The position numbers and the translations under genes were made by a program. This document shows, in pieces, positions 1 to 64,000 of a stretch of DNA of 64,000 nt. The stretch comes from Patescibacteria group bacterium. GTDB taxonomy: Bacteria; Patescibacteriota; Patescibacteriia; UBA10025; JAHIVO01. Under the pieces are notes generated by a model. The model had not been told where the DNA came from. It made no database searches and was given only the letters and a program-made list of their open reading frames with translations. The stretch's first letter is position 1. Each line of letters begins with the position of its first letter. The stretch is taken from positions 18,680 through 82,679 of the forward strand of contig JBAZWB010000003.1 of the NCBI GenBank assembly GCA_041660605.1. Direction: 5' to 3'.

Positions 1-312
1 ATATCCGCCGGGGCCTTGATTATTTTTATCCTGCTGCTCGCCAGCCCCTTCGTGGTGCACAGCTGGTATTACCTCTGGCTGCTTCCTCTGGTGATATTAT
101 GGAACGTGCTTTATAAAAAAAGGTTTGATTTCAGTCTGCTGTTTTTCCTCACCCTGCTGGCGCTGGTCATCTATTCTTATGCCAATGTCATCAGCACTTT
201 GGTGGTGGGATTGATTTGTTTGTTATGGGAAATTGCGGCGTATATATTCAGAACGAATTATAAACACCAAAAAACCTCGCCGGCGCCTGTTGATACGACA
301 AACTCCGATTAA
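1..312 (+). CDS. Polytopic membrane protein, C-terminal fragment. The 5' end is cut by the window edge: the frame is open from nt 1 and the first in-frame Met is at 16.
   Basis: Hydrophobic helices (WYYLWLLPLVILW..). No stop codon upstream of the ORF within the window. Confidence 0.4.
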   Translation: MSAGALIIFILLLASPFVVHSWYYLWLLPLVILWNVLYKKRFDFSLLFFLTLLALVIYSYANVISTLVVGLICLLWEIAAYIFRTNYKHQKTSPAPVDTTNSD

Positions 313-380
313 TTCGTTGAAAATATTAATTTCTGCTATACTGCATTCTGCCTGATTTATTTAATAATTAAGTAAATAAT

Positions 381-704
381 ATGGACAATAAAAAAATTAC
401 GACCTACAGCCTGCTGCATTCATTAGGTGTTGTTATTTACATCCTGATCGTCGCCTTTATCATCTGGAACGCCGAAAATGTTTTTGGCAATATGAACAAT
501 ATTCTCGGACCAGTCGCCTTTCTCATGCTTTTTACCGTGTCCGCGGCAATCACCGGCCTGCTGGTTTTCGGACGTCCGGTCTATCTTTTTCTGAACGGAC
601 TTAAAAAAGAAGCGATCCGGTTTACCTTTTACACCGTTGGTTGGCTGGTAGTGGAGGCTGTTCTGGTTTTTTTAATATTAATCATATTCAATAGCGGGAA
701 ATAA
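381..704 (+). CDS. Small hypothetical membrane protein (3 predicted TM helices).
   Basis: ORF with three hydrophobic segments and no recognisable motif. Confidence 0.45.
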   Translation: MDNKKITTYSLLHSLGVVIYILIVAFIIWNAENVFGNMNNILGPVAFLMLFTVSAAITGLLVFGRPVYLFLNGLKKEAIRFTFYTVGWLVVEAVLVFLILIIFNSGK

Positions 705-882
705 ACTGCTAAAAGCCGGGAGATCGCCGCGCATAATCTTTGAGCAGGCGTATTTTAGTAATTCTAATATTGCAAATATTAATACCTTATTGTAACCTAA
801 ACTTGTCCTGACCCCATTAGTCAGGATACCAAGCCAATCCAGGCGCGGTTCGTACACTATTAATCTATGGCTTGCCACGAAA

Positions 883-1095
883 GGGTAGCTATGAAAAGAA
901 ATGCGTTGGAGGTTGCTAATTGTTAGTCCACGGCCGGCAGCTGGGTTAGATTTTAACTCTGGCTACTCAGTTAAAGCGATTTGCTAGACAAATCGTTGAG
1001 AACCGGGGCGGGATTCCGGTGCTAAATTATCCCATACAATAAGCAATCAAAAGACAGGTTGGTGCCTGGCAAATGTCGGGCACCTCCTTTTTATT
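883..1095 (+). ncRNA. Candidate structured small RNA in a ~530-bp gene-free interval, ending in a terminator-like hairpin.
   Basis: Multiple perfect stems: GTCCTGAC..GTCAGGAT, TTAACT..AGTTAA, CGATTTG-ctaga-CAAATCG. It ends with GGTGCC..GGCACC followed by TCCTTTTTATTT. Confidence 0.25.
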
Positions 1096-1241
1096 TATAA
1101 AAAACGCCAACGAGCGGTGTCAATTGTCTTTAGTTAACAAGCTTTATTAATTTCAGCTTATTATTCTAAAATTTCTTAAGTCAAGAAAAAATTTGACAGT
1201 TTGTGCTATAATAAAAAAGTTAGTCAATAAACAGGTTATTA

Positions 1242-1631
1242 ATGAATATGATGGAATTGAACAATAACCAAACTATTAATCACCCTAGAAAAAATTTTCT
1301 CCGGATTGCCGTAATATCCATGTACCTGATTGCCGCCTTTTGGGTGCTTTTTGCCGCCCACTGGTTTTTTCGCGAATCCGACTACCGCTATTTCTACGCC
1401 ATTTCAGGTTTTAGCTATGCCATCGTCCTGGCTGGGCTTGCTTTTTATCTCAATAAAAAACAGCGCTGGGCCTGGTGGGGAGCGATCATGTTTACCGGCC
1501 TTAATGTCATCCTGACCCTAGCTGACCAGGTCGGCTGGTTTGATTTAGCCTATCTCATCCCGTCAATCGCAGTTTTCATAATAGTGCTGCGATCAAAAAA
1601 GTATTTATCTCAAGCACCGATAATTGATTAA
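1242..1631 (+). CDS. Small membrane protein, tandem paralog 1.
   Basis: Shares the block NKKQRWAWWG-x-I-x-TGL with the next ORF. An extended -10 TGCTATAAT sits at about 1204-1212. Confidence 0.6.
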   Translation: MNMMELNNNQTINHPRKNFLRIAVISMYLIAAFWVLFAAHWFFRESDYRYFYAISGFSYAIVLAGLAFYLNKKQRWAWWGAIMFTGLNVILTLADQVGWFDLAYLIPSIAVFIIVLRSKKYLSQAPIID

Positions 1632-1679
1632 AGCTATCCGTGCTATAATTAAATAACAAAAAAATATTAATCTACACAT

Positions 1680-2066
1680 ATGAAGTGGCGACTATCGCAT
1701 GTAAAAAATCTCCTCCAAATTACCGTCATGTTCATGTACCTGATTGCCATCTATCGGATACTACTTACAGTATATGCGCTGCTCCGCAATTCCTACTTCA
1801 GCGTCCCCTACGTCATCGATGAGCACCATACCGTTGCTATTATTGGTTTTTGTTACGCCATAATCCTAGCCATCCTCGCCTATTGCCTAAACAGAAAACA
1901 GCGCTGGGCCTGGTGGGGAACGATTATTCTGACTGGCCTAACCATAATTGAACCAATAGGGATATTTGACATAAATTATTTTGCCCCAGCCATAACTATC
2001 TTTGTCCTGGCACTGCTATCAATAAAATTCCTGCGACCTATAGGCGTTTCATTACCAAATAAGTAA
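1680..2066 (+). CDS. Small membrane protein, tandem paralog 2.
   Basis: Motif NRKQRWAWWGTIILTGL is paralogous to the 1242 ORF. It has its own TGCTATAAT at about 1641-1649. Confidence 0.6.
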   Translation: MKWRLSHVKNLLQITVMFMYLIAIYRILLTVYALLRNSYFSVPYVIDEHHTVAIIGFCYAIILAILAYCLNRKQRWAWWGTIILTGLTIIEPIGIFDINYFAPAITIFVLALLSIKFLRPIGVSLPNK

Positions 2067-2127
2067 CATAAACAGCTCGCAAACACATCGCTTTTAGATA
2101 ATTCGACTTATTTATAATATAACCCAC

Positions 2128-2946
2128 ATGAACAAAAAAAATATTCTTGCCAGCACCGCTCTTCTGGTATTGGTGGCGCTGACCGCTTCCGGTTGCACCA
2201 AAAAAACTACAACTAACACAACGACCAACACCGTAAAAAATACTAACGTGATCGTGACGGAAGCGCCGTATATCATGACCGGCTCAACCAAAGTCTTTAA
2301 TCTCAAACTGGTCAATGGCCTGCTGAATTATAAAACCATGACCTTCCACGCCGGCGACACGGTGGAAGTCCGGCTGACCAGCGACAGCCAGCCGGTAGAT
2401 TTCCAGTTCCAGGAAGTATCAAGCGCTACTTCAGTTAATGGAGTGTTCGGCACTGTGATCACTGAAGATGATCGGGGAGGCACCTACCATTTGATCTGCA
2501 AAAATACTTCATGCGGAAATATTGCTGTAACAGTAATACCAAATGCAAATATAAATTCTTCAGCCAGCAATACCAACGCTTCTGCCAACATTAATGCCGC
2601 GGCTAACACCAACACTGCCAACCAGATCACCAAGGTGGAATTGCAGCGCATCCCGGCCGGCACAACTTTCAGCCCGACTAATACCTATGAAACCACCACC
2701 AGCTTTCAGGTCGGCGACCAGTTTGGCCTGGGCGTGACTGGCAATTTTGCCGCGGGGACTAAGCTGGCCCATAGCTTTACCGACAGTTCGGGCGCGGAAA
2801 TCGAGGCGCAGTCCCAGCACCCGGACATCCAGAACGGCACCAACGGTTCCTGCTGTTTCGGCCTGCCAGCCACCGCCGGTTCCTATGATCTCAAGCTGTA
2901 TGTCAACGGCACGGTCGCGCAAAGCATTCCCTTCACAATGCAATAA
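2128..2946 (+). CDS. Putative secreted lipoprotein with a Thr/Asn-rich linker.
   Basis: N-terminal signal peptide ending LTASGC (lipobox-like). Low-complexity TTTNTTTN and N/A/S tracts. A terminator follows. Confidence 0.55.
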   Translation: MNKKNILASTALLVLVALTASGCTKKTTTNTTTNTVKNTNVIVTEAPYIMTGSTKVFNLKLVNGLLNYKTMTFHAGDTVEVRLTSDSQPVDFQFQEVSSATSVNGVFGTVITEDDRGGTYHLICKNTSCGNIAVTVIPNANINSSASNTNASANINAAANTNTANQITKVELQRIPAGTTFSPTNTYETTTSFQVGDQFGLGVTGNFAAGTKLAHSFTDSSGAEIEAQSQHPDIQNGTNGSCCFGLPATAGSYDLKLYVNGTVAQSIPFTMQ

Positions 2947-2971
2947 ATTATTCCCGCATAACATTGAAATA

Positions 2972-3005
2972 CCTCGGACGTAATGCTCCGGGGTGTTTTA
3001 TTTTA
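2972..3005 (+). terminator. Rho-independent terminator after the lipoprotein gene.
   Basis: Hairpin CCTCGGA-cgtaatgc-TCCGGGG followed by TGTTTTATTTT. Confidence 0.5.
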
Positions 3006-3067
3006 GGCGCCTGCCTTGTTTTTGCCCTTTATTAAGCGTAAAATTATAAGGTAATTGAATTTGATTA

Positions 3068-3448
3068 ATGAACTCTATGCAAAAAATACACTTCAAAGTC
3101 TTCGGTTATGGCCTCCAGCTCTTCATAATCACGCTGCTCCTACTCTTTATCATGTCCGCGATTACCAGCTCCGAACAGCCGGTTGATCTCTGGTGGGCGG
3201 GAACCATCGTCGCCATATTGCTGGCTGGCTGCTCCTGGCTGTTCACCCTGCGCCTTCATCCCGCCAAAAAAAAACAGGCTTTCACCTTCGGTGCCATCTG
3301 GGCGGTTATGCTGGTTGTGATTCTTTTACTGATTACCATTCCCAATGGGACGACCGACATTGTCTTTGGCCAGTGGAGCACCTACCTGATATTCATCGGC
3401 GTTGCCGTCGGTCCGCTTTTCGCAAAAATAAAGCCCAGCCTGCCTTAA
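3068..3448 (+). CDS. Hypothetical membrane protein (4 TM helices).
   Basis: Hydrophobic profile only. Confidence 0.45.
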   Translation: MNSMQKIHFKVFGYGLQLFIITLLLLFIMSAITSSEQPVDLWWAGTIVAILLAGCSWLFTLRLHPAKKKQAFTFGAIWAVMLVVILLLITIPNGTTDIVFGQWSTYLIFIGVAVGPLFAKIKPSLP

Positions 3449-3505
3449 CAATTATTAATATCCTGGATTAATTTACAGTTCGAAATTTTTCATGGTCACG
3501 CACTA

Positions 3506-3533
3506 TTGACAGGCTAGCGTACTATGTTAATAT
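3506..3533 (+). promoter_or_regulatory. Sigma70-like promoter (TTGACA, 16-nt spacer, TAATAT), flanked by ATGGTCA direct repeats.
   Basis: Consensus -35 and a near-consensus -10, about 90 nt upstream of the ATG at 3622. ATGGTCA occurs at about 3492 and again at about 3574. Confidence 0.45.
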
Positions 3534-3621
3534 ACAAAAATATCATAAATATAGCACATCAACCCTTTTCGATATGGTCATAGAAAAGATAAAATACAAA
3601 ACCTGTTTGAAGGAGTGAGTA

Positions 3622-3918
3622 ATGAAAGTCAAGGTCAATTATTTCAAAATGGGACATCTAAACAAAGGCTGCGTAGAAGTCGAAGTTGCTGAAGGCGCGA
3701 AGGTTGAGGACACACTGAAGGCCGCGGGGGTGCCGTTCAATGATGAGACCATGAGTATGAAATACGCCATCCCCGGAGAAGCCTATTTCACCGGGCACGC
3801 ACATCCGGACGATATCGTTGCGGATGGCCAGACTATCGGAGTTTTCGACGATGCCAATTTCGACGTAGCAACAACAGTCGCAGCCGAAGCCCCGCCGGAA
3901 GTGCAGGCCCAGACCTAA
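3622..3918 (+). CDS. Small acidic cytoplasmic protein, possibly beta-grasp/ThiS-MoaD-like.
   Basis: Strong SD AAGGAG 8 nt upstream of the ATG. Higher GC than its neighbours. No confident family assignment. Confidence 0.45.
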   Translation: MKVKVNYFKMGHLNKGCVEVEVAEGAKVEDTLKAAGVPFNDETMSMKYAIPGEAYFTGHAHPDDIVADGQTIGVFDDANFDVATTVAAEAPPEVQAQT

Positions 3919-3968
3919 TTCGGCACAACAACGTACAAACACAATTCAGCAGTTCAATAGAACTGCCA

Positions 3969-4010
3969 GGAGCCCGACTTCAGACCAAGAGCCGGGCTTC
4001 CTTTTATATT
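3969..4010 (+). terminator. Rho-independent terminator.
   Basis: Hairpin GGAGCCCG..CGGGCTTCC followed by TTTTAT. Confidence 0.5.
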
Positions 4011-4134
4011 AGTAAAATTTCATCTTTGCACACGTATAGCCTGGTGATATACTGAAAATATACAATTACTATTTCAATGAGAAAAATGCTAAGAAATTGC
4101 CTTCCTCACTGTCGGGCTTAATTCAACCATAAAA

Positions 4135-4164
4135 ATGAACATAGCTTTCTATATTTTCGGATAA
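4135..4164 (+). pseudogene. Duplicated 5' remnant of the glycosyltransferase gene that starts at 5077. It reads ATGAACATAGCTTTCTATATTTTCGGATAA (MNIAFYIFG*).
   Basis: It is a 29-nt near-identical copy (2 mismatches) of 5077-5105. Confidence 0.5.
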
Positions 4165-4178
4165 AAATAATTTCTCCT

Positions 4179-5000
4179 ATGGACAATATTAGAACCTGGA
4201 TTAAACAAGCTCGCTCACAAAAACTTACTAATCAGGAAATCGCAAAAATGCTGATTGGCGTTGGTTGGACGCAAGGACAGATTGCTGACTTATTAGCTGA
4301 ACCCGTCGGCACCGTAGAGACGATAAATAAACCAGAGAGGCAAGCTGAAAATAACCAGCCACCCTCTATCTCCTACACCATCACCCCCGAGGAACACAAT
4401 CAGCGTTCAAGATCAGTAATATATAAAACGATCCCTGCAATTATATCGATTTTAGCATGGCCAATATTGCAGGCTTGGCTGGAAGTTGGTTGGGGGGTGG
4501 TAATTGGTTTTATTGTATTTGGTATATTGATAGGTATATTTTTGTTTTATAAACAACGTCACGAGAGCAAAAAGTCCGTTGACATCAAAATGGACAACAG
4601 CGGGCTGTATATCAATGAAAATGGCAAGGCAAATCATTACCCCTGGAATCATTTCACGAAAGTCATGACCAATACGCTTTATGCTCAGATAAATAGCCGG
4701 GGTGCAGAAAGTGCGCAGGTGATTGAGGCTGCGGAAAGGCTCCGCGAAGCGCATGGTCAGGTCTTTTTGCTTTTTTTTGATAAGCAATTTAAATCAAATG
4801 TATGGAAGCAGCATCTGACGCTTTACGCTGAGCCTGATAACTGGCAAGCAGTTGAACGCGTATTGTATAATTATCTTCCCTATCCCGACGAAAAACTAGC
4901 TCTTGATAAAATAAAAAAGGAATCAAAAATTGTCTGGATTATTTCCATAATTTTTCTTGTTATTGTGATTGCATTTGTAATATTTTTTACTTGGGATTAA
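4179..5000 (+). CDS. Hypothetical protein with an N-terminal soluble domain and TM helices in the middle and at the C-terminus.
   Basis: ORF only. It lies between the duplicated 5' fragment and the intact GT-B gene. Confidence 0.45.
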   Translation: MDNIRTWIKQARSQKLTNQEIAKMLIGVGWTQGQIADLLAEPVGTVETINKPERQAENNQPPSISYTITPEEHNQRSRSVIYKTIPAIISILAWPILQAWLEVGWGVVIGFIVFGILIGIFLFYKQRHESKKSVDIKMDNSGLYINENGKANHYPWNHFTKVMTNTLYAQINSRGAESAQVIEAAERLREAHGQVFLLFFDKQFKSNVWKQHLTLYAEPDNWQAVERVLYNYLPYPDEKLALDKIKKESKIVWIISIIFLVIVIAFVIFFTWD

Positions 5001-5076
5001 TTTTAAAACACTAAATACTTTTTTGTAAGCATAGGCAACGCCTCAAAAAAATAACTATTTATCTATTATACACAGG

Positions 5077-6174
5077 ATGAACATAGCTTTCTACATTTCC
5101 GGACACGGTTACGGACACGCGACGCGGATGCTCGCCGTGATGAATGCTTTGCTGGAACGCGACCCGCACTGCCGTTTTTTTATCCGCACCGCCTCTCCGC
5201 GGAAATTATTCAATGGCCTGCCAGCCGGCATCGCGCGATATTCCCGGATGGCCATTGATACCGGCATGATTGAAAAGGATAATTTTTCCCAGGACCCGCT
5301 GGCCACGCTGCGGCATTACCAAAAAATCGAAGACAACCGGCAGCAGCTGATAAAAAACGAATCTGCCTTTATATTATCCCGGCAGGTCAAGGTAATCGTC
5401 AGCGACATTCCGCCTCTGGCTTCGGAAATCGGCTCTGCCTGCGGCATTCCCGTCATCGGCTGCGCGAACTTTTCCTGGGACTTCAATTATCAGCCTTACG
5501 CACGCCAGTACCCAAGGTATTCCCATTTAATAAAAAGCATCCGGGCTTCATATAGGAAGACGACTCTGCTGCTTCGCCTGCCATTCCACCACTCCATGGA
5601 CGCCTTTCCTGTCCAAAAGGATATTCCCCTGGTCGCCCGACAGTCGGCAGCCAGCCCCGTTAAAACGCGTCTCCGCCTGGGCATTTCAAAATCAGAAAAA
5701 AGGCCGGTAATTTTAGTCGCCTTCCGGATTGACGACCAGTTATTCCGCCGGGCGCTGGTGGAGCTTACGAAAAATAACGACTGCCTGATTATCACTTACG
5801 GCCTGCGCTCGTTGCGGAAATATAAAAATATTATAGTTATTAATGACAGTCGGAAAGCCGTGCCATACACCGATATTCTCCGGGCTTGCACGCTGGTTAT
5901 TGCCAAGATCGGGTACAGCACGCTGGCAGAGTGCATCGCCGCCAGGGTGCCGCTGATGTATCCTCCGCGCGAAAATTATCCGGAATTCAAGCTTCTACAT
6001 AATGGTGCAAAAAAAAGCCTGCCTTCATATCTTATGCCCAAACGGGATTTTGCCTCAGGCAAATGGCGCCGGCACATAGACAAATTCCTTGCTCAGCCGA
6101 TTTCATTTCCCTCGATGCCGGCTAACGGCGCCCGGGTCGCCGCTGAAATAATTTTGCGTCACGCTAGCAAATAA
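5077..6174 (+). CDS. GT-B fold glycosyltransferase (MJ1255/TIGR00661-like, GT28 C-terminal-like).
   Basis: N-terminus ISGHGYGHATR is characteristic of this family. About 365 aa. Higher GC than surroundings. Confidence 0.55.
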   Translation: MNIAFYISGHGYGHATRMLAVMNALLERDPHCRFFIRTASPRKLFNGLPAGIARYSRMAIDTGMIEKDNFSQDPLATLRHYQKIEDNRQQLIKNESAFILSRQVKVIVSDIPPLASEIGSACGIPVIGCANFSWDFNYQPYARQYPRYSHLIKSIRASYRKTTLLLRLPFHHSMDAFPVQKDIPLVARQSAASPVKTRLRLGISKSEKRPVILVAFRIDDQLFRRALVELTKNNDCLIITYGLRSLRKYKNIIVINDSRKAVPYTDILRACTLVIAKIGYSTLAECIAARVPLMYPPRENYPEFKLLHNGAKKSLPSYLMPKRDFASGKWRRHIDKFLAQPISFPSMPANGARVAAEIILRHASK

Positions 6175-6180
6175 AACCCC

Positions 6181-6240
6181 ATCGCGGGTCCCCGCCTGCC
6201 TTGCCAGTGCGGCGGGCAGGTCTGCGCCCGCGTTCGCGCC
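6181..6240. repeat. GC-rich structured repeat, copy A (CCCCGCCTGC ... TGCGGCGGGCAGGTCTGCGCCCGCG).
   Basis: The 25-nt core is identical to copy C at about 18125-18149. Hairpin GCGGGC/GCCCGC. Confidence 0.7.
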
Positions 6241-6288
6241 AATAAAACGCACACACACCGCAAAACGGGGCGGTTTTTACTGTAATAA

Positions 6289-6318
6289 AAACGGACAAGT
6301 ATTGAAACCTGTCCGCTG
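6289..6318 (-). terminator. Terminator for hutU on the minus strand.
   Basis: On the minus strand: CGGACAGG-tttcaatac-TTGTCCG followed by TTTTTATT. Confidence 0.45.
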
Positions 6319-6355
6319 TGTTTAGTAATGCTTTTGGGTTACTTAGGCGCAACCG

Positions 6356-8404
6356 TCAAGCAATAGATGCATCGACCGCTTTGCTGACGACATCGTCATC
6401 AGCGATAAAGGGAATCATAACCTGGAGTCTGGCGTCGTCATCCATGGATTCCGTAATGGCCCAGATGGCATTGGGATTTCCGGCCCACGCGCGGCGAGCC
6501 AGCCCGTTGTTCACGTCAATTGCCATCAGGCGCTTGATGCGTTCAGCCACCTCCACGGAACCATCCAGCGCGATGCCGAATCCGCCGTTAATAGCGTAAT
6601 TGAAGCCAACCCCGCCGCCGTTGTGTATGCTTACCCAGTCAGCGTGCGCAGTCGCGTCGCCAATGAAATTCTGCACTGACATGTCGGCGCACACGTTGCT
6701 GCCGTCCAGAACATTGGACGTTTCGCGGTACTTAGAATCAGTGCCGCCCACATCATGGTGATCCCTGCCGATCACCACCGGTCCGATCTCCCCGCTGGCA
6801 ACAGCCCGGTTGAAGGCGAGCGCAATGCGCGTCCGGCCGACACGGTCGCTATAGAGAATCCGCGCCTGACTACCGACGACAAGTCCGTATTTGCCGGCAT
6901 TTTCGATCCAGTAAAGATTGTCCTCATACTGCTGCCGTATCTGCAGAGGAGCTCTCACAAGCAACTCCCGGATAACGTCAGCGGCAATCTCGTCAGTCTT
7001 CTCGAGATCCTTAGGATCTCCGCTCAGGCACACCCAGCGGAACGGGCCGAAACCGAAGTCAAAGCAGATCGGTCCCATAAGATCCTCAACGTACGACGGA
7101 TACCTGAACCTGGTATCATCGGCCATGATATCGGCTCCCGCATTTCTTGCCTGGAGCAGGAAACCGTTGCCGTAGTCAAAGAATTTCGTCCCGCGTTCAG
7201 CCATGGCGTTGATGGCGCGAACGTGTTCCCGCAGTGATTCCCGGACAAGCTCCGTGAAACGTCCTGCATCGGACTTGATCATCTGGAGCGCATCCTCAAA
7301 GCTGATCTGGAACGGGAAATACCCGCCGGCGAACGGCAAGTTTAGAGAAGTCTGGTCAGACGCGAGATCAACCTGGATATCCTCAGTGATGAGGCGATTC
7401 CACAGATCAACGATGTTCCCATGGTACGCGATTGAGAGCGGCTGCTTTTCAGCAATCGCACTTTTCATGGCAAAGATTATGGCATCAAGGCTATCGGAAT
7501 ATGAATCAATCCAGCCTTTTTCAATGCGTTTCTTGATCGCCTTCAGATTCACCTCGGCGATGACGCAGACAATGCCTAGTATCTGCGCTGCCTTGCCCTG
7601 GGCGCCCGACATGCCGCCAAGCCCCGAGCTGACGAAAACTCGACCACGCAGATCCTTCATGTCCGTGATTCTGTAATACTCACGGAAGGCGTTGAGCAGT
7701 GTGATATAGGTGCCGTGCACGATTCCCTGCGACCCGATGTACATCGCGCTGCCTGCCGTCATTTGGCCGTACAGGGTCACGCCTTTCGCGGCGAGATTGT
7801 CATAGTCAGCTTCAAGCGGCGCAGACATAAGCCCGTTCACGATCACGGCGATCGGATCAAAACCTCTGCGCGCCGGGAACTTGCCGAGCGGATGGCCGGA
7901 ATACAGCTTAAGCATCTGATCACGGTCTAAGGTAGCGAGCGCCTGCATAGTGATCAGGTATTGCACCCAATTCTGGAACACGGTACCGGTACCGCCGTAA
8001 GTGACCAGTTCGTCCGGGTACTGCGCGTTCTGCGGATCAAGGTTGTTCATATACATGAGCTGCAGGGCGCGTGCCGCCAGCGTATTACCGGGGTACCAGT
8101 CGATCGGATACGCCATGATGGGATACGCCGGTTTGAACCGGTACATGTAGATGCGTCCGAAAACTCTCAGTTCGGTCGCAAACTCAGAAGCGAGAATCGC
8201 GTGCCACTCCTTGGGAAAATAACGGAGCGCATTTTTGACCGCCTGTTTTTTCTCCTTGGTTGTCAGGGTGTTTGGCCGGGCAGGTGCATGGATAGCGTTC
8301 ATGTCGTACACCGGCGTCGGTGGAAGCTCACGCGGAATTCCTGCAAGGATAGCTGTTCTCAGCCTATTCTTGTCCATTGCTTGTGCCATCTGATTTTCCT
8401 CCAT
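6356..8404 (-). CDS. hutU: Urocanate hydratase (urocanase), long form of about 680 aa.
   Basis: Full-length match to urocanase: MTAGS-x-YIGSQGIVHGTY, SSGLGGMSGAQ and GGGVGF NAD-binding motifs. About 50% GC against a ~40% background. Confidence 0.9.
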   Translation of the reverse strand: MEENQMAQAMDKNRLRTAILAGIPRELPPTPVYDMNAIHAPARPNTLTTKEKKQAVKNALRYFPKEWHAILASEFATELRVFGRIYMYRFKPAYPIMAYPIDWYPGNTLAARALQLMYMNNLDPQNAQYPDELVTYGGTGTVFQNWVQYLITMQALATLDRDQMLKLYSGHPLGKFPARRGFDPIAVIVNGLMSAPLEADYDNLAAKGVTLYGQMTAGSAMYIGSQGIVHGTYITLLNAFREYYRITDMKDLRGRVFVSSGLGGMSGAQGKAAQILGIVCVIAEVNLKAIKKRIEKGWIDSYSDSLDAIIFAMKSAIAEKQPLSIAYHGNIVDLWNRLITEDIQVDLASDQTSLNLPFAGGYFPFQISFEDALQMIKSDAGRFTELVRESLREHVRAINAMAERGTKFFDYGNGFLLQARNAGADIMADDTRFRYPSYVEDLMGPICFDFGFGPFRWVCLSGDPKDLEKTDEIAADVIRELLVRAPLQIRQQYEDNLYWIENAGKYGLVVGSQARILYSDRVGRTRIALAFNRAVASGEIGPVVIGRDHHDVGGTDSKYRETSNVLDGSNVCADMSVQNFIGDATAHADWVSIHNGGGVGFNYAINGGFGIALDGSVEVAERIKRLMAIDVNNGLARRAWAGNPNAIWAITESMDDDARLQVMIPFIADDDVVSKAVDASIA

Positions 8405-8539
8405 TAGTTCTATGGCTACTGGTTTAAGTTTGTTTTCGATGCAAAAATATTATGATGTAAAGAGCAAAATATCTGACTAGCTTAATATAATAGACCAAGC
8501 TTGTCAAGAAAAGAATAAGGAAGGAACGCCGTTACCCCA

Positions 8540-8612
8540 TCCCCCGAACGCGGGTGCCGCGCCCGACTGCTTCGCACTCGAAGCGGGCGGGTCTCCGCCC
8601 GCGTTCGCGCTT
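8540..8612. repeat. GC-rich structured repeat, copy B.
   Basis: GCGGGCGG-GTCT-CCGCCCGC is a perfect 8-bp hairpin. The tail GTTCGCGC is shared with copy A. Confidence 0.6.
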
Positions 8613-8787
8613 GTTTTAACGCGCCAACGAGGGTAATATTAAATTAAAGGAGATAAATTACTGTAGTCAAACGCTGGAAGTTTAAAGAAAAAAGTATGGT
8701 TATAAGTATTAAGTTTATAAAACATTTTAATCTTCAACTTACTTCCATTCCTTCTTCCATCAACATTAAATTTATAACAACACGCCA

Positions 8788-9039
8788 ATGTACTTCCTCT
8801 ACATCCTGAAATGCAAAGATAAAAGCCTGTACACGGGCATTACCACGGACTTGGTGCGTCGGCTGACAGAACATAGCACCACGGCTCTCGGGGCAAAATA
8901 TACCAGAGCCAGGCGGCCGGTGAAGCTGGTTTACAAAAAAAGATTCCGTACCCGGTCAGCCGCCGGGCGGGAGGAAGCGAGGATTAAAAGTCTGCCGCGG
9001 CCGGAAAAATTAAAATTAATTCAAAAGGTAAGGAGGTAA
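8788..9039 (+). CDS. GIY-YIG domain nuclease-like protein (UPF0213 family).
   Basis: YFLYILKCKDKSLYTGITTDLVRRLTEH matches the GIY-YIG signature. Confidence 0.7.
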   Translation: MYFLYILKCKDKSLYTGITTDLVRRLTEHSTTALGAKYTRARRPVKLVYKKRFRTRSAAGREEARIKSLPRPEKLKLIQKVRR

Positions 9040-9086
9040 AATTCGCGATTAGCGTTCATATCGTAATTTTAATTAATTAAAATAAT

Positions 9087-9587
9087 ATGGACTACAAAAA
9101 ATTCATCCGCGAGCAAAAAGAGCGCAAGCGCGTGGACATGACTTTGCTTTTCAATAATGCGCCGGCTTTTGCTTCCCTGATCAAAGAAATGATCCAGCCG
9201 TTTGTTAAAATTAAAATCGACAAAGTCGCGGCCATTGACGCGACCGGCTTTGTGTTTGGCACGGCCATTGCCCGGGAATTAAAAGTTGGGATGGCAGTAA
9301 TCAGAAAACAGCATAAGATCGCCTGGTCGGTAAAATTTACCACCTTTACTGATTATTCCGGCATCACCAAAGGGCTGGAAATCGCCGATGACGCGATCAA
9401 GCCAGGCGAGCATATTCTGATCGTTGATGACTGGTCGGAAACCGGCACGCAGCTGCGAGCGGCCATCACCCTGGTTGAACAGGCCGGCGGTATCGTTAGC
9501 GGCGCGAGCCTGGTGCACATAGACAAACGTGCATTGCAGGACACCAACCTGACAAAATACAAATTGCATTCGGCCGTAGAATACTAA
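9087..9587 (+). CDS. Type I phosphoribosyltransferase, adenine-PRTase-like.
   Basis: PRPP-binding loop ILIVDDWSETGTQL and APRT-like architecture. 166 aa. Confidence 0.6.
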   Translation: MDYKKFIREQKERKRVDMTLLFNNAPAFASLIKEMIQPFVKIKIDKVAAIDATGFVFGTAIARELKVGMAVIRKQHKIAWSVKFTTFTDYSGITKGLEIADDAIKPGEHILIVDDWSETGTQLRAAITLVEQAGGIVSGASLVHIDKRALQDTNLTKYKLHSAVEY

Positions 9588-9604
9588 GAACATTCTTTTG
9601 CCGT

Positions 9605-10090
9605 TTACAGCCAGCGCCGGACACTTTTAACGTAATTTATATATTCATCACCGAATTTTCTGGTCAGGTACTGCTCTTCCCGCGGGATGATCTGCTGGTT
9701 AATGATGAAAAAAACCGCCACGGCCACGAACAGCGCCCAGATAATCCCCATCAACCAGGCTAAACCAAGATAAGAGAGCAGCATGCCCAAATACATGGGA
9801 TTCCTGGTTGTATTATAAACACCGCTTCGTAACAGTGTGGTCACCGGCTTGTCCGGTATCGGACTGTTTTTGTTTTGACGGAATAATGACAAGGCGGTAA
9901 CCATAAAAAATGCCCCGGCGAGTATCAATATTGCACCCCACCAGCGCATTTGCCAGTTCAGAGGCATGAACGGTATGAATCTTTGCAATATTAGGCCAAT
10001 TGTAAAACCCGCCAAATAAATAAGCGGCGGCGGTACTTTGATGCCGGCGTTGTCTGCCTGAATATTATCTATAACATATGCTCTGGCCAT
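9605..10090 (-). CDS. Membrane methyltransferase of the ICMT/PEMT family.
   Basis: Conserved RNPMYLGMLLSYLG block and 4-5 TM helices. Confidence 0.55.
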   Translation of the reverse strand: MARAYVIDNIQADNAGIKVPPPLIYLAGFTIGLILQRFIPFMPLNWQMRWWGAILILAGAFFMVTALSLFRQNKNSPIPDKPVTTLLRSGVYNTTRNPMYLGMLLSYLGLAWLMGIIWALFVAVAVFFIINQQIIPREEQYLTRKFGDEYINYVKSVRRWL

Positions 10091-10181
10091 AAATCATAAA
10101 ATTAATAATTAATTGTCCAAATTAACAATACGCCAGTTACATTAAATAATCATTAATGGCTGATAGCACAGCAGCTGACTA

Positions 10182-10212
10182 ATAAAAACGGGGGTCGAAG
10201 ACGACCCGCCGT
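10182..10212 (-). terminator. Rho-independent terminator on the minus strand.
   Basis: Minus strand: CGGCGGGTCG-tctt-CGACCCCCG followed by TTTTTATT. Confidence 0.5.
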
Positions 10213-10239
10213 TACTGTTTTGTGATGACGCTTTTGTGG

Positions 10240-10620
10240 CTAGGCACTTGCTACGAGTAAAGTCTGGTGCTGGCGGAACAGGCGCGGGAGATTGTAAGAG
10301 CATAATGCTCCGATACCCCATAACCCGCCCTGTATGAGACCGAACCAATTTTCGCCCCACTCGCCCTCCGTCAGCATAGGGCCTAAGTACGGGCTGAAGC
10401 TGGCTAAAAACGATCCAGCCACTCCGACGACTTCAATCCCGAACCAAATGCTTAGAGCGATCAACATGAGATTATTCGGCCGACGGCGAAAAATCATGCC
10501 GCAAACCGCGCCGGCGCCAACAGACATCGCGATAACTACCAAGGCAAGCCAGTTAACAACTACCCAATGTACCATTATAAACCTCCTGCAAACATCATTT
10601 ATTTTTTCAATTCTTTTCAT
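10240..10620 (-). CDS. Hypothetical membrane protein.
   Basis: Hydrophobic ORF. The start is uncertain. Confidence 0.35.
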   Translation of the reverse strand: MKRIEKINDVCRRFIMVHWVVVNWLALVVIAMSVGAGAVCGMIFRRRPNNLMLIALSIWFGIEVVGVAGSFLASFSPYLGPMLTEGEWGENWFGLIQGGLWGIGALCSYNLPRLFRQHQTLLVASA

Positions 10621-10670
10621 TCTAATTGATGTGCCTGCCTCCTGTCAATGGCCGAAATCCACTGCACTAT

Positions 10671-10707
10671 GCACAAAAAAGGAGTGGGCTCTTGCGAATC
10701 CACTCCC
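10671..10707 (-). terminator. Rho-independent terminator for the gene at 10727-11041.
   Basis: Minus strand: GGGAGTGG-attcgcaagagc-CCACTCC followed by TTTTTTGTG. Confidence 0.55.
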
Positions 10708-10726
10708 AATAATTTGAGATTTGGCG

Positions 10727-11041
10727 TTAATGCGCGTCAACGGTCTCAAGCTCGCTCAGCGGAAAAAACCCCTGCTCATACACAAACGCGTACTCCTGGT
10801 GCTCCTCCATTCCGTCAATATTGAGCGTATAGCAGTCCCCTTTGCCGCCGACTATCTTCCCGGCAATAGTAATCTTAAGCGCCTCCGTACCTTTATCGGT
10901 CGGTATAGAGCCGACTTGGCCAATTTCGCATTGATTACTAACCGCATAGCAATGCACACTTGTTGACCGGTAAAAGATTGCCTCCCTGACACGCTTGAGC
11001 ACGACGCCGATGTCGGAAACTTTTACACCACGTTTATCCAT
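10727..11041 (-). CDS. Hypothetical cytoplasmic protein.
   Basis: ORF with a terminator downstream. No family recognised. Confidence 0.45.
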   Translation of the reverse strand: MDKRGVKVSDIGVVLKRVREAIFYRSTSVHCYAVSNQCEIGQVGSIPTDKGTEALKITIAGKIVGGKGDCYTLNIDGMEEHQEYAFVYEQGFFPLSELETVDAH

Positions 11042-11193
11042 TATTCCTCCCGAAATAACAATATGTTTTTTTATTTTTATCAGTGTAACATACTAAAGAA
11101 CCTGGTCAAGCATTTCTGCTCAACCCCGCGTGATATCAGCCATAATTTCTGTTATACTTATTATCAGAAATATAAATATTATAAAAATTATCA

Positions 11194-11493
11194 ATGGAAA
11201 ACAAAACTGCAACAAACCAGCCAACCGCATCCGCGGCACCGGGCCAGCCGCAGAACCTCAAAAAAAATGCCACCACCGGCATGATTCTCGGCATTATCGG
11301 CCTGCTTGCCTGGCTTCTCCCGTTTATCGGCTACCCGGTTACTATTGTCGGGCTTGTCCTGTCAATCCGCGGGCTAAAATCGACAAAACAAAAGCAGGCC
11401 ATTGCCGGCATCATAATGAATGGCATCGGACTGGTTGCCACGGTGGTTAATTCTGTCATTGGCGCCTATCTCGGAGCGACCGGCCAACTCTAA
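11194..11493 (+). CDS. Small membrane protein, DUF4190-like (Gly-zipper helices).
   Basis: GMILGIIGLLAWLLPFIGY..GIIMNGIGLV and two TM helices. Confidence 0.45.
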   Translation: MENKTATNQPTASAAPGQPQNLKKNATTGMILGIIGLLAWLLPFIGYPVTIVGLVLSIRGLKSTKQKQAIAGIIMNGIGLVATVVNSVIGAYLGATGQL

Positions 11494-11508
11494 TCAGTTA
11501 ATGATATA

Positions 11509-11547
11509 AAAATTCGCCTACAAATGATATTGCAGGCGAATTTTTTA
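11509..11547. terminator. Bidirectional rho-independent terminator.
   Basis: AAAA-ATTCGCCTAC-aaatgatattgc-AGGCGAAT-TTTTTT between convergent genes. Confidence 0.6.
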
Positions 11548-11549
11548 AT

Positions 11550-12764
11550 TTATTGTGATGCTGGCGTATTATTTGCTGGCGCAGCAAGACAGCAGGGATG
11601 ATTTGGGTATTTTTTGCAACTTATGTTAGTGCAGTTGTTTGGAGTAGAGTTGCAATTCAACGGTTGCGTAAGAAATAAATCGCTATAAGCTTTACCATTC
11701 GTATCATAGAACTGGACAAACCAGCCATGCGCATCAATCGTGCGGGCCGGCATGCATAAGCTTTTTAAACCATTCGGGGTCTGGACTGATAAATTAAAAC
11801 GGGCATAGGCAGTAGGTGTATCTTCATTATTTGCACCAAGTACAAAAAGCGGACTGCCGTGGTCTATCAGGTCAACTGTACCCCCTGATTGCCATCCGAG
11901 AACAGGATTATAATAGCCATACACCGTGTTCCAGCTTTTTGCCAGGGTAAAATTTATTTGATCAGGCAGGCTGACTTGCCCGGCCAGCGTAACTCCCGAG
12001 ATTTCCGTGGGAGAGTAATTCTTGGCCACCAAAGTTTGGCAATCAGCAGCCGACACTCGCTGGGTCAGATCTTCATCCCAATAAGCATTCCCGTTTATAT
12101 CAAAATAATAATAAGTATATGCGGGCGGTTCTGAGTTTGTATTCTGGTTTGTATTTGTATCCGCTTGCGCCTGAGCCGCGTGTATCAGGCCGAATAGCTT
12201 CGAGTCGCTGGATTGAAAGCTCAGGGGATTAGCGGTGGCTTTTTCCGGAATACAGATAACTTTCCTTTCACCGGTAATAACCTGGGCACTGGCTTTTTTA
12301 ATCAACTCAATTCTCGAGGTTTGATTGGAGGCCGGCAATGATCCGCTATAGCGCAGGGTAATGAACATGGCGGGATGTATGGTGGAATCTATTGCAACTT
12401 TTAATCTCCAGGGATTGGTATAAGTCTGGCCATCCTGAAATTCAGGCTGTGAAGTTGAAAATTTCCCAAAATATGCATCCTCGCCAATACTTGCGCCACC
12501 CGGTAAACCATAAAATTTTACTTCGGTAAAGCTCTCGCTGGTTGAGGAGTGGTCAATAGTCCAATCAGCAAAAGAAATATCTCCCAGCGTAAAATAATTA
12601 GTAGACTGCACGGTGTTTTGGGACTGGGTACTGGCTGGCTGGCTAATTAGCACGCTAGCAAAGAACATGCCGGCAAAAAAACCGCTTATAACTCCGGTTA
12701 TAATAAAAACTGCCGTGGCTGTACGAGTATTAGTCAATACCTCGGTCTTAACTTTTGTCTCCAT
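11550..12764 (-). CDS. Secreted or membrane-anchored hypothetical protein with a Cys-rich C-terminus.
   Basis: N-terminal TM/signal anchor. The C-terminus reads CNSTPNNCTNISCKKYPNHPCC. Confidence 0.45.
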   Translation of the reverse strand: METKVKTEVLTNTRTATAVFIITGVISGFFAGMFFASVLISQPASTQSQNTVQSTNYFTLGDISFADWTIDHSSTSESFTEVKFYGLPGGASIGEDAYFGKFSTSQPEFQDGQTYTNPWRLKVAIDSTIHPAMFITLRYSGSLPASNQTSRIELIKKASAQVITGERKVICIPEKATANPLSFQSSDSKLFGLIHAAQAQADTNTNQNTNSEPPAYTYYYFDINGNAYWDEDLTQRVSAADCQTLVAKNYSPTEISGVTLAGQVSLPDQINFTLAKSWNTVYGYYNPVLGWQSGGTVDLIDHGSPLFVLGANNEDTPTAYARFNLSVQTPNGLKSLCMPARTIDAHGWFVQFYDTNGKAYSDLFLTQPLNCNSTPNNCTNISCKKYPNHPCCLAAPANNTPASQ

Positions 12765-12972
12765 TTTTTTGTATTTTAATTATAATTTTTATTTTATCTA
12801 ATATTAGCCTTATTATATCACAATTTTCATCAAAAGTCAACTAAACAAGCATAGATATTATATATTTGAATTAACCTTCCCTGACGGCAATTAATTTTAA
12901 TCCACAAAACCAAATAAAAAACCTCTGCCGTTGCCAGCAAAGGTTTATTTGTTCATGCGCTCAGCGTGGTTA

Positions 12973-13662
12973 TCATGCCGCCTGAACTAAGAAATAGCTA
13001 TGAATCGGCGAGTTGAAGCACTCCCCGACTTCGACAAGCTTAAGAGCTGTCCGGTTATCTTCGTTAGCTCCGGTACTGGGAATAAGCAAACCGTATCTGG
13101 TTTCCACTCCGGTGTCCATGGCGGCCACGTTCGCCTTAACCGGTAGCAAAGGATCGATTGCCACCACAGCAAGAAGATGAAAAATACTGCAGTGGATAAG
13201 GCCCTTACTCTCCAAATGCGTTTCAAGCGCCTGTAGATTGCGAAAGCCCTTGGTGCTGACTAATTGGGTTCTTGAATGGACCGTACCGCACTTATCGTTT
13301 GAGAAAAGCGCCGAAGTGATATTTTTATTTACGGTATAGAAACGGCAAGGCGCAAGCATTTCCTCAACGGTCGCGTGCGTATCAAACAGGACCGAATAGC
13401 TGGCGCTCGATAGGGCATCCGTTAACCCTTGTTCGCGTAATTCCAGGGCGAGCTGAGCAATACCTTCCCATTCGCTTGGCAAACCTAAACGTTCAGATTC
13501 CTCTTTCAGGGCGATCAAAAGATCGATGAACTGAGGATATTTTGCGATCTCAGGTTGACTCCTTAGCCACCGAATGTACGGGTCGTCATTATACTTGGAT
13601 ACCAATTTTTCCTTCCTTTCGAAAATTAAATGAACATACTCTTTAACACAATAAAATATCAT
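12973..13662 (-). CDS. Hypothetical cytoplasmic protein (compositional outlier).
   Basis: 229-aa ORF with noticeably higher GC than its flanks. No motif recognised. Confidence 0.4.
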   Translation of the reverse strand: MIFYCVKEYVHLIFERKEKLVSKYNDDPYIRWLRSQPEIAKYPQFIDLLIALKEESERLGLPSEWEGIAQLALELREQGLTDALSSASYSVLFDTHATVEEMLAPCRFYTVNKNITSALFSNDKCGTVHSRTQLVSTKGFRNLQALETHLESKGLIHCSIFHLLAVVAIDPLLPVKANVAAMDTGVETRYGLLIPSTGANEDNRTALKLVEVGECFNSPIHSYFLVQAA

Positions 13663-13771
13663 AACGGGAACACATTGTCAAGCCCTCTATATAATAAATA
13701 CCTTGTTTTAAGCCGCCAGTGAGGGTAGTATTTAATTACAGAAGATAAATTATTAACCGCCAAATAGCCCT

Positions 13772-14842
13772 ATGAAAAAATCAACTTACATAATTATCGC
13801 CGTTGTCTTTGTCCTGCTGGTCGCTGCCGGTTTTCTGCGTTTCGTGGTCGGCGGAGACGAAGATACGTGGTTATGCGATAACGGACAATGGGCCAAGCAC
13901 GGGGATCCCTCCGCGAGCAAACCAACCAGCGGGTGCGGAAACACTAACTCAACCGCGGTTAATTCCGATGCCGCTAAAACATCATGCTCCATAAATAGCG
14001 ATTGCAAACTCCGCATCTGCACCGGCTGCTTCAACAAAGAATATCTTAAAACCGCGCCGGCGGATCTGGCCTGCCGGACTTACGAAGGCAGAACCTGTGT
14101 CTGTACAAATAATGTCTGCACCGTGGCACCAACCAGCGCAACAAATACTAATAACGCAGTGAATAATGCCAGTAATACAAATAGTAATATTAATGTCCAG
14201 AAATCCGATGAAAACTCTGCAGTTTCAGCTAATGGCATTCGAGTCGAGGTAATTAACGGTACTAAATTTTGTAGTATTGAAAATAATCCAGAATTTGGTT
14301 ATCAAAAAATCTTAAAAGCCATTTACCAGGATGGAAAAGAAAAAACTCTTTATACATCAAGCACAAAACTTAGTAGTGATAATAAAGATGCATGTCTATT
14401 TATTGAAGGTGTTTGTTGTCCACAGATATCACCCGACGGTAAATACGTTATTTTTGAAAAAACCGGCTGGGAGTGGAGCAAACCTTATATGCTCAATATT
14501 GAAACGGGGAAATATGTATTCGGCGATGAAAGCGACATATCAGTCATAACAGATATTGACTGGTCATCAGATAACAAAAATTTTGCCATCACCACCGACT
14601 CCAATGAATTTTTGGGTGAGGGAGCGGTGGAGGTGTATGTCAGCGCCTATAATAATCCGGAAATAATCAAGCGAGCTTGGACTGCGGAAAATTCAATAGT
14701 GACAGGAGTCACCGATGTACATTTCATCAGAAACGATGTAATTCAAATCACAATTGAACAGCAAAGCACGGAAAATGTAGCTCAAAAAACTCTTAACTAC
14801 GAATACAATTATCATACTAATTTACTTACGCCGTTACCATAA
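13772..14842 (+). CDS. Secreted protein with a Cys-rich N-terminal module and PD40/TolB-like beta-propeller repeats.
   Basis: Signal peptide, multiple Cys, and ISPDGKYVIF-type repeat. Confidence 0.45.
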   Translation: MKKSTYIIIAVVFVLLVAAGFLRFVVGGDEDTWLCDNGQWAKHGDPSASKPTSGCGNTNSTAVNSDAAKTSCSINSDCKLRICTGCFNKEYLKTAPADLACRTYEGRTCVCTNNVCTVAPTSATNTNNAVNNASNTNSNINVQKSDENSAVSANGIRVEVINGTKFCSIENNPEFGYQKILKAIYQDGKEKTLYTSSTKLSSDNKDACLFIEGVCCPQISPDGKYVIFEKTGWEWSKPYMLNIETGKYVFGDESDISVITDIDWSSDNKNFAITTDSNEFLGEGAVEVYVSAYNNPEIIKRAWTAENSIVTGVTDVHFIRNDVIQITIEQQSTENVAQKTLNYEYNYHTNLLTPLP

Positions 14843-14909
14843 AAGACACTCATGAAACCAGCCATTAAAAAACTGCTGCGTAAAAGTTAAGGCAAAATAA
14901 TAATAAACT

Positions 14910-15467
14910 ATGAGCGAATTACTCTATATTGTTGACGAAGATGATCAGATCGTCGGCCAGGCAAAACGCGAAGATATACATAAACAAGGATTTCGGCATC
15001 GCGAAGTCGGAGTGTGGATATATAATGACAAAGGCGAAGTGCTGCTGCAACGGCGCGCACCCGACAAGGACATTGCTCCCAATCTGCTTGATACGTCTGC
15101 CGGCGGCCATGTCGGCATCAGAGAGTCTTATGAAGAGGCGGCACTCAAAGAATTGAAAGAAGAGACTGGCATTACTGCAAAACCTGAGGAGCTCGTCTTC
15201 ATCGTTAAAGATAAACGGTTCAGTGGGCCGCAGCCCAATGGGTTGCTTAATAGAACAGTACGTAAACTCTTCGCGTATCGCTTCAAACCAGACACTGATC
15301 ATTTGCGCCTGGAGCAGGGGAAAATTTCCAGCCTGGAATGGCGTCCCATGGAAAAACTGGGTCAGCTTACCGATGAAGAAAAAAAAGAGTTTTCCAATTT
15401 CGTGATACTCGACATTCCTATAATATATACGGCCATTAAAAAACTGCCACAAAAACATCATATATGA
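14910..15467 (+). CDS. NUDIX hydrolase.
   Basis: Nudix box GGHVGIRESYEEAALKELKEETGI. Confidence 0.8.
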   Translation: MSELLYIVDEDDQIVGQAKREDIHKQGFRHREVGVWIYNDKGEVLLQRRAPDKDIAPNLLDTSAGGHVGIRESYEEAALKELKEETGITAKPEELVFIVKDKRFSGPQPNGLLNRTVRKLFAYRFKPDTDHLRLEQGKISSLEWRPMEKLGQLTDEEKKEFSNFVILDIPIIYTAIKKLPQKHHI

Positions 15468-15943
15468 AAACGACTATCTTTTACTTTTCTAAATTTGGCG
15501 CGACCAAGCAGTATGCCGAATGGATTGCGGAAGCCGTCCCGGGCACCAAGCTGGTTGATGCGTTTAATGAAGCCCCCGACCCGTCCCCGTATGACGCAAT
15601 TATCATTGCCACCCGCGCCTATATGGGCCGTATCGCCGCCGTATCTTATCTCAAAAGCAATTGGAAAACACTGAAAGACAAAAAAATGTATCTCCTCGTC
15701 GTCGGCATGTCTCCGCCAGAGGCGGAGGACAGTCAGCGGCAATATTATAATATTCCCATAAAAATCCGCAAAAAAATATTAGGGTACAGCAAGGTTCCTG
15801 GCGCGATTGATCTAGATAAACTCAGCCCTATCCGCAGAAAATTAGTCCAGATATTTTCCCAAAAAGTGCCAGTCAGCAAAAATATGGTGGCCAAAGAGTA
15901 TATCACGCCGGTTGTGGAGTGGATGAAGAAACAAGTTGTTTAA
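15464..15943 (+). CDS. Flavodoxin-like domain protein.
   Basis: IFYFSKFGATKQYAEWIAE flavodoxin-type N-terminus. The start overlaps the upstream stop (ATGA). Confidence 0.45.
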   Translation: MKTTIFYFSKFGATKQYAEWIAEAVPGTKLVDAFNEAPDPSPYDAIIIATRAYMGRIAAVSYLKSNWKTLKDKKMYLLVVGMSPPEAEDSQRQYYNIPIKIRKKILGYSKVPGAIDLDKLSPIRRKLVQIFSQKVPVSKNMVAKEYITPVVEWMKKQVV

Positions 15944-15960
15944 AATGAGGTAAAAAAAAT

Positions 15961-15992
15961 CACCTTCCTCGGAAATGGAAGGTGTTTTGTTA
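15961..15992 (+). terminator. Rho-independent terminator.
   Basis: CACCTTCC-tcggaaat-GGAAGGTG followed by TTTTGTT. Confidence 0.65.
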
Positions 15993-16057
15993 TGACACAA
16001 AGGAGAATTTATCAGGAGGAATATCAATTTTTTATCACCTGGTATTTAATACTCTCC

Positions 16058-16122
16058 CACCGCACCCCGCTGTGGGTGCGGTGCGCTCCAAAATGGGAAG
16101 CGCGGGCGCAGCGGCCCGCGCT
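16058..16122. repeat. GC-rich structured repeat, copy D.
   Basis: Two perfect hairpins: CACCGCACCC/GGGTGCGGTG and GCGCGGGC-gcagcg-GCCCGCGC. Confidence 0.55.
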
Positions 16123-16623
16123 ATTTAGGTGATTACGGGGTATTTAAAAGTATACCAGAAAACGAAACCAATTCGTGCAAGCTGATTGGAGAGAAATAAA
16201 TTATTAGACAATATCAGAACCCCATGTGCATATCAGCCCTTGACAAAAAGGCCGTTTTGGAATATACTATCCTGTTACTTTAGTAATACTCAAAATTCTG
16301 CCTAAATTTCGGCTGAAGAGAGAGCAGCCGGAAAGCCAGATATTTAGCCTTTACCCGCCGCTCTCTTTCAGAGGGCAGTTTTTTCTGATTTTACAGCTAA
16401 TGCAATTTCAGACCTAAACGTAGAATCCGTCGTAGTCCGTCACAGGCGGACGAAGGCGGATAAATGTATGCTTGTTTGGCTGTTGCCGGCAATTACCTTG
16501 CTGATAGCAGCCAGATTGGCAAAAAAACATTAACAAAACACTGTATGCTGGGACGGTCAAAAACCGCCAGTCTGGTAGTCCAAAACAGCAACAGTGAAAC
16601 AATTTATTACGGAGGTTTGTGTA

Positions 16624-17886
16624 ATGAAACACAAACTAGCATTACTCGTCATGGTCGCCCTGGCATTCTTTGCCACCGGCGCCGGCTCACAGTACGTCGC
16701 GGCAGTGCCCACGCCTGCGGACAGTTCCTATTTGGAACAGTTCGTGGGAAAGCCTTACAGCGTGAACCAATCACGTGTTTGGCTAGACATCTGTGCGTTG
16801 AATCGGGACAGGTTTCCGGACTCTAACAAGGTACAGCCCGGCGATACCATCCGCATGCCGTTGGGGAAAACCTACGTGGCGCAGTCTGGAGCCGCTGACC
16901 ACATGTGGACAGCATCAGTATCATTTATGGGATCAGAAGTGATGCCATATTTGATGGGTTTTTGGTCGTATACTCATGCGGCGAAGCCGGACACACAGCC
17001 CAACGCGCCAAAAACTACCACCACGGTAGTTCAGGCAACCAATTACGGTTGGTGGTGCTGGCAAATAGTTGGTCTGATTATCGTCGGTGGTATCATTATC
17101 GCCATCCTACTGCTGAATAGAAATCGCAAGCGGAATGAAGAGTCAGCGAAAAGTGCTAGTGAACAACTGGAACGCAACCGTCGGTTCGTGCCTGATCCGC
17201 CTGACTTCGAACACAGCCAAGAACGCGTTGTCGCCGCCCATGCGGAGGACGCACTCCGGCGTACACTCGGACCTAACTTCAAGAGAGTTGGTCCAGTAGT
17301 GAAGGGTAAGGCTAACGGAACCCTCACAGCGATAAATGCCGACGGTACCACTCAGACGCAGCAGTTCAACGATGAGCTGGCATATGCAATGGACGTCGAG
17401 GGACCGGATGGCACTCGTTTCAGACTTTTCTGTCGGTGGGGGTGTTTCAATCTAGTCGCTGGTAGCGTCGGCGCTTCATTCGTCGGCACATTCAGCCCAA
17501 TTGACGGTAGCACCCCGATGATAGTTCCTGCCATGACTTCTGAACTAATCGATAAGATCACTCAGAAAGTCAGGGGCGATGACATCGAACTTAGCGCAGC
17601 TGAGTTCCCTGGCGCTGTCACGGCAGAAGTCACGCCGACTATCGTTACTCCGGTAAAGACCGCTGCTGACGCCATAGTTACGGATAAGCCTAAATCTGAC
17701 GGGATCATGCGCTTCACCAAAGTGCAGCTTTCAGCAGAGAAGGGCATTAACTTGGAGGGGGATGATATCTGCCTTTCAGTTGACCAACTGTTTGAGCTAG
17801 TTTATCAGGTAACTGGGAGGCTTCCAAAAGAAGTAAAGCAGGCCAAGGACGCCACCGCGTCAGATCCTGCCCATCCTGACGATTAA
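16624..17886 (+). CDS. Signal-peptide protein with a LysM-like extracellular segment, a central TM helix and a long cytoplasmic tail.
   Basis: SD GGAGG 7 nt upstream of the ATG at 16624 (the GTG at 16594 is less likely). QPGDTIRMPLGKTY is LysM-like. About 55% GC. Confidence 0.5.
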   Translation: MKHKLALLVMVALAFFATGAGSQYVAAVPTPADSSYLEQFVGKPYSVNQSRVWLDICALNRDRFPDSNKVQPGDTIRMPLGKTYVAQSGAADHMWTASVSFMGSEVMPYLMGFWSYTHAAKPDTQPNAPKTTTTVVQATNYGWWCWQIVGLIIVGGIIIAILLLNRNRKRNEESAKSASEQLERNRRFVPDPPDFEHSQERVVAAHAEDALRRTLGPNFKRVGPVVKGKANGTLTAINADGTTQTQQFNDELAYAMDVEGPDGTRFRLFCRWGCFNLVAGSVGASFVGTFSPIDGSTPMIVPAMTSELIDKITQKVRGDDIELSAAEFPGAVTAEVTPTIVTPVKTAADAIVTDKPKSDGIMRFTKVQLSAEKGINLEGDDICLSVDQLFELVYQVTGRLPKEVKQAKDATASDPAHPDD

Positions 17887-17959
17887 TGCGAACTAGCTTG
17901 CGATCCAAGGATCGTAAGCATTGCACGCCATCCCAATAGGGGTGGAGCAAATCTCCTTT

Positions 17960-18012
17960 GGCCGTCTGCGTTGAGTGCTCTATGCATTTAACCAGACGGC
18001 CATTTTTATTTA
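17960..18012 (+). terminator. Rho-independent terminator.
   Basis: GGCCGTCTG..CAGACGGCC is a 9-bp stem followed by ATTTTTATTT. Confidence 0.55.
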
Positions 18013-18094
18013 TAGCTGGTATGCGGAGTGCTTAAACAATGCGCGGGCAAAGGACACGCGTTTGGGGGTTGTGAAACGCCGTCATACACCCTTG

Positions 18095-18150
18095 CCCAGA
18101 GCGGATCCCCGCCTGCGGAAGCCATGCGGCGGGCAGGTCTGCGCCCGCGA
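18095..18150. repeat. GC-rich structured repeat, copy C.
   Basis: CCCCGCCTGC plus the 25-nt core TGCGGCGGGCAGGTCTGCGCCCGCG, identical to copy A. Confidence 0.7.
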
Positions 18151-18235
18151 TGGGTCCATCCAATATAATATTAACGTCTTGTTTTAACATGGAAACAAAG
18201 GTAAAATTCTTATATATTAAACGATAAAAAAAATT

Positions 18236-18721
18236 ATGGAAAACTACAACCCCAAAACCGACTGCTGTCCGCGCTTTGACCCCAATCCGTGGGACGGAAA
18301 AACATTTGACTGGCAGGATAAGAAATTCATCAAAGACAAAGTATTTACCGCCTTTAACATCCCGATGAATTTCGGACAGGTGGTTAAGCGGATGAACGCC
18401 AAGATTGACGCGGCCGGAGCAAAAGCGCTGGACTGGATGTCGCTCTCCGACCATACTTCCAAATGGAATATGGACCTGTATATCGCCGTTGACAAAGAAG
18501 TGCCGGGCGCGGAGAATGTCACCTTGAGCGGGAAATACCTTAGCAAAGTGTACGAAGGCGATTTCCGGGAAACCGGCAAGTGGTGCCAGGATTTTATGGA
18601 GTACGCAAAACAGCAGGGTTACACTGACGTCAAGAAATGGTACATGTGGTACACCACCTGCCCCAAGTGCGCCAAGAAGTACGGGAAGAATTACGTGGTG
18701 ATAATTTCAAAAGTAAATTAA
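18236..18721 (+). CDS. Hypothetical protein, first gene of a four-gene run.
   Basis: ORF only. Conserved Cys and Trp residues but no assignable family. Confidence 0.45.
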   Translation: MENYNPKTDCCPRFDPNPWDGKTFDWQDKKFIKDKVFTAFNIPMNFGQVVKRMNAKIDAAGAKALDWMSLSDHTSKWNMDLYIAVDKEVPGAENVTLSGKYLSKVYEGDFRETGKWCQDFMEYAKQQGYTDVKKWYMWYTTCPKCAKKYGKNYVVIISKVN

Positions 18722-18727
18722 AAACAT

Positions 18728-18910
18728 ATGCTGGATGTAAAAGTTACAAAACATAGCGGAGAAGCGGTTTACTGCCTGGGGATCATCGGCGCGGCGATTT
18801 ATTACATATCTATAGCCACGGGTTTTTGGGCAGTGGTCCTGGGATTACTGAAGGCAATCGTCTGGCCGGTATTTTTTGTTTATGAGGCTTTGAAATTTTT
18901 TGGTAGCTAA
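18728..18910 (+). CDS. Small membrane protein (2 TM helices).
   Basis: 60-aa hydrophobic ORF, tightly spaced within the operon. Confidence 0.35.
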   Translation: MLDVKVTKHSGEAVYCLGIIGAAIYYISIATGFWAVVLGLLKAIVWPVFFVYEALKFFGS

Positions 18911-18914
18911 TACA

Positions 18915-19358
18915 ATGAACTCTATCACTTTGAAGGGCTTATGGATAATCGAAGCGTCCCGCGACAAGATTTATGCCATCATGTCCGATTTTGAGAATAT
19001 GCCCAAACTCTTCCCAAAAGTAGCGAAGTCGCTGAAGGTTATCAAGCGTGAAGGGAACCACCTGACTATTGACGGTGTGGCCAAGACCTGGGGCAAAACC
19101 ATCAATGTGCGTATGAATACCGAGCTCAAGCCGCCATACGGGTATTTTTCTGATAATAAAAACAATATCGGCACTGCGGGGCACGAAGAATTCATGATGG
19201 AAGAAATCCCCCAAGGCACGCGCATAAATTATTTATACCAGGTGGAAATTAAAAATCCCCTGCTGCGCGCCCTGGCCAAGCCGCTAATCGGCTGGTACGC
19301 CATGCGGGTCTGGAAAAAAGCGGTTATTGATGTGCTGCGGCAAATGCTGGAGAAATAA
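18915..19358 (+). CDS. SRPBCC (START/Bet v1-like) family protein.
   Basis: Fold-family resemblance only. The ATG at 18915 is preferred over the TTG at 18900. Confidence 0.4.
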   Translation: MNSITLKGLWIIEASRDKIYAIMSDFENMPKLFPKVAKSLKVIKREGNHLTIDGVAKTWGKTINVRMNTELKPPYGYFSDNKNNIGTAGHEEFMMEEIPQGTRINYLYQVEIKNPLLRALAKPLIGWYAMRVWKKAVIDVLRQMLEK

Positions 19359-19371
19359 AAATAATTATTTT

Positions 19372-19812
19372 ATGCTTCTGACTAAAAAACTCATCGCCCC
19401 CTGCGGCATGAACTGCGCCCTGTGCGCCGCCTATCTGCGGGAAAAAAAGAAGTGTCCGGGATGCCGGGATGATGATACAGATAAGAATAAAAGTTGCAGA
19501 CGCTGCAGGATCAAAAACTGCCTCCAGCTGAAAAAAAACCGCTGGCAATATTGTTACCGGTGCGGCGCTTTCCCCTGTGACAAGATCAAGCATATCGACC
19601 AGCGTTATCGTGCTCACTACCACATGAGCATGGTGGCTAACCTTGCCTACACCAAAAAACGTGGCATTAAGGCCTTCCTCGCTGACCAGCAAAAAAAATG
19701 GCAGTGCCGGAAATGCGGCGGGCTTATCTGCTGCCACAACGGCTTGTGCTTCCACTGCGATGCCAAGAAGTTGAAAGCCAAAAAACGGAAATACCGCTGG
19801 GAGGGAGAATAA
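19372..19812 (+). CDS. DUF3795-like Cys-rich protein.
   Basis: APCGMNCALCAAY..CPGC pattern. ATG at 19372. Confidence 0.45.
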   Translation: MLLTKKLIAPCGMNCALCAAYLREKKKCPGCRDDDTDKNKSCRRCRIKNCLQLKKNRWQYCYRCGAFPCDKIKHIDQRYRAHYHMSMVANLAYTKKRGIKAFLADQQKKWQCRKCGGLICCHNGLCFHCDAKKLKAKKRKYRWEGE

Positions 19813-19839
19813 TATTTATTTATGAATTAACCAATATAT

Positions 19840-20598
19840 ATGAAAAAAAGATATTATGTACCAATTATCTGCATCCCATTACTTATTATTTTTTTATATA
19901 TCCTTTATACCTTTTTCCCGACGGAATTTCTGATAAAGAGATCCCCTGAATCAGCTACGGCCGCCGAGCGTTCCGGGTATTCACCCAATATTTCCACATT
20001 TAACTGGGTGCATCTGATAGCCAATACATATGACGGAAACTATCTGGTGGTCAGGAACTTGGAGCAATACAGGCAGGCCGCTGGCTTCAGGGCATTCCCG
20101 GATGGCGGGATCCCCTATTATTTAATCAATAAAGATGATCTTTTACTGGTCGGAAGTGCGGGAAATGTCATCTGGCAAAGAAGCTATATTAATAGCGTGG
20201 CACCAAATTATCAGTACCAATCAAAATACACAACCAAGGATCTCAAAATCTCCACTGCCAATGATCTTCCTGCATTGCTGAAAGGTGAAATTCTTGCAGT
20301 AATCCGCTGGTGCTCGCCAAATATAATGCAAATTGCCGCCTTTAATCGCACCCCCGGCGTGGCTGCGCAGTTCATCCACCCGGCGGTAGAAATTAATACT
20401 TCAGACGGCTCCTTGAGAACATTCAATAATCCCGAGGAGCTGTGCGATGATGCCCTTCCGCCAAACGGCAGTACTCCAAAAAAGTACCAATGCAATAAAC
20501 ACATTAATAATTTCGTATTCGCCTCCGGATTGCCGGCACCAAACGAAATACTGGTGATGGACCAAAAAATATGCAGTGGCTTGCAAAAAATATTTTAG
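19840..20598 (+). CDS. Membrane-anchored secreted hypothetical protein.
   Basis: N-terminal TM anchor. No motif recognised. Confidence 0.4.
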   Translation: MKKRYYVPIICIPLLIIFLYILYTFFPTEFLIKRSPESATAAERSGYSPNISTFNWVHLIANTYDGNYLVVRNLEQYRQAAGFRAFPDGGIPYYLINKDDLLLVGSAGNVIWQRSYINSVAPNYQYQSKYTTKDLKISTANDLPALLKGEILAVIRWCSPNIMQIAAFNRTPGVAAQFIHPAVEINTSDGSLRTFNNPEELCDDALPPNGSTPKKYQCNKHINNFVFASGLPAPNEILVMDQKICSGLQKIF

Positions 20599-20670
20599 GG
20601 CAAGAAATGCTCTGAATTGCCATTTGATTGCCTCCACACTCCATAAAAAAATAAAATATATATTTTACCT

Positions 20671-20865
20671 ATGAACGGCAATAATCGAGACGACATTTAC
20701 CCGGGACTCCGGGTCGCCATCGTCCTGAAGCAGGACCAGCGCACCGGAAAACTGACCGAAGGCGTAGTTCAGGATATTTTAACCAATTCCCCCAACCATC
20801 CGCATGGCATAAAAGTGCGGCTCCAAACCGGCGAGGTTGGCCGGGTGCAGGAAATCTTAGCCTAA
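20671..20865 (+). CDS. YwbE family protein (DUF2196).
   Basis: Near full-length match to the YwbE pattern: GLRVAIVLKQDQRTGKLTEGVVQDILTNSPNHPHGIKVRLQTGEVGRVQ. Confidence 0.7.
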   Translation: MNGNNRDDIYPGLRVAIVLKQDQRTGKLTEGVVQDILTNSPNHPHGIKVRLQTGEVGRVQEILA

Positions 20866-20867
20866 AA

Positions 20868-20907
20868 ACCCCACTGGGAGAAAACATGCCTGGTGGGTAT
20901 TTTTTGT
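20868..20907 (+). terminator. Rho-independent terminator.
   Basis: CCCCACTGGG..CCTGGTGGG followed by TATTTTTTG. Confidence 0.45.
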
Positions 20908-21124
20908 ATTGGCGTAACAAGATTAAGCTTCATCCGATTAAGTAATTGCATGGCTGTAAAATTAGCCTGTTTTAAATTGCTAATATCATATAAAAAAGGC
21001 TATATTATGCGAATTGAGCTTAAAAATAATTCACTGGCAATTATCTAATACTAGCCTACTAATTAACAGCGGAAACGGTAAGGAACCATTCTCCGTTTTT
21101 TTACTGTTTACCCAGCAAATAATT

Positions 21125-22381
21125 ATGAAACGAATAAAATCAATACTATCAAATATCCGCCCGCTTTCGGATAAAGTGCTGGAGCTGACTTTAGTCAGGA
21201 AAAACGGCGCGCCTTTTCCCGAATTCCTGCCCGGGCAATTCGCCACCATTTGCTTCCCCGCCCACTCCCCGCTGAAAGGCGAGCGGTGCTTTTCCATCGC
21301 CAGCTCATCTACCGACCGCCTGGCTATGAAATTCGGCATCCGGATTTCCGGCGCCTACACCAGCGCCCTGCGCGATCTGAAGCCGGGAGACCAGGCGCTA
21401 GTCGGAGGCCCATATGGGCGTTTTACTTTTGATCCCGTACGCGACCGCTCCCTCGTCTTTCTGGCCGGCGGCATCGGTATCACGCCATTTATCAGCATGA
21501 TAAAAACCGCGGCCGACCTTAATCTGGATAACGACCTGACTCTTTTTTACAGTCTCCGCTCCCTTTCGGACATGCCTTATGGCGCGGAACTGGAACGGCT
21601 GAGTAATATGTACCCGCGGTTCCGCGCGGTTTACGCTGTTTCTGATAAAAATATTCCCAAACATCTGCCTGAATATCATCCCGGCCGCCTGAACCGCGAA
21701 TTAATCGTAAAAGTTATGACTGACAGGATCTGGCGGAGCACTTTTTTTCTCTGCGGTCCGCCGCCTTTCATGAAAACAATGAACCAGACTCTGCTCTCGC
21801 TGGGAGTCGCGCCGGAATTTATTATGAGCGAAAAATTCGGAGCCGGATCCAAGGCTTTTATTGAGCGGGGCACCCGGGTGCCGGCTTTTGCCTTTGCCGG
21901 ATGGGGCATTGCCTCGGTCATTGCCTTGGGAATCTTTTTCAGTATTGAGCAATCAAAACGACTGTCACTGGCCTATCATCCGCCAGAGCAACTAAGCCCG
22001 GTAGTGCGGAATATCCCCACGGAAATAGCCGTACCTGGACAGCCAAATCCGCCGGCAACGGAAACAGCCGAAGTGCCGCAGCCAACCGCCATGCCAACTG
22101 CTGAAAATAATAACAAACCAGCGACCCAAACCAGCGCGCCCAAACCCGCGCCAGCGCAAAAAACGGCCACGCCCGTGCCCCAGGCAAAAACTGCCGCGCC
22201 AATAAACGTCAATAAGGCAGCTCCGGCACCCGCTCCTGCGTCTGCGCCAGTTACGCCCCCTCCTGCACCAGTAAACACTGCGCCAGCCGCAACTCCGGCA
22301 CCAACGCCGGCTCCCAAACCAACTCCCGCTCCAGCTCCCGCGCCTGCACCGGCTCCTGCCCCTCGCACAGCAGTTTCCTAA
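21125..22381 (+). CDS. FNR-type FAD/NAD(P)-binding oxidoreductase with a C-terminal TM anchor and an extracytoplasmic Pro/Ala/Thr-rich repeat tail.
   Basis: RCFSIASS (the RxYS FAD motif), GGIGITPF (NAD-binding), CGPPPFM (C-terminal FNR motif). These are followed by a TM helix and (PA)n/PAPT repeats. Confidence 0.65.
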   Translation: MKRIKSILSNIRPLSDKVLELTLVRKNGAPFPEFLPGQFATICFPAHSPLKGERCFSIASSSTDRLAMKFGIRISGAYTSALRDLKPGDQALVGGPYGRFTFDPVRDRSLVFLAGGIGITPFISMIKTAADLNLDNDLTLFYSLRSLSDMPYGAELERLSNMYPRFRAVYAVSDKNIPKHLPEYHPGRLNRELIVKVMTDRIWRSTFFLCGPPPFMKTMNQTLLSLGVAPEFIMSEKFGAGSKAFIERGTRVPAFAFAGWGIASVIALGIFFSIEQSKRLSLAYHPPEQLSPVVRNIPTEIAVPGQPNPPATETAEVPQPTAMPTAENNNKPATQTSAPKPAPAQKTATPVPQAKTAAPINVNKAAPAPAPASAPVTPPPAPVNTAPAATPAPTPAPKPTPAPAPAPAPAPAPRTAVS

Positions 22382-22412
22382 AATTATTTGCCTTAAATAT
22401 CCAAAACAACCC

Positions 22413-23456
22413 ATGAAAAAATATTATTTATTCTCCACATTAATTCTGATTTTTTTAACCGTTGTGCCAATTCGCGCTTTGGCAGAAACAGAAGAATCTG
22501 ATGCAGAGGAACAATCATCCCAGGCAATAAATAATGAATCTGACAGCCAACCCGCTCCTGATGTTAACGATTCAAATGAACCCGCGCCGGTAATTGCACC
22601 AACCCAAGAAACCGCACCTGCCCCCCTGCCAGCGACAAAGGTTGCCCCGCCAGTCCCTGCCAAACAACCAGCTGCCGTGCAAAAAAATAACAACAAAACC
22701 GCCGGTACCGTAAACACCAGCAAGCCCGCACCGGTAAAAGCCGCGCCTGCCCCTGCTTATTCTGCGACAGCCTATGCGACCGAACCAAACCCTGCGCCGG
22801 ATAAAGCGGCGACAGCGGGAATTACCACCATCGCCCTGGTACCTCATACTTTCAATCCCACCCAGATACAAAAACGCCTGACTGATTTCCCCTGGGCCTG
22901 GGTAACCACCCGGGCGGCCGCTACAGTCTCATTTATAATGCTGGCTTTGCTGACCATGACGGGTATTTCTCTGTCCACCGGGCTGCTTTATCGGATATTT
23001 TCGCCGGCTACAGGCTGGTCCGTCCACCGCGCTATCGGCTCCATCCTGCTGATTTCCGTGCTGGTGCATATTTTTTCCCTGCTCTTTGACCAATTCATCG
23101 GCATGAACCTGCTTGATATTCTCGTGCCATTTGCCTCTTCATATCAGCCATTACTAGTCTCATTGGGAATTGTTGGTTTTTATCTTCTGGCGCTGATCCT
23201 CGGTACCTCATTTTATAAAATGGCCACCAAGGCAAAATTCTGGCGGAGAATCCATTACCTCTCCTTCCCCATGTTCGCGCTGATTTTCATTCACAGTATT
23301 TTGCTCGGCACGGATAGCCACCAGCCCCTGATGCAGGCTCTATACTGGGGCTCGGCTGTGCTGGTTATGGGATTTGTTATTTACCGGATTGCCTGGAAAT
23401 TTTACCGTCCGGCAACCGACTATTCCTACCAAAAACGCGAAACAATTTTCGGTTGA
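22413..23456 (+). CDS. Ferric-reductase-like (NOX/FRE/MsrQ-type) bis-heme transmembrane domain protein with a signal peptide and an N-terminal Pro/Ala-rich region.
   Basis: Six TM helices. His pairs are spaced H-x13-H (HRAIGSILLISVLVH) and H-x12-H (HYLSFPMFALIFIH), as in the NOX/ferric-reductase heme ligands. Confidence 0.65.
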   Translation: MKKYYLFSTLILIFLTVVPIRALAETEESDAEEQSSQAINNESDSQPAPDVNDSNEPAPVIAPTQETAPAPLPATKVAPPVPAKQPAAVQKNNNKTAGTVNTSKPAPVKAAPAPAYSATAYATEPNPAPDKAATAGITTIALVPHTFNPTQIQKRLTDFPWAWVTTRAAATVSFIMLALLTMTGISLSTGLLYRIFSPATGWSVHRAIGSILLISVLVHIFSLLFDQFIGMNLLDILVPFASSYQPLLVSLGIVGFYLLALILGTSFYKMATKAKFWRRIHYLSFPMFALIFIHSILLGTDSHQPLMQALYWGSAVLVMGFVIYRIAWKFYRPATDYSYQKRETIFG

Positions 23457-23546
23457 TAAAATTTAAAAACGTGTTTTAAAACCAATTAGCATTTAGCTGG
23501 TATAAAAAAGACCTTGACACCGGTTGGAGGAAAAATAATTATTTAT

Positions 23547-23586
23547 AAAAAAACCGCCTCAACCGTAAGGTAATATTGGCGGGGAT
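23547..23586. terminator. Bidirectional terminator.
   Basis: AAAAAAA-CCGCC..GGCGGGG lies between convergent genes. On the minus strand it is followed by TTTTTTT. Confidence 0.45.
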
Positions 23587-23605
23587 GGAGAGCGTTTCTT
23601 CCAAT

Positions 23606-24025
23606 TTATTTCTTTTCCACGTTTCTCCAAGCTTCGGCAAAACACAGAATAATGCCGGCGTAGGTGCCATTTTGCTGGTTAATTGAGTAGCGTACCGCGC
23701 GAGTTTCGATATCACCTATCACTAACCTGAAATAGCTGAAGTTCTGATCGGATGGTCCGAGCTCATTCTGCCGTTTGGTCGCCCAGGCTTTGGCATATTC
23801 CAGGTCTTTGTCAGCGACATAGGATATCTTCTGACCGGGAAAAATTAAATCCGCGTGTCTAATCTCATTCAGAGCCGCAAGGTCAGCCACTGAATGCCCA
23901 GTCTTTTTGGCTATACCGGTAAGGTTGTCACCGACCTTAACAATGTACTCAGCGCCGAACGTGGTCGCTGACAATATAACCATGACGGCTAAGCAAGCAA
24001 CCACTGCAGTTGACAATCTTCTCAT
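23606..24025 (-). CDS. Secreted LysM domain protein.
   Basis: Signal peptide and the LysM motif YIVKVGDNLTGIAKKTGHSVADLAALN. Confidence 0.65.
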   Translation of the reverse strand: MRRLSTAVVACLAVMVILSATTFGAEYIVKVGDNLTGIAKKTGHSVADLAALNEIRHADLIFPGQKISYVADKDLEYAKAWATKRQNELGPSDQNFSYFRLVIGDIETRAVRYSINQQNGTYAGIILCFAEAWRNVEKK

Positions 24026-24329
24026 TGTCTTACTCCCTCTCTAATGATGTTTAAGAACAACTTAATACCTAAATTTGTTTCAAACAAGTATAGCAAAATT
24101 TAAATTATCTGTCAAGCACTACCAGTATTTCCCCAATGTTAAGTATTAGGACTTGCCAGACGCGTTGCCAAAAAATTTGCTTAGCAGAGATAGATGAATA
24201 AATAATTTATAGATGTCTTCTTATATGGAAACTACGCCACCCGGCAACCGGCAATTCCTATTAAAAACAGGGGCTTGAATCGTCCCTGGCTTTATGATAC
24301 AATTTTTCCACTATATTTAAACTTACCCC

Positions 24330-25262
24330 ATGGACGTCATAGAAGTAAAAAATTTGGTAAAAAAGTTCAAACAACCCGATAAAAACGAGCTGATCGCCGT
24401 TAATGGCGTTTCTTTTTCCGTTAAAAAGAGCGAGATTTTTGGTCTGCTTGGCCCTAATGGCGCCGGCAAAACCACCACCCTGGAAATAATTGAAGGCCTG
24501 CAGGTACCCAGCGGAGGCGAGACACTTATCAAGGGATTTTCCACTCAGCACGACCTTCATAGAGTAAAAAATATTATCGGCATCCAGCTGCAATCCTCTG
24601 CCTATTATGAATACCTGCAGTTAGGCGAAATACTTGAACTCTTCGGTAGCTTCTATGATAAAGCTCTGCCGGCCGACAATCTATTGGAGATAGTCAGTCT
24701 TCAGGATAAGAAAAAATCCCTCATTAAACAACTTTCCGGCGGCCAGCAGCAGCGCTTTTCCATCTGCGCCGCGCTGGTCAATGACCCGGAAATCGTTTTC
24801 CTGGACGAGCCGACCACCGGCCTGGATCCGCAGGCTCGCCGGCTGATGTGGGAATTCATTAAAAAAATAAATAAGCAGGGCAAGACCGTAGTGCTGACCA
24901 CTCATTATATGGAAGAAGCACAATATTTATGCAACCGCATCGGCATCATGGATCTGGGAAAAATCATCGCCCTGGACACGCCAAAAAATATGATAAATAA
25001 ATTGTCTTCCTCGGCTCGGATACATTTCCAGCCCTACGGCGATCTCAAACGGGAAACATTAAAACAAGTTGAAGGCGTCCTGGAAATCAAAGAAAATTCC
25101 GATAATATTATTCACCTGAAAGTCACCAAGGGAAATGAAGTGCTGCCCAAACTGTATAAATGGGCTGAGACCAATAAAATTTTTATGATAGATCTGGAGG
25201 TTATTTCTGCTGATCTGGAAGACGTATTTTTATCCTTAACCGGGAAACAACTGAGGGAATAA
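24330..25262 (+). CDS. ABC transporter ATP-binding protein.
   Basis: Walker A GPNGAGKTT, signature LSGGQQQR, Walker B VFLDEPTTGLD. Confidence 0.9.
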   Translation: MDVIEVKNLVKKFKQPDKNELIAVNGVSFSVKKSEIFGLLGPNGAGKTTTLEIIEGLQVPSGGETLIKGFSTQHDLHRVKNIIGIQLQSSAYYEYLQLGEILELFGSFYDKALPADNLLEIVSLQDKKKSLIKQLSGGQQQRFSICAALVNDPEIVFLDEPTTGLDPQARRLMWEFIKKINKQGKTVVLTTHYMEEAQYLCNRIGIMDLGKIIALDTPKNMINKLSSSARIHFQPYGDLKRETLKQVEGVLEIKENSDNIIHLKVTKGNEVLPKLYKWAETNKIFMIDLEVISADLEDVFLSLTGKQLRE

Positions 25263-25319
25263 GTTTAAAAAATGTCTAATTAGAAATTAAACATTAGGAA
25301 TTAGAAATTATCAATTAAT

Positions 25320-26417
25320 ATGCTTAAACTTCTCTGGGCTAATCTAAAAATGACCACTCGCGACAAACAGGCGCTATTCTGGTCGCTGGCTTTCCCGATG
25401 ATGTTCATCATTATTTTCGGCCTGTTTGATTTTACTAAAATGGGCGATGCTAAATACGTGATATTTAACGAATCCAACACCCCGATCTCGTCTAGTTTCC
25501 AGGATGGCCTGAAAAAAATCACCTTCCTGAAAGAGCAGACTGCTCCGGCAACTCTTGATGAAGCGAAAAAACAGCTGAAAAATGGCGACGTGGATCTGAT
25601 TGTCTATATACCTGCTGATTTCAAGCTGCCGGACATGCCCATCACCGCCGATACCCCAAAACCCTCGCCGGTAGAACTCTACTATAGCGAGAGCAATACC
25701 ACTATCAATCAGGTCGCGCTCAGCGTCGTTGATAAATTCGTTGACCAGATGAATATGCAAGTTTCTCAGGCACCGGCCATCTTCAGCTACCAGGCCCAAG
25801 GCGTGCAGGCTAAAAATATCAAATATATAGATATTCTCATGCCCGGCATTCTGGCCATGTCCATCATGACTTCCGCTGTCATCGGCATTTCCACCGGCAT
25901 CAGCCGTTACCGCGAGCAGAAACTTCTGAAACGCCTGTCTGCCACGCCATTGAAAGTCAGAAATTTCCTGATGGCCGAAGTTTTGTCCTATTTAATCATG
26001 AATATTGTGCAGATCACCCTGATTGTACTTCTGGCGCGCATTGCCTTTGGCGTCAAAGTTTATGGCAGCTATCCGCTGATATATTTAATAAGCATCTTCG
26101 GCAGCGTCATCTTCCTGAATCTCGGTTTTGCCGTCGCCGGCTATGCAAAAAATACCAAAACCGCCGAAGCCCTTTCCCAGGTAGTCACCATGCCGATGAT
26201 GTTCTTCTCCGGCGTTTTCTTCTCCACTGAAGCCTTACCGAAAATTATCAGTAAAACAGTGGAGTATCTACCGCTGACTCCGATGATTGAGGCATTGCGG
26301 AAAGTTTCCGTCAACGGCGAAGGTATCCAGACTTTCCTACCTCAGCTGGCTTTCATGGCCGGCTGGGTTATCCTTTCTTTCCTCCTGGCCTGGAAAACTT
26401 TCAAGTTCAAGGATTAA
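25320..26417 (+). CDS. ABC-2 type transporter permease.
   Basis: Six TM helices. ABC-2 topology immediately downstream of the ATPase gene. Confidence 0.75.
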   Translation: MLKLLWANLKMTTRDKQALFWSLAFPMMFIIIFGLFDFTKMGDAKYVIFNESNTPISSSFQDGLKKITFLKEQTAPATLDEAKKQLKNGDVDLIVYIPADFKLPDMPITADTPKPSPVELYYSESNTTINQVALSVVDKFVDQMNMQVSQAPAIFSYQAQGVQAKNIKYIDILMPGILAMSIMTSAVIGISTGISRYREQKLLKRLSATPLKVRNFLMAEVLSYLIMNIVQITLIVLLARIAFGVKVYGSYPLIYLISIFGSVIFLNLGFAVAGYAKNTKTAEALSQVVTMPMMFFSGVFFSTEALPKIISKTVEYLPLTPMIEALRKVSVNGEGIQTFLPQLAFMAGWVILSFLLAWKTFKFKD

Positions 26418-26437
26418 AAAATTAAGTTGCCCGCACT

Positions 26438-26673
26438 CCATCATTATTCTATATAATGATGTTTTTACGCATATCTTTCCCCCCGCTATTATAAAAAATT
26501 TAAAAGAAAAAGGAGCGAGGAGGAATGGTTGCCCATGGGCAACCGCGTTGTACTGTTTGAGCGAACGCAGCGAAGCGAGGAGCGAGTTTACAACGCGGAA
26601 TGACAACGAGCCTGTTTTCGTTAATTTCTTTGTACCGGCGCAGCTCTTTTGCTTCTTTTCTGTTTGCACAGAA
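26438..26673. promoter_or_regulatory. Intergenic region carrying several perfect inverted repeats (candidate operator sites).
   Basis: CATCATTAT-tctat-ATAATGATG, the 18-bp palindrome GGTTGCCCATGGGCAACC, and TTCTGT-ttgc-ACAGAA. Confidence 0.4.
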
Positions 26674-26721
26674 AAGAAGGAACATAATCACATTACTCCC
26701 TTTTTTTGCTATACTAAATAT

Positions 26722-27153
26722 ATGGATAATCCTGATAAAAATCAGCATATCAAAGTCGGCCTGGGCGTCATGTTATTCAAGGATGGCAAAGTGCTGCTCG
26801 GCAAGCGCCGCGGCTCGCATGGCGAAGGCGAATATGCCTGGCCCGGCGGGCATTTGGAATATATGGAATCAATAGCTGACTGTACCAGGCGAGAAGTACG
26901 TGAAGAAACCGGCATGGAAATTACCAATATACGGTTCTTGCGCCTGCTGAACTTAAAAAAATACGCCCCTCAGCATTATGTAGACATTGGCATGATTGCA
27001 GACTGGAAAAGCGGAGAACCGCAGGTGCTGGAACCGAACCGCATAGAATGCTGGGATTGGTACCGCCTGGACAGCCTGCCTGCCCCGCTTTTCGGCACTA
27101 CCGCCAGTTATTTAGAAGCGCTCAAAAGCGGTAAAAACTTTTTTGACTTTTAA
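26722..27153 (+). CDS. NUDIX hydrolase (MutT-like).
   Basis: Nudix box GGHLEYMESIADCTRREVREETGM. This is the first ATG after the upstream permease gene ends. Confidence 0.75.
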   Translation: MDNPDKNQHIKVGLGVMLFKDGKVLLGKRRGSHGEGEYAWPGGHLEYMESIADCTRREVREETGMEITNIRFLRLLNLKKYAPQHYVDIGMIADWKSGEPQVLEPNRIECWDWYRLDSLPAPLFGTTASYLEALKSGKNFFDF

Positions 27154-27157
27154 ACTT

Positions 27158-27658
27158 ATGATTATTCCCTCCATCATCAACCGCCGCAGCATCAGGAAAT
27201 TCCAGAATAAACCGGTGCCGGAAAAACTGGTCAATGAAGTGATAAAAGCGGCCCAGTTCGCCCCCACTTCGCGAGATAACCGTTTGGTGGAGTTTGTGGT
27301 GGTAAATAACCCTGAAACCAAAAAGAAAATCTATGAGGCCGCCATACCGCCTCAGGAATTTTTGTTAAAAGCGCCGGTGCTGGTCATCCCCGTCACTGAC
27401 CCGTCAAAAACCAACCAGCCGGTGCAGGACATTTCTTTGGCCACTGCCAATATTTTCCTGCAGGCAGCGGAGCTCGGCCTGGGTACGGTATGGAAAAATC
27501 TGAAACCACCGGCAGCCGGAGAAATTAAAAAAATCCTGAAAATTCCCGAGGAATACTTAATTATCAATATCATCCCACTGGGCTATCCGGCAGAAACGCC
27601 TGACCCTCATACTGATGACTATTTCCAGCCGGATAAAATTCATCCCGAAACTTGGTAA
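27158..27658 (+). CDS. Nitroreductase family protein.
   Basis: RRSIRKFQNKPVP..LGTVW pattern. ATG at 27158. Confidence 0.7.
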   Translation: MIIPSIINRRSIRKFQNKPVPEKLVNEVIKAAQFAPTSRDNRLVEFVVVNNPETKKKIYEAAIPPQEFLLKAPVLVIPVTDPSKTNQPVQDISLATANIFLQAAELGLGTVWKNLKPPAAGEIKKILKIPEEYLIINIIPLGYPAETPDPHTDDYFQPDKIHPETW

Positions 27659-27705
27659 TACCCTCCCTAAACCCCCTTAAAAATCCTTATAATTATTAAC
27701 ACCCT

Positions 27706-28125
27706 ATGTCCTGGATTTTTTACGCCATCTTATCTGCCGTCTTTGCTGCTTTAGTGGCGATCTTCGGCAAAATCGGCATCAGCAAAGTTGACACTACCCT
27801 GGCGACTTCCGTGCGGGCGGTAGTCATGGCGGTTTTCCTAGTGCTGGTCTCGCTGGTACTGGGAAAATCCCAGCTGCTCTCCAGTATTAATAGCAAGGCG
27901 CTGTTTTATATTGTGTTATCAGGAATCGCCGGCGCGCTATCCTGGATTTTTTATTTTATCGCCCTGAAAAACGGCCCGGCTTCCGGCGTGGCGGCGCTGG
28001 ACAGGCTGAGCGTGGTTTTCGTCTTGATCCTGGCCATCCTCATCCTGGGCGAACATCTGACCTGGAAATCCGCCACCGGCATCGGGCTGATGGTGGCTGG
28101 CGCGATTTTGATGGTGCTGAAATAA
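27706..28125 (+). CDS. EamA-like small transporter (DMT superfamily, 4 TM helices).
   Basis: 139 aa, 4 helices, EamA-type sequence. Confidence 0.55.
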   Translation: MSWIFYAILSAVFAALVAIFGKIGISKVDTTLATSVRAVVMAVFLVLVSLVLGKSQLLSSINSKALFYIVLSGIAGALSWIFYFIALKNGPASGVAALDRLSVVFVLILAILILGEHLTWKSATGIGLMVAGAILMVLK

Positions 28126-28218
28126 ACAATCATTTCTAAATTAAAATGCGCATAAAGTAATTTTGCCAATTTTTTGGTATAATATACGCAGGTAAATATA
28201 CAATTAATACAATTGACG

Positions 28219-29088
28219 ATGACAACCCTAGACGAATTCAGGCCTTATCAAAGACACGTTTTTTCACGATTAGCCATTGCCTCAATATTAATAATGGCGG
28301 TGATTGGAGTATCCGTATATTTCATTTATTCCAACCGGATAATGAAAGACATGCAAAATGAATTATTAGGCATTGCCACCCGCACCGCTGCGCTCATCCC
28401 TGTTGCCAGCCACGAAAGCCTGCTGCAGCCGGCTGACCAGCAAAGCGAAAACTACCGGGTGATGGAACTGTATCTCCAATCCGTCATGGCCGGCAACCCA
28501 AGAATTGATGATGTTTATACCCTGCGCCCCACCAATCAGCGGCATCTCATGACCTTTGTCGTCAGTGGTAAAGGCAATGTGGACGAGAATAACGATGGAA
28601 TAATAGAAGAAAACGAACAAAAAGCCATGCTGGGTGAGGAATATGACACCACCGACTTGCCTCAAATGGAAGAAGGTCTAATAAAACCTTCAGTAGATCA
28701 GGCAGTAACTAATGACAAATGGGGCAGCTGGCTTTCCGGATATGCTCCCCTGAAAGACAGCAGCGGGAAAACAGTCGCAATTTTGGGCGTTGATTTTGCC
28801 GCCAAAACGATTTCCCAGGAACGCCATTATATTATCAGGGCCTTATTAATATTTGAGGCTATCTGCACAATCTTACTGCTGTTTGTCGCCTGGCTTATCA
28901 GCAGGCGTGTCAGCTGGCCTTATAAAATGCTGGCTGAAGGAATGAACAGGATTAAACATGGCGACATGCATTTCACTATGGCTGTAAAAAATAAAGGCGA
29001 AGAAGCATTTATCGCCGAACTGTTCAACTCCATACGTGAGACATTCCACGATTACTACAAAAACAAAAAGGAAAAAGAAGGGAAATAA
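28219..29088 (+). CDS. Membrane sensor module: TM, Cache-like extracellular domain, TM, HAMP, with no output domain.
   Basis: Two TM helices flank a ~170-aa periplasmic segment. A HAMP-like segment follows: LISRRVSWPYKMLAEGMNRIKHGDMHFTMAVKNKGEEAFIAELFNSIRETF. Confidence 0.4.
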   Translation: MTTLDEFRPYQRHVFSRLAIASILIMAVIGVSVYFIYSNRIMKDMQNELLGIATRTAALIPVASHESLLQPADQQSENYRVMELYLQSVMAGNPRIDDVYTLRPTNQRHLMTFVVSGKGNVDENNDGIIEENEQKAMLGEEYDTTDLPQMEEGLIKPSVDQAVTNDKWGSWLSGYAPLKDSSGKTVAILGVDFAAKTISQERHYIIRALLIFEAICTILLLFVAWLISRRVSWPYKMLAEGMNRIKHGDMHFTMAVKNKGEEAFIAELFNSIRETFHDYYKNKKEKEGK

Positions 29089-29135
29089 ACCAGTTTTTCT
29101 GCTGTAATTTGGCTGCTTAGCATTATTTAAGCTAT

Positions 29136-29600
29136 ATGGAGAACACGCCGCTGACCCAACAATCATTGCCGCAGAAATCGGCAATAAAGCCGCGCCATAA
29201 AAAATCTGAATACGTCTTTGCCGTTATCTGCAACGCGATTGGGCTTTTCATAATTAACAGCCTGCTGAAATGGGAGGCGCAGTTCATCACTGCTGACTGG
29301 ACTAAGGTTCTGCCTTATTTAAATTTTTCGATAATTCTCAGCCTGGTTGTTTATTTCATTTTTATCTTCTTTGACCGCCGGGGATTTTATTTTCTCGGAC
29401 GTACGGCGATGGATGTGGTGGGAATATTTATACTGATAAAACTATACTTAATTTTTCCTTTTGATTTTAACAAATTTTTCCAGCTGGGCTGGCTTAACAG
29501 CGTCATGCCCTGGCTTCTGTTGCTTGGCGTGATTGGAATAATTATCGGCATCATGGTCAGAATATCCAGATTAGTCTCGGGTAAAAACATTTATAATTAA
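29136..29600 (+). CDS. Hypothetical membrane protein.
   Basis: Multiple hydrophobic helices. Confidence 0.35.
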   Translation: MENTPLTQQSLPQKSAIKPRHKKSEYVFAVICNAIGLFIINSLLKWEAQFITADWTKVLPYLNFSIILSLVVYFIFIFFDRRGFYFLGRTAMDVVGIFILIKLYLIFPFDFNKFFQLGWLNSVMPWLLLLGVIGIIIGIMVRISRLVSGKNIYN

Positions 29601-29606
29601 TTTTTA

Positions 29607-30389
29607 ATGAATAATATGGACAAACCAGAACAAAACCCCCAGCCGCCCCAGTCAGCTCAAAGCCTGGAAATGCTCAAACCGAACGAAGGCAAGGACATAG
29701 AAAAGCCCAAAAAAGGCCATAGTTTGCGCAATTTTCTCATCACCATTATTATCATCCTAATAGTCATCCTGGTCGGACTATCCGTCACTGGATTATATAA
29801 AGTACCAGTACTCTCCGCTATCATTAAAACTGGCCAGCCAAAAGATCTGGGCATAAAAACCAGCGACCAGGCTTATGCCAGCATCAAGGAGAAAATTCCC
29901 ATGACGATTTCCGGAGGCACCATAGATTATTCCTCGCCGGCTGATCAGATATTCTCCGGCCAGATAGACATTGATACCACCACCACTTCCGAGGAAGTAA
30001 CTTCCTGGCTGAAACGATTCCAGGGAAGCGATCAGATTTTTTCTGATGTTCAGGTAAAAAAAATCGAAGGCGGCATGGAAATTTCCTGCCTGGTGAATAA
30101 ATATATAAAAGCGCCGGTTTACGTAAAAGTCATGGTTGACCGGACTTCCGAGAAAAGCGTGGCGCTGAATATAATCAACGCCAAAGCCGGGATGTTCAAT
30201 GTGCCGGATAAATACCTTACCCAGGCGGAAGATTTTTTCCAAAAAAAAGTTAATGAAATCATGGCCGCGGTGCCGGGCTTTTCTATGGAAAAATACGAGT
30301 TGCATGACGGCTATTCCGCTTTCAAAGGCACCTGGCCTGCCAATGTCCGGCCGACTGCGGGGGGATGGAATTCTCTGATAAAAATTTAA
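29607..30389 (+). CDS. Membrane-anchored extracytoplasmic hypothetical protein.
   Basis: Pro/Gln-rich N-terminus, a single TM helix, then a soluble domain. Confidence 0.35.
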   Translation: MNNMDKPEQNPQPPQSAQSLEMLKPNEGKDIEKPKKGHSLRNFLITIIIILIVILVGLSVTGLYKVPVLSAIIKTGQPKDLGIKTSDQAYASIKEKIPMTISGGTIDYSSPADQIFSGQIDIDTTTTSEEVTSWLKRFQGSDQIFSDVQVKKIEGGMEISCLVNKYIKAPVYVKVMVDRTSEKSVALNIINAKAGMFNVPDKYLTQAEDFFQKKVNEIMAAVPGFSMEKYELHDGYSAFKGTWPANVRPTAGGWNSLIKI

Positions 30390-30410
30390 TCAAGTCAAAA
30401 TGCAGATAGC

Positions 30411-31139
30411 ATGAAAACCGGCTGCCCCTATCAATCGTTTGCCAAGCCAGTCATAAAATTCTGTGAACAAAATTTGTGTTCTGCGGTCGTCCAGCCGGCC
30501 AACGCCTGGTCCAACCTGGCATATCTGGTGGCTGGGGTTGTTATTTTCTATTTCAGTCGTCAAGAAAAAATATATTTGAAGGCTTTCGGCCTGCTGGTTT
30601 TGCTGATGGGGCTGACTTCATTTCTTTATCATGCCAGCTATACTTTTCTGGGGCAGATGCTGGATCTGTCCTCAATGTTTTTATTTTCTTCCTATTTACT
30701 GGTGCTGAACTTCCGCCGCACCGGTGGAAAATTATTCACTATCAAAAATCTTGCCTGGTTTTATATCTTGCTAAATGCCATCAGTATCGCGGTAATGTAT
30801 TATGTCCGCTTACTGGGCGGTTTCAATATCGGCATTATAATTTTCGCCCTGCAGGTCGCCCTGGTGCTGCTGGCGGAATTTTATATTTTTAACAAAGGAC
30901 ATCGGGGATATGACCCAAAATATTTATTAATCGGGCTGGTTATCATTGCTGCGGCCGCGGTTTTCTGGATGTACGATTACACCGGGAAATGGTGCGATAC
31001 CAATTATTTTCACCTGATCAACGGCCACGCGCTCTGGCATGTGCTCACGGCGGTTGGCTTGATTTTTGTTTATTTGCATTATAAAATCCAGGCCCAGGCA
31101 CTTCCGTTGCCTTCAGGAAACCCCTTAAAATCCCAATAA
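30411..31139 (+). CDS. Ceramidase-like (CREST superfamily) membrane hydrolase.
   Basis: Seven TM helices with conserved His/Ser/Asp positions (H-SYT, D, HALWH). Confidence 0.45.
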   Translation: MKTGCPYQSFAKPVIKFCEQNLCSAVVQPANAWSNLAYLVAGVVIFYFSRQEKIYLKAFGLLVLLMGLTSFLYHASYTFLGQMLDLSSMFLFSSYLLVLNFRRTGGKLFTIKNLAWFYILLNAISIAVMYYVRLLGGFNIGIIIFALQVALVLLAEFYIFNKGHRGYDPKYLLIGLVIIAAAAVFWMYDYTGKWCDTNYFHLINGHALWHVLTAVGLIFVYLHYKIQAQALPLPSGNPLKSQ

Positions 31140-31149
31140 AATCGATAAA

Positions 31150-31890
31150 ATGCCCCATATCTTGCTGCCAAAATCATTTAGTAAACTTAAATACGCCTGC
31201 TCCGAAAGGCGCGATGGCAATATGTCGTTCCGCCACGGCTCGCGGCCTGAGGTTATGAAAAATAGAAAAAGATTTTTTCGGAAAGTCGCGGTAGCTCCCG
31301 AAAAAATTGTCGTGATGAACTTACGGCATAGCACGAAAATAAAATTCGTGGACTGGCGCGACCGGGGTTTTGGCGCGCTAAAACCGTCAGGGGTCAAGGC
31401 AGACTGTCTGGTGACAAAAAAATCCGATCTCTTTCTCTTCCTGCTAACCGGCGACTGCTTACCAACAATACTGTATGACCCTAAAAAAAATATCCTGGCC
31501 TTGGCTCATCTCAGTCGGCATAATACTGACCGGCTCTATGCAAAAAAAATTATAACAACGCTAAAAAATAAATACCAGTGCCATTCAAAAAATATTATGA
31601 TAGCTATTGGTCCAGCCATACATCAAAAGTCTTATATTAAAGACCATGCCTCCCAGCAAAATAAAGCCAGCTGGCGGCCGTTTATAAAAAAACTTCATAG
31701 AGAAAAAATTGCCATTGATCTGATCGGCTATAATAAAAAGCAGCTCATCAGAGCCGGAGTTTTACCTTCGCATTTTATCGTAGGCAATATAGATACGGCG
31801 GCTTCAAGGCAGTATTTTTCCCACCGGCGATCCGTAAATACCGGACAACCGGAGGGCCGGTTCGCTACGATAGTAGGAATAAATAAATAA
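31150..31890 (+). CDS. YfiH/PgeF/LACC1 family (DUF152) protein.
   Basis: GDCLPTILYD..ILALAHLSRH pattern. Confidence 0.5.
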   Translation: MPHILLPKSFSKLKYACSERRDGNMSFRHGSRPEVMKNRKRFFRKVAVAPEKIVVMNLRHSTKIKFVDWRDRGFGALKPSGVKADCLVTKKSDLFLFLLTGDCLPTILYDPKKNILALAHLSRHNTDRLYAKKIITTLKNKYQCHSKNIMIAIGPAIHQKSYIKDHASQQNKASWRPFIKKLHREKIAIDLIGYNKKQLIRAGVLPSHFIVGNIDTAASRQYFSHRRSVNTGQPEGRFATIVGINK

Positions 31891-31931
31891 ACGCAGACTA
31901 TCAATAAATTTGTTAAACTTTTCTAATACTT

Positions 31932-32561
31932 ATGTCTTACCCATTTTCACGCCATTTATTCAGACTACTGTTTAGCTGGCGTATTGATTCAGCCAGCGGT
32001 CTGGAAAATATTCCCCGGACCGGCCCGGTCATCCTGGTTTCTAACCACGTCGGTGAACAGGATCCGCCCCTTTTGGTTAATTCCGTTATCCAGCATACCA
32101 AAGGAAGGAAAGTCTATGTAGTAACTAAGTGGAAAATCCTTTGGTTCTCTCTCTGGCGGAATTGGATGGGAATAGTTCCGTTATTTCCTGACCGCTCCAA
32201 AACGTTTAAAATTTTAATTAAGCTGATTTCTGGCGGGGAAATAGTGCTGATGTATCCCGAGGGCGGATTGAATGTAAGACCAGTAATTAATCGCGTGAAA
32301 ACAGGTGTCGCCCGGCTGGCGTTGATGACCAAAACGCCTATTATTCCGGTCGGTCTTGAACGCACTGCGCCTCCGCCAAAAACTCACCTTGGCTTTGTAT
32401 TAGAAATTTTTTATGCCCACCTGCGGATAAACATCGGACAGCCGATAGATCTTTCACCCTGGTACGGGAAAACCGTTGAAGGTGGGCTTCTCCAGGAAGT
32501 AAATAGTGAAATAATGAGTGCGGTAGCCAAACTGGCCAATAAAAAATATGAGCCGGAATAA
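31932..32561 (+). CDS. plsC: 1-acyl-sn-glycerol-3-phosphate acyltransferase family protein.
   Basis: NHVGEQD (the HX4D motif) and YPEGG. Confidence 0.7.
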   Translation: MSYPFSRHLFRLLFSWRIDSASGLENIPRTGPVILVSNHVGEQDPPLLVNSVIQHTKGRKVYVVTKWKILWFSLWRNWMGIVPLFPDRSKTFKILIKLISGGEIVLMYPEGGLNVRPVINRVKTGVARLALMTKTPIIPVGLERTAPPPKTHLGFVLEIFYAHLRINIGQPIDLSPWYGKTVEGGLLQEVNSEIMSAVAKLANKKYEPE

Positions 32562-32580
32562 CCAACCTATGAACCCGCGG

Positions 32581-32707
32581 GGCTAATTTTAGTGTTAGGC
32601 CAGCAAGCTGGCCACCTACCCTATCTAATATATGTAGGTGCAGAGCCCCGCCTGCTGCTCCTAGCGGAGCTATGGCGGGCAGGTTGCTCTGCTGGACAGT
32701 CATAGAC
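32581..32707. repeat. GC-rich structured repeat, copy E (about 127 bp), flanked by an 8-nt direct repeat ACCCGCGG.
   Basis: Contains the CCCCGCCTGC and GGCGGGCAGG motifs, the palindrome GGCCAGC-AA-GCTGGCC, CACCTAC..GTAGGTG and GCAGAGC..GCTCTGC. ACCCGCGG lies at about 32573 and again at about 32708. Confidence 0.55.
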
Positions 32708-32769
32708 ACCCGCGGATATAACAAACTATATGACTATCAACACCACGGCCGCACTGAAACGAAAATTGT

Positions 32770-33639
32770 ATGAACCAAAATAACCAACTAACCAGTACTT
32801 TCATCGTCCATCAATTCCGCAGCCGCGAGGTGCGTGACCATATTAACATTTTTGGCAAAAACGGCTTACCGCAGATTCTTTGCCTGCACGGCATCGGCTC
32901 AACCGGTGAAGCAAGTTTCAAACACCTGGCCGAACGACTATCAGGAAAATATCAGCTGATCGCTCCCGACTGGATCGGCTGTGGTCAAACAACAAGACTA
33001 TTTGAAAAACAGGATACCTATAGTTCTGATTACTGCTCAGAATGGCTGGCATTATTTTTTAATGAAGCAAAGCGCCAGGGAATTCTGCGGTCGCCTTTAA
33101 ACGTGCTGGCCAGTTCAATGTCCGCGCTGGGTATTGCCAAAAGCTATGCGACCATCGGGAAATATTTTAACAAAATTTTTTTTATAAACCCCGCGGGTTT
33201 TGATGATTATATCAGTAAAAAATTCGCCTTTTGGCTTACGAATCCTTTAATCCCACAGCACGCCATGGCACGCCTTTTGCTCTGGAATATTATCTGGAAG
33301 AATATCCTGCATTGGCCGGATGAATTAAAACCGCGTTTAAGAGCAGGCTTGCGCAATAACGAATTTGACGTCCTTATCTGCTATGCCAAGGCTGGCATTT
33401 ATCCCTGGGGTAGAATGATGGCGACCAATATTATTCCGCATCTTTTTGAAAAAATTAAACATCCAGTCACCATTCTTCACTGTGAAAACGACGAGTTATT
33501 TTATAAACAAAAATACGTCCAGATAGCCAAACAATCTAAAGGATGGCAAATTGAAAATATCCCAGGTTCCGGTCACAATCTAATGACGGATAATTCGCAA
33601 GCAATCGCTCAACGGATTGATCATATTTTAAAAGCCTGA
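32770..33639 (+). CDS. Alpha/beta hydrolase fold protein.
   Basis: HG-box-like LCLHGIGSTGE, a nucleophile elbow and a C-terminal His. Confidence 0.55.
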   Translation: MNQNNQLTSTFIVHQFRSREVRDHINIFGKNGLPQILCLHGIGSTGEASFKHLAERLSGKYQLIAPDWIGCGQTTRLFEKQDTYSSDYCSEWLALFFNEAKRQGILRSPLNVLASSMSALGIAKSYATIGKYFNKIFFINPAGFDDYISKKFAFWLTNPLIPQHAMARLLLWNIIWKNILHWPDELKPRLRAGLRNNEFDVLICYAKAGIYPWGRMMATNIIPHLFEKIKHPVTILHCENDELFYKQKYVQIAKQSKGWQIENIPGSGHNLMTDNSQAIAQRIDHILKA

Positions 33640-33655
33640 AAATTAAAAAACAAGT

Positions 33656-34156
33656 ATGAAGCCAAGTAAATCAAAATTAGAAGTTGCTCTCAAATGGATT
33701 GTAAATATATTGATAAAACACAATGTGCCGTATCAAATTTCTGGTGGATTTGGCGTACATCTTTACGGCGGGACTCGTCCGGTAAACGATATAGATATTG
33801 ATATACCAAATAAAAAATTTAAGGATATTCTTTCGGAAATTAATAAATATATAACTTTTGGGCCAGCCAGGTACCTGGACGAAAAATGGGATTTAGATCT
33901 GATAACCCTGGATTACCATGGACAAATTATCGACCTAAGCGGTTCTTTTGGGGCTAAAATATTTGATGAAAGGAAAAAAGTATGGCAATCTTTTCCCTCT
34001 AATTTTGAAACGGCACGCTTAATAAACGTGTATGGCATTAAAGTTTCCGTAATGAATCATAAAGATTTGATTGCGTATAAAAAATTGCTAAATGGTTTGC
34101 ACCAAAAAGAGGATATTGTTGCTTTGCAAAATTACTCTGAAATGATTAGAGCCTGA
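33656..34156 (+). CDS. Nucleotidyltransferase of the ANT(2'')/Lnu family.
   Basis: ISGGFGVHLYGGTRPVNDIDIDI follows the LnuA/ANT(2'')-Ia pattern GG-x-G-x(6-10)-R-x(2-3)-DIDI. 166 aa, which matches LnuA size. Confidence 0.55.
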   Translation: MKPSKSKLEVALKWIVNILIKHNVPYQISGGFGVHLYGGTRPVNDIDIDIPNKKFKDILSEINKYITFGPARYLDEKWDLDLITLDYHGQIIDLSGSFGAKIFDERKKVWQSFPSNFETARLINVYGIKVSVMNHKDLIAYKKLLNGLHQKEDIVALQNYSEMIRA

Positions 34157-34235
34157 TATCTAGCAAAAACGCGTTCCATCCTGAAAATTAATTTTACTAA
34201 GCATACATACTAAAAACTTCTAATATTTTAATTAC

Positions 34236-35435
34236 ATGAAACTTGGCAAATCAATAATTATTCTTGGGGGCGATGGGTATTTCGGATGGAGCCTTGGCTT
34301 AGCCATGGCTAACAGGACGAAACAGCATGTCATTCTGGTTGATAATCTGATTAAGCGCCGGTGGGAAAAAGAAATCAAAGTGCGTCCCCTGTTGCCTTAT
34401 CAGCTCCCGGCGCAGAGAATGCGCGCCTACCGAAAATTATTCCATAAATCAAACCTGGCTTTTGAAAAAGCCGATATCGCAGACTATCGCCAGATTGCTC
34501 GATTAATTCATAAGTACCAACCGCGGTGCATCATCAATGCCGCCCAGCAGCCCTCCGCGCCTTTCTCAATGATCGGTCCCGAGCACGCCAAGACGACATT
34601 CACCACGAATATCATCACGAATCTCAACACACTCTGGGCCATCGCTCTGTGCGATAAAAATATTTTCTATCTCAAGCTGGGAACCTCTGGGAGCTATATG
34701 GGGCTTGATCTGGATTATATCCCGAACAACCGGGTGGCGCTGCGGTTTCAGTACCAGGGGAAAACCAGGCGCATACGTAAATCCTGGCTTCCTATGCAGA
34801 CTACGGATTTCTATCATCAATCAAAAATTACCGATTTTGAAATCAGCGAAATGTGCGCCCAATTATGGAATCTGCGCATACTTACTGTCCAGCAATCGAT
34901 CATCTACGGCGCGACTATTCCGGAAAATAAAAAACCAAGCCACCAAAGTCTGGCCACGCGATATAACTATGACGGGGTATTCGGCACGGTAATCAACAGA
35001 TTTATCTGCCAGACAGCCATCGGGCACCCGTTGACCGTCTATGGCACAGGCGAAAATGAAGTAGGGCTGATCAGCCTGCAGGATACCGTCAGCCATTTTC
35101 TGTTATTTAGCAATTTCCGGGTGCCAGCCGGCCGACATGCGGTGGAACATAACTATACCATCCGGCTGCCGATAAAAAAAATCGCGCAGGTCATTGCTGG
35201 CATTGCCCATCGGCCTGTTATCCATTCTGTCCCGCATCCACGCTATGAAAAAAGTCAGAAACTCAGGACAAAAGTAGAGCAAAGCGCCACAGTTGTAATA
35301 AATGCAAAAACCCTCGCTGCCTTTACTAATGAAATGAAAGAACTCTACGAATTTACCCGCCGGTATAAACACGATATTAACGCGAAAATTATCATGCCCC
35401 ATGTCTTTTGGCGGCACAAATATTCGAAGCAATAA
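34236..35435 (+). CDS. sqdB: UDP-sulfoquinovose synthase (SQD1/SqdB-type NAD-dependent epimerase/dehydratase).
   Basis: LGGDGYFGW, YNYDGVFGTVINRFICQTAIGHPLTVYG and KIIMPHVFW match SQD1 blocks. About 399 aa. Confidence 0.8.
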   Translation: MKLGKSIIILGGDGYFGWSLGLAMANRTKQHVILVDNLIKRRWEKEIKVRPLLPYQLPAQRMRAYRKLFHKSNLAFEKADIADYRQIARLIHKYQPRCIINAAQQPSAPFSMIGPEHAKTTFTTNIITNLNTLWAIALCDKNIFYLKLGTSGSYMGLDLDYIPNNRVALRFQYQGKTRRIRKSWLPMQTTDFYHQSKITDFEISEMCAQLWNLRILTVQQSIIYGATIPENKKPSHQSLATRYNYDGVFGTVINRFICQTAIGHPLTVYGTGENEVGLISLQDTVSHFLLFSNFRVPAGRHAVEHNYTIRLPIKKIAQVIAGIAHRPVIHSVPHPRYEKSQKLRTKVEQSATVVINAKTLAAFTNEMKELYEFTRRYKHDINAKIIMPHVFWRHKYSKQ

Positions 35436-35453
35436 AAAATTTATCAATATTTC

Positions 35454-35843
35454 ATGATTCATAAAAAACAAACTCCTCGTCTCACGCCTGAACAGATGAA
35501 TGTTTGCTTCCTCAAAGGCACCGAACCAGCAGGTTCGGGCAAATGGCTGCATAATAAAGCCAAAGGAACATATGTCTGTGTGAACTGCGGGCAAGAATTA
35601 TTTAAAAGCGATACTAAGTTTGATTCCGGCACCGGTTGGCCGGCGTTCTGGGATCCGGCCAGCAAAGCTAACGTAAAAACCGTTGATGATTATTCTCTCG
35701 GTATGAAACGCGTTGAAGTGATGTGCTCCCGCTGTGATGCGCACCTGGGTCATGTATTTCCTGACGGGCCTAAACCAACGGGCCTACGTTACTGCATCAA
35801 TTCCCTGGCGTTGGATTTCAAACCAAACGATAAGATACTTTAA
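35454..35843 (+). CDS. msrB: Peptide-methionine (R)-S-oxide reductase.
   Basis: CxxC..CxxC zinc site and GWPAF..HLGHVFPDGP. Confidence 0.9.
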   Translation: MIHKKQTPRLTPEQMNVCFLKGTEPAGSGKWLHNKAKGTYVCVNCGQELFKSDTKFDSGTGWPAFWDPASKANVKTVDDYSLGMKRVEVMCSRCDAHLGHVFPDGPKPTGLRYCINSLALDFKPNDKIL

Positions 35844-36470
35844 ATGAAGCCTCTTTTAGAACTATTAATTTTAATTATTCTCCCGATAATTTTGTTATTG
35901 ACCAGGGTGATTCGCCACCGCCTGCGCTTTTATACTCTGGCTTTTGTTACCATTGCCATTACCGTTGTTTTTATTCATGACCAGGCGACATTAAAAGACA
36001 TCGGAATCCGTACGGACAATCTATTGGCAGCGCTGGGAATCTATCTGATATTTACCATCGCCGGTTATCTGTTTATCCGCTGGTATGCCGGTTTCACTCG
36101 TTCAGCAAAAAATCCAAACTGGAAATCAGACCCTCATTTTCGATACTTATTCATCCCCATCAGCCTTGCCCAGCAATACATTTTCATGTCTTTTGCCTTA
36201 AGCCGGCTTGAGGAAATTTTAAACTGGGATGTTGTTATAATTATTATAAACGCTGTTTTATTCGCTTTAATACACATTACTTACGGTAAATTCAAAACCA
36301 ATCTTCCGCTAGTCATCCTGGCCGGCCTTGGGTTCAGCCTTCTATATTTATACTTCCCAAATCTGATAGCCAGTTCGCTTTCTCATATGGCGCTCAATCT
36401 GACGGCTGTCTATTTTGGATTTCTGACGGTTTCCGGCAGCCGGCCTGTTAATGAAAACACCGAGAAATAA
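35844..36470 (+). CDS. CPBP/Abi family intramembrane metalloprotease-like protein.
   Basis: EEILNW, FALIH and HMALN motif positions within a polytopic protein. Confidence 0.45.
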   Translation: MKPLLELLILIILPIILLLTRVIRHRLRFYTLAFVTIAITVVFIHDQATLKDIGIRTDNLLAALGIYLIFTIAGYLFIRWYAGFTRSAKNPNWKSDPHFRYLFIPISLAQQYIFMSFALSRLEEILNWDVVIIIINAVLFALIHITYGKFKTNLPLVILAGLGFSLLYLYFPNLIASSLSHMALNLTAVYFGFLTVSGSRPVNENTEK

Positions 36471-36537
36471 AAATGTCGGCGATATGATATTCGGCATTTA
36501 TGTTTCAGAATGCTATACTTAGGGAAAGAAAACGTCT

Positions 36538-39105
36538 ATGCCAAACAATGAAAAGCCAGTTTCAGAAAGCGAAATGAGACTGCGTAATCAGAATGCCGCC
36601 AGCCCGGAACAATGCCTGGGCAGTCTTCAGACGACCGCGCATGGACTAGATCGCGGTGAAGTCGGGAAACGTCTGCGCGAATATGGATACAATGAGATAG
36701 TCAAAAAGGGCAAGCAAAGCATAGTCCTGGAAATACTATCAAAATTTAAAAATCCGCTGGTCATCGGCCTGATCGTCATCGCGATTTTTTCATTTTTTTT
36801 CGGTGAAAAAATCAGCGCCGTCATCGTCGTAAGCATGGCCGTATTATCAGTCGTTTTATCATTTATTCAGGAGCATAAAGCGCAAAAAAACGCTGAAAAG
36901 CTCCAGGCCATGGTACGCGTGACGGCCCGGGTTCTGCGTTCGGGGAGAATTACGGAAGTTCAGCTGAAAGAGCTGGTGCCCGGGGATATCATCGAACTGT
37001 CAGCGGGCGTCATGCTGCCGGCGGACGTGAAAATTATTTCCGCCAAGGACCTTTTTGTCAACCAATCCACGCTGAATGGCGAATCGTTTCCTGTAGAAAA
37101 ATTCCCTACGCCGCAGAATCAAAAAACCGAAACAATTTTTGACCTGGACACTATCGCTTTTATGGGCACCAGCGTGGCTAATGGAACCGCGCAGGGCGTG
37201 GTGGTGGCTACCGGCCAGCACACGCAATTCGGTCAGCTGTCCAAGCACCTCATTTCAGACGAACCGCCGACTGCCTTTGACGTCGGCATTAAAAAATTCA
37301 CTCTCCTGATGCTCACGCTTATTGCCATACTCTGCGCATTTATCTTTGCGATTAATGCGATCACCGGCCGGCACAGTGTCCTGGATTCCCTGATCTTCGC
37401 CCTGGCGGTGGCTGTCGGCATCGCGCCGGAAATGCTCCCCATGATTGTTACCGTCAATCTGTCCAAAGGCGCCCTGCGCATGGCGAAAAAAGACGTGATA
37501 ATCAAACGGCTTGATGCCATCCAAAACTTAGGTGCTATGGATGTGCTCTGCACGGACAAAACCGGCACCCTGACGCTGGACAGCGTTTCACTGGTCCGCT
37601 ATTGCGATCCGTTCGGCCAGGTCGATGAAAATGTGCTTAAAAAAGCGTATATCAACAGCACCAACCAAACCGGCCTGCAGAACCTGCTGGACAAAGCCGT
37701 CTTAAGATTCAAAAAATTCGCTATCGATGGAATTAATAAAATAGACGAGATCCCTTTTGATTTTGAGCGGAAAATAATGTCAGTCGTAGTCGAAGAAAAA
37801 GGCCGGCATCAGCTGATTGCCAAGGGAGCTCCGGAAGAAATTTTTAAGCGCTGCCGGCATTACACCTCCTCCGAGGGGACACAGCCGATGACAGCCGAAC
37901 AGCAGCAGTTGTTCCGCGAGCGGGAAGCGGCCTTTAACCATGACGGATTCCGCGTGCTGGCCATCGCTTCACGCGTATTTGAAAAACATCAAGACGCATA
38001 TAATAAAGAAGATGAACAAGACCTGATTTTTGAGGGCTTCACCGCTTTTCTGGATCCGCCGAAACCCACGGCGCGCGAAGCCATTCTTTCGCTGGAAAAA
38101 CTCGGCGTGACGCTGAAAATTCTTTCCGGCGACAATGCCTTGGTAAATCAGAAAATCTGCAAGGAAGTCGGCATTGCCGTCGATAAAATTGTCACCGGAC
38201 CGGAAATTGACAAGATGTCCGATGAGCAGCTGCAGGCAGTGGTTGAGGAAGCCGATATTTTTGCCCGCGTCATGCCTCTGCAAAAGGAACGCATCATCAG
38301 GGCTTTGCAGGCGAAAAAGCATATTGTCGGATTCCTCGGCGACGGCATCAATGACTCGCCCGCCCTAAAAGCGGCGGATACCGGCATTTCCGTTGATAAT
38401 GCCGCTGATATCGCCAAGGAAACTGCGGACATTATTTTATTGAAAAAATCCCTGAATGTGCTGTCTGACTGCGTGCGTGAAGGCCGGAGGACGTTTGCCA
38501 ATACGCTGAAATATATTAAGATGGGCGCCAGCTCGAACTTCGGCAACATGCTTTCCATGACCGGCGCCAGCATTTTTCTGCCGTTCCTGCCCATGCTGGC
38601 CACCCAGATTCTGCTTAATAATTTCCTGTATGATCTGTCGCAGGTAACGATCCCCACTGATGACGTTGACGAAGAGTATGTGGAAAAACCTAGGCCCTGG
38701 GATATCAAATACATCAGGGAATTCATCCTGGCCCTCGGCCCGGTCAGCTCAATTTTTGATTTCACTACTTTCGGCATCATGCTCTGGGTTTTCCATGCCA
38801 ATGAGCATTTATTCCAGACCGGCTGGTTCGTTGAATCGCTGTTCACGCAGACCTTCGTTATTTATATTATTCGTACGCATAAAATTCCCTTTTTCCAGAG
38901 CCGACCAAGCAAAATTCTTTTATACGCAACTCTCGGTATCGTAGCCACCGGGTGCATTATTCCCTATACGCCAATTGGAGCCTGGTTCAATTTCGTACCT
39001 CTGCCGCCGCTTTTCTTCCTAATCCTCTTGGGCATTGCCGTCGCCTACCTCCTGCTGGCGCAACTGGTAAAAGTTATTTTTGTTAAAAAATTCGGATTTG
39101 AGTAA
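36538..39105 (+). CDS. mgtA: P-type ATPase, MgtA-like Mg2+ transporter.
   Basis: DKTGTLT and GDGINDSPALK motifs. 855 aa with ten TM helices. Confidence 0.75.
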   Translation: MPNNEKPVSESEMRLRNQNAASPEQCLGSLQTTAHGLDRGEVGKRLREYGYNEIVKKGKQSIVLEILSKFKNPLVIGLIVIAIFSFFFGEKISAVIVVSMAVLSVVLSFIQEHKAQKNAEKLQAMVRVTARVLRSGRITEVQLKELVPGDIIELSAGVMLPADVKIISAKDLFVNQSTLNGESFPVEKFPTPQNQKTETIFDLDTIAFMGTSVANGTAQGVVVATGQHTQFGQLSKHLISDEPPTAFDVGIKKFTLLMLTLIAILCAFIFAINAITGRHSVLDSLIFALAVAVGIAPEMLPMIVTVNLSKGALRMAKKDVIIKRLDAIQNLGAMDVLCTDKTGTLTLDSVSLVRYCDPFGQVDENVLKKAYINSTNQTGLQNLLDKAVLRFKKFAIDGINKIDEIPFDFERKIMSVVVEEKGRHQLIAKGAPEEIFKRCRHYTSSEGTQPMTAEQQQLFREREAAFNHDGFRVLAIASRVFEKHQDAYNKEDEQDLIFEGFTAFLDPPKPTAREAILSLEKLGVTLKILSGDNALVNQKICKEVGIAVDKIVTGPEIDKMSDEQLQAVVEEADIFARVMPLQKERIIRALQAKKHIVGFLGDGINDSPALKAADTGISVDNAADIAKETADIILLKKSLNVLSDCVREGRRTFANTLKYIKMGASSNFGNMLSMTGASIFLPFLPMLATQILLNNFLYDLSQVTIPTDDVDEEYVEKPRPWDIKYIREFILALGPVSSIFDFTTFGIMLWVFHANEHLFQTGWFVESLFTQTFVIYIIRTHKIPFFQSRPSKILLYATLGIVATGCIIPYTPIGAWFNFVPLPPLFFLILLGIAVAYLLLAQLVKVIFVKKFGFE

Positions 39106-39130
39106 TTACCTTGGTTATTGTTTTTTGAAT

Positions 39131-39175
39131 AAAAAAGACCGGAATCCTGTTATAGGACTCCGGGCGAAATTTTCC
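39131..39175. terminator. Bidirectional terminator.
   Basis: AAAAAAGA-CCGGAATCCT-gttat-AGGACTCCGG. On the minus strand it is followed by TTTTTT. Confidence 0.5.
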
Positions 39176-39189
39176 AATCAGTTAGCAGT

Positions 39190-39438
39190 TTAATGCTTTT
39201 TTGCCGCTAACTTTCTCCCTACCAGATCGATGAGGTTCGAGACGGTTACGATCTTCTCGACTTCATCATCTTTGATTATGATCCCGAATGCATCCTCTAC
39301 TTTCATAGCCAGATCTGAAACATCCAATGAATCAATGTCCAGGTCGTCAGCGAAGTTCTTATTCGGTGTTACGTCATCTGCCTTTTTTTCATATTGTTCG
39401 CAAATGATGGCGATAACACTCTGCTCTGTAGTTGGCAT
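39190..39438 (-). CDS. Acyl carrier protein-like.
   Basis: DLDIDSLDVSDLAMKVEDAFGI contains the phosphopantetheine Ser in DSL. 82 aa. Confidence 0.6.
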   Translation of the reverse strand: MPTTEQSVIAIICEQYEKKADDVTPNKNFADDLDIDSLDVSDLAMKVEDAFGIIIKDDEVEKIVTVSNLIDLVGRKLAAKKH

Positions 39439-39646
39439 GACCTTGCCTCCATAAAAAAGTTACGATATTTAGGTTTTTATCACTTTAGCTGAAGTTTGAA
39501 TAACTGTCAATCATGTTTGATTAATGAAATAAAGTTGCTGATGATCAATAGTCTCATGACTGAGTTTTTAGCCATTTTCAATATATAAGAAAAGTGGGGT
39601 CAAATCACTTGCTCGCATTAAGACAATATGGTACCTTTGTCTAACT

Positions 39647-41551
39647 ATGAAAAAGATTATTGCTGGAATTCTTTCGCTGGCTGGTTGTGCCGCCTACGCA
39701 TTCATTCCCATAAAGGCGGTACTTCCTTCGTTTGTCGTCCATACCGCAGAACAGCAACAATCCGTACAAACGCAGAAATATCCGAATACGCCATTCAAGG
39801 ATTTCGGCTCTGATGCTCCATGGGTGCATCGCGCTGGGCTGGCGGCTGATATCCCCGTGATCACGTTCATCAAGGACGCAGACCAGGATTCTGTTCTGCT
39901 GGATTATGTAAGGTTTATTCGCCAAGACACTGGCCAAAGCGTTGGCGTGTATAATCCGGTCCCTGATATTACCTTAGACCAGCCATACTGGTGGCTGCGT
40001 TTGAACGGGCTGACCCCAAACTCATTAGGCCTCGCCTATGGCGATACATTGAAGTTGCGGGTTGAAATTCACTTTCGTGATCAGCTTATTTGGCATAATT
40101 ACACGCAGAATCTTCAAATTAAAATCGCCCAGCCGTGGCCGGAGCTATCAGGGTGGTATCGCGGAGACACGCATCATCATAGCTGGTATACCCAGGATAC
40201 TTTTGATTTTGGGAGTGAATTGGGGTTTGACGCTGATGCCGCCAAAGACATCGGCTTATCATGGGTGGCGCTGACTGAACACTCATATGATGTTACGCAA
40301 TCAGAGTGGCAGGATATGAAGACCCGTACCGCTAGCTTGTCTTCACCGCAATTCCAATTATTGCCGGGACTGGAATTTTCAGCTGATTCAAATAACGTTA
40401 ATGACCCGCTTGACGACCGTATCCACATCGTGGGGCTTGGCCTGCAGAATTGGATAGCTGGTCCGGACATTGTTCCGACGTTTGACGTCAATGCAACACA
40501 GCCAAAAACATTATCTGCCGTATTATCAGATATTGAGGCGCAGAACGGCATTGCCTACACCGCGCATCCCGAAACCAACTCAATTCCGATAGATATATAC
40601 GGTTTTCTGGCAAAATGGACAGATCAAAATTATTCGGAAGCGCAACAGTCCAAAGCATTCATGGGATTGCAGATTTTCAATGAACGCCCCACCTCGGAAA
40701 ACAATACCAGCATAACTACCGATAACATCAATCCTTTCCCCTGGATCCCAAATCCGAATTGGGATACGGAATGGCTGCGTGGCATTGCTAAATACAATTC
40801 TTTGGTTAAGGCGAATTTGACCCGCAAATTATTCATGCTTGGCGGCGCTGATGCCCACGGGGATGCCAATTACAAAACATTTAATGCTCAGGGTGCATTT
40901 AATTTTGCGGCGAATGAAACCGCGTATGGCAGAATTCATACAGCGCTCTATCTGCCTAACGGCCTTACCAATGAATCAATTATTGATGCCTTAAGAAACG
41001 GGCAGGCGATTTCAACCGACGGTCCGCTCGGCGCCTTCGATATTCGCAATAATCAGGATGAAGTTGTCGCCTCAATTGGCGATACGCTGCCATATACTGA
41101 CGGGCTGACCCTGCATATCAATGCGGCCTCAAGCGCTGAATTCGGTAATTTTGATAAAGCGGTCATCCATGTGCTGGCAAAAAATGATGAACGCCACATT
41201 GATATTCCTTTATCAGGGTTGCAGGCGATTGCCTCAAAAGAACTGTCGACATTTGGCATTACTGCGCCATTTGCGGTCTGGGTTGAGACGCGCACGCAAT
41301 CAGGGTATCGCAGTTTCGCAAATCCTATTTGGATTTACCCAGCCCAGGTCTGCGGTGATGCGGATGGTGATGGATCGGTGAATATCGCCGATGCGGTATA
41401 TACCGTTAATTATATTTTTAATCATGGCCCACAGCCGTATTACGGCGATAACAACAATGATGGCATGATTGACATTAGTGATGTGGTTTATCTCGTCAGT
41501 TACATTTTTTCACACGGTCCAGCTCCGCTTTGCGGCCCACTAAAAAACTAA
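39647..41551 (+). CDS. Secreted PHP-domain phosphoesterase with two C-terminal dockerin-type repeats.
   Basis: Signal peptide. PHP motifs GDTHHHS, LTEHSY and AHPE. GDADGDGSVNIADAVYTVNYIF and GDNNNDGMIDISDVVYLVSYIF match the dockerin I repeat. Confidence 0.55.
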   Translation: MKKIIAGILSLAGCAAYAFIPIKAVLPSFVVHTAEQQQSVQTQKYPNTPFKDFGSDAPWVHRAGLAADIPVITFIKDADQDSVLLDYVRFIRQDTGQSVGVYNPVPDITLDQPYWWLRLNGLTPNSLGLAYGDTLKLRVEIHFRDQLIWHNYTQNLQIKIAQPWPELSGWYRGDTHHHSWYTQDTFDFGSELGFDADAAKDIGLSWVALTEHSYDVTQSEWQDMKTRTASLSSPQFQLLPGLEFSADSNNVNDPLDDRIHIVGLGLQNWIAGPDIVPTFDVNATQPKTLSAVLSDIEAQNGIAYTAHPETNSIPIDIYGFLAKWTDQNYSEAQQSKAFMGLQIFNERPTSENNTSITTDNINPFPWIPNPNWDTEWLRGIAKYNSLVKANLTRKLFMLGGADAHGDANYKTFNAQGAFNFAANETAYGRIHTALYLPNGLTNESIIDALRNGQAISTDGPLGAFDIRNNQDEVVASIGDTLPYTDGLTLHINAASSAEFGNFDKAVIHVLAKNDERHIDIPLSGLQAIASKELSTFGITAPFAVWVETRTQSGYRSFANPIWIYPAQVCGDADGDGSVNIADAVYTVNYIFNHGPQPYYGDNNNDGMIDISDVVYLVSYIFSHGPAPLCGPLKN

Positions 41552-41596
41552 TGAAATAACCATCGAGGCTGCAATTTTTTAGCCATAATCAGCAAA

Positions 41597-41630
41597 TAAA
41601 AAAAGTGGGGCTCGCCGGAGCAAGCCTCAC
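41597..41630 (-). terminator. Rho-independent terminator for the OPT gene.
   Basis: Minus strand: GTGAGGCT..AGCCCCAC followed by TTTTTTTATTT. Confidence 0.5.
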
Positions 41631-41644
41631 TCATTGTTGAAGAG

Positions 41645-43480
41645 CTAAAGAATCCCAAAATAGAACAGAACCGGCAGTATAAGGCCAGCAATCAAGGCCT
41701 CGCCCGCGATAAACCCGGCAGCTAGAGTTATACAGTACCTCTCGTGGGTCACCGGGGAGACCTTCGACCAGATCCAGCCCCCAATTGCGCCAATGGCAAT
41801 GGGAATGTTAAGGGTGCCGGGAAGAATCAGGGCAAAACCAAATGCCGAAGCGCTAGGCAGCCACCGCCATTTTTTGATGTCACGTCCGATGGTCAACAAT
41901 ATTCCGGCGATAGCAGCGACTATGGTCCAGTTCAGCGCGGCCGGCGGAAAAGCTCCAAAGCCCTTAGACATAAGTACGGCCATATTAGCCAGCTTCAGTC
42001 CGGTCGGTGCCGCTAAACCACCTTCGGTACCCAGAGGATAGCGCGCCACCAGTATCGGATACATGATGGCAATGGCCGCTGCGCCGATGGGGATAGACAA
42101 GAACTGAACCCATGTCAGAATGCGCGGCGTGGAACCGAGAATCTTGCCCGTCCTATAGACCTGCATGGTGCCTTCGCCTTGAGCATTAATGTCCCCGGAC
42201 ATACCTGCAGCTACCAGATTGTGCCCGATATGAGGAGAAAAAAGCCGGAAAAATGCCTGGGCGGTATTAGCCATCAGCGAAACTGGTCCCTGGTTAGTCT
42301 CCCCTAAGACACGCACGCCAGCTAAAATCAGCGGGAAGCCGATCAATACCGAAAGCACAGTCTGCCAAATTGGCATATGAAAATGCGCCTGCTGGATAAA
42401 AGCCAACACTAGAGTCAAGACGGAAATCAATATGACTATTGTACGCAGGGGGACCTCTTCTTTTGGCGCGCCTGGATGGCTGGCTACCGAAAGATTCCTG
42501 AACATCTGGCCGATGGAACGCAACTTCAGCAAAACCGCAGTCAAAGCGGAAAAAATCATCAGTGCCGTGGCTGGCCACATGAACCAGAGCATCATCACCA
42601 TATAATGGCTGCCGCCCTGATACTGTTTGTAAACCGAGCTGCCGAACTGGCTGACCAACTGCTGCTGTGTCACATTCAAACTATCAGGCGAGACATTAAC
42701 AAAAGACATTAACTCTGCCGCATGCTGGGGATCCAGAGTATTCTGGACGATCTGCAGGCCGGCATGGTCGACCACAGCCGGACCCAAGTAATAAATCACT
42801 GCAGTGCCCAACAGCATAGAGAGCCCAATCCCGAGACCCACGATCAAGCCAGTACCGACCGAGAGTAAATTCCATTCCAGACCGATAGCCAAAGGCTTCT
42901 GAATAAAAATAGAACCGGCTTTCCCTAGACCATCACGGACAAAAGCCAGAGCACCACTTATAAACGCGCCTACGCCAAGACCGGCTATTTTATCGCCCGA
43001 ACCGCCAGTACTGTCCAGCACCTTGATGGTTTCTGCTGCAGCTACACCATCAGCAAAAATCATATCAGGATCTTCCATGAAATAGCGTCGGAAAAGCGCC
43101 GCTACCATGACGCCAATAGTGCCTGAACAGGACAACCAGGTAAAAATCCCCCAGCTCGTCAAGTGAATATCATTGACCACTGCCTTGTTCTGGTCCAGGT
43201 ACCCGAACGCCGCGGCAACTACACACATGAATGCGGTGGAAGTGGCCGAAGTCGCCGCCGTCTGGATGATATTGTTCTGGATGGCATTGCTACCGCGGGT
43301 TTTGGCAGCAAAAAGGTTCAGAAATATCGCTCCGAAAAACGCCGCCAAGATACTCATGTTTGGCCCCATGCCCAGCTTCAGGACAATATAAACATAAGCT
43401 GCGGAAATGATGGCCGAAATAAAAAATGCTCCGGTCACCGATTGCCAAGTGATCTCTTTCTGTTTCACTTTAACCTCCAA
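41645..43480 (-). CDS. OPT family oligopeptide transporter.
   Basis: 611 aa and about 16 TM helices. The N-terminal NNIIQTAATSA block is typical of the OPT superfamily. Confidence 0.5.
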   Translation of the reverse strand: MEVKVKQKEITWQSVTGAFFISAIISAAYVYIVLKLGMGPNMSILAAFFGAIFLNLFAAKTRGSNAIQNNIIQTAATSATSTAFMCVVAAAFGYLDQNKAVVNDIHLTSWGIFTWLSCSGTIGVMVAALFRRYFMEDPDMIFADGVAAAETIKVLDSTGGSGDKIAGLGVGAFISGALAFVRDGLGKAGSIFIQKPLAIGLEWNLLSVGTGLIVGLGIGLSMLLGTAVIYYLGPAVVDHAGLQIVQNTLDPQHAAELMSFVNVSPDSLNVTQQQLVSQFGSSVYKQYQGGSHYMVMMLWFMWPATALMIFSALTAVLLKLRSIGQMFRNLSVASHPGAPKEEVPLRTIVILISVLTLVLAFIQQAHFHMPIWQTVLSVLIGFPLILAGVRVLGETNQGPVSLMANTAQAFFRLFSPHIGHNLVAAGMSGDINAQGEGTMQVYRTGKILGSTPRILTWVQFLSIPIGAAAIAIMYPILVARYPLGTEGGLAAPTGLKLANMAVLMSKGFGAFPPAALNWTIVAAIAGILLTIGRDIKKWRWLPSASAFGFALILPGTLNIPIAIGAIGGWIWSKVSPVTHERYCITLAAGFIAGEALIAGLILPVLFYFGIL

Positions 43481-43651
43481 TGAAAACAGACTCTATTGAT
43501 TTACTTTATTTCTTTTCAAGGAACCGAGGAAATGTACGTTGAATTATCTTATTCCTTTGGCGTCTTTTGTCAAGCGGAAAGAATATTACCCAACAAGACC
43601 AAACATCCTGGAAATGTTATAATTATTGGACATTAAACTAATTTTATAATA

Positions 43652-44275
43652 ATGGGCCTGACGGAATTCATTGTTAATCACGCCACCTTAATTATTGAAA
43701 AAACCAGCTACCTGGGCATAACTATTTTAATGACGCTGGAAAGCATGATCATGCCTGTCCCTAGCGAGGCAGTTATGCCTTTTGCCGGCTTTTTATTGTA
43801 TGAGCATAAGTTAACTTTTTGGACGATAGTCCTGTTCAGCACGCTGGGCAGCATAATCGGCTCGCTGATCTCCTATTACGCCGGTGCCTATGGCGGGCGT
43901 CCTTTTGTCAGAAAATTCGGTAAGTACCTGCTTTTAAACGAGCACCATCTGGATAAAACCGAGGCTTTCTTTGCCAAATACGGAGATAAAACAATTTTTA
44001 TCAGCCGTTTCATACCTATTGTCCGCCACCTGATCTCAATTCCGGCAGGCGTCGGCCGGATGAATATGAAAAAGTTCATCCTCTATACCATCGTCGGTGC
44101 CGGATTATGGAATGCCTTTCTGACCTGGCTTGGGTACCGGCTGAAAGAAAACTGGGAAACTATCCGGCAGTACACGGAAATTGTTGACATCATTTTAATC
44201 ATTGGCATTATCGCTGTTATTGTTTGGTTTTTTATTCGCCTTAGAAGAAAAAAACTGCCGAGCCAGGATAATTAA
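43652..44275 (+). CDS. DedA family membrane protein.
   Basis: LESMIMPVPSEAVMPFAGF and FISRFIPIVRHLISIPAG. Confidence 0.8.
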   Translation: MGLTEFIVNHATLIIEKTSYLGITILMTLESMIMPVPSEAVMPFAGFLLYEHKLTFWTIVLFSTLGSIIGSLISYYAGAYGGRPFVRKFGKYLLLNEHHLDKTEAFFAKYGDKTIFISRFIPIVRHLISIPAGVGRMNMKKFILYTIVGAGLWNAFLTWLGYRLKENWETIRQYTEIVDIILIIGIIAVIVWFFIRLRRKKLPSQDN

Positions 44276-44287
44276 AGCGAAAAAATA

Positions 44288-45418
44288 ATGAATCGCTATA
44301 TTAGCCATCCCCGCCAACTGGCAAAAAAATTTCCCAGCTCAAATTACGCACTGGCGCCAATGCGCCTGGCAAAAATAATTATCTGCCTTTTCACGGTAGC
44401 AGGAATTTTTTTAATAGGCTGGCATTTTCTCTATGCTGCCAGCGAGCCTGGCCCGCAGATTTATGTTTTTAAACAACCAACCGCCACTACAAACACCAGC
44501 ACAGCCGCTAGCCAAAAAATTACGCTCATCGCTGTCGGCGATATCATGCTCTCCAGGAATGTGGAGCAGAAAATGATCAATAAAAAAGACTGGCTCTACC
44601 CTTTTCGGGAAACTTATCAGGCAACGACTAAAGGCGATATTGTCTTCGGCAACCTGGAAACCCCGATCATCGAGGGTCCCATAGTCCAAACCGGGACAAT
44701 GGTTTTCCGCACTGACCCGCAAGCCATTGCCGGATTGGAATACGGCGGGTTTAATATTCTTTCGCTGGCAAATAATCACATGAAAAACCAGGGCGAAAAA
44801 GGCATTGCCAGCACCATTGAAGAGCTGGACAAGGCCGGCATTAAACATATCGGTGCTGGCTTGAATGCTACGGAAGCCGGTGAACCGGCAATTATCGAGG
44901 CAAAAGCGACAACTTTCGGATTTTTAGCCTACAACGACGGCTCTTTTTCGCCGGCCAGTTATGAAGCGACTGAGAGCAGAAGCGGCTCGCCTTTTCTGAA
45001 TACTGAAAAATTGATCAGCGACATTCAAAATTTAAAAAGCCAGGCGGATGTAATTATTGTCTCCATGCACGCCGGCACGGAATATAATCTCCAACCAAAC
45101 CAAAAACAGATAGACTTCGCCCATACGGCCATTGATAACGGCGCCCAGCTGGTCATTGGCCATCACCCGCACGTGCTCGAACCATACGAAAAATACAACG
45201 GCGGATATATTTTTTACAGTCTGGGAAATTTCATATTTGATCAGATGTGGTCGGAAAACACCAGGCATGGCGCCATCGCTAAAATTATCTTCAGTCAGGA
45301 TAGGATAGAAAGCTTCGAACTTACCCCGGTTAAAATTTACGACTACTCCCAGCCAAAAATTGCCGAAGGCACCCAGGCTGAAGAAATTCTGTCGCAAATT
45401 CAGGATTTTACAAAATGA
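44288..45418 (+). CDS. CapA/PGA_cap family metallophosphatase (poly-gamma-glutamate-type capsule biosynthesis protein family).
   Basis: GDIM, GNLE, NNH and GHHPH metal-binding blocks. Confidence 0.7.
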   Translation: MNRYISHPRQLAKKFPSSNYALAPMRLAKIIICLFTVAGIFLIGWHFLYAASEPGPQIYVFKQPTATTNTSTAASQKITLIAVGDIMLSRNVEQKMINKKDWLYPFRETYQATTKGDIVFGNLETPIIEGPIVQTGTMVFRTDPQAIAGLEYGGFNILSLANNHMKNQGEKGIASTIEELDKAGIKHIGAGLNATEAGEPAIIEAKATTFGFLAYNDGSFSPASYEATESRSGSPFLNTEKLISDIQNLKSQADVIIVSMHAGTEYNLQPNQKQIDFAHTAIDNGAQLVIGHHPHVLEPYEKYNGGYIFYSLGNFIFDQMWSENTRHGAIAKIIFSQDRIESFELTPVKIYDYSQPKIAEGTQAEEILSQIQDFTK

Positions 45419-45458
45419 GCATTTTCTGATATAATAAAGTAGCAATTATAAAATAAAT

Positions 45459-46331
45459 ATGAAAAAAATCACCAAAGTCGTAATTCCTGCGGCTGGATAC
45501 GGCACCCGCTTCTTACCGGCGACAAAAGCTCAGCCAAAAGAAATGCTCCCCATCGTGGATAAGCCGATTATTCAATATGTGGTGGAAGAAGCGGTAAATT
45601 CGGGAATTAAGGATATTATCATAGTGACCAACTCGCTGAAAAGGTCGCTGGAAGACCATTTTGACTATTCTTTTGAACTTGAACATCAGCTGAAAGAAGG
45701 CGGCAAATTAAAAGAGTTTGAAGAAGTGCGCCGCATCGCCAAAATGGCTAATTTTATTTATATCCGCCAGAAAGGGCCGTACGGCAATGCCACGCCGGTC
45801 ATTTCAGCCGCGCATATCCTGGACAATGAACCTTTTGCCGTGCTTTGGGGTGATGAATTCATCTACAGCAACCCTCCGCGCCTTAAGCAGCTCCTGGATG
45901 TTTATGACAAATATCACTGCTCGGTTATCAGCGCAGTGCGTATTCCTGACAAAAATGACGTTTCCAAATACGGCATCGCTGAAATAAAGCCGGTCAAGGA
46001 CAATGTTTATCAGATAATGTCCCTGGTGGAAAAACCCAAGCCGGAAGAGGCGCCCTCAAACCTGGCCACTCACGGCGGATACGTTTTCACTCCCGGAATT
46101 TTTAAGCACCTCAAAGACATCAAGCCAGGAAAAGCCGGAGAAATTTGGCTGGTAGACGCCATAAAAAGCCTGATGCAGGAAGAAAAAGTCTATGCCTGCG
46201 AGATAAAAGACGGCCACTATTACGATACCGGAAACAAGCTGGAATATCTGAAAGCTAACATTGATTTCGCCCTGCAGCGGGACGATCTCCGCCAGCCACT
46301 GCTTGATTATCTTAAAACTATTAAAAAATAA
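45459..46331 (+). CDS. galU: UTP-glucose-1-phosphate uridylyltransferase.
   Basis: VIPAAGYGTRFLPATKAQPKEMLPIVDKPIIQY. Confidence 0.9.
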   Translation: MKKITKVVIPAAGYGTRFLPATKAQPKEMLPIVDKPIIQYVVEEAVNSGIKDIIIVTNSLKRSLEDHFDYSFELEHQLKEGGKLKEFEEVRRIAKMANFIYIRQKGPYGNATPVISAAHILDNEPFAVLWGDEFIYSNPPRLKQLLDVYDKYHCSVISAVRIPDKNDVSKYGIAEIKPVKDNVYQIMSLVEKPKPEEAPSNLATHGGYVFTPGIFKHLKDIKPGKAGEIWLVDAIKSLMQEEKVYACEIKDGHYYDTGNKLEYLKANIDFALQRDDLRQPLLDYLKTIKK

Positions 46332-46333
46332 TA

Positions 46334-47731
46334 ATGCTTAATCCCGCAAGACAACAGAACGGACTCTCAAAAATTTTTATCTTGCTTATCCTCGGGGGCA
46401 TCGCCGCGATAATTTTAACCGTAGTTCTCGTAATATTCCAATCTCAAAAATCTCCGCCGCCAGCAAAAATCACTCTGAATATCTGGGGGGTCTGGGACGA
46501 TACTTCCGATCTTAAACCGATCATTGACGCTTACCGCAGAGCCCATCCTTACGTTAATATAAAATATTCGAAAATCAGATACGAAGAATATGAGGACATG
46601 CTCCTGAACGGCTGGGCCAACCAGCCGAGCACCGGCCCAGATATTTACGCTCTCCCCAACACCTGGCTGAAAAAGTACAACACCCGCGGCTTCATCACGC
46701 CTATCCCAAAAACAACCTCAGTCACGAATTACACTACCAGCCAGATCATCTTCAAACAGGAAGTCCAATACCAGGAGGTTACTGAAAATTCCCTGACTAC
46801 CAGCGATATCAAGCGCAATTACGTTGACTTGGTTTATGGAGACATTATCCAGGGAGGTAAAATTCTCGGCCTGCCGCTGGGCATTAACCCACTGGAGCTA
46901 TTTTATAACCGGAATTTGCTGGATCAGGCCCATCTAGTGCAGCCGCCACAAACCTGGGCGGAATTTGCCAGCGCTGTTTCAAATATGACCACCATTGACG
47001 AGCAGAACAAGATAGTCCGGGCCGCCGCCGCGCTGGGCACCAGCAATAACATCAGCTACCCCCAGGACATCCTGACGCTGCTGATGCTGCAAAACGGTAC
47101 GGTGATGGCCACCGGCTCAAAAATAGCTTTTGACAAGCCCTCCGCCACCGACGCTGCTTATTTCCCCGGCGAAGAAGCGCTGCGTTTTTACACGGATTTT
47201 ACCAGCCCGGAAAAAGCTGTTTACACCTGGGGCACGGAAATGCCCAACGCCCTTGATTATTTTGCGGAGGGAAATTTAGCTTTCTTTTTCGGCTACCCTT
47301 TCCAGGAGGCAGAGATAAAAAGCAAAAGTCGCGGCATAGATTACGGAGTGGCGCCGGTGCCGCAAATCAATCCGGAAAGTGAGATTAACGTGGCCAACTA
47401 CTGGGTTTATACGGTTTCGCACAAAGCCAGCAATAAAAGCCTGGCCTGGAATTTCTTGCAGTTTGCCACCAAAGCCAAATACGTCAAATCATACGTGAAC
47501 TCCACAAAACAAAGCAGCGCTCTGCGCTCAGTTCTCCAGCAGCAGATACTTGATCCCGACCGCGGCCCGGTGCTGCAGCAGGTGCTCACCGCCCAAAACT
47601 GGTATCACGGCAGTGATCAGCAGGACGCTGATCAGGTTTTACAAGACATGATCACCAGCGTTGTTACCAACGGCACACCTATAAAGGATGCTCTAATGCA
47701 GGCGGCGAAAAAAATAGATAAAAGTTATTAA
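46334..47731 (+). CDS. Extracellular solute-binding protein (ABC SBP family 1-like), membrane anchored. No cognate permease is nearby.
   Basis: N-terminal TM anchor and an SBP_bac_1-like LNIWGVWDD region. Confidence 0.5.
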   Translation: MLNPARQQNGLSKIFILLILGGIAAIILTVVLVIFQSQKSPPPAKITLNIWGVWDDTSDLKPIIDAYRRAHPYVNIKYSKIRYEEYEDMLLNGWANQPSTGPDIYALPNTWLKKYNTRGFITPIPKTTSVTNYTTSQIIFKQEVQYQEVTENSLTTSDIKRNYVDLVYGDIIQGGKILGLPLGINPLELFYNRNLLDQAHLVQPPQTWAEFASAVSNMTTIDEQNKIVRAAAALGTSNNISYPQDILTLLMLQNGTVMATGSKIAFDKPSATDAAYFPGEEALRFYTDFTSPEKAVYTWGTEMPNALDYFAEGNLAFFFGYPFQEAEIKSKSRGIDYGVAPVPQINPESEINVANYWVYTVSHKASNKSLAWNFLQFATKAKYVKSYVNSTKQSSALRSVLQQQILDPDRGPVLQQVLTAQNWYHGSDQQDADQVLQDMITSVVTNGTPIKDALMQAAKKIDKSY

Positions 47732-47753
47732 AATATTAAGGGGGAGATGAAAT

Positions 47754-49409
47754 ATGGGAAAAGGGAACCAAAAAACGTTTCTCGCAATACTAATAGTAAT
47801 ATTTTTATTATCAATAATTTCGATCCTGCTGCCGCGCCCTTCTCTGGCCGCTGAATATCCGTCGGGCTGGGAAATAATACCAGAAGCTTGCCTGGGGAAC
47901 CAGGGAAAAAATGATGCTCCTTGCGATTTGAATTCATTTATTCAGCTTTTTGTTAATCTAGCCGGTATTGCCATAAAAGTCCTGCCCTATATCGCCATGC
48001 TGATGATGATCTGGGCCGGGTTTAATCTGATTATGGCCGGCGGCAACCCCACTAAAATCCAGGAAGGAAAAAAAATGATTACCAGCGTCTTGCTGGGGAT
48101 CATTATTGTCCTCTTTCTGGCCTGGGCATGGGCTAATTTCGTGGTTTTCGCCCTGACCGGCAGCGTCAATGTTTTTCCCGGTTCAATTTTTTCCAAGGAA
48201 TGGTGGGGCGGCGGGAACACCAACCAAATAGAGCCGAATGCCGGCTGCTGCCCGGTGGCCGAACACGGCTGTATAGAAATAACCGAAGACGAATGCACCA
48301 ACCAATACACCAGCCGATACCCAGGCACTAAATGGAGGGCCGGCAGCTGCTATCCTGATGATGCGGCTTTCTGTGATAAGCTTAAAGTCGGCTGTTGTGT
48401 GCCAGAAAATCTGGAAGATGATATTTGCTATACACCTGGAAATAACGGCTGCCTGGACGCTCCGCAAACCAAATGGAACACCAACCAATGCGGCAGCGTC
48501 CAGCAATGCGATCCTTTAAAAATTGTCGGTACGCCACAGCCTGGCAATGGCTGCTGTGTAACGCCCAATAACTGCAGCACTCAAACATTTGGAGCCTGCC
48601 TGGGCACTTATTATTCTCAAAACTGCAGCCAGATCGCTGAATGCGGCCAGGGCTGCTGCGTCGGCAATACTGCCTGCAAAGCAGGAAAAATTGATTGCGA
48701 TGGTGCCTGGCAGAACGTTGCCTGTTCCACCCTGCCCGGCGATTGCCAGGCGGGCTGTTGCATAGACAACGATCCTAATAATATGGATTGTTTCCAATCC
48801 ACTTTTTCTGCCTGCGCCGGCGCGGCTGCAGCTTTTTTCCCAGGAGCAAACTGCGCCTCTGACCATGCCGGAACCTGCGCCCTTGGCTGCTGCCTGGACA
48901 CTTGTACCACCGGCAGGATGAACGATTCGTGCGCCCCTAACATGAGTTACAATAATTATGTCAGCGGTGCCAATGGCTGCGGCGATACTGCTGGCTTCAC
49001 TCCGCCCCAAGCAGCAGGCGGATGTGAATTAGGCTGTGGCCTCGCCAATGGCGCGAGTACCTGTCAGCGTAACGTCAGAAAAAAAGATTTTCCTGCTGAC
49101 CATTTTTGGCAGGATCTTGCCTGTAACGCCGGCGCGGCCAAAACCGCCTGCGAAGAGGGCTGCTGTATTGATACCTCTAATAATTACGTCTGCCTAGACG
49201 GATTCTCCCACCAAGGTTGTATAGATAGAGGCGGATTATTTTCCTTAAACACTTGCGGTGCCAGCCCTCAATGTTCCACAGGCGGTTGCTGCGTGTCAGG
49301 TGGAATATGCACCATGCAGACCTCAACGCAAACACGGGCCTATTGCGAAAATACGGGACCAGGCGGAACCTGGTATCCCCAGGCAGAGTGCTCTTCACAA
49401 GGTTGTTAA
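47754..49409 (+). CDS. TrbC/VirB2-like pilin N-terminal module fused to a ~400-aa Cys-rich extracellular repeat domain (GCC-motif repeats).
   Basis: SD AAGGGGGAG upstream. The N-terminus is paralogous to the two downstream pilin-like ORFs (AGGNPTKI). At least 9 repeats of x-G-C-C-[VIL]-x, for example QGCCVGNTAC, AGCCIDNDPN, LGCCLDTCTT. Confidence 0.5.
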   Translation: MGKGNQKTFLAILIVIFLLSIISILLPRPSLAAEYPSGWEIIPEACLGNQGKNDAPCDLNSFIQLFVNLAGIAIKVLPYIAMLMMIWAGFNLIMAGGNPTKIQEGKKMITSVLLGIIIVLFLAWAWANFVVFALTGSVNVFPGSIFSKEWWGGGNTNQIEPNAGCCPVAEHGCIEITEDECTNQYTSRYPGTKWRAGSCYPDDAAFCDKLKVGCCVPENLEDDICYTPGNNGCLDAPQTKWNTNQCGSVQQCDPLKIVGTPQPGNGCCVTPNNCSTQTFGACLGTYYSQNCSQIAECGQGCCVGNTACKAGKIDCDGAWQNVACSTLPGDCQAGCCIDNDPNNMDCFQSTFSACAGAAAAFFPGANCASDHAGTCALGCCLDTCTTGRMNDSCAPNMSYNNYVSGANGCGDTAGFTPPQAAGGCELGCGLANGASTCQRNVRKKDFPADHFWQDLACNAGAAKTACEEGCCIDTSNNYVCLDGFSHQGCIDRGGLFSLNTCGASPQCSTGGCCVSGGICTMQTSTQTRAYCENTGPGGTWYPQAECSSQGC

Positions 49410-49425
49410 TAATTTTATATTATAT

Positions 49426-49806
49426 ATGAAAAAAATAGCCTTTTTCTTAGGCCTGACAATACTATGCTCCGCCCTGCTAGCCGGTACATTTCTTATTCCG
49501 CATACGGCCTTGGCAGAATCCCCCTCTCTGCCTAACCCCCTGGGCAACAATGCCAACGGCCAACCAATGAACTTGGTTGACGTCATGTTGCGGGTTTTAC
49601 AAATCGCTTTGGCGGCTGTGGACATTTTCGCCTTATTTATGTTCATCCTGGGCGGCTTCGAATTCCTCGTTTCTGCGGGTAACCCCACTATGATAAAAAA
49701 AGCTAAGGACACTCTCATCTGGGCGACGCTGGGCATACTGGTGATTACCATGAGTTACACTATTTTGAAATTCCTGTTTGAAGTTATCCAAGATAAACTA
49801 TCTTAA
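49426..49806 (+). CDS. TrbC/VirB2-like pilin family protein.
   Basis: Signal peptide ending ALA. Two hydrophobic helices separated by GGFEFLVSAGNPT. Confidence 0.55.
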   Translation: MKKIAFFLGLTILCSALLAGTFLIPHTALAESPSLPNPLGNNANGQPMNLVDVMLRVLQIALAAVDIFALFMFILGGFEFLVSAGNPTMIKKAKDTLIWATLGILVITMSYTILKFLFEVIQDKLS

Positions 49807-49812
49807 TAATAC

Positions 49813-49841
49813 TTGACAAAAAAAGATTTTTAGCCTATAAT
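49813..49841 (+). promoter_or_regulatory. Consensus sigma70 promoter (TTGACA, 17-nt spacer, TATAAT).
   Basis: Perfect hexamers with a 17-nt spacer, about 75 nt upstream of the 49916 gene. Confidence 0.6.
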
Positions 49842-49915
49842 AGCGGCATAACAATATTATTCATTTTAACAGTTAATTTATCAATAAAACTGTTTACTGA
49901 AAGGGGGTGAAATTA

Positions 49916-50269
49916 ATGAAAAAAATCGTATTCGGCCTATTAACTCTTAGCTTATTGGTAGTCCCGATGATCGCCAGCGCTCAAGCCACAGTCAATAAAG
50001 ATTTGGGCACGACCTTTAACCTGGGTACGGCTGACTTAGAGTCCACTGTAATCAAAATTGTGCAGTGGGTGCTCGGCTTTTTGGGCTTAGTCGCTGTTGT
50101 CATGATCTTAATCGGCGGCTTCCAATGGATGACTGCTGGCGGTAACGAAGAAAAAGTTGCCTCAGCTAAGAAAGTTATTTCCGCTGCCGTTATTGGTTTA
50201 ATCGTGATCCTCTTAGCCTGGGCCATTGTCATCTTCGTTGTTTCTCAGACTCATAAGGTGACAACCTAA
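49916..50269 (+). CDS. TrbC/VirB2-like pilin family protein.
   Basis: SD AAGGGGG. Signal peptide ending ASAQA. ILIGGFQWMTAGGNEEKVASAKK is the typical VirB2-like core. Confidence 0.6.
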   Translation: MKKIVFGLLTLSLLVVPMIASAQATVNKDLGTTFNLGTADLESTVIKIVQWVLGFLGLVAVVMILIGGFQWMTAGGNEEKVASAKKVISAAVIGLIVILLAWAIVIFVVSQTHKVTT

Positions 50270-50302
50270 TTCAAGCTTATAGAAGTTAATAATATATAGA
50301 TC

Positions 50303-50340
50303 CCCCCACACCATTTCAATGGTGTGGGGGTTTGTTTTTG
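50303..50340 (+). terminator. Strong rho-independent terminator.
   Basis: CCCCCACACC-atttcaa-TGGTGTGGGGG followed by TTTGTTTTTGG. Confidence 0.75.
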
Positions 50341-50366
50341 GCAGGTTATTAAGTTAAAATACATGC

Positions 50367-52367
50367 ATGCCATTCATTAATGAGTTAAAAACGTTTTTCT
50401 ACAAAAACAATAAAAAAATTCTCTGGACAACGATTGGCCTTTATGTTTTGGTAATTATTATTTTTCTAGTGCAAAAATACCTGTCATACGGCTATAATGC
50501 CATTGATTTAGCCATTTATAATCAGGTGTTTTATAATTCCGCCCACGGGCATTTATTCCAGTTCAGCATCCATCCTCACTCATATCTGGGCGATCATTTT
50601 GAACTTTTTATTATCTTACTGCTTCCGTTTTATTATTTTTTCCAGTCACCCCTGACGCTGCTTTTTTTACAAACCCTGTTTCTGGGCCTGGCCGCCTGGC
50701 CGCTCTATCTACTGGCCAGAACAATATTAAATCGCCACTGGTCACTGATCCTAGCGGCGGCTTTTCTGATTAACCCGTTTATCTGGAACATGAATTTTTT
50801 TGAGTTCCACATACTGCCATTTGCCATTTTCTTTCTGCTATTTGCTTTTTATCATTACAAAAAAAATAATTTTTTACAGTTTTGCTTTATCGCTGGCATC
50901 TCTTTGCTAATCCGCGAGGACGTTTCCTTGGTAATCCTAATGTTTGGAATTCTTGCGCTGATAGAAAAACGAAGCCTTAAGTGGATACTGACGCCGCTGC
51001 TGGCCGGCGGAATTTGGTTTATTACCGCTTTTCAGCTGACAGGATATTTCAACAATTACGGAAGCTATAAATTTCTCGCTTTATACAATTGGCTGGGCGA
51101 GACGCCAGCGGAAATTATAAAAAATTTATTCCTTAATCCTTGGCTGGTGCTAAAAAATATTTTTACCTTTAATAATCTTTTTTCGGTACTTGGTTTGCTG
51201 CTGCCTTTGGCGGCGCTACCGGTTTTCAAATTAAAATACCTGCTGCCGGCCGCCCTGATCTGGATACAGCTTTTCCTCCTGCAGGCCAGCCCGACTATTA
51301 TGCTAGAAACTCATTACGCCGCCCTGATCATCCCTTTTCTATTTATCAGCGCCATCTACGGCTTGCATCGGGTGCTTCAGTCAAAAAACCGCAGTCTCCT
51401 GAAAAAACTGCCGTATTTTCCGTCAAAAACAATCTATTTAACAATTATCATTATTGCTTTCTTGTATTCCTGGGTAACTTTCAGTCCGCTGATTACCGCG
51501 ACCAGAGGTTTCCTCTTTGGCCAGGCGGATAACGCCCGGCAAATAATCGGCGATGAACAAATAAAATTAATTGATAACAACGAATCGGTGGTATCCAGTT
51601 ACGCTTATTTAGCGCCTTTATCCGGCCGTACCCAGCTGTATTCACTGCACTACGCCTTTGAAGGTAAAAAACAGTATTCAGACCAGGCATACAGGATAGA
51701 CCAGCCAATCGACAAAATGATCGTTGATTACCATGATTTCGTCATTTATTACCTCCAATCGCAGGGCCATGGGGTGGAAAGCTTACAGTATTCAACCGGC
51801 GCCGGCCGGATTGCCGGATTGATAGAAAAAAATAACCTGGGTTTGAAAAAAATAATTGATAATACCGCCGTTTATGAAAAAAATTATGCGCCTACGGAAA
51901 AATTAACCGAGGAACTGGACGTAGCTCCGGAAAAAATGATAAAAATAAACCAGTCGGAAGGTGAAAATCTGATCCTACTGGGGTGGGAATATTCAAATGC
52001 CGAGAATCTTTCCGGATACCAAATCCTGCCTTTGAGTCTTTATTGGCAGGCGGCAAATAAAATCGCAGATGATTATAAGCTGAAAATTTCCGTTACCGAT
52101 GAAAAAAATAAAGTCGTGCTGGAAAAATTCTATCCACTGGGCTACGGTTTGCTGCCGACCAGCCAGTGGCCAACCGATAAAATAATTCAGACAAACTATT
52201 GGTTCGCTTTGCCGGAAAAAATGAATCTTGCCGATCACCGCGTCTCGCTGCAAACAGTCAGGCTTGAGGGGTACCTGGATCTTGATAATTTGCGCTCAGC
52301 GGAAACAAGAATTACCAACCAGGAAAACATTGGTGAAGCCCTGGCTCTGCCTCATAACAATTTATAA
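50367..52367 (+). CDS. DUF2079-like polytopic membrane protein (predicted GT-C-type glycosyltransferase) with a large C-terminal extracytoplasmic domain.
   Basis: YNAIDLAIYNQVF..HGHLF..HPHSYLGDHFE resembles the DUF2079 N-terminal signature. Confidence 0.5.
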   Translation: MPFINELKTFFYKNNKKILWTTIGLYVLVIIIFLVQKYLSYGYNAIDLAIYNQVFYNSAHGHLFQFSIHPHSYLGDHFELFIILLLPFYYFFQSPLTLLFLQTLFLGLAAWPLYLLARTILNRHWSLILAAAFLINPFIWNMNFFEFHILPFAIFFLLFAFYHYKKNNFLQFCFIAGISLLIREDVSLVILMFGILALIEKRSLKWILTPLLAGGIWFITAFQLTGYFNNYGSYKFLALYNWLGETPAEIIKNLFLNPWLVLKNIFTFNNLFSVLGLLLPLAALPVFKLKYLLPAALIWIQLFLLQASPTIMLETHYAALIIPFLFISAIYGLHRVLQSKNRSLLKKLPYFPSKTIYLTIIIIAFLYSWVTFSPLITATRGFLFGQADNARQIIGDEQIKLIDNNESVVSSYAYLAPLSGRTQLYSLHYAFEGKKQYSDQAYRIDQPIDKMIVDYHDFVIYYLQSQGHGVESLQYSTGAGRIAGLIEKNNLGLKKIIDNTAVYEKNYAPTEKLTEELDVAPEKMIKINQSEGENLILLGWEYSNAENLSGYQILPLSLYWQAANKIADDYKLKISVTDEKNKVVLEKFYPLGYGLLPTSQWPTDKIIQTNYWFALPEKMNLADHRVSLQTVRLEGYLDLDNLRSAETRITNQENIGEALALPHNNL

Positions 52368-53971
52368 ATTTGTACGTCGGGATTAGTATATACCTCCTGC
52401 AAATATTTTTTTGTGGCGGGATTATAGTCGCCTTTTTCCTTTTCTTTACGGCCGTAATACACGTAGTCAATATTGTTATTTATCAAAAGATCATTTTTGG
52501 CCTGAACCTCCAGGTCGCTCTGCCAAAACCAATCGTTGATCTCATATTTTTCCAGCAGGTCAATCGTCTGCGGGCCGTGCCCGATCCAGACAATCCGACC
52601 CGTGTAAGCGGGAATGAAATTACCCATGTAATAGCTGGAAAAAATAATTTGCTGGCGGCCGACATTCTGCTTCAGCCAATTCATGGCCTCAATTTCCGTC
52701 TTAGTCAGGTAATATGGCAGCGTTTTTTTGTTAGCATACAGCCAGATATCCTGGCCTAAAATTTGAATATTGGTCAGCGGTAAAAATACCAAAGCTCCAA
52801 TAATTAACCCATAAATATAAATATTATTGTTTTTACTTTTGTCATTTATTCTTTTTATCAAATATAAAAAGCCCAGGCCAGCCAGAATAGCGATGGGAAC
52901 ATGCAGCCCCTCTGACATGCGACGCTGGAAGGACACTGGGACATAAATTAACAAGGATGAGCAGAGTAACCAAGAAATGATAAAAATGCCTTTATTATTA
53001 ACTTTTTTAAAAGTTATCCACAGGCCAACCACAACTAGAGGTAATAACAATCCATAACCAATTAAATACATCCAAACGCTCGGCGAAGGCAGAATGTTCT
53101 GCTTCTCCCACTGGCGGGTAACCCAATCAGCTTGTGCTGTTAAAAACAGATACAAGACAATGGGCACGGGTAGGGCACATAAAATCAAATAATGCTTTAC
53201 ATGAGACCAGATAATTTTTTTATTTTTCCAAAAAATGAACAATAAATATACCCCCAGGACGGCGTAAACAGTTGGGCCGTTGAACGGATGAAACCATAAA
53301 AGAAAAAAGGTGGCAATGCCGGCTCCCAGACTATAGCGGATCTGATCTTTTTCGAAAGCCAGCAGCATTAGTAAAAACGTCAGCACTAATAAAGTCAGCG
53401 AGGCAATCAAGTGCGGGGAATGATACAAGGTCAAAAAAGTTACGCTCTCAACGACCCAGGTATCTGTGGGATGCTCATAAAGATTATTTACATCAAATAA
53501 GATAGGATTAAAAAATACGCCCAGGCCGGAAGCGAAAATAATAAAGACTAGAAACCATTTCCTTTTTTGTGGATCTTTAAATAAATACGCTAGAAGCAAA
53601 AAAATGACAAAGATAAAAATCGCCGCCCAGATTGATCTGGCCACGTGCAAAGTCAGAAGATTTGACATTTTGAATATCTTGCCCAGCCAGCCGACCGTCA
53701 GCCATAAAGGATTTGTTAAAATCTCATGCTGAGGCTCGCTGGTATATAAATTTAAAAAAGTGATCCGGCCCTGCTTCGCCTGCTCAATCATCGACATGAA
53801 GACATTGGTATCGCCGGGCGTCAGATAATGCAGGCCGGAGTAAACGGTGCCTGGCGGGGCGGTAAAGTAACCGTATAGATACGGCACGGCGGTTATCAAA
53901 ATAACTCCGGCAATCACCAGAGCAAGAAAAATCCATTCCTTTTTTGATATAGATTTTATTAATTCATTCAT
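52352..53971 (-). CDS. Polytopic membrane protein, GT-C-like glycosyltransferase candidate.
   Basis: More than 10 TM helices and a C-terminal soluble domain. No specific family assigned. Confidence 0.35.
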   Translation of the reverse strand: MNELIKSISKKEWIFLALVIAGVILITAVPYLYGYFTAPPGTVYSGLHYLTPGDTNVFMSMIEQAKQGRITFLNLYTSEPQHEILTNPLWLTVGWLGKIFKMSNLLTLHVARSIWAAIFIFVIFLLLAYLFKDPQKRKWFLVFIIFASGLGVFFNPILFDVNNLYEHPTDTWVVESVTFLTLYHSPHLIASLTLLVLTFLLMLLAFEKDQIRYSLGAGIATFFLLWFHPFNGPTVYAVLGVYLLFIFWKNKKIIWSHVKHYLILCALPVPIVLYLFLTAQADWVTRQWEKQNILPSPSVWMYLIGYGLLLPLVVVGLWITFKKVNNKGIFIISWLLCSSLLIYVPVSFQRRMSEGLHVPIAILAGLGFLYLIKRINDKSKNNNIYIYGLIIGALVFLPLTNIQILGQDIWLYANKKTLPYYLTKTEIEAMNWLKQNVGRQQIIFSSYYMGNFIPAYTGRIVWIGHGPQTIDLLEKYEINDWFWQSDLEVQAKNDLLINNNIDYVYYGRKEKEKGDYNPATKKYLQEVYTNPDVQIYKLL

Positions 53972-53972
53972 T

Positions 53973-55229
53973 CTAAGTATACTGATTTATTTTTTCGCTG
54001 GCAGCGGGCGCTCTGCTAAAATTGATCCCCTTGAATGCCCGGCGGCCGATTTGCCAGATTAATATTACGAAAACAATTGAACGCACTATCACTATCATAG
54101 CAAAGATCGTAGAGCTGTGCCCAATATAATCCCAAACCACCGGAAACTGCAGATAATTCAACAGATCATAAAAGATAAATGCCCCGACTCCCTTCCACCC
54201 GACTGCTGACAGAATAAATAGCGGCAAAATCCATAGGATCCATTGAGGAGAATAATACGGTGAAAACTGTATATAAATGAGGATGAACAGCAGGCTCCAG
54301 GTAATTACCTTCTGCGGAGAAGTAACAAATTTCCGGAATATCTGGTAGCCAATATAGAAAATCAAGGGCAATATTATCTGCAAAAGCATCAGTGCCCAGC
54401 CCAAAGCGCTGATGCCAATATTATAAAGCCAGGCCGGCGTGAAGCTCTGCAATGAGCCCAGATAAACGGCATATGGCGCGCCATAAGCAAACCCCCTGGA
54501 AGACTGGAATAAATAGGGAAACAGGCTGTTGCCCACGCCGGCAAAAATAAACAACACGAGCATCGCAAAGGCAAACGGCGCCAGCGCAGCCAATAACCCT
54601 TTATTCAGATAAAGACGTGTCTTCTGGTAGTTAACCTGATTCAGCCAATAAAGAAAAAATATAGGAAACAATATGATTGCGTAACCCTTGGCCAGAAACG
54701 ACAAGCCCAAAAAAACAAAAGCCCAGGTAAAACGCTTGGAGAACAAAAGCCAGAGAGCTATCTGCACCAGCAGAACCGGCCAGATATCAAAGCGGTTGAT
54801 TATGTAAAATAGTACGGATGGCAATAAAAAAAGCCAGATTTTCGCCGGACTATTCCCCAGCTGCCGACAAATCCGGTAGGTAAGAATAACTACGCCGAGC
54901 GTGGCCAGTAAATTTAACAATATCAAGCCTAATTCATAGCCCAAAAAAGTTTTTGTCAGCAGGGCCGGGATGGCCAGATATAAAACTCCCAGCACCGGAT
55001 ATTCTATTCGCGTCATCTGGTATGGCCACTCTCCCTGCCTGGCAAACCCCATCCGTTCGTAGTAAACTCCCAGTTCCTGATCGTCGCGCACCAGGCTGAT
55101 GCCCTCGTGGGAGGGTGAAGAAAAAAACTTTGACGGCGCAAAGTAGCCAGCCAGCGTCAAACAAATAATCGCCGCTAGTCCGACTCCGATAATCAAAAAA
55201 TATTTGCTGTCCAGCTTTTTCTCGAGCAT
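53973..55229 (-). CDS. Polytopic membrane protein, GT-C-like glycosyltransferase candidate (DUF2029/GT87-like topology).
   Basis: About 12 TM helices with an acidic motif in the first loop. Confidence 0.35.
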   Translation of the reverse strand: MLEKKLDSKYFLIIGVGLAAIICLTLAGYFAPSKFFSSPSHEGISLVRDDQELGVYYERMGFARQGEWPYQMTRIEYPVLGVLYLAIPALLTKTFLGYELGLILLNLLATLGVVILTYRICRQLGNSPAKIWLFLLPSVLFYIINRFDIWPVLLVQIALWLLFSKRFTWAFVFLGLSFLAKGYAIILFPIFFLYWLNQVNYQKTRLYLNKGLLAALAPFAFAMLVLFIFAGVGNSLFPYLFQSSRGFAYGAPYAVYLGSLQSFTPAWLYNIGISALGWALMLLQIILPLIFYIGYQIFRKFVTSPQKVITWSLLFILIYIQFSPYYSPQWILWILPLFILSAVGWKGVGAFIFYDLLNYLQFPVVWDYIGHSSTIFAMIVIVRSIVFVILIWQIGRRAFKGINFSRAPAASEKINQYT

Positions 55230-55237
55230 TGCGTATT

Positions 55238-56812
55238 TTATAACACTTTATAAATCTTTGCTTCCTCATCCTCATAAACCAGCTGAAAACCGGTCGCGCT
55301 CCTGACCAGCTTATCCATGGCATAATGAGTGCTTTCTACAAAAACATAAGAGGAATGAAAAGTTTCGCTGAGCTCCTTATGAAGATCCCCTGACCACCGG
55401 CCGAGAGTAATATCAACTATCGCCTGATAAATATTTTTGTCATATTCATAAGTAAAAGTCGGGTCCAGGCCGATGATATAATAATCTTTGGAATTATGAT
55501 AAAACAATACCGGGAATTCATCCCAACTGGAATGAAAAACAATATCCCCGTCGGCTGAATTTTCTTTCAGCCAGTTGGCGGAGGCGGAAAACCGGTCAAG
55601 CTTGATGCCACCCTGGAAATCCCGGTAAGTCTGCCTGATCTCATGAGTGACGATGGCGGGAAATATTGTAAAAAAGTAAATTACAAACAGGCTGACTACA
55701 ATTTTATGTCTGACAAAATAAGCTAAGAAATCGCGCCAGATTTGCAAAAAATTTATTTTTTTCATGTGCTCATTCAGCGCGAAGGCGACAAAAATTATGG
55801 TGAAAGGCACATAATACTCAACATAACGACGCGACTTCAGGGTGAAAATAAAAAACAAAAGCGCCACCAGAAACATAGTGATGGTTTTCTTGGAGGGTTT
55901 TTTAAAATGATAAATATTAATGGCGATAACGAGTATCAAGAGCGCGCTGACGAAAGCCGTGTTAGCCGTCAGGTCAAAAAATTTATTGGGATACCATTCG
56001 CTGCCCACGGAAATCACCTTCTGGTAATTGACTATCCCGATTTTCACCAGTTGGTGCCAGTAAAAATAAATATTCTGGGGAAAGTTAAAATTTACCAGCA
56101 GACCGGCGGCCACTCCTGCCAAAGAACTCATAAACAAGCGCAGCTCCCGGCCATGGCCAAGCATATTGCGGAAACTTCTGGCACCCTGAATTTTAAGCCC
56201 GTCATAAAGGAAACTGACCAGAAAATAAGCGCCGGAAATAAATAATATCAGGATAAAACCCCCATATGCCCAGACATACAGAAAAGACAGGATAAACAGC
56301 GCAGCCGTACGGTGCTGAAAAAGAAAATGCAGGCCCAAAATCAGAAATAAAATAGAAAAGGTCGGCGCTTTTATCAAATTAATTCGAAAAATAAACGGCA
56401 TGCTCAACAGCAGCACGAACGTAAAAACAAACGCCAGCTTTATCCGATATTTCCTTAAAAACCAGTAGAAAAACAGTATTAGACCGGTATTCAGTATGAT
56501 AGTAGCCAGTTTCGCTCCCTGGATGGGGTTCATAATCCTGGTAAAGGGCACTAAAAAAACATGATAAAGAAAATGCTGGTCAATGTAATTCTGTTTCAGA
56601 ATAGTGTCCTGCAGCCAGGGAAAAGACTTGATAATGCCCTGTTCCGGCAGCAGCAAGGCCATTTTTATATGGTAGAAAGAATCCGGATCAGCTAATGTCG
56701 GTACGGCCTGAAAAAAAGTAAAAAGCACAAATGACGATAATAATAGCACAATATACGAAATTACCACCCTCTCCCTGACCAGCCATTCTTTTATTATTGC
56801 CATTTTTGCCAT
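55238..56812 (-). CDS. Polytopic membrane protein, GT-C-like glycosyltransferase candidate.
   Basis: DPDSFYH lies in the first extracytoplasmic loop. More than 10 TM helices. Confidence 0.35.
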   Translation of the reverse strand: MAKMAIIKEWLVRERVVISYIVLLLSSFVLFTFFQAVPTLADPDSFYHIKMALLLPEQGIIKSFPWLQDTILKQNYIDQHFLYHVFLVPFTRIMNPIQGAKLATIILNTGLILFFYWFLRKYRIKLAFVFTFVLLLSMPFIFRINLIKAPTFSILFLILGLHFLFQHRTAALFILSFLYVWAYGGFILILFISGAYFLVSFLYDGLKIQGARSFRNMLGHGRELRLFMSSLAGVAAGLLVNFNFPQNIYFYWHQLVKIGIVNYQKVISVGSEWYPNKFFDLTANTAFVSALLILVIAINIYHFKKPSKKTITMFLVALLFFIFTLKSRRYVEYYVPFTIIFVAFALNEHMKKINFLQIWRDFLAYFVRHKIVVSLFVIYFFTIFPAIVTHEIRQTYRDFQGGIKLDRFSASANWLKENSADGDIVFHSSWDEFPVLFYHNSKDYYIIGLDPTFTYEYDKNIYQAIVDITLGRWSGDLHKELSETFHSSYVFVESTHYAMDKLVRSATGFQLVYEDEEAKIYKVL

Positions 56813-56841
56813 ATCGTTAATTATATCATTATCCGGCAGCT

Positions 56842-56877
56842 AAACGAAAAGTCTCCACCAAGCATGGTGGCGGAGAC
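56842..56877 (-). terminator. Rho-independent terminator for the cupin PGI gene.
   Basis: Minus strand: GTCTCCGCCACCA..TGGTGGAGAC followed by TTTTCGTTT. Confidence 0.45.
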
Positions 56878-56989
56878 CGGTTTATTAAACCTTACCATCA
56901 CTTTACAACAACTAAAAATTTAAACAATAGCTACTTTTTCCCCAGCTGTTCCTTGAAACAATCAGCGCCGTGAAAGATGAATAATTATT

Positions 56990-57601
56990 TTATTCTTCAA
57001 CCACCGGCAGCCCACCAAAATCCTCTTTCCGGATCTCTTTGTATAGCTTATTCCGGATCAGAGCAGGCTTACCGTCCCGCTCAACGACATAATAGGCAAA
57101 GCCGTGCATTTGTTCAACAAGTTCATAATCAGCATGGCCAGGCATGCCAGCCGGGTCTTGATCTCCGAAGTTAACCGGGCTGTTATCAGCAGTTACGAAA
57201 TAAGTCCTGCCAATATTGGCGAAAAGATGGCCAAGGCCTGGCGCCATATAAATTTCATCACCGGGTTTGACGATTTGCGCCTTAAACTCCTCGACGACAT
57301 CAGGAATCATGTTGCCCTGCTGGTCAGTGGCCAGTTTTTGCAATACGGCCACTCCCTCACCATAGGCAATCCAGTAGGTCTCATCAATCTGTCCAACATG
57401 ATAGTGACCATAGGTTTTGATGTATTCACCGCTGATCGTGCCTATTTCCCAGATAGTAATATTTCTTTGTTCCTTGCCACCGCGAATCATGTAGTAATGA
57501 TTGGCCGGTCCCGCGCCATCTGGGTCCATCAGCACTTCGATCATTTTCTCATGAATACGGGGGGCATAATGCTTGGCGACATTGGTGAAATCAATATTCA
57601 T
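56990..57601 (-). CDS. Cupin-type glucose-6-phosphate isomerase (archaeal-type cPGI) candidate.
   Basis: About 200 aa, a cupin. TYGHYH metal-site motif and a conserved Glu. It sits next to a mannose-6-phosphate isomerase gene. Confidence 0.5.
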   Translation of the reverse strand: MNIDFTNVAKHYAPRIHEKMIEVLMDPDGAGPANHYYMIRGGKEQRNITIWEIGTISGEYIKTYGHYHVGQIDETYWIAYGEGVAVLQKLATDQQGNMIPDVVEEFKAQIVKPGDEIYMAPGLGHLFANIGRTYFVTADNSPVNFGDQDPAGMPGHADYELVEQMHGFAYYVVERDGKPALIRNKLYKEIRKEDFGGLPVVEE

Positions 57602-57614
57602 AGTTTATATAATA

Positions 57615-58739
57615 TTAATTAAGATATGTTTTTAAGACAACTGACGGTTTATTCGCCTGAAGCGAGTAGCCGGCTATTGAAGCTGGGACCAGGCAGCTGT
57701 GCCCTTGGCTAAGCCGCAGGCGGCCACCAGGGCAAACGACCTCAACCGCTCCGTCACGGACAAAGAGATGATGAAACGATCCATTGAGCATGAGATGTTT
57801 TATTTTTGTTATCTCAATAATATCAAGGCTGTAATGCTTTGTCGATAGTAATTGTTTACCCCTTGGCTTACTGAAAAAACTTTCTGGTACGTTTCTTGTC
57901 GGATCAGTATCTAAGAAATCAAAATAGTCATTGATTTGCAGTGGGCGGATAGTACCATCATCTTTTATCTTACCCTGATCAAAACATCTGATGGTTGAGG
58001 CCTCATCCATTTTATCTGCCTGGATTTCAAAAACCACGTTTCCTAACGGCGAGGCATCAGAATTGTCCTCCCACGAGTGGTGCAAACCGCCCGCCGAGAG
58101 ATCAACGAGCGAGTGTTTTGGTATGGGTACTATATTAACAAACTGCCAGGGATTTTCTTGGCGAACAAGCTCGTGGGCTTTTTTCCGCGCTTGTTCAATA
58201 GTTATCAATTTATCCAAAACCTGCCCGCTGAGTTGCTGCATGGCCTGATCAATTTTATTGCAAACCGCATGGTATCTGGCGACATCAATATTTGGTTGCA
58301 GGCCGAGTGTCGCCAACCCTGGCTCCAGGAAATACCAGGACTCCGGTTTTGGCTGCCAATGCGGGTGCTGAATGCCCGGTGGCACATGAAGCTGGAAAGA
58401 ATTGCCGAGCGCCTGAGTAAACTTTATAAGCAAAGACAAATTTGTCCGCCCTTCACCAAGGACAGCTTCAGGGTTTTGGGTAATTAAATCAGAGATTGAA
58501 ACCTTTTTAATTGATATGGCTGATCCCTCCGGCCCAAACCGTTCATCAGCAGAGTCGGTACAGTCAATTGCCAAAAAAGATTGGCCGGATAATTCGTAGC
58601 TCTGACCAATTTTTTTGCTTTTAAATTCAGGACGGTTATCCCAACCCTTTAATTGCGCAATAAATGAACCGCCCCAGGTGGGTTGTTCAATGAATTTCGG
58701 GATGATGAGATAGGGTTGGTTAAGAGGGTACATGATCAT
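57615..58739 (-). CDS. manA: Mannose-6-phosphate isomerase, class I.
   Basis: QPTWGG..YELSG and LSLLIKFTQALGNSFQLHVPP correspond to the PMI type I zinc-site blocks. Confidence 0.55.
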   Translation of the reverse strand: MIMYPLNQPYLIIPKFIEQPTWGGSFIAQLKGWDNRPEFKSKKIGQSYELSGQSFLAIDCTDSADERFGPEGSAISIKKVSISDLITQNPEAVLGEGRTNLSLLIKFTQALGNSFQLHVPPGIQHPHWQPKPESWYFLEPGLATLGLQPNIDVARYHAVCNKIDQAMQQLSGQVLDKLITIEQARKKAHELVRQENPWQFVNIVPIPKHSLVDLSAGGLHHSWEDNSDASPLGNVVFEIQADKMDEASTIRCFDQGKIKDDGTIRPLQINDYFDFLDTDPTRNVPESFFSKPRGKQLLSTKHYSLDIIEITKIKHLMLNGSFHHLFVRDGAVEVVCPGGRLRLSQGHSCLVPASIAGYSLQANKPSVVLKTYLN

Positions 58740-58889
58740 CAGAACTTAAAATTTTTTTGATTACCTCTGTATAAAACTCTCATTAATTGCCATTATTATA
58801 AAGCAAAGTGCCCGATAAATCAAATTGATTTTTTTACAAAATTATGTTATATTTAACGGGCAAATTAATATTTTTTCCGCAAAATTTAC

Positions 58890-59615
58890 ATGTCTGGCCA
58901 CTCAAAATGGACGCAAATAAAAAGACAAAAAGCGGTTACCGATAAAAGGAGAAGTGGCGTTTTTACAAAACTGGCCAACGCCATTACTATCGCTGCCAAA
59001 GAAGGGGGCGCTGATCCGGCCATGAATTTCCGGCTTCGTCTGGTCATTGAGAAAGGCAAAGAAGCCAACATGCCCAACGAAAACATTGAAAGGGCTATTA
59101 AACGCGGCAGCGGCGAACTGGACGGCGCCAGCATTGACGAGGTCATCTATGAAGGTTTTGGACCGCAGGGCGTAGCCGTAATTATTGAGGCGGCCACTGA
59201 CAGCAAAAACCGCACTACTTCTGATATTCGCAATATTCTCAATAAATACCAGGGCCATCTGGGCAATAGCGGCAGCGTCAAATGGATGTTTGAGCAAAAA
59301 GGCGCCATCAGAATCATTAAAAACCTAGTCAGCAACAAAGAAGAATTCGAATTGCAGATGATCGACGCTGGCGCTGAAGATATCCAGGAAGAAGAAGAGG
59401 GATTTACCATTGTAACTAAAGTTGGCGATTTGGGAAAAATACGCGATCTGCTTATAAAAATGAATATTAAGCCAGCCTCTTCAGAGATCGAATTCCTGCC
59501 AAAAACCAAAGTTGCCATTACCGGCGAAGAGGCAAAGGGCAAATTGAATAAAATTTTCGAGGAGCTTGAGGAGCTTGACGAGGTTAATAATTATTTTACC
59601 AATGCCAATCACTAA
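58890..59615 (+). CDS. yebC: YebC/PmpR family DNA-binding transcriptional regulator.
   Basis: MSGHSKWTQIKRQKAVTDKRRSGVFTKLANAITIAAKEGGADPAMNFRLR. Confidence 0.9.
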   Translation: MSGHSKWTQIKRQKAVTDKRRSGVFTKLANAITIAAKEGGADPAMNFRLRLVIEKGKEANMPNENIERAIKRGSGELDGASIDEVIYEGFGPQGVAVIIEAATDSKNRTTSDIRNILNKYQGHLGNSGSVKWMFEQKGAIRIIKNLVSNKEEFELQMIDAGAEDIQEEEEGFTIVTKVGDLGKIRDLLIKMNIKPASSEIEFLPKTKVAITGEEAKGKLNKIFEELEELDEVNNYFTNANH

Positions 59616-60099
59616 AAACTGCCAAACAATTTTGGGGATTGACCCGGGGTTTGCCATCACTGGCTATGGAGTGATAAAAAAGACGGGCAATCGGACAGAG
59701 ACCATCTGCAGCGGAGCCATCACCACTTCGACAAAAGAAGAATTCAGCGACAGGCTTTTCAAAATATACCAGGGCATTGAAAAAATTATCAAAAAATATA
59801 AACCCGATATTATGGCGGTAGAAGAGCTATTTTTCGCCAAGAATACGAAGACTGCCCTGAAAGTCGGGCAGGCGCGGGGCGTGGCTATTCTGGCCGGGGT
59901 AAAAAATAAACTGATCATAAAAGAATTTACGCCATTACAGGTCAAACAAGCCATTACCGGCTATGGTTTTGCCTCAAAAAATCAGATGCAGCTGATGATC
60001 AAACTGATCCTTAAGCTGAAAAAAACTCCAAAACCGGACGACGTGGCGGACGCCCTGTCCATCGCCGTCTGCTGCGGGCAGACAAAAGAATTCATATAA
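59602..60099 (+). CDS. ruvC: Holliday junction resolvase RuvC.
   Basis: ILGIDPGFAITGYGVI is the catalytic N-terminus. Canonical yebC-ruvC adjacency. Start chosen at the Met at 59602. Confidence 0.85.
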   Translation: MPITKNCQTILGIDPGFAITGYGVIKKTGNRTETICSGAITTSTKEEFSDRLFKIYQGIEKIIKKYKPDIMAVEELFFAKNTKTALKVGQARGVAILAGVKNKLIIKEFTPLQVKQAITGYGFASKNQMQLMIKLILKLKKTPKPDDVADALSIAVCCGQTKEFI

Positions 60100-60101
60100 A
60101 T

Positions 60102-61184
60102 ATGACTACGCCCATAAATATCCAAAAAATAATTTCTACCTCAAAAGAGGTAATCAAAGGATGCGCGCTGGAAAACGGCGCCATTGTTGCCGCCAATACC
60201 GACAAGGCCTATTCCCCGAGAGAAGCAGCTGACTACCGTTATGTCTGGATACGCGACGCCGCTTTCGTCTGCGTGGCGGCTGAATATCTGAAACTGCCGA
60301 TCCAGGAAAACTTTTTCAATTGGGTCAATGATCGGCCGGAAGACTTCCACACCGACAAATTATTATACTCAAATTACTCAACCAACGGCCGTATTGCTAC
60401 CATGGGCAAGCAATTCCAGGCTGACCAGACCGGAATTTTACTTTGGGTCATCCATCATTATTTTAAAAAAGATTTAAAAAAAGCTTTAAAATTCAAAGAA
60501 TTAATCCAGCGTTTAGCGGACGGCCTGGCTTCCCAGTGGGACAAGGACCATTTTGTTACGCCGACTACGGATGTCTGGGAAATGCTAGAAAGGAAAACCT
60601 CCACCCGGCTGAAAAATAATTTTACCTACTCGCTGGCTGCCTGCGTCAGAGGCCTATTCTGCGCTAACGAAATTATTCCCAATCATTTATGGAAAGAAAC
60701 TGCCATGCAGATGACGCAGCAGATTGATGAAGCCTATCAAAAAGAAAAAAAATATTTTTTTCGCAACCAGGGAGTGATCTCCGATCCGAATATTGATGCT
60801 TCAATGCTCGGCCTGGTATACCCCTGTAAAATTTATGAGGCCGACGATGCCAGAATGATAAATACCGTCCAGAAGATCGAAGAAAATATCGTAGTCAAAG
60901 GAGGAGTGCATCGTTTCCAGTTTGATTACTTTGACAGTGAGGGATCAGCCCAGGAAGGCGGCGGCGCCTGGCCGGTATTAAATTGCTGGATGTCTATTTA
61001 CTACGCCATCAAGGGCAATAAAACCAAAGCGCACCAATACTTCGACTGGGTGGTAGAGAGATCAAAAAAATTTAACTACTACCTGCCGGAGCAGTATTTC
61101 GACGATATCCGCGTCGGCATTTATCCTCTGGCCTGGAGCCATGCCATGTTTGTCATCACCGCCCGCCATTTGGGGTATATTTAA
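60102..61184 (+). CDS. Glycoside hydrolase family 15 (glucoamylase/glucodextranase-like).
   Basis: GAIVAANTDKAYSPREAADYRYVWIRDAAFV. Confidence 0.7.
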   Translation: MTTPINIQKIISTSKEVIKGCALENGAIVAANTDKAYSPREAADYRYVWIRDAAFVCVAAEYLKLPIQENFFNWVNDRPEDFHTDKLLYSNYSTNGRIATMGKQFQADQTGILLWVIHHYFKKDLKKALKFKELIQRLADGLASQWDKDHFVTPTTDVWEMLERKTSTRLKNNFTYSLAACVRGLFCANEIIPNHLWKETAMQMTQQIDEAYQKEKKYFFRNQGVISDPNIDASMLGLVYPCKIYEADDARMINTVQKIEENIVVKGGVHRFQFDYFDSEGSAQEGGGAWPVLNCWMSIYYAIKGNKTKAHQYFDWVVERSKKFNYYLPEQYFDDIRVGIYPLAWSHAMFVITARHLGYI

Positions 61185-61189
61185 AATTT

Positions 61190-62680
61190 ATGGTTAAAAT
61201 ATTTCGCATTGCCAGTATTACTTCCGAAGTCAGCCCTTATTCAAAAACTGGCGGCCTGGCCGATGTTACCAAGTCCCTGTCAAAAGCCCTGGCCAGCCTC
61301 GGACACAAGGTTTTTTTGATAACTCCGTATTATAAATTTATCAAAGAGCAAAATTTGAATCTGAAAGAAGCCGCCGTTTTTACCATTACGCTAGGCAAGG
61401 AAAAATACCCTATCTGCATAAAGTACCTTGATTTCAGCGAAAACCTGAAAATTTATTTTATCAATAATGAAAAGCTTTTTGGCTGCCGCGCGCGGGTTTA
61501 CGGATACGATGACGATAATCTGCGCTTCTTTATATTCAATATGGCGGCTCTCCGGCTGCTCGATAGCCAGAATCTGAAGCCTGACATCGTGCATGCCCAC
61601 GACTGGCAAGCCGGCACCGTACCCTATCTGATGAAAAAATACCTCAAACGCTACCCCAGCCTGAAGAAAGCCGCCACTCTTTTTACCATACATAATCTCA
61701 CTTTCCAGTCCTCCGGCGACTGGTGGCGCATACAGGAACATCACAAAGATGACGGTCTGACAGATCCTATTCGCCATCCGAATATCATTAAAACTTTGAA
61801 TTTTACCAAACGAGCCATCATGTACGCGGACGTCATCAATACCGTCAGCGAGCGTTATGCCGAAGAAATTACCACGCCGGAATTTGGCCAGGGGCTGGAT
61901 CGCTGTCTGCGGCACCGAAAAAATAACCTCTATGGCATAATTAACGGCATTGATTATACGGTGCACAATCCTGCCTATGATAATAATATTGAATATAAAT
62001 ATGACTGGAACAGCCTGCGCCGGAAAAAGAAGGACAAGCTGGCCCTGCAAAAAATCGTGGCTCTGGATAGAAACCCCGACATCCCATTAATAGGCGTAGT
62101 CAACCGTTTAACCGAGCAAAAGGGCTTTACTTTGATTATGGAAACGATTGAAACTTTGATGCGCCTACCTTTGCAGATTGTAATCGTCGGGGAGGGTTTT
62201 AAGGAATATGTTGCGTTTTTCAAAAAAGCAGCGCGGAAATACCCGAAAAAATTAGGCATCTACACGCCTTTTACCGAAGCGATGGAATCAAAAGTCTACG
62301 CCGGGTCAGATATGTTCCTGATGCCTTCGCGCTTCGAGCCCTGCGGCATCTCCCAGCTGAAAAGCCTGCGTTACGGTTCCATCCCCATTGTACATGAAAC
62401 CGGCGGGCTGTCGGACACGATTACGAATTTTAATGCAAAAACGCGCAAGGGCAATGGCTTCGTTTTCAGGCGGTTTACTACCATTGATTTCATCATCGCC
62501 CTGACGCGCGCCCTGGAAACCTACAAATACCCCCAAATCTGGGAATATTTAACCTGGCATGCCATGCAGCAGTCATATTCCTGGGAATTGCCGGCAAAAA
62601 AATACATCCAGCTCTTCAATGTGGCCATAAAAAATTTAAAATCAAGGAAAACTAATAAAGAGCTGCCTTATATCAAATAA
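61190..62680 (+). CDS. glgA: Glycogen (starch) synthase.
   Basis: SEVSPYSKTGGLADV and the C-terminal GT-B blocks. Confidence 0.9.
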   Translation: MVKIFRIASITSEVSPYSKTGGLADVTKSLSKALASLGHKVFLITPYYKFIKEQNLNLKEAAVFTITLGKEKYPICIKYLDFSENLKIYFINNEKLFGCRARVYGYDDDNLRFFIFNMAALRLLDSQNLKPDIVHAHDWQAGTVPYLMKKYLKRYPSLKKAATLFTIHNLTFQSSGDWWRIQEHHKDDGLTDPIRHPNIIKTLNFTKRAIMYADVINTVSERYAEEITTPEFGQGLDRCLRHRKNNLYGIINGIDYTVHNPAYDNNIEYKYDWNSLRRKKKDKLALQKIVALDRNPDIPLIGVVNRLTEQKGFTLIMETIETLMRLPLQIVIVGEGFKEYVAFFKKAARKYPKKLGIYTPFTEAMESKVYAGSDMFLMPSRFEPCGISQLKSLRYGSIPIVHETGGLSDTITNFNAKTRKGNGFVFRRFTTIDFIIALTRALETYKYPQIWEYLTWHAMQQSYSWELPAKKYIQLFNVAIKNLKSRKTNKELPYIK

Positions 62681-63901
62681 ATGTACTGGGCAAATTTTTT
62701 CCATATTTACCAGCCGCCAAACTGGTCTAAAGAAATTATCAAAAAAGTAGCCAAAGAAAGCTACCGCCCTTTGCTGAAAATTCTGAAAAAAAATCCAACC
62801 TTTAAAATCACGCTGAACCTCTCGGGTTCATTAACCGAACAGCTGGCTGATCAGGGTTATACCGACATTATTAATGACATAAAAAAACTGGCGGGCAGGC
62901 AGCAGATTGAAATGGTTGAGAGCGCCATGTACCATCCTATCCTCCCCTTGCTGCCGGAGGCGGAAATCATCAGGCAGATAAATTTAAATCATCACCAAAA
63001 TAAAAAGTATTTCGGTAAAAATTACCACCCTACAGGATTTTTTCCGCCGGAAATGGCCTTTAGTGAAAAAATGGGAAAAATCGTAGAGAAAATGGGATAT
63101 AAATGGATAATCGCCGATGAGATAGTGGCTTATGGGCAGCTGGGAAAAATATATTTTGATTCCGTATATAAAATTAAGGGGCAAAGAATCAAATTAGTTT
63201 TCCGCAACCGCTACTTAAGCGATTATATTTCCTTCCACAGCCAGATTAAAAAACCGGAGGATTTCTGGAAGCAGATTGCTATTGACGGCCGCAGCAAATT
63301 CTCAGTAATTACCGCGATGGACGGAGAAAATCTCGGCCACCACCGCAAAAAGTTGGATCTTTACTGGAAATTCCTGCTTAAATCAAACTATAAAAAAATA
63401 GTTACTGTCAGCGAGCTACTGAAAAAATACAAAAAAACGGAAATTATCACGCCCCACCCTGCCAGCTGGTCTTCACAGGAAGATGAATTAAAGCGGGGCG
63501 TGCCCTATGCGCTCTGGGAAGACAAGAATAACCCTATTCACTTCTATCAATGGAAGTTGCTCAATGAAGTAATTAAATTGGTAAATGACAACCGTCGGCA
63601 TGAAGAATACCCGCTGGCGCGTGCCATGCTTGACCAGGCGCTGGCTTCCGACCAATTCTGGTGGGCTTCGGCCAAACCCTGGTGGAGCCTGGATATTATC
63701 AGAGAAAAAATCGCGGAAATCGCCAGAATCCCTTCGATACTCCAAACTAAACCTGGTTCAATCGAAAAAACAGCGCTGAAAGTCGTAAACCTGGCGGAAC
63801 AATGGCAAAAAACCGGCAGATATAATAAAATTTCAGAGCAATATTTAAAAAGGTTTGATACGGTTCGGTATATCGGAGGCAAAAAGGTGGCCAGCCACTA
63901 G
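62681..63901 (+). CDS. Glycoside hydrolase family 57 protein.
   Basis: FHIYQPP N-terminal GH57 signature. Confidence 0.65.
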   Translation: MYWANFFHIYQPPNWSKEIIKKVAKESYRPLLKILKKNPTFKITLNLSGSLTEQLADQGYTDIINDIKKLAGRQQIEMVESAMYHPILPLLPEAEIIRQINLNHHQNKKYFGKNYHPTGFFPPEMAFSEKMGKIVEKMGYKWIIADEIVAYGQLGKIYFDSVYKIKGQRIKLVFRNRYLSDYISFHSQIKKPEDFWKQIAIDGRSKFSVITAMDGENLGHHRKKLDLYWKFLLKSNYKKIVTVSELLKKYKKTEIITPHPASWSSQEDELKRGVPYALWEDKNNPIHFYQWKLLNEVIKLVNDNRRHEEYPLARAMLDQALASDQFWWASAKPWWSLDIIREKIAEIARIPSILQTKPGSIEKTALKVVNLAEQWQKTGRYNKISEQYLKRFDTVRYIGGKKVASH

Positions 63902-63965
63902 GAAGTTAGTAGTTAGCCACTGGTAAGTTAGTGATTAGTCAATTGATTGTTAGTTATTAGTGAAA
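63902..63965. repeat. Array of eight TTAGT/GTTAGT motifs downstream of the GH57 gene.
   Basis: AGTTAGTAGTTAGccactggtaAGTTAGTGATTAGTcaattgattGTTAGTTATTAGTG. Confidence 0.5.
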
Positions 63966-64000
63966 AAATATGGATGATAATATAAAAGAAAATAAATTGG

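Follow-up and report, generated by a model that had tools for sequence, protein, structure and literature searches.

The locus raised the question of what a solitary urocanase gene does in a bacterium of the Patescibacteria (candidate phyla radiation, CPR) with a small genome and how it arrived there. Urocanase (EC 4.2.1.49) catalyses step two of histidine breakdown, the conversion of urocanate to 4-imidazolone-5-propionate, in which a tightly bound NAD+ acts as electrophile. Because CPR bacteria are host-dependent and metabolically minimal, any catabolic enzyme that they retain hints at what is taken from their surroundings. A sequence-only reading of the 64,000-nucleotide stretch of DNA analysed here (the window) had proposed that hutU and a neighbouring glycosyltransferase gene (GT) form a GC-rich island at 5077-8630, horizontally acquired and bracketed by repeat copies A and B. 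The account that we favour, with a probability of roughly 0.6, is that of a functional long-form urocanase that was horizontally gained, but not recently, and that lies in a CPR chromosome beside a native GT and generic repeats.

The hutU open reading frame that this reading had described (6356-8404, minus strand, 682 aa) was borne out, and its product carried the N-terminal, Rossmann and C-terminal urocanase domains with near full-length coverage of the Pfam profiles (Urocanase_N, E = 2.9e-34; Urocanase, 2e-76; Urocanase_C, 8.8e-78). Its start was not: rather than the upstream ATG at 8404, we favour the ATG at 8389, which yields a 677-aa protein (6356..8389), because a Shine-Dalgarno GGAGG (8398..8402, minus strand) lies 8 nt upstream of it and the NCBI annotation agrees. 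The protein scored above the cutoff of the NCBIfam equivalog TIGR01228 (400.7 versus 375 bits). A small margin over this model is as expected for long forms. It fell far below the cutoffs of the models for thiourocanate hydratase (NF058530; 279.7 bits, cutoff 930) and S-methyl thiourocanate hydratase (NF058531; 327.2 bits, cutoff 880) and is a member of neither. An identical database entry, MFA6099075.1, is labelled 'Patescibacteria group bacterium'. In length (about 670-680 aa) and in its N- and C-terminal extensions the protein corresponded to the long form, and its best solved relative was the 681-aa Trypanosoma cruzi enzyme 6UEK (680 bits), whereas the 550-aa bacterial forms reached about 310-340 bits. 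Judged by domains, model scores and the 6UEK match, hutU is an intact, real gene for a predicted three-domain, NAD+-dependent urocanate hydratase of the eukaryote/Bacteroidota/archaeal long type.

Alignment to the P. putida structures 1UWL and 1UWK showed that the motifs YGG, Q131, T133, HGN, Y274, GPFRW (R362), GRDH (D443), RET (R455) and GGGVG were present, including the complete set Y52, T133, R362, D443 and R455, which we take from the 1UWK literature and UniProt annotation to be substrate-binding or catalytic. Among universally invariant columns, the protein agreed at 93 of 97. Among columns conserved at 95% or more it agreed at 208 of 224, and its 16 deviations there compare with a median of 1. 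Four substitutions, unique to the window protein, affected columns that do not vary in 142 other sequences, long and short forms alike: His to Asn in DQTSxH, Pro to Lys in SPxRET, Gly to His and Gly to Asn (H268N, P453K, G482H and G497N in P. putida numbering); the other 12 deviations accompanied these. The first of them aligned within residues 264-268 (QTSAH), presumably NAD-contacting according to UniProt annotation, and the other three lay near D443, R455 and G492 in sequence. Across the NAD+ motif set (GG 53-54, Q131, GLGGM, N243, QTSAH 264-268, Y274 and G492) only His268 was replaced, by an Asn found in no other of the 143 sequences. Unchanged activity is therefore not guaranteed, and the substitutions, together with the solitude of the gene, could indicate a neofunctionalised homologue whose remodelled NAD/substrate pocket serves another imidazole-acrylate substrate or a non-catalytic role. 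We consider this quite unlikely, as the protein passes the equivalog cutoff, fails the known paralogue models and keeps every residue mappable as substrate-binding. Moreover, its sister sequence P0005, from a second Patescibacteria metagenome-assembled genome (MAG), is canonical at all four positions, so that drift confined to the lineage of this fast-evolving genome would explain the changes at least as plausibly as adaptation.

The neighbours and signals around hutU suggest that it forms a single monocistronic transcription unit. Upstream, divergently oriented, lies a small GIY-YIG nuclease-family gene (8788..9039, plus strand; PF01541 and NCBI name); downstream, convergent with hutU, lies GT (5077..6174, plus strand), a GT-B-like glycosyltransferase gene with weak, below-cutoff matches to Glyco_trans_1_3 and MJ1255. 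Besides its own Shine-Dalgarno sequence, hutU has a candidate promoter with a perfect TTGACA -35-like hexamer (8502..8507, minus strand) followed after 17 nt by a weak -10, TAAGCT; a consensus promoter scan did not report this candidate. An intrinsic-terminator-like hairpin of 11 pairs, followed by the T-run TTTATTACAG, stands 39 nt downstream of the hutU stop (6290..6317, minus strand). A second terminator-like hairpin with a T-run, putatively ending the GT transcript, lies downstream of copy A (6257..6283, plus strand). Terminators had been said to flank copy A on both sides, but the two sites (plus strand, 6257-6274; minus strand, 6317-6290) are both on its hutU side.

The absence of other histidine-utilisation genes (hutH, hutI, hutG/hutF) from the window, on which the question rested, was upheld. 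Pfam searches of all open reading frames of at least 200 aa, with existing Pfam annotations covering 10 kb on either side, found no hutH, hutI, hutG or ftcD within about 84 kb. HutH, HutI and FtcD used as tblastn queries against 83.5 kb gave a best E of 1, so that no hut gene cluster linking hutH, hutI and hutG or ftcD to hutU occurs within 83.5 kb. This search covered about 84 kb of a 185-kb contig of the MAG. The P0005 gene likewise has no linked hut genes, and long-form hutU is also unlinked from hutH, hutI and ftcD in Cloacimonadota, Rikenellaceae and other non-CPR genomes.

A mis-binned or chimeric contig, carrying a hutU from another organism, might account for a compositionally distinct gene, and one Logan assembly does end inside the core of copy B, at window position 8589. 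This explanation is scarcely credible. The 185-kb contig, assigned to a Patescibacteria (CPR) MAG by its NCBI taxon label, was assembled identically from several samples; contigs identical at 100% in SRR6484324, SRR18595301 and ERZ27249449 together span both hutU junctions, and the independent SRR18595301 assembly and the 185-kb ENA/NCBI contig each cross both. In addition, the genes on both flanks resemble those of Patescibacteria and share synteny with another CPR MAG, GCA_041650135.1 (orthologues 50-75% identical), of which the T4SS-pilin and DUF2079 genes present in the window are typical.

Composition was compared among the window genes. GC content peaked within the window at 5077-8630 (0.539; z = 3.25 versus all 3554-bp windows; next peak, 0.498), and this peak was driven by hutU alone. 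Of the two genes said to be GC-richer than their flanks, hutU was the most atypical of the 63 window genes in GC (z = 2.4) and in synonymous codon usage (z = 7.1; next gene, 4.5), while GT was no outlier (GC z = 1.5; GC3 z = 1.2; codon-usage rank 35 of 63). GT also has a 55% identical orthologue in GCA_041650135.1, where it occupies another place in the syntenic order, flanked by ABC-2 and VTT genes. Its ordinary composition and its Patescibacteria orthologue leave the two-gene island without support, and GT is, by these sequence comparisons, a native neighbour outside the hutU acquisition. Nor was GC supported as a strong mark of horizontal transfer for hutU itself, since about half of its excess came from amino-acid composition and its GC3 lay within the native range and was exceeded in native genes, for example the EamA gene at 27706. 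The favoured hutU codons were C-ending NNY codons (TTC, TAC, CAC, AAC and ATC), a preference often linked to expression.

The repeats could be placed in a family, as had been reported for copies A and B: a 21-nt core occurred three times versus zero expected. Copy A (6172..6250, plus strand; 88.9 bits with model R1) forms a nested, GC-rich hairpin in the gap where GT and hutU converge, and its model match overlaps the GT stop codon (6172-6174). Copy B (8538..8621, plus strand; 83.8 bits; fold z = -3.4) forms a similar hairpin in the gap from which hutU and the GIY-YIG gene diverge, and copy C (18089..18167, plus strand; 82.7 bits) lies upstream of a GC3-rich Bact_hydrolase gene. A degenerate fourth member (32640..32692, plus strand; 13.9 bits, E = 0.27) shares CCCCGCCTGC...GGCGGGCAGGT. 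The consensus hairpin has 22 pairs, with compensatory changes at 3 pairs among only 3 sequences. Possible promoter-like modules follow copy B (TTGTTT-17 nt-TAATAT; 8611..8639, plus strand), facing the GIY-YIG gene, and, at the equivalent place by alignment, copy C (TTGTTT-17 nt-TAAAAT; 18179-18207). No match was found in Rfam and, beyond chance matches in high-GC DNA, no related element in JGI metagenomes. Three strong copies and one weak copy are dispersed between genes, the hairpin is conserved, and 7 of the 32 intergenic regions of appreciable length contain GC-rich patches. A and B therefore appear to be unexceptional copies within a family of GC-rich intergenic hairpins specific to this lineage, which are REP-like and probably of a terminator or insulator type.

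These results bear directly on a recent insertion of GT and hutU, as a GC-rich unit, between boundary repeats. Such an event would fit the GC maximum, the codon usage of hutU and the same-orientation repeats on either side of it. However, copy A falls between GT and hutU, inside the proposed island, so that A and B bracket hutU alone and not 5077-8630. The two copies were also rejected as insertion scars or island boundaries, given that they are just 64% alike, that A is nearer to the distant copy C (78%), and that members of the hairpin family, like other GC-rich hairpins, are scattered. A tRNA scan found none near hutU, no integrase or transposase domains were detected within 10 kb on either side, and no donor-like homologue exceeded 59% identity. 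Thus, the recent two-gene island is largely refuted and very improbable. What the results do support in the first proposal is the solitude of hutU at its locus, its rank as the most atypical gene of the window, its patchy distribution and the origin of all named near-matches in other phyla.

Searches among 5.8 billion clusters placed the closest HutU homologue at 59% identity. The named near-matches all came from other phyla (Bacteroidales, Deltaproteobacteria, Fermentibacteria and Aegiribacteria), as a foreign origin would have it, but the neighbour-joining sister was P0005 (97 of 100 bootstraps), and the terminal branch of the window protein was long (0.30 versus a median of 0.07). A recent acquisition of hutU was therefore not supported. 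The window protein and P0005 shared 14 rare residues, versus at most 8 shared with any other sequence, and both genes had a GC3 excess (+0.135 and +0.18) that was absent from non-CPR solitary hutU genes; for P0005, GC3 was 0.556 versus 0.372 +/- 0.048 in its flanks. The neighbours of P0005 are of Patescibacteria type, including a helicase that shares 74% identity with a Patescibacteria protein and a 235-aa protein 40% identical to the product of window ORF 29607-30389. In the tree, the pair lay between an Asgard/Cloacimonadota clade and a mixed bacterial, archaeal and eukaryotic clade; in this distance tree the internal branch joining the window protein and P0005 was very short (0.028) and the branches of both were about 0.3, so that the pairing may reflect long-branch attraction.

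That the sole detectable sister is a second solitary Patescibacteria hutU points to an old entry into CPR or to circulation among CPR lineages. The same pairing could be explained by an ancestral Patescibacteria hutU, inherited vertically and mostly lost, whose GC and codon oddities stem from selection, for example for high expression; the GC3 excess common to both CPR genes, the C-ending codons and the amino-acid-driven half of the GC excess would agree with it. We regard this as unlikely, given that only two CPR sequences occurred among the 120 best matches, that the syntenic relative GCA_041650135.1 supplied no HutU above 59% identity among the database matches, and that the position of the pair does not mirror the bacterial phylogeny. 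The reading that we prefer, an old horizontal gain, has its own tension: after ancient residence in CPR, synonymous composition should have ameliorated, yet both genes keep a GC3 excess, which would imply either that the transfers were more recent or that codon usage is under selection. On this preferred reading, hutU would belong to a branch of the long-form family that splits off deeply and evolves fast; it would be an accessory gene that reached a CPR lineage in the distant past, or that moves between such lineages, and that selection has preserved intact ever since. The cell would convert urocanate from its host or community, urocanate being a common product of histidine breakdown in neighbouring cells, and the later steps would be encoded elsewhere in the genome or performed outside the cell.

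Two distant Patescibacteria genomes thus each hold an intact, separately transcribed urocanase without linked hut genes. Such solitary CPR urocanases would suggest that urocanate is exchanged as a metabolite or that the urocanase fold has been put to a new use. A broader idea, which we put forward only tentatively, is that the solitary long-form urocanases of Patescibacteria make up a small clade of their own that works outside the four-step histidine pathway, acting on host-supplied urocanate or a related imidazole-acrylate or, in the window lineage, having a new activity through a pocket remodelled by the four unique substitutions. The locus also carries a methodological caution, in that a local GC peak and flanking repeats mimicked a fresh island when much of the signal came from a composition inherent in the enzyme family, from native genes of high GC3 and from a hairpin family with scattered copies.

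Compared with known systems, the repeats resemble REP-type elements in being short, GC-rich, imperfect palindromes, intergenic and multicopy, and they keep the hairpin structure while the inner-stem sequence differs; they depart from REP-type elements in having only 3-4 copies in 84 kb and no associated transposase seen. Short-form HutU, classically found in hutUHIG-type operons, is represented by the P. putida and Geobacillus enzymes (1UWK, 1UWL and 1X87), which belong to the same three-domain fold family and align at YGG, QMT, HGN, GPFRW, GRDH, RET and GGGVG, but lack the N- and C-terminal extensions. Thiourocanate and S-methyl thiourocanate hydratases (7NED and 8Q9U) are homologous in fold and are urocanase paralogues recruited to other imidazole-acrylate substrates. 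The long-form enzymes of Poseidoniales, Asgard archaea and Roseivirga, 49-55% identical, belong to the subfamily of the window protein, but their genes adjoin those for an aromatic amino-acid lyase (HutH), an amidohydrolase (HutI) and a formiminotransferase, unlike the window and the second CPR locus. The closest structural counterpart, 6UEK, aligns over its full length (residues 9-670 versus 6-674) and shares the N-terminal extension of about 100 aa, the C-terminal tail and the ARILY sequence that replaces the short-form ARICW cysteine motif; it retains the four positions changed in the window protein, which, in turn, is bacterial (CPR) and stands outside any known pathway context.

hutU is an intact, genuine long-form urocanase gene that stands solitary, at the level of its locus, in a Patescibacteria genome. 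The protein of the minus-strand ORF 6356-8404 carried the three urocanase Pfam domains, each at near full length, and scored 400.7 bits against the NCBIfam hutU equivalog (cutoff 375), while it fell short of the cutoffs of the thiourocanate and S-methyl-thiourocanate hydratase models by hundreds of bits. Its top solved relative, Trypanosoma cruzi 6UEK (681 aa), aligned end to end with 680 bits, whereas 550-aa bacterial urocanases reached 310-340 bits and aligned only from residue ~109. Therefore, the long form assigned by the sequence-only reading was correct. Translation probably starts at the second ATG (8389), which is preceded by GGAGG at 8 nt; the resulting 677-aa product is the one in the NCBI annotation. 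A terminator-like hairpin (6317-6290) lies 3′ of the stop. Since the GT-B-like glycosyltransferase gene (GT; 5077-6174, plus strand) is convergent and a small GIY-YIG nuclease-family gene (8788-9039, plus strand) is divergent, hutU forms its own transcription unit.

The exact HutU protein is MFA6099075.1 ('Patescibacteria group bacterium'), encoded on a 184,930-bp contig of which the window covers approximately 102,252-166,251. Assemblies SRR6484324, SRR18595301 and ERZ27249449 were 100% identical to the window sequence and jointly spanned both hutU junctions. In addition, a block of window genes was syntenic, at 50-75% identity, with the Patescibacteria MAG GCA_041650135.1, including an ABC transporter pair, EamA, VTT, NTP-transferase, solute-binding protein, T4SS-pilin proteins and DUF2079; one contig from this population originated from a landfill leachate well. 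Given the identical independent assemblies and this synteny, mis-binning or chimerism of the hutU contig is unlikely. When 24330-26417 and 43652-53971 were compared with this MAG, synteny was broken in that, from the ABC-2 permease to the VTT gene, the window had ~17 kb of extra genes; the GT occupies this ABC-2/VTT junction in GCA_041650135.1 and lies 19 kb away, beside hutU, in the window. Elsewhere, two tandem paralogues without a Pfam family (1242-1631 and 1680-2066; 129 and 128 aa) had a 104-nt stretch in common at 73% identity. A dense glycogen/starch metabolism block occupied 60102-63901 and, on the source-contig stretch that includes the DNA to the right of the window (L037), 12756-18442. 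It contained GH15, two starch synthases, two GH57 genes and a GalP-UDP-transferase-like gene, and fits a storage-polysaccharide lifestyle of this member of the Patescibacteria group (CPR). Within the glycogen-metabolism genes, ~0.9-1.3 kb past the right end of the window (L037 12264-12617), sat a gene with bAvd / 23S_rRNA_IVP domains, which mark an accessory protein typical of diversity-generating retroelements.

The sequence-only reading had described hutU and the GT as a GC-richer island that was suggestive of horizontal acquisition. Across the window, GC did peak at 5077-8630 (0.539, z = 3.25; the next independent peak reached 0.498), and hutU ranked at the top of the 63 window genes (GC 0.553, z = 2.4). 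Its GC3 (0.662, z = 2.0) was equalled or surpassed by native genes; for example, the EamA gene at 27706, with a 75% orthologue in GCA_041650135.1, reached 0.693. When the HutU protein was recoded with window codon frequencies, a GC of 0.508 was predicted, so that the GC excess of hutU was about half amino-acid driven and half synonymous (synonymous share +0.046, z = 1.8, rank 3). A family-intrinsic component was confirmed in 21 other genomes, where hutU was typically 0-0.05 GC-richer than its flanks and GC3 differed little. In a length-corrected test of synonymous codon pattern, hutU reached z = 7.1 (next gene, 4.5; median, 1.1), with a preference for AAG, GAG, CAG, CCG, GTG and C-ending NNY codons; a PCA of RSCU values, in which hutU scored z = 1.1 along the GC3 axis and z = 1.9 along PC3, was uninformative. 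hutU was an outlier in codon usage while its GC3 stayed inside the native range. A second GC-rich patch (21014-23456; 0.50-0.54) held ferredoxin-reductase-like (FAD/NAD-binding) and ferric-reductase-like membrane genes, and its excess came from amino-acid composition (expected GC of the ferredoxin-reductase-like first gene, 0.54).

The GT was compositionally ordinary (GC z = 1.5, GC3 z = 1.2, codon rank 35 of 63), and its top named homologue (55%) was the Patescibacteria protein encoded between the ABC-2 and VTT genes of GCA_041650135.1. The compositional island is therefore hutU only, and a joint GT and hutU island was not supported. The only other member of the 90% GT cluster (P0123) differed only in starting later, and a scan of metagenomes for the GT gave no match. 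In the search for a near relative with an empty site, the top GT homologues (55% and 51%) proved to lie in rearranged contexts.

The proposed island had also been delimited by repeats. A 21-nt core, GCGGGCRGGTCTSCGCCCGCG, occurred three times in the window against 0 expected, each time within ~80-nt GC-rich nested hairpins: copy A (6172-6250), copy B (8538-8621) and copy C (18089-18167). Copy A, 64% identical to B and 78% to C, lies between the GT and hutU, and A and B therefore bracket hutU only. Likewise, the terminators placed on both sides of copy A turned out to be two terminator-like sites on its hutU side. The Logan contig from SRR6484324 stopped at 8589, within the core sequence of B; a break of this kind would be expected of an element present in several copies in that sample. 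A degenerate copy (32640-32692) had the inner arms CCCCGCCTGC/GGCGGGCAGGT in common with A and C, and other GC-rich hairpins were found in AT-rich intergenic DNA at 16060-16125, 11217 and 20700. Since 7 of the 32 intergenic regions of at least 60 nt contained a 40-nt patch of at least 70% GC (intergenic mean, 38%), two such elements around one gene are not improbable. Both B (8611-8639) and C (18179-18207) were followed by a promoter-like module, TTGTTT-17 nt-TAATAT/TAAAAT, facing the downstream gene, which suggests a reused intergenic cassette of hairpin plus promoter. After copy C, a run of small GC3-rich genes (18236-19812; 0.61-0.67) encoding Bact_hydrolase PF20603 (E = 7e-68), SRPBCC/polyketide-cyclase-like and DUF3795 proteins may be another accessory block.

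An integron attC or att-site reading of the repeats was rejected, as they had no GTTRRRY core, the arms were unequal and there was no integrase. Rfam, at gathering or E <= 1 thresholds, gave no match for the window, the repeat regions or the locus of a second CPR hutU (L034, see below). The exact core had 38 matches in JGI metagenomes, all in contigs of 54-74% GC without flank similarity and therefore attributable to chance. We take the repeats to be lineage-specific hairpins of a REP-like or terminator/insulator kind rather than insertion scars.

Regarding the origin of hutU, nothing among the best 120 database matches exceeded 59% identity except the protein itself, and the named neighbours among them belonged to Bacteroidales, Deltaproteobacteria, Fermentibacteria, Aegiribacteria, Cyclobacteriaceae and Flavobacteriales. 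The nearest non-CPR sequences lay in gene contexts of metabolically complete diderm bacteria. GCA_041650135.1, whose proteome is in the database, contributed no closer HutU to these 120 matches, which indicates a patchy distribution within the lineage. A scan of genome contigs recovered 26 long-form hutU loci, a sample biased by its pattern-based search, none of them from CPR or the source genome; viral contigs gave no hutU match.

In a distance tree of 143 sequences, the window HutU had a terminal branch of 0.30 (median, 0.07) and distances of 0.63-0.72 to Bacteroidota, Fermentibacteria and Poseidoniales, which are 0.42-0.55 from each other. Its sister, in 97/100 bootstraps, was P0005, the HutU of a second Patescibacteria MAG (GCA_964594455.1; 56-57% identity); the two had 14 rare residues in common, compared with at most 8 for the window HutU and any other sequence. 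The pair branched between an Asgard/Cloacimonadota clade and a large mixed clade, a position that singles out no donor; the internal branch that joins the two was very short (0.028), and long-branch attraction could also account for the pairing. The P0005 gene lies on a 199-kb contig, flanked by a helicase gene whose product matches a Patescibacteria protein at 74% identity; dozens of homologues of this helicase come from Patescibacteria, Parcubacteria and Buchananbacteria. The window ORF 29607-30389 is a 40% homologue of the gene adjacent to this second hutU. This hutU was solitary within +/-8 kb, without hut remnants, and a stronger outlier than that of the window (GC3 0.556 vs 0.372 +/- 0.048). 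Upstream of it, ~450 bp of noncoding DNA (L034 7440-7880; 53% GC in a ~40% GC genome) ended with a terminator-like hairpin, had no Rfam match and resembled neither hut genes nor any of the loci compared.

Altogether, the homologues, the tree and P0005 speak against any sampled lineage as a recent source; they favour either a gene that a CPR lineage acquired long ago or one exchanged between CPR lineages. The GC3 excess of both CPR genes needs either codon-usage selection or GC-richer, unsampled CPR donors. hutU was probably horizontally derived, as first proposed, but neither as part of a fresh island with the GT nor as a repeat-delimited unit.

The absence of hutH, hutI and hutG beside hutU held at the locus level, over 83.5 kb. 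Pfam searches of all window ORFs of at least 200 aa and many smaller ones detected no HutH, imidazolonepropionase-type amidohydrolase, arginase-fold or FGase-type hydrolase, or formiminotransferase; precomputed Pfam annotation revealed no hut partners 10 kb past each window end; and tblastn over the 83.5 kb, with HutH, HutI and FtcD queries from archaeal and Bacteroidota hut clusters, gave a best match of E = 1. No hut remnants adjoined the window hutU. Long-form hutU clusters with hutH, hutI and ftcD in Poseidoniales, Asgard archaea and Roseivirga, and in Cloacimonadota, Rikenellaceae and several of the nearest homologues it stands alone, so that absence from the window is weak evidence of absence from the genome. 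A literature search for urocanase or HutH in Patescibacteria/CPR returned nothing relevant. The solitary hutU may reflect either the usual scattering of pathway genes or a function that the enzyme has by itself.

The window HutU was the most deviant full-length sequence of the set, with 16 deviations at columns conserved in at least 95% of sequences (208 of 224 kept; median, 1 deviation), and kept 93 of the 97 columns invariant in all others. The four unique changes at these positions were, in P. putida numbering, His to Asn at 268 (residue 350 of the 677-aa protein; DQTSxH, presumably an NAD-contacting stretch), Pro to Lys at 453 (SPxRET), Gly to His at 482 and Gly to Asn at 497; in addition, Arg was replaced by Ile at position 100. 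P0005 was canonical at each of these. The changes are most simply explained by fast CPR evolution, although an altered pocket is conceivable, and the intact 677-codon frame, the same across samples, indicates selection. What makes the locus of interest is that two divergent CPR genomes each retain a solitary, compositionally distinct hutU, and that the window copy carries unusual substitutions close to cofactor and substrate motifs. In the alignment with the P. putida enzyme, the motifs YGG, QMT, HGN, GPFRW, GRDH, RET and GGGVG, whose roles we take to be those of the 1UWK literature and UniProt annotation, were all intact. The window HutU belongs to an established enzyme family, and its host is an unusual one.

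Follow-up and report, generated by a model that had tools for sequence, protein, structure and literature searches.

The window analysed here, a 64,000-nt stretch of a Patescibacteria group bacterium contig, carries GC-rich, hairpin-forming repeats between its genes, and the question is what kind of element they represent. The first-pass annotation had described at least five such copies (A–E) in an AT-rich genome; at 45% GC, the window is only moderately AT-rich. All five lie between genes, as had been claimed, according to the contig's own gene calls, and all were assigned to the + strand. A core hairpin, CCCCGCCTGC(C) – variable loop – GGCGGGCAGGT, is common to copies A, B, C, and E. Its 10-bp stem includes a T·G wobble and a C·A mismatch, the latter conserved, and in the window the hairpin lies within an outer CGCGGG/CCCGCG stem.

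Copy A (6178–6241) is a 64-nt unit in which the outer stem CGCGGGT...GCCCGCG surrounds the core at 6190–6221 (CCCCGCCTGCC-loop-GGCGGGCAGGT). It starts 4 nt past the stop codon of the + strand gene 5077–6174, whose canonical intrinsic terminator is separate and lies downstream of the repeat (6257–6274). Copy A was also found identical in a contig of another sample. Copy B (8545–8607) has a diverged core (8562–8591, CCCGACTGC...GCGGGCGGG) enclosed by the outer stem CGAACGCGGG (8545–8554) / CCCGCGTTCG (8598–8607). It occupies the divergent region between hutU (− strand) and a GIY-YIG gene (+ strand), was also recovered as an inverted repeat, and gave a DNA fold z of −4.0. In copy C (18095–18158), between the genes 16624–17886 and 18236–18721, the core at 18107–18138 is followed by CTGCGCCCGCG; the outer arm on the left is degenerate, and GCGCGGGC at 18041–18048 may be a distal arm on that side. 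Copy E (32575–32715, DNA fold z = −4.1) is a composite closed by CCGCGGG / CCCGCGG with three hairpins inside, the third of which (32640–32692) consists of GCAGAGC, the core (32646–32684), and TTGCTCTGC. Copy D (16058–16122) is made of two perfect GC hairpins, 16058–16083 and 16099–16122. The second is GCGCGGGC-GCAGCG-GCCCGCGC, with the perfect 8-bp stem noted earlier (GCGCGGGC/GCCCGCGC, arms spanning 16100–16121), and it resembles the outer stem of A and B with no core inserted, an 'empty' host hairpin. As copy D lacks the core and matches the outer stem only, the proposed family of five comes down to four full members and one 'empty' outer hairpin.

The similarity between copies is beyond chance. 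The exact 25-mer common to A and C (TGCGGCGGGCAGGTCTGCGCCCGCG, 6208–6232 and 18125–18149) had 0.00 expected matches in shuffles, and the CCCCGCCTGC box is exact in A, C, and E (6190, 18107, and 32646, respectively). A two-arm fuzzy search of the window (≤1 mismatch per arm) recovered only the four copies with a core (A, B, C, and E) and a small hairpin within a gene (48731–48754), and gave no match in thirty shuffles. The repeats were also detected as a 64-nt direct-repeat family, in which B (8549–8612) and C (18095–18158) are 64% and 78% identical to A (6178–6241), respectively; A and C differ in their loops. This divergence does not indicate recent activity in the source genome. No further copies were found within 10 kb past either window end.

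The core is not restricted to this genome. One exact core variant, a 21-nt two-arm pattern, was scanned over 185,579 species genomes (596 Gb) and gave at least 124 matches in at least 120 stretches, against a chance expectation of about 0.1 (our own estimate, with the whole 596 Gb taken at 40% GC). About 100 of the matches listed are at loci with GC below 55%, and the low-GC hosts among them belong to Patescibacteria (the source phylum), Bacteroidota, Ignavibacteria, and others. Among the hosts are the isolate Aquimarina sp. U1-2 and a single-cell genome of Patescibacteria; two copies lie on a 569-kb Flavobacteriaceae contig. A near-identical hairpin is thus present in very distant bacterial phyla, and the family is not species-specific. 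The window repeats are genuine copies of this 'selfish DNA' hairpin, a tiny palindrome. This conservation across phyla is one of the two main results of the analysis; the other is a link to small GIY-YIG nuclease genes.

Comparison with homologues shows the hairpin as an insertion. Among the matches listed, 16 copies pass in frame through long ORFs, including those for GAPDH, RsmH, TopA, UvrC, and PolA. In alignments to solved structures the hairpin-coded peptide shows up as a 10-aa insertion in GAPDH and as a gap of 7 aa in RsmH. The insert in tRNA copies is precisely CCTGCC...GGCGGG, and its flanks are not duplicated. Hairpins elsewhere are also nested in one another and arranged in tandem. 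A filled/empty site pair was not found for any solo hairpin. Some of the genes with an in-frame hairpin are essential genes.

The window's sole GIY-YIG gene (8788–9039, + strand), 176 nt downstream of copy B, encodes a stand-alone UPF0213/SLX1-like protein of 83 aa (PF01541, E = 2e-15) with all residues that are invariant in the alignment (Tyr, Tyr-x-Gly, Arg, His, Glu). A protein identical to it carries the name GIY-YIG nuclease family protein in Patescibacteria group bacterium; among solved structures, the closest relatives are SLX1, a structure-specific endonuclease, and UPF0213 proteins. The nucleases linked to hairpins elsewhere are likewise stand-alone, 80–95 aa, and of UPF0213/SLX1 type. 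Starting from the DNA, a GIY-YIG ORF was seen no more than 50 nt from a hairpin at the loci L026, L053, and L082, twice in L082. On the protein side, we used 66 non-redundant metagenome loci, chosen solely for encoding such a protein. A canonical hairpin was found within 100 nt of the GIY-YIG ORF in 16 of them, and hairpin density beside these ORFs was 33-fold that of the remainder of the same loci (Poisson p about 2e-21). One of four related hairpin types accompanied 34 of 91 GIY-YIG ORFs, at two loci (L143 and L193) with a hairpin on each side, and 57 of the 91 had none of the four types within 130 nt. Hairpin type correlated with GIY-YIG protein similarity (permutation p = 0.0004), which could reflect host phylogeny instead of specific recognition. 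The hairpin is strongly associated with small stand-alone GIY-YIG nuclease genes, far beyond chance; we found no description of this pairing in the literature searched. About 95% of the hairpin loci listed have no GIY-YIG gene within 8 kb. In the clade of the window protein, three of six distinct loci (the window and five close homologues) are ordinary operons without such a hairpin, so this gene could be a housekeeping nuclease.

With some reserve, we favour a selfish element of REP/RPE-like type, palindromic and with a structure-specific GIY-YIG nuclease as its probable servicing enzyme. The repeats would be non-autonomous copies of a palindromic insertion element of about 20–50 nt with the ends 5'-CCTGCC(C/T)GCC ... 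GGCAGGC(G/A)GG-3' (CCCCGCCTGCC...GGCGGGCAGGT on the other strand). Its arms are predicted to pair over 10 bp, the T·G wobble and C·A mismatch giving the hairpin polarity and the apical loop being free to vary. It would insert without target-site duplication, usually into other hairpin loops, intergenic DNA, or duplicated tRNA fragments and occasionally into protein-coding genes, where only in-frame copies would survive. Copies would build up as nested and tandem composites; on the source contig, four are each nested in a CGCGGG/CCCGCG host hairpin, and D looks like such a host hairpin still empty. The likeliest servicing enzyme would be the stand-alone UPF0213/SLX1-like GIY-YIG nuclease; hairpins flank its genes in many lineages, and the window's sole such gene adjoins copy B. 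It may recognise and cut the extruded or single-stranded hairpin, analogous to RAYT on REP. Solo hairpins would move on their own, with the GIY-YIG protein as the enzyme that moves them.

The arrangement of tRNA genes and a presence/absence polymorphism also count in favour of this reading. Of 80 GIY-YIG ORFs, 32 abut a same-strand tRNA gene. Among 28 ORF-tRNA pairs examined, 15 have 10 nt or more of the tRNA 5' end repeated just upstream of the ORF, the repeated fragment abutting or being split by a GC-rich hairpin. Comparison of the loci L124 and L140 showed a composite present in one and absent in the other at a tRNA 3' end; it has no ORF and consists of cargo, a tRNA-fragment copy, and hairpins. 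At a second tRNA the cargo of the same composite replaces a GIY-YIG ORF. In the strongest competing explanation the hairpins would not be independently mobile; they would belong to GIY-YIG homing cassettes as a component, or be their scar or their target. A free-standing homing gene would invade a site, often a tRNA gene, and duplicate part of the target; the hairpin would inactivate the redundant copy or the nuclease site, and ORF loss by recombination would leave solo hairpins. In all clear cases the hairpin is indeed in a non-functional tRNA copy, beside the ORF or its ORF-less replacement; L062, L022, and L055 resemble sites that kept a tRNA fragment and a hairpin but lost the ORF; and T4 SegB, a GIY-YIG homing enzyme in a tRNA gene cluster, is a precedent (PMC2330249). 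However, the in-frame copies (GAPDH, RsmH, TopA, and others) have no duplicated flank or ORF remnant, the window copies show no target duplications, and hairpins are also nested and tandem. The very high ratio of solo to ORF-linked hairpins would need massive ORF loss. We consider this explanation unlikely, while giving it more weight than any other alternative.

Less probable still is that selection acts on the RNA, the hairpins being functional cis-acting structures (transcript-end stabilisers, RNase III/processing sites, attenuators, or terminators). The folds are stable, copy A is in a 3' UTR ahead of a terminator, T-runs follow several Paceibacterota copies, one copy is within a 16S-tRNA-Ile spacer, and REPs are known to affect mRNA stability (PMC3733652). 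Yet intergenic copies elsewhere show no orientation bias with respect to flanking genes (18:18), copy B is upstream of both divergent promoters, and no window copy has a U-tract after it, separate terminators being present. The same sequence is also read in frame within essential genes, there was no Rfam match, and it is the stem sequence itself, beyond mere pairing, that is conserved. The earlier suggestion of structured transcript ends is not supported by orientation, promoter position, terminators, or genic copies.

Site-specific recombination sites or attC-like cassette boundaries, marking horizontally acquired genes such as hutU, had also been suggested and are very improbable. Copies A and B flank hutU (55% GC), D and C flank another slightly GC-richer gene, and attC sites are imperfect hairpins with variable loops too. 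Against this, two of four copies in adjacent gaps are expected by chance in about 20% of cases (a combinatorial estimate over about 55 intergenic gaps), so the bracketing of hutU does not stand out statistically. By sequence reading, the hairpin bases lack the R''/R' consensus (RYYYAAC / GTTRRRY), and GAAC.../...GTTCGCG of copy B does not fit it. The window genes that were scanned or annotated include neither an integrase nor another recombinase, and copies elsewhere are within genes and tRNA fragments.

A classical REP/REPIN family mobilised by RAYT (an IS200/IS605-type Y1 transposase) is the least probable, for although the window copies are short, extragenic, imperfect palindromes with REP-like strand polarity from stem mismatches, and REPs within genes are known (PMC3733652), no window copy has a GTAG/CGTC tag beside it, the recurrent neighbour is a GIY-YIG protein, and a Y1 transposase is absent from the scanned or annotated window genes and from the shared protein clusters of about 96 hairpin loci.

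The REP/MITE-like label of the first-pass annotation stands for dispersed, intergenic, hairpin-forming palindromes with non-chance similarity. It fails on the defining features of classical REPs (the GTAG/CGTC tag and RAYT) and of MITEs (terminal inverted repeats bounding cargo and target-site duplication), and the window genes scanned or annotated include no transposase, integrase, or RAYT gene. The hairpin family matches no attC site, terminator, known RNA family, classical REP/RAYT, or MITE.

Several known systems resemble the selfish element that we favour. REP/REPIN and RAYT of Proteobacteria and others also involve short imperfect palindromes, mostly between genes and sometimes in clusters or composites, with stem mismatches that give polarity and with the presumed servicing-enzyme gene itself flanked by repeats. 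Unlike the present family, they have the GTAG/CGTC tag, an HUH Y1 transposase instead of a candidate GIY-YIG (UPF0213/SLX1-like) partner, and lineage-specific sequences, whereas the core here is common to several phyla and its partner genes are often tRNA-linked.

Rickettsia palindromic elements (RPEs) end in CGTC (PMC3733652). They too are selfish palindromic repeats without a transposase inside, found in intergenic DNA, RNA genes, and in frame in protein-coding genes, where they add a short peptide. RPEs are 100–150 bp and confined to Rickettsiales, whereas the core here is 20–50 nt, occurs in many phyla, and has a recurrent enzyme neighbour. Mitochondrial GC clusters likewise include in-frame copies, in the protein gene var1. 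Known from yeasts and other fungi (e.g., GC42), these clusters are GC-rich palindromes set in genomes richer in AT, with sporadic distribution, horizontal exchange, and merging or shuffling into composites (PMC4478555). They differ in being organellar, in having no sequence similarity to the hairpin and no defined associated nuclease gene, and in their reported putative target-site duplications (PMC4478555), none of which was seen here.

Free-standing GIY-YIG homing endonucleases (T4 Seg, e.g., SegB; PMC2330249) share a small GIY-YIG gene among or against tRNA genes, presence/absence polymorphism, and involvement of flanking tRNA sequence. Seg enzymes have DNA-binding domains and long specific sites, whereas the present proteins are a bare 80–95-aa catalytic domain of the UPF0213/SLX1 clade, accompanied by a hairpin that is conserved and a tRNA fragment that is duplicated and interrupted. 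Two distinct subterminal hairpins, a specific 4–5-nt target, and a Y1 transposase characterise IS200/IS605 elements; none of the three was found here. Like the hairpin family, IS200/IS605 elements and their ORF-less derivatives (PATEs) use imperfect hairpins as recognised ends. Insertion leaves no target-site duplication in either case, suggesting that the mechanism involves single-strand DNA.

The sequences at the five repeat positions of the window (copies A to E) agreed with their earlier description on direct reading. All of them were intergenic, as proposed, in the gene calls of the enclosing 184,930-bp metagenome contig (ENA ERZ27249449 k141_332531), which we used for the window. The 25-mer common to A and C occurred exactly twice in the window (0.00 expected), and the box CCCCGCCTGC was present exactly in A, C, and E. 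A repeat finder returned A (6178–6241), B (8549–8612), and C (18095–18158) as a 64-nt direct-repeat family, in which C is 78% and B 64% identical to A. A two-arm search of the window with CCCGCCTGC and GCGGGCAGG (at most one mismatch per arm, gap of 4–40 nt) recovered A, B, C, and E, all on the + strand, and one small intragenic hairpin at 48731–48754; 30 shuffles gave none. The repeat family of the first-pass annotation therefore stands for A, B, C, and E as full members, but D showed the outer stem without the core. The genome described there as AT-rich has about 45% GC in the window. Within 10 kb past either window end no extra copies were found. The window copies were mutually diverged and copy A was identical in a second sample, so there is no sign of recent activity in the window. 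The 24-nt core-like hairpin at 48731–48754, which reads CCCGCCTGGCAATCGCCGGGCAGG on the − strand, lies inside the gene of a 551-aa Cys-rich repeat protein (47754–49409) that has GCC/CC motifs and, at its N-terminus, transmembrane helices. The match probably arose by chance among the repeated Cys codons.

The core consists of CCCCGCCTGC(C), a loop, and GGCGGGCAGGT, with a length of 30–39 nt in a repeated unit of 64 nt. Read in register, its arms give a stem of 10 bp that includes a single C·A mismatch and a single T·G wobble; folding programs favoured a slipped register over this pairing. In the window copies a second stem, CGCGGG...CCCGCG, encloses the core. The core of A and B sits directly in the loop of this outer stem, and in E it is one of three inner hairpins of a 140-nt multibranch structure closed by CCGCGGG/CCCGCGG (fold z = −4.1). 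The second hairpin of D, GCGCGGGC-GCAGCG-GCCCGCGC, is the outer stem capped by a plain loop of 6 nt. The window contained 13 GCGGG...CCCGC pairs against 2.7 expected, and these were concentrated at A–E. From this enrichment and the missing core of D, we infer that D is an 'empty' host hairpin and that A, B, C, and E are host hairpins with an inserted core.

The family is conserved across phyla. One genome of each of 185,579 species was scanned with the exact pattern CCCCGCCTGC-N(8–24)-GGCGGGCAGGT, which represents one core variant, and at least 120 stretches with at least 124 matches were obtained. About 100 of the matches listed were in loci below 55% GC; by our own estimate, about 0.1 matches would be expected by chance if the whole 596-Gb collection had 40% GC. 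About 24 of the matches listed were in high-GC loci, most of them within ORFs, and chance could account for them. The low-GC hosts among the matches listed included many Patescibacteria (one of them a single-cell genome) and, in Bacteroidota, the isolate Aquimarina sp. U1-2, a 569-kb Flavobacteriaceae contig with two copies, and a 6.2-Mb Bacteroidales contig. Ignavibacteria, Cloacimonadota, Omnitrophota, Planctomycetota, Chloroflexota, Desulfobacteraceae, and Kiritimatiellae were further low-GC hosts, and several MAGs held multiple copies. The loops were highly variable, often with small stems of their own, and the hairpin motif itself recurred in the flanks, nested or in tandem. Archaeal matches are doubtful. 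The match in Methanomassiliicoccales, from a locus of 60% GC, seems fortuitous. The locus labelled Candidatus Pacearchaeota archaeon (L045; L numbers denote loci fetched from other genomes or metagenomes) has two homologous proteins and a closely similar hairpin variant in common with a bacterial Paceibacterota locus (L028), and because of this protein sharing we suspect a naming or binning error. Phages as vectors were rejected, with only 2 pattern matches in 2.9 million viral contigs.

A composite repeat of about 150 nt, ending at the start codon of unrelated genes, was observed in Saccharibacteria, Kaiserbacteria, and Paceibacterota (L054, L061, L073, L101, L111, and L115). In it, a long-range stem GTTATGAGCGAAGCGAGTT/AACTCGCTTCGCTCATAAC is combined with two hairpins, CCAGCACC and the core. 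By reading of the translations, the genes that follow are glycyl-tRNA-synthetase-like, rplN-like, rpoC-like, and ABC-transporter-like.

In genomes other than that of the window, the hairpin was also inserted inside genes. Sixteen copies passed in frame through long ORFs, among them the genes for GAPDH, RsmH, TopA, UvrC, PolA (twice), Lnt, and a helicase. Compared with solved structures, GAPDH carried a 10-aa insertion (...VDGLSK[KPARPGSAGG]DMR... against LDL----P------HKDLR), and in RsmH the hairpin-coded peptide corresponded to a 7-residue gap. Removal at the RNA level, as a mini-intron or by translational bypass, was considered and rejected: 16 of the 21 gene-embedded cases were in frame and the other 5 looked like gene boundaries or N-containing sequence. 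Since no convincing case of a frame-shifted gene split by the hairpin was found among these 21 copies, the inserts appear, from their reading frames, to be translated and not removed. Copies within ORFs were preferentially antisense (19:6, p = 0.015). For copies between co-directional genes the ratio was 18:18, which argues against a strand-specific RNA role. A fixed target site was not supported, as the A and G flanks of the first set came from the search pattern itself and an unbiased set was mixed.

The hairpins are associated with genes for small stand-alone GIY-YIG nucleases. Clustering of the ORFs at about 96 low-GC hairpin loci gave generic families (response regulators, ABC transporters, glycosyltransferases) and one cluster of 85–94-aa GIY-YIG proteins. 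The 83-aa ORF at 8788–9039 of the window, 176 nt downstream of B, belongs to the same family. A profile search found a GIY-YIG ORF at most 50 nt from the hairpin in L026, L053, and L082 (twice in L082). We then approached the association from the protein side, with 80 metagenome loci chosen solely for encoding a GIY-YIG relative (query, a three-sequence alignment) and reduced to 66 groups by removal of near-duplicates. The canonical hairpin lay at most 100 nt from the GIY-YIG ORF in 16 of the 66 groups, and within this distance hairpins were 33-fold denser than across the remainder of these loci (Poisson p ~2 × 10−21). With three further hairpin types (CCTGCCTGCC-GGCAGGCAGG, CCCGCCCG...CGGGCGGG, and CCCCGTGAGAT...TCTCACGGGG), so that all four were counted, 34 of 91 GIY-YIG ORFs were flanked by a hairpin. 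Protein identity was 57.6% within a hairpin type versus 51.2% between types (permutation p = 0.0004). L143 and L193 showed a hairpin copy on each side of the ORF. We found no description of this association in open-access papers and preprints, and an earlier one may exist. As a separate observation, short tandem repeats of 7–9 nt (such as CTATGGT five times, CCTATCA three times, and GCAATCTCT twice) were present beside hairpins or upstream of GIY-YIG ORFs in L043, L025, L212, and L206.

The window protein matched PF01541 (E = 2e-15). The invariant columns of its alignment (A2), Y5, Y15, G17, R25, H29, and E63, agreed with the catalytic residues of the family. Its nearest solved relatives were the UPF0213 proteins 1zg2 and 1ywl (no assigned function) and the structure-specific endonuclease SLX1; it stood apart from the long, DNA-binding homing enzymes. 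An identical protein in NCBI is assigned to Patescibacteria group bacterium, and all close homologues (65–77% identity) were from Patescibacteria. Six distinct loci of this clade, the window included, were compared. GC-rich hairpins lay just upstream of the GIY-YIG gene in three of them, namely the window, L205 (a composite), and L212 (CCTGCCTG-TCGG-CAGGCAGG); in the other three the gene was tightly packed in an ordinary operon.

A tRNA gene lay within 150 nt of the GIY-YIG ORF in 32 of the 80 loci, always on the same strand, usually 0–25 nt past the stop codon, and with many tRNA identities. At least 10 nt of the tRNA 5′ end was repeated just upstream of the ORF in 15 of 28 ORF–tRNA pairs, and in these 15 the duplicated fragment abuts, or is interrupted by, a GC-rich hairpin. 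Traceable copies ran from nt 1 to about nt 14–39, and the hairpin entered after nt 9, 11, 20, 22, 26, or 35. The insert was exactly CCTGCC...GGCGGG; its boundaries were exact and no target-site duplication was present at the inserts in tRNA copies. A mirror-image layout was also seen, with an intact tRNA, the ORF, and then a 3′ tRNA fragment that carried the hairpin in its anticodon loop or T-loop. ORF-less remnants of the tRNA layout occurred upstream of tRNAs in CPR genomes, one of them in a 16S–tRNA-Ile spacer. The window contained no tRNA genes, and no target duplication was found around its GIY-YIG gene.

One composite was polymorphic for presence and absence. In L124 the native downstream sequence begins right after one tRNA-Arg. 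In L140 a 103-nt ORF-less cargo, a T-arm copy, two hairpins, and a copy of the tRNA 3′ end lie, in this order, between that tRNA-Arg and the native sequence. At the neighbouring tRNA-Arg, L124 carries a GIY-YIG ORF and L140 the 103-nt cargo in its place. The cargo, which contains two small hairpins, occurs twice in L140 (602–704 and 100–202) and takes the position of the GIY-YIG ORF of L124 (1051–1323). Possibly it derives from the GIY-YIG cassette as a non-autonomous form.

The best-supported reading is that of a selfish palindromic insertion element, REP/RPE-like in behaviour, whose recurrent partner is a bare GIY-YIG nuclease. Solo hairpins, which are copies without the ORF beside them, would move by themselves, and the nuclease would be the enzyme that moves hairpins. 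By analogy with RAYT and REP (PMC3733652), it could plausibly cut the base of a hairpin that is extruded or single-stranded. In the main rival reading, the hairpins do not move independently but belong to GIY-YIG homing cassettes, as components or as scars. Free-standing homing endonucleases cleave the empty allele at a specific site and are copied into it by gene conversion; of such behaviour, only the L124/L140 polymorphism and the duplicated tRNA flanks were seen here.

The REP/MITE-like family of the first-pass annotation was borne out in part. REPs and REPINs are short (20–40 nt) imperfect palindromes dispersed between genes, and the four copies and one empty host hairpin of the window agree with this, but the REP tag, RAYT, MITE ends, and a target-site duplication were lacking. 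At one of their ends, REPs carry a conserved tetranucleotide, GTAG or CGTC (PMC3733652). On direct reading, neither GTAG/CTAC nor CGTC/GACG was present at or beside the ends of A, B, C, and E. RAYT, a Y1 HUH transposase, was absent from the scanned or annotated window genes and from the protein clusters that recurred among hairpin loci. The full-length transposase-encoding relatives that had been suggested were likewise missing from both sets, the search for a shared transposase near hairpins having yielded the generic families and the GIY-YIG cluster at about 96 low-GC loci. Rickettsia palindromic elements (RPE-1 to RPE-8) are 100–150 bp long. The present hairpins resemble them by in-frame, peptide-adding insertion in conserved protein genes outside the window, and differ in the two traits compared, a length of 20–50 nt and another host range. 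MITEs have terminal inverted repeats matching a parent IS and a fixed-length target-site duplication; here the boundaries of the inserts in tRNA copies were exact without a duplicated flank, and no IS with ends matching the hairpins was seen.

The view of the copies as recombination sites was not supported. Integron attC sites have an R″/L″...L′/R′ architecture with RYYYAAC and GTTRRRY ends and a nearby IntI integrase. The ends of A–E did not fit this consensus (B has GAAC.../...GTTCGCG), and there was no integrase among the scanned and annotated window genes. Structured transcript ends, also suggested earlier, were contradicted by the lack of a T-run after A, B, C, or E, by the 18:18 orientation elsewhere, and by separate terminators near A at 6257–6274 (+) and 6317–6290 (−), the latter belonging to hutU. 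Ribozyme, riboswitch, and DGR roles were rejected in view of the plain nested hairpin without orientation bias and its occurrence inside ORFs. Rfam searches gave 0 matches in the window at the gathering score and none on the hairpins of the window copies and six hairpin loci at E up to 1–10. The RNA-function, attC-like, and classical REP/RAYT readings each fail on tested features.

Returning to the selfish insertion element, its closest analogues in the literature retrieved were REPs (PMC3733652), yeast mitochondrial GC clusters (PMC4478555), and T4 SegB (PMC2330249). We tentatively put forward, as a reading that we hold possible though somewhat improbable, that the hairpin and the stand-alone UPF0213/SLX1-like GIY-YIG gene form an unrecognised class of prokaryotic mobile element with a structure-specific nuclease in place of the transposase. 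The autonomous form would lodge at tRNA genes and duplicate part of the tRNA, the hairpin would interrupt the spare tRNA copy, and the hairpin of 20–50 nt would spread alone across genomes and phyla, even in frame into essential genes. To our knowledge, the UPF0213/YhbQ family (a bare SLX1-type GIY-YIG domain) has solved structures and no assigned function; if true, the proposal would give this widespread family a biological role. Small palindromic repeats such as REP, RPE, and mitochondrial GC clusters are widespread, and we know of a means of spread only for REP/RAYT. The present family, with a core conserved from Patescibacteria to Bacteroidota, clean insertion, and tolerance in essential enzymes, offers a statistically strong and testable enzyme candidate. 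The element would account for two oddities of CPR genomes, the truncated tRNA copies found next to tRNA genes and the short insertions seen in conserved proteins, and it provides annotators with a simple motif to recognise such insertions.

Several other features of the window and contig were observed. A promoter-like module of about 30–60 nt, CTTGTTTTAA..GCC..GAGGGTA.TATT.AATTA.AG.AGATAAATTA, which reads as TTGTTT-N17-TAATAT, occurred in three copies (8610–8670, 13702–13760, and 18178–18208), two of them directly after hairpins B and C. It may be a common promoter/5′-UTR cassette or a second small repeat family. Proteins of the bAvd/23S_rRNA_IVP type accompany diversity-generating retroelements or rRNA intervening sequences. 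A gene for such a four-helix-bundle protein (117 aa) lies on the same contig about 1.1 kb past the window end (L202, 12264–12617), and no reverse transcriptase was seen near it in the fetched L202 stretch. Two tandem paralogues of 129 and 128 aa (1242–1631 and 1680–2066) have a common 104-nt repeat at 73% identity; in the contig gene calls the first had no Pfam match and the second a weak one. The urocanase gene hutU (6356–8389, −) has about 55% GC in a 45%-GC contig with no other hut genes nearby, and its arrangement was identical in the second sample (L204). It may have been acquired horizontally. GC skew was negative across nearly the whole window (cumulative about −2.7) despite mostly + strand genes, an unusual pattern if genes follow the direction of replication.

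Follow-up and report, generated by a model that had tools for sequence, protein, structure and literature searches.

Two adjacent genes of a Patescibacteria (CPR) genome lie on the plus strand of a window of 64 kb, that is, the whole 64,000-nucleotide stretch of DNA that was analysed. They are referred to here as gene A (21125..22381, 418 aa plus stop) and gene B (22413..23456, 347 aa plus stop); all features described below are on this strand unless stated otherwise. An earlier note on this DNA had assigned both open reading frames to these positions, 31 nt apart, and this was confirmed. The start of gene A was placed at the ATG at 21125, in agreement with the N-termini of homologues; the mechanically called frame begins at the TTG at 21014. 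The same arrangement was found in independent assemblies (ENA and Logan), and an NCBI MAG likewise lists the protein.

Products of the two genes

Gene A encodes a membrane-anchored FNR-type NAD(P)H:flavin dehydrogenase subunit. Its FAD/NAD(P)H-binding domain, predicted to be cytoplasmic, occupies aa 1-241 (21125..21847), the limits being taken from Pfam and NCBIfam alignments. The complete FNR-type signature that had been claimed was located in this domain as RCFS at aa 54-57 (21284-21295), GGIGITPF at aa 115-122 (21467-21490) and CGPPPFM at aa 210-216 (21752-21772), and a C-terminal aromatic residue, the flavin-covering F238, lies within SEKF. In Pfam, NAD_binding_1 (PF00175) was matched with 49.6 bits against a cut-off of 22 (E 7e-13) and NAD_binding_6 with 23.4 bits against a cut-off of 22.2; the score of 20.1 bits for FAD_binding_6 (PF00970), whose RCFS motif is present, was slightly below the cut-off of 21.1. 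An NAD(P)-binding match and a GxGxxP motif, as in the FNR-like superfamily, were found, and the assignment to this family, which was to be checked by HMM searches, was borne out by Pfam, NCBIfam and PDB matches. The NCBIfam matches to Hmp, BenC and NqrF were partial, and the whole module aligned with Hmp, BenC and MmoC. In the PDB sequence search, NqrF was matched at 2.5e-17, compared with ~1e-8 for SpNOX. Judged by these alignments, the FNR domain is nearest to NqrF, flavohaemoglobin and BenC-type reductases, and NOX dehydrogenase domains are further off. Therefore, its docking onto the ferric-reductase domain (FRD) of the partner protein is not simply transferable from NOX structures. The homologues of gene A (n=66) were mostly from Patescibacteria.

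As had been described, the product of gene A has its own TM helix, followed by a Pro/Ala-rich tail. The single helix (aa 252-274, 21878..21946; VPAFAFAGWGIASVIALGIFFSI; hydropathy 2.04) occupies a position common to nearly all family members and is predicted to be oriented N-in/C-out. Its flanks were richer in K/R on the N-terminal side in 25 of 45 family members and on the C-terminal side in 6, and this positive-inside bias supports the predicted orientation. The 144 aa beyond the helix contain ~27% Pro and ~23% Ala. Most of this tail is a Pro/Ala/Thr-rich low-complexity tract delimited by composition (aa 275-411, 21947..22357), which would be extracytoplasmic; relatives differ in the length and composition of the tail. 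DNA-level tandem repeats were rejected as the origin of the (PA)n tract, the only arrays in the tail DNA being weak ones of 12-14 nt. The protein ends in the tip APRTAVS-COOH (22358..22378), which carries the family motif P-R-T-x-x-S-COOH.

Gene B encodes a predicted bis-heme FRD membrane cytochrome subunit. A signal peptide, a Pro/Ala-rich stretch and a six-helix domain had been attributed to it; the first two were found, but only five TM helices follow the stretch, and the sixth is the signal peptide or TM1 itself (aa 1-24, 22413..22484, ...VVPIRALA|E). This segment, which may be cleaved, has a hydropathy of 2.2, an N-terminal K-K and A-x-A before E25. Next come 32 residues of which 11 are D/E, an acidic patch predicted to be extracytoplasmic (aa 25-56, 22485..22580), and then a Pro/Ala-rich linker delimited by composition (aa 57-150, 22581..22862). 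The linker appears dispensable for the core function because it is missing or very short in the FRDs of two relatives (L012 and P0005). Most class-1 FRDs have an E-rich patch after the signal peptide; in two others (L018 and P0234) TSP3 Ca-binding repeats take the place of the acidic patch, and in non-CPR clusters acidic/His-rich tails are found on a separate secreted protein. As for the matching low-complexity extracytoplasmic tracts claimed for the two proteins, both tracts are predicted to be extracytoplasmic, but neither their sequence nor their composition is conserved, and only their presence and the terminal motifs are kept.

The five-helix heme-binding TM domain of gene B spans aa 161-331 (22893..23405), the helices being taken from a model. 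The predicted heme ligands are H205 (codon 23025-23027), H219 (23067-23069), H281 (23253-23255) and H294 (23292-23294). The x13 and x12 spacing that had been pointed out was confirmed for H205/H219 and H281/H294, respectively; each pair lies within one modelled helix, and all four His are invariant in a family alignment of 100 sequences. Gene B retains all of the family-invariant residues, which are the four His, R167, G184, G252 and G299. Judging from loop charges, the loop at 266-279 and the C-terminus are predicted to be cytoplasmic, and from the K/R-rich loops we infer a cytoplasmic position for both inner His and an external one for the N-terminal tract. The proposed search with Ferric_reduct (PF01794) gave a divided result. 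Gene B itself scored 22.3 bits, below the cut-off of 28, with model positions 3-120 of 121 aligned, whereas 12 of 16 FRD family members were matched at E<=0.01 (best 3.1e-7).

A full-length model of gene B from a 10-sequence alignment was poor (pLDDT 60.9), and Foldseek returned no meaningful match to it in the PDB. A model of the TM domain was built from the 100-sequence alignment; its nearest solved structures were SpNOX and csNOX5, with weak Foldseek E-values of 0.04-0.2, and the modelled fold was of the NOX TM type. Together, the sequence and the model support the assignment of gene B as a bis-heme NOX/FRE-type FRD protein, for which the binding of two b-type hemes is predicted.

Given these structural neighbours, it was considered whether the pair might be a two-piece bacterial NADPH oxidase, with O2 as the acceptor and superoxide or H2O2 as the product. 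The x13/x12 spacing is the NOX/FRE pattern, and SpNOX reduces O2 in vitro, although its authors allow that O2 may be non-physiological and propose a protein acceptor (PMC11564096). No sequence feature of A or B indicates O2, and a simple oxidase would have no use for the ApbE, tethered tips and acidic/metal-binding patches described below. Judged from sample names only, many source samples were apparently groundwater or sediment metagenomes. An oxidase of this kind is therefore quite improbable, and ROS production, which the earlier note had put forward, found no specific support. The split pairing of a NOX/ferric-reductase-like module did stand. However, simple fission of a fused NOX gene was rejected because the gene order is reversed (FNR, then FRD) and gene A has its own TM helix; the FNR is also nearer to NqrF/Hmp/BenC.

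Conservation of the pair and the ApbE neighbour in relatives

A genome scan for related loci was carried out with 9 closer sequences as the alignment. A TM-anchored FNR gene was found upstream of an FRD gene in 12 other loci, belonging to Kerfeldbacteria, Falkowbacteria, Saccharibacteria and unclassified Patescibacteria, with identities to genes A and B of 33-52% (FNR) and 37-60% (FRD). The neighbourhood survey that had been suggested thus showed the two genes to be neighbours in several Patescibacteria lineages. Together with the source pair, there were 13 loci with a same-strand, tightly spaced FNR...FRD arrangement across deep divergence.

This conservation argues strongly against the view that A and B are unrelated neighbours, with A a free-standing tethered flavin reductase and B fed by quinol or another donor. 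It is true that the complex of A and B is a prediction, and that many FRD family members have no FNR gene nearby (for example, L020, L021, L031, L034, L040 and L043). However, FRD family members were found repeatedly fused to reductase modules (FAD_6/8+NAD_1, flavodoxin+FAD_1+NAD_1 and Fer2+Pyr_redox_2); since these are three NAD(P)H-dependent modules, the FRD apparently takes electrons from a cytoplasmic reductase. Moreover, the helix-plus-tail architecture of gene A matches that of the tail proteins of ApbE-FRD clusters, and to our knowledge Patescibacteria are generally without quinone biosynthesis, which counts against a quinol-fed B. Chance neighbourhood is thus extremely improbable.

In all 12 of the other FNR-FRD loci, a gene for ApbE (FAD:protein FMN transferase) without a signal peptide lies directly upstream of the FRD gene. 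In the wider FRD family, which comprises ~6,000 cluster representatives and is nearly always paired with a signal-peptide-less ApbE, this position was occupied by ApbE in 27 of 29 evaluable loci. The Pfam ApbE domain begins at residue 10-35 of the relatives' proteins. No apbE was found in the 64-kb window by tblastn with three cluster ApbEs (best E 0.77), and a database search with cluster ApbE yielded no close relative assignable to the source contig among the best 120 matches. As judged from this synteny, ApbE normally stands between FNR and FRD in a module of three or four genes, and the gene A/B pair is an ApbE-less exception. Probably apbE was lost from this cluster; an unlinked copy may exist elsewhere in the genome.

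Because ApbE is near-universal in the family and missing here, the pair may be crippled or may use an unlinked apbE if flavinylation is essential. A decaying remnant, in which loss of apbE disabled the system and A and B are becoming pseudogenes, would agree with the absence of ApbE from the window and from the best 120 ApbE relatives; an FRD fragment (L019/L038) also demonstrates that decay happens in the family. Such decay is nonetheless unlikely. Both genes are full length, with the family-invariant residues and FNR cofactor motifs intact, and gene A retains its tip PRTAVS. A second ApbE-less cluster (L046) likewise has intact genes, and the search for apbE covered the 64-kb window, with ~120 kb of further contig and the remaining genome lying outside it.

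The flanking genes of the pair differ among relatives, so they do not constrain the acceptor. The convergent LysM protein noted previously was found at 23606-24025 on the minus strand (Pfam LysM, 2.7e-11); it was rejected as a component of the system because it is missing from the loci of all relatives. Zip and Iron_permease genes are located near the loci of two relatives; in the window itself, no metal transporter gene adjoins the pair. The 10 kb flanking the pair on each side, and the 4-5 kb examined in six relatives, contained neither a molybdoenzyme gene nor a gene for any other candidate reductase. Searches for an FMN riboswitch or other regulatory RNA gave no Rfam match at gathering thresholds in the window and none at E<=1 in 20550-21200, and the promoter/terminator scan was at chance level (8 against 5.4 expected and 7 against 4.8 expected).

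Described systems and the terminal tips

Several described systems were compared with the pair. In SpNOX, csNOX5 and 'long bFRE' (PMC3591440), one polypeptide carries both parts, with the dehydrogenase placed after TM6. The present pair has separate genes in reverse order, and in A the TM helix comes after the dehydrogenase, not before it. The pair is therefore not a NOX proper, for which a single polypeptide with the dehydrogenase after TM6 is the mark. Gene B alone would be an FRD-only protein of the 'short bFRE' category (Zhang et al. 2013, PMC3591440), which is defined by domain content; in the part of that source covered by a term search, no discussion of operons or gene neighbours was found.

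Fre is a soluble reductase whose gene is not linked to msrQ. In E. coli, MsrQ and Fre, described as a 'two-component NOX-like system', likewise consist of an FRD-superfamily protein fed by a separately encoded FNR-family reductase (PMC8238504). MsrQ contains one b-type heme plus FMN and passes electrons to periplasmic MsrP (PMC12525009). In contrast, the reductase here is membrane-anchored and adjacent, and the cytochrome has four invariant heme-ligand His. These His, and the lack of an Oxidored_molyb-type gene within 10 kb on either side, set gene B apart from MsrQ/YedZ.

By analogy with MsrQ and MsrP, the acceptor of the FRD subunit might be one particular extracytoplasmic protein, either an MsrP-like one or some other reductase. 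MsrQ-Fre is a precedent for a split FRD system (PMC12525009; PMC8238504), the exposed outer heme of SpNOX led its authors to their proposal of a protein acceptor (PMC11564096), and the conserved tips and patches could serve as docking elements. Set against this are the lack of a candidate reductase in the neighbourhoods scanned, the variable flanking genes and the heme content of MsrQ, with a single b-type heme plus FMN (PMC12525009) where B has four heme-ligand His. A dedicated protein acceptor is accordingly considered improbable.

The nearest described relatives are the ApbE-associated 'MsrQ-like' systems, because the module normally includes ApbE between FNR and FRD. These systems likewise have a PF01794-type six-TM cytochrome with two heme sites, clustered with apbE as in the A/B relatives (PMC8238504; PMC11334425), and likewise an NAD(P)H-binding FNR-type input and a proposed function in extracytosolic reduction, some being linked to iron (PMC8238504). 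In 1437 of 1797 of their clusters, however, the cytochrome itself carries the NAD-binding domain at its C-terminus, in place of the separate upstream FNR found here (PMC8238504). They also usually have a separate protein with an FMN-binding domain, whereas no FMN_bind domain was found on A, B or the other proteins scanned. They come mainly from Actinobacteria and were chosen by the presence of an ApbE or FMN_bind gene with a signal peptide (PMC8238504), unlike the A/B relatives, whose ApbE has no signal peptide, and unlike the pair itself, whose window has no apbE. According to their operational definition, a PF01794 gene lies <=5 genes from ApbE/FMN_bind and >=1 of these has a signal peptide or lipobox (PMC8238504); the pair falls outside it, with no ApbE in the 64-kb window and no FMN_bind on A or B. 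In the same flavinylation survey, the candidate phyla radiation was strikingly under-represented (PMC8238504). A full-text literature search yielded no description of a TM-anchored, tailed FNR partner. The earlier claim of an undescribed arrangement thus holds for this partner, the module as a whole having the 'MsrQ-like' systems as described relatives. The best reading is that A and B are an ApbE-less derivative of an undescribed variant of these flavinylation-associated systems.

The FNR tails of relatives are unconserved apart from the terminal tip, and P-R-T-x-x-S-COOH ends 13 distinct class-1 FNR tails. Related tips (PTTK[VA]S, VTKTKTS, KPRTRSS and others) terminate small TM-anchored proteins of ApbE-FRD clusters; these tail proteins beside ApbE-FRD resemble the helix-plus-tail part of gene A in having a TM helix with a shared Trp, a low-complexity linker and a related tip. 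The FNR tails of sister clades carry SGAT or SGVT at or near the C-terminus, resembling the ApbE flavinylation motif. Among 2308 ORFs scanned, the tip motif was confined to cluster proteins, and for this reason a role as a general sorting signal of secreted proteins was rejected.

The acceptor motif of ApbE, D-x-x-[ST]-G-A-[ST] (PMC12052999), occurs in neither A nor B, the tip of gene A being PRTAVS. Short recognition motifs of ApbE, used as a 'flavin-tag', work best at a protein terminus (PMC12052999), and FMN_red proteins have natural unstructured C-terminal extensions with flavinylation motifs (PMC11334425). In contrast to the latter, no flavin-binding domain adjoins the tip of A, and the cognate ApbEs lack an export signal while the tips are predicted to be outside.

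It is conceivable, if doubtful, that the terminal tips are natural domain-free ApbE acceptor sites, each with one FMN phosphoester-linked to Thr at the end of a disordered tether. The tether, of 60-330 residues, would be anchored beside the cytochrome, and a cytoplasmic signal-peptide-less ApbE would load the flavin before translocation of the C-terminus. Once outside, the flavin would serve as an electron shuttle linking the outer heme to acceptors further away, for instance metal on the acidic tether, the cell wall or a host surface. If true, the candidate phyla radiation would have a new, 'flavin-on-a-rope' type of extracellular electron transfer. Alternatively, the cytoplasmic ApbE might flavinylate the cytochrome at T265, a Ser/Thr position that is 99% conserved and lies where TM4 ends on the cytoplasmic side, which would make it a covalent flavocytochrome. 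No canonical flavinylation motif was found in the FRD, and its ~99% Ser/Thr columns, B265 and B300, are without G-A context.

The candidate acceptor tips differ among clades: P-R-T-x-x-S-COOH was observed in the clade of gene A, a C-x-T-x-x-S-G-V-T-x-C loop in Saccharibacteria and T-S-A-S-G-A-T in Falkowbacteria-like clades.

Proposed electron export

A and B are probably two subunits of one membrane complex that carries NAD(P)H electrons from the cytoplasm to the cell exterior. On the cytoplasmic side, subunit A would bind FAD and NAD(P)H, its FNR domain being tethered to the membrane by the TM helix that starts ~13 residues past F238. Single electrons would pass from FAD to the inner heme of B (H205/H281), from there to the outer heme (H219/H294) and finally to an extracytoplasmic acceptor. 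The contact between A and B, the direction of electron flow and the topology of the tail are parts of this scheme that we infer. The two-component transmembrane electron shuttle proposed in the earlier note was supported, and nothing that had been named there as speaking against it was found.

The pair would be a lineage-specific derivative of a widespread module whose conserved core is the ApbE-FRD gene pair. This core is usually accompanied by a hydroxyl-rich C-terminal tip and an acidic, metal-binding-like patch, both of them tethered; in the present pair, A carries the tip as a fusion at its end and B carries the patch as a fusion at its start. A dedicated electron input, the TM-anchored FNR, would have been gained in Patescibacteria, and apbE would have been lost from the cluster of this genome.

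Patches rich in acidic residues or His, as well as TSP3 Ca-binding repeats, turn up repeatedly in the FRD family, which, together with the nearby Zip/Iron_permease genes, hints at a link to metal. Méheust et al. tied MsrQ-like and PepSY-like ApbE clusters to iron assimilation (PMC8238504). The most likely job of the complex is the reduction of a surface-bound metal, with Fe(III) as the obvious candidate, or of another extracellular acceptor; which acceptor is used and what the tip does are matters of speculation.

The split A/B architecture provides a natural two-piece model for the docking of a dehydrogenase onto an FRD cytochrome. The family-wide pairing with signal-peptide-less ApbE raises the question of what a cytoplasmic flavin transferase targets in a transmembrane cytochrome system. 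Patescibacteria (CPR) are generally regarded as possessing hardly any machinery for respiration or redox reactions. The module would be a conserved, self-contained exit route for NAD(P)H electrons from CPR cells, at least in Kerfeldbacteria, Falkowbacteria and Saccharibacteria, and it could bear on iron acquisition by episymbionts, the disposal of reducing equivalents and the interaction with the host.

The FNR and FRD genes

The two adjacent genes that the earlier note had read as a split NOX/ferric-reductase-like module were confirmed as ORFs on the + strand, at 21125-22381 (gene A, 418 aa from the ATG) and 22413-23456 (gene B, 347 aa), separated by 31 nt. The ATG of A at 21125 agreed with the N-termini of its homologues. 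No Shine-Dalgarno-like purine run was found before A (21100-21124, ...caaataattATG) or B (22382-22412, ...aaaacaacccATG).

The FNR signature that had been noticed in A was located as RCFS (aa 54-57), GGIGITPF (aa 115-122) and CGPPPFM (aa 210-216). Pfam matched NAD_binding_1 (49.6 bits) and NAD_binding_6 (23.4 bits), and FAD_binding_6 scored slightly below its cut-off (20.1 bits). Over its whole length, the stretch aa 1-240 aligned with the flavohaemoglobin, BenC, MmoC and NqrF reductase modules; the best PDB sequence matches were NqrF (2.5e-17) and flavohaemoglobin, with SpNOX at ~1e-8. This domain was followed by one strongly hydrophobic helix (aa 252-274) and a tail of 144 aa (~27% Pro, ~23% Ala), the last residues of which, PRTAVS, form the conserved tip. 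Approximately 45 of 66 homologues, from Kerfeld-, Falkow- and Saccharibacteria and unclassified Patescibacteria, had the same layout, with the TM helix at ~aa 254-272 and a low-complexity tail. Positive-inside bias favored the N-in/C-out orientation of the FNR helix in 25 of 45 family members and the opposite in 6. We infer the N-in/C-out orientation for A, which would place its tail outside the cell. About 13 residues separate the start of the helix from the C-terminal aromatic residue, which usually lies over the flavin; the helix would therefore hold the FAD face at the membrane under the inner heme.

After a signal-peptide-like N-terminal helix (MKKYY...VVPIRALA|E), the product of gene B has an acidic patch of 32 residues, of which 11 are D/E, then a linker rich in Pro and Ala that reaches ~aa 150, and then five TM helices, not the six that had been counted after the Pro/Ala stretch. 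The reported spacing of the His pairs was correct: H205/H219 (x13) lie on one TM helix and H281/H294 (x12) on another. Pfam Ferric_reduct (PF01794) aligned with B over positions 3-120 of 121 with a score of 22.3 bits, below the cut-off of 28. Except for the number of helices and this sub-threshold score, the description in the earlier note was accurate. Of 16 relatives, 12 matched PF01794 independently. A search of 1.84 billion cluster representatives with an FRD-family profile yielded 5953 members at E<=1e-3, of which 837 reached E<=1e-30, and an alignment of 100 family sequences contained only eight invariant columns, four of them the His residues. On independent lines of evidence, B is an FRD cytochrome of the bis-heme type.

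The loop at aa 266-279 and the C-terminus of B are rich in K/R and mark its cytoplasmic face. H205 and H281 are accordingly positioned towards the cytoplasm and H219 and H294 towards the exterior, and the acidic and Pro/Ala tract at the N-terminus is predicted to be external. T265, at the cytoplasmic end of TM4, was Ser or Thr in 99/100 sequences. A G-[TS]-D motif at aa 299-301 (23307-23315), five residues past the outer-heme His294, was kept at 99-100% across the FRD family, fused members included, and was missing in more distant fused bFRE proteins. A conserved P-x-R-x-x-A occurred in the signal-peptide c-region of B (22413-22484) and of the FRDs of L001, L003, L005, L013 and L017, loci of the window's clade (class 1); examples are VVPIRALA, LLPLRLQA and FLPVRLYA. 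Cleaved Sec signals do not usually have Arg here, so the N-terminal helix of class-1 FRDs may be retained as TM1.

Conservation of the pair and its ApbE partner

A MAG labelled 'Patescibacteria group bacterium' contained a protein with 100% identity to B, and the same A-B arrangement was present on an ENA-assembled contig of 184,930 bp and in an independent Logan assembly of another run; therefore, it is not an assembly artefact. Loci of relatives were reached by exact-protein look-ups, a GTDB species-genome scan and a JGI metagenome scan. Another 12 distinct loci (L001, L003, L005, L006, L007, L008, L013, L014, L017, L018, L023 and L029) encoded the TM-anchored FNR on the same strand as the FRD and upstream of it; their identities to the window went down to ~33% (FNR) and ~37% (FRD). 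The linkage of the two genes is tight and persistent, and their partnership is maintained through deep divergence. Flanking genes were not conserved in these loci; this includes the convergent LysM gene at 23606-24025, which Pfam confirmed.

Elsewhere in the window, the 6-8 kb block (6001-8404) had a GC content of 0.551 versus ~0.41-0.50 in other parts. It carries a urocanase ORF of 682 aa (6356-8404, - strand) with all three urocanase domains and an N-terminal extension of ~95 aa, and it may have been acquired horizontally. A 430-aa ORF at 16594-17886, whose N-terminus resembles a signal peptide and whose interior contains a TM helix, had no significant Pfam match (DUF4381 at E 0.043 only).

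All 12 further loci had, between their FNR and FRD genes, one that encodes ApbE (FAD:protein FMN transferase; PF02424, E ~1e-44 to 1e-56). Outside CPR-type clusters too, ApbE was encoded directly upstream of the FRD in clusters without an FNR gene (L020, L021, L031, L034, L040 and L042-L045) and of FRDs fused to reductase modules (L048 and the locus of protein P0234). Of the evaluable FRD-family loci, 27 had it and two, L046 and the window, lacked it. No apbE was found when three cluster ApbEs were compared with all 64 kb of the window by tblastn (best E 0.77). An unlinked apbE may be located elsewhere in this genome. With no apbE linked to them, A and B have kept PRTAVS, T265 and all the invariant residues, which argues that the pair still works. 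The proposed two-component transmembrane electron shuttle was supported, with the important addition that ApbE is normally part of the module; the window pair represents, without ApbE, a wider ApbE-FRD module that is essentially undescribed.

None of the cluster ApbEs had a signal peptide or lipobox. Their Pfam domain began at residue 10-35, and in most loci the upstream gene stopped ~3-30 nt ahead of the ApbE start codon or overlapped it.

Several loci deserve separate mention. The second ApbE-less cluster (L046:971-2407) encodes, in this order, a secreted protein with an acidic/His tail, a small tip protein (...SVSVTQTGSS) and, immediately after it, an FRD, with no ApbE within 2 kb upstream. 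At L021:324-5025, the module is tandemly duplicated, and the two copies, each consisting of a PepSY-like secreted protein with an acidic end, a small tip protein and an FRD, share one ApbE. L019:6018-6335 (= L038) encodes only the C-terminal ~105 aa of a class-1 FRD, without a start codon, on a 222-496 kb Patescibacteria contig, and neither FNR nor ApbE is encoded near it; this is probably what is left of the module as a pseudogene. L018 (CAYNGY010000003.1), titled 'uncultured Gammaproteobacteria bacterium', contains a complete class-1 CPR-type FNR-ApbE-FRD cluster with the tip RPRTGQS, which could reflect a mislabelled bin or horizontal transfer.

Tips, tethers and candidate targets of ApbE

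The FNR tails were conserved in sequence only at their ends. In the window's clade, 13/13 distinct FNR proteins ended in P-R-T-x-x-S-COOH; ~30 FNR proteins from Saccharibacteria had a terminal C-[TKQS]-T-x-x-S-G-V-x-x-C; and a third group carried T-S-A-S-G-[AV]-T inside the tail and an acidic run (DDDDD) as its end, with a separate small TM-anchored protein ending in PTTK[VA]S encoded at the same loci. In clusters without an FNR, small TM-anchored proteins terminated in VTKTKTS, VTTTQSS, VTQTGSS, KPRTRSS or NTRSSK, and the neighbouring secreted protein had an acidic/His-rich C-terminal run. The window FNR tail is thus the counterpart of the small tip protein, here joined to the reductase, and the N-terminal acidic patch of B is that of the acidic tail found elsewhere. 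TSP3 Ca-binding repeats took the place of this patch in the FRDs of L018 and P0234; those of L018 are TSP3-like and Asp-rich and replace a Glu-rich patch. Outside the module, the tip motif was absent from all other ORFs among 2308 scanned. Within the C-terminal 70 aa of P0049, a Saccharibacteria-type FNR, the class-1 tip occurred internally, as APRTTVS, upstream of the terminal CTTSQSGVTTCV loop; both tip types can therefore share one tail.

The ApbE recognition motif, D-x-x-[ST]-G-A-[ST], can serve as a tag of seven residues, performs best at the end of a protein and tolerates the absence of its Asp (PMC12052999). SGAT and SGVT were similar to this motif, and the window tip PRTAVS did not match it. 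The most constant partner of the cytochrome was a cytoplasmic ApbE, yet the candidate acceptor tips are predicted to lie outside the cell. One possibility is that flavinylation of the tip precedes the passage of the extreme C-terminus across the membrane, which fits the terminal position of the motifs. Alternatively, the FRD itself may be the ApbE target, through a residue on the cytoplasmic face; T265 is a candidate, and L048 has ApbE and an FRD fusion with no adjacent tip protein. ApbE might also have some other role.

Proposed electron path and described systems

The module combines an FNR-type NAD(P)H/FAD unit with a bis-heme FRD of NOX-like fold and topology. Fusions of FRD-family members with cytoplasmic NAD(P)H reductase modules of three kinds show that the family is fed from the cytoplasm. 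Electrons would pass from NAD(P)H to the FAD of A, then to the inner and outer hemes of B and to an outside acceptor. This acceptor might be a metal, probably Fe(III), because acidic/His-rich or Ca-binding tethers recur across the family, Zip and Iron_permease genes lie near two relatives, and an iron link was proposed for MsrQ-like and PepSY-like ApbE clusters (PMC8238504). O2 or a protein may be the acceptor instead, as may also be the case for SpNOX (PMC11564096).

The known frame of the pair is FRD-based, flavin-associated transmembrane electron transfer. For a split system, E. coli MsrQ-Fre, in which the Fre reductase is soluble and unlinked, provides the functional precedent. Unlike the window pair, it is distinguished by its described cofactors, b-type heme and FMN, and by its MsrP partner (PMC12525009). 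The nearest structures, SpNOX and csNOX5, are single-chain, with a domain order opposite to that of the window's genes. Zhang et al. 2013 distinguish a 'short bFRE' category, set by domain content (PMC3591440).

The nearest described kind is the MsrQ-like flavinylation-associated systems, in which a PF01794 cytochrome occurs with apbE and a protein that has an FMN-binding domain, the NAD-binding domain is usually fused to the cytochrome, and most members are from Actinobacteria (PMC8238504). In that survey, the candidate phyla radiation (CPR) was strikingly under-represented, and clusters were kept only if the ApbE or flavin-binding gene was export-signalled (PMC8238504), so the CPR clusters found here would drop out. 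Full-text literature searches turned up neither the tip motifs nor any TM-anchored, tailed FNR partner.

Taken alone, A and B are a modest architectural variant. The puzzle that they expose at the family level, a signal-peptide-less ApbE together with domain-free motifs at the ends of long tethers, is specific and widespread and can be tested directly, and the module occurs in organisms believed to lack such machinery.
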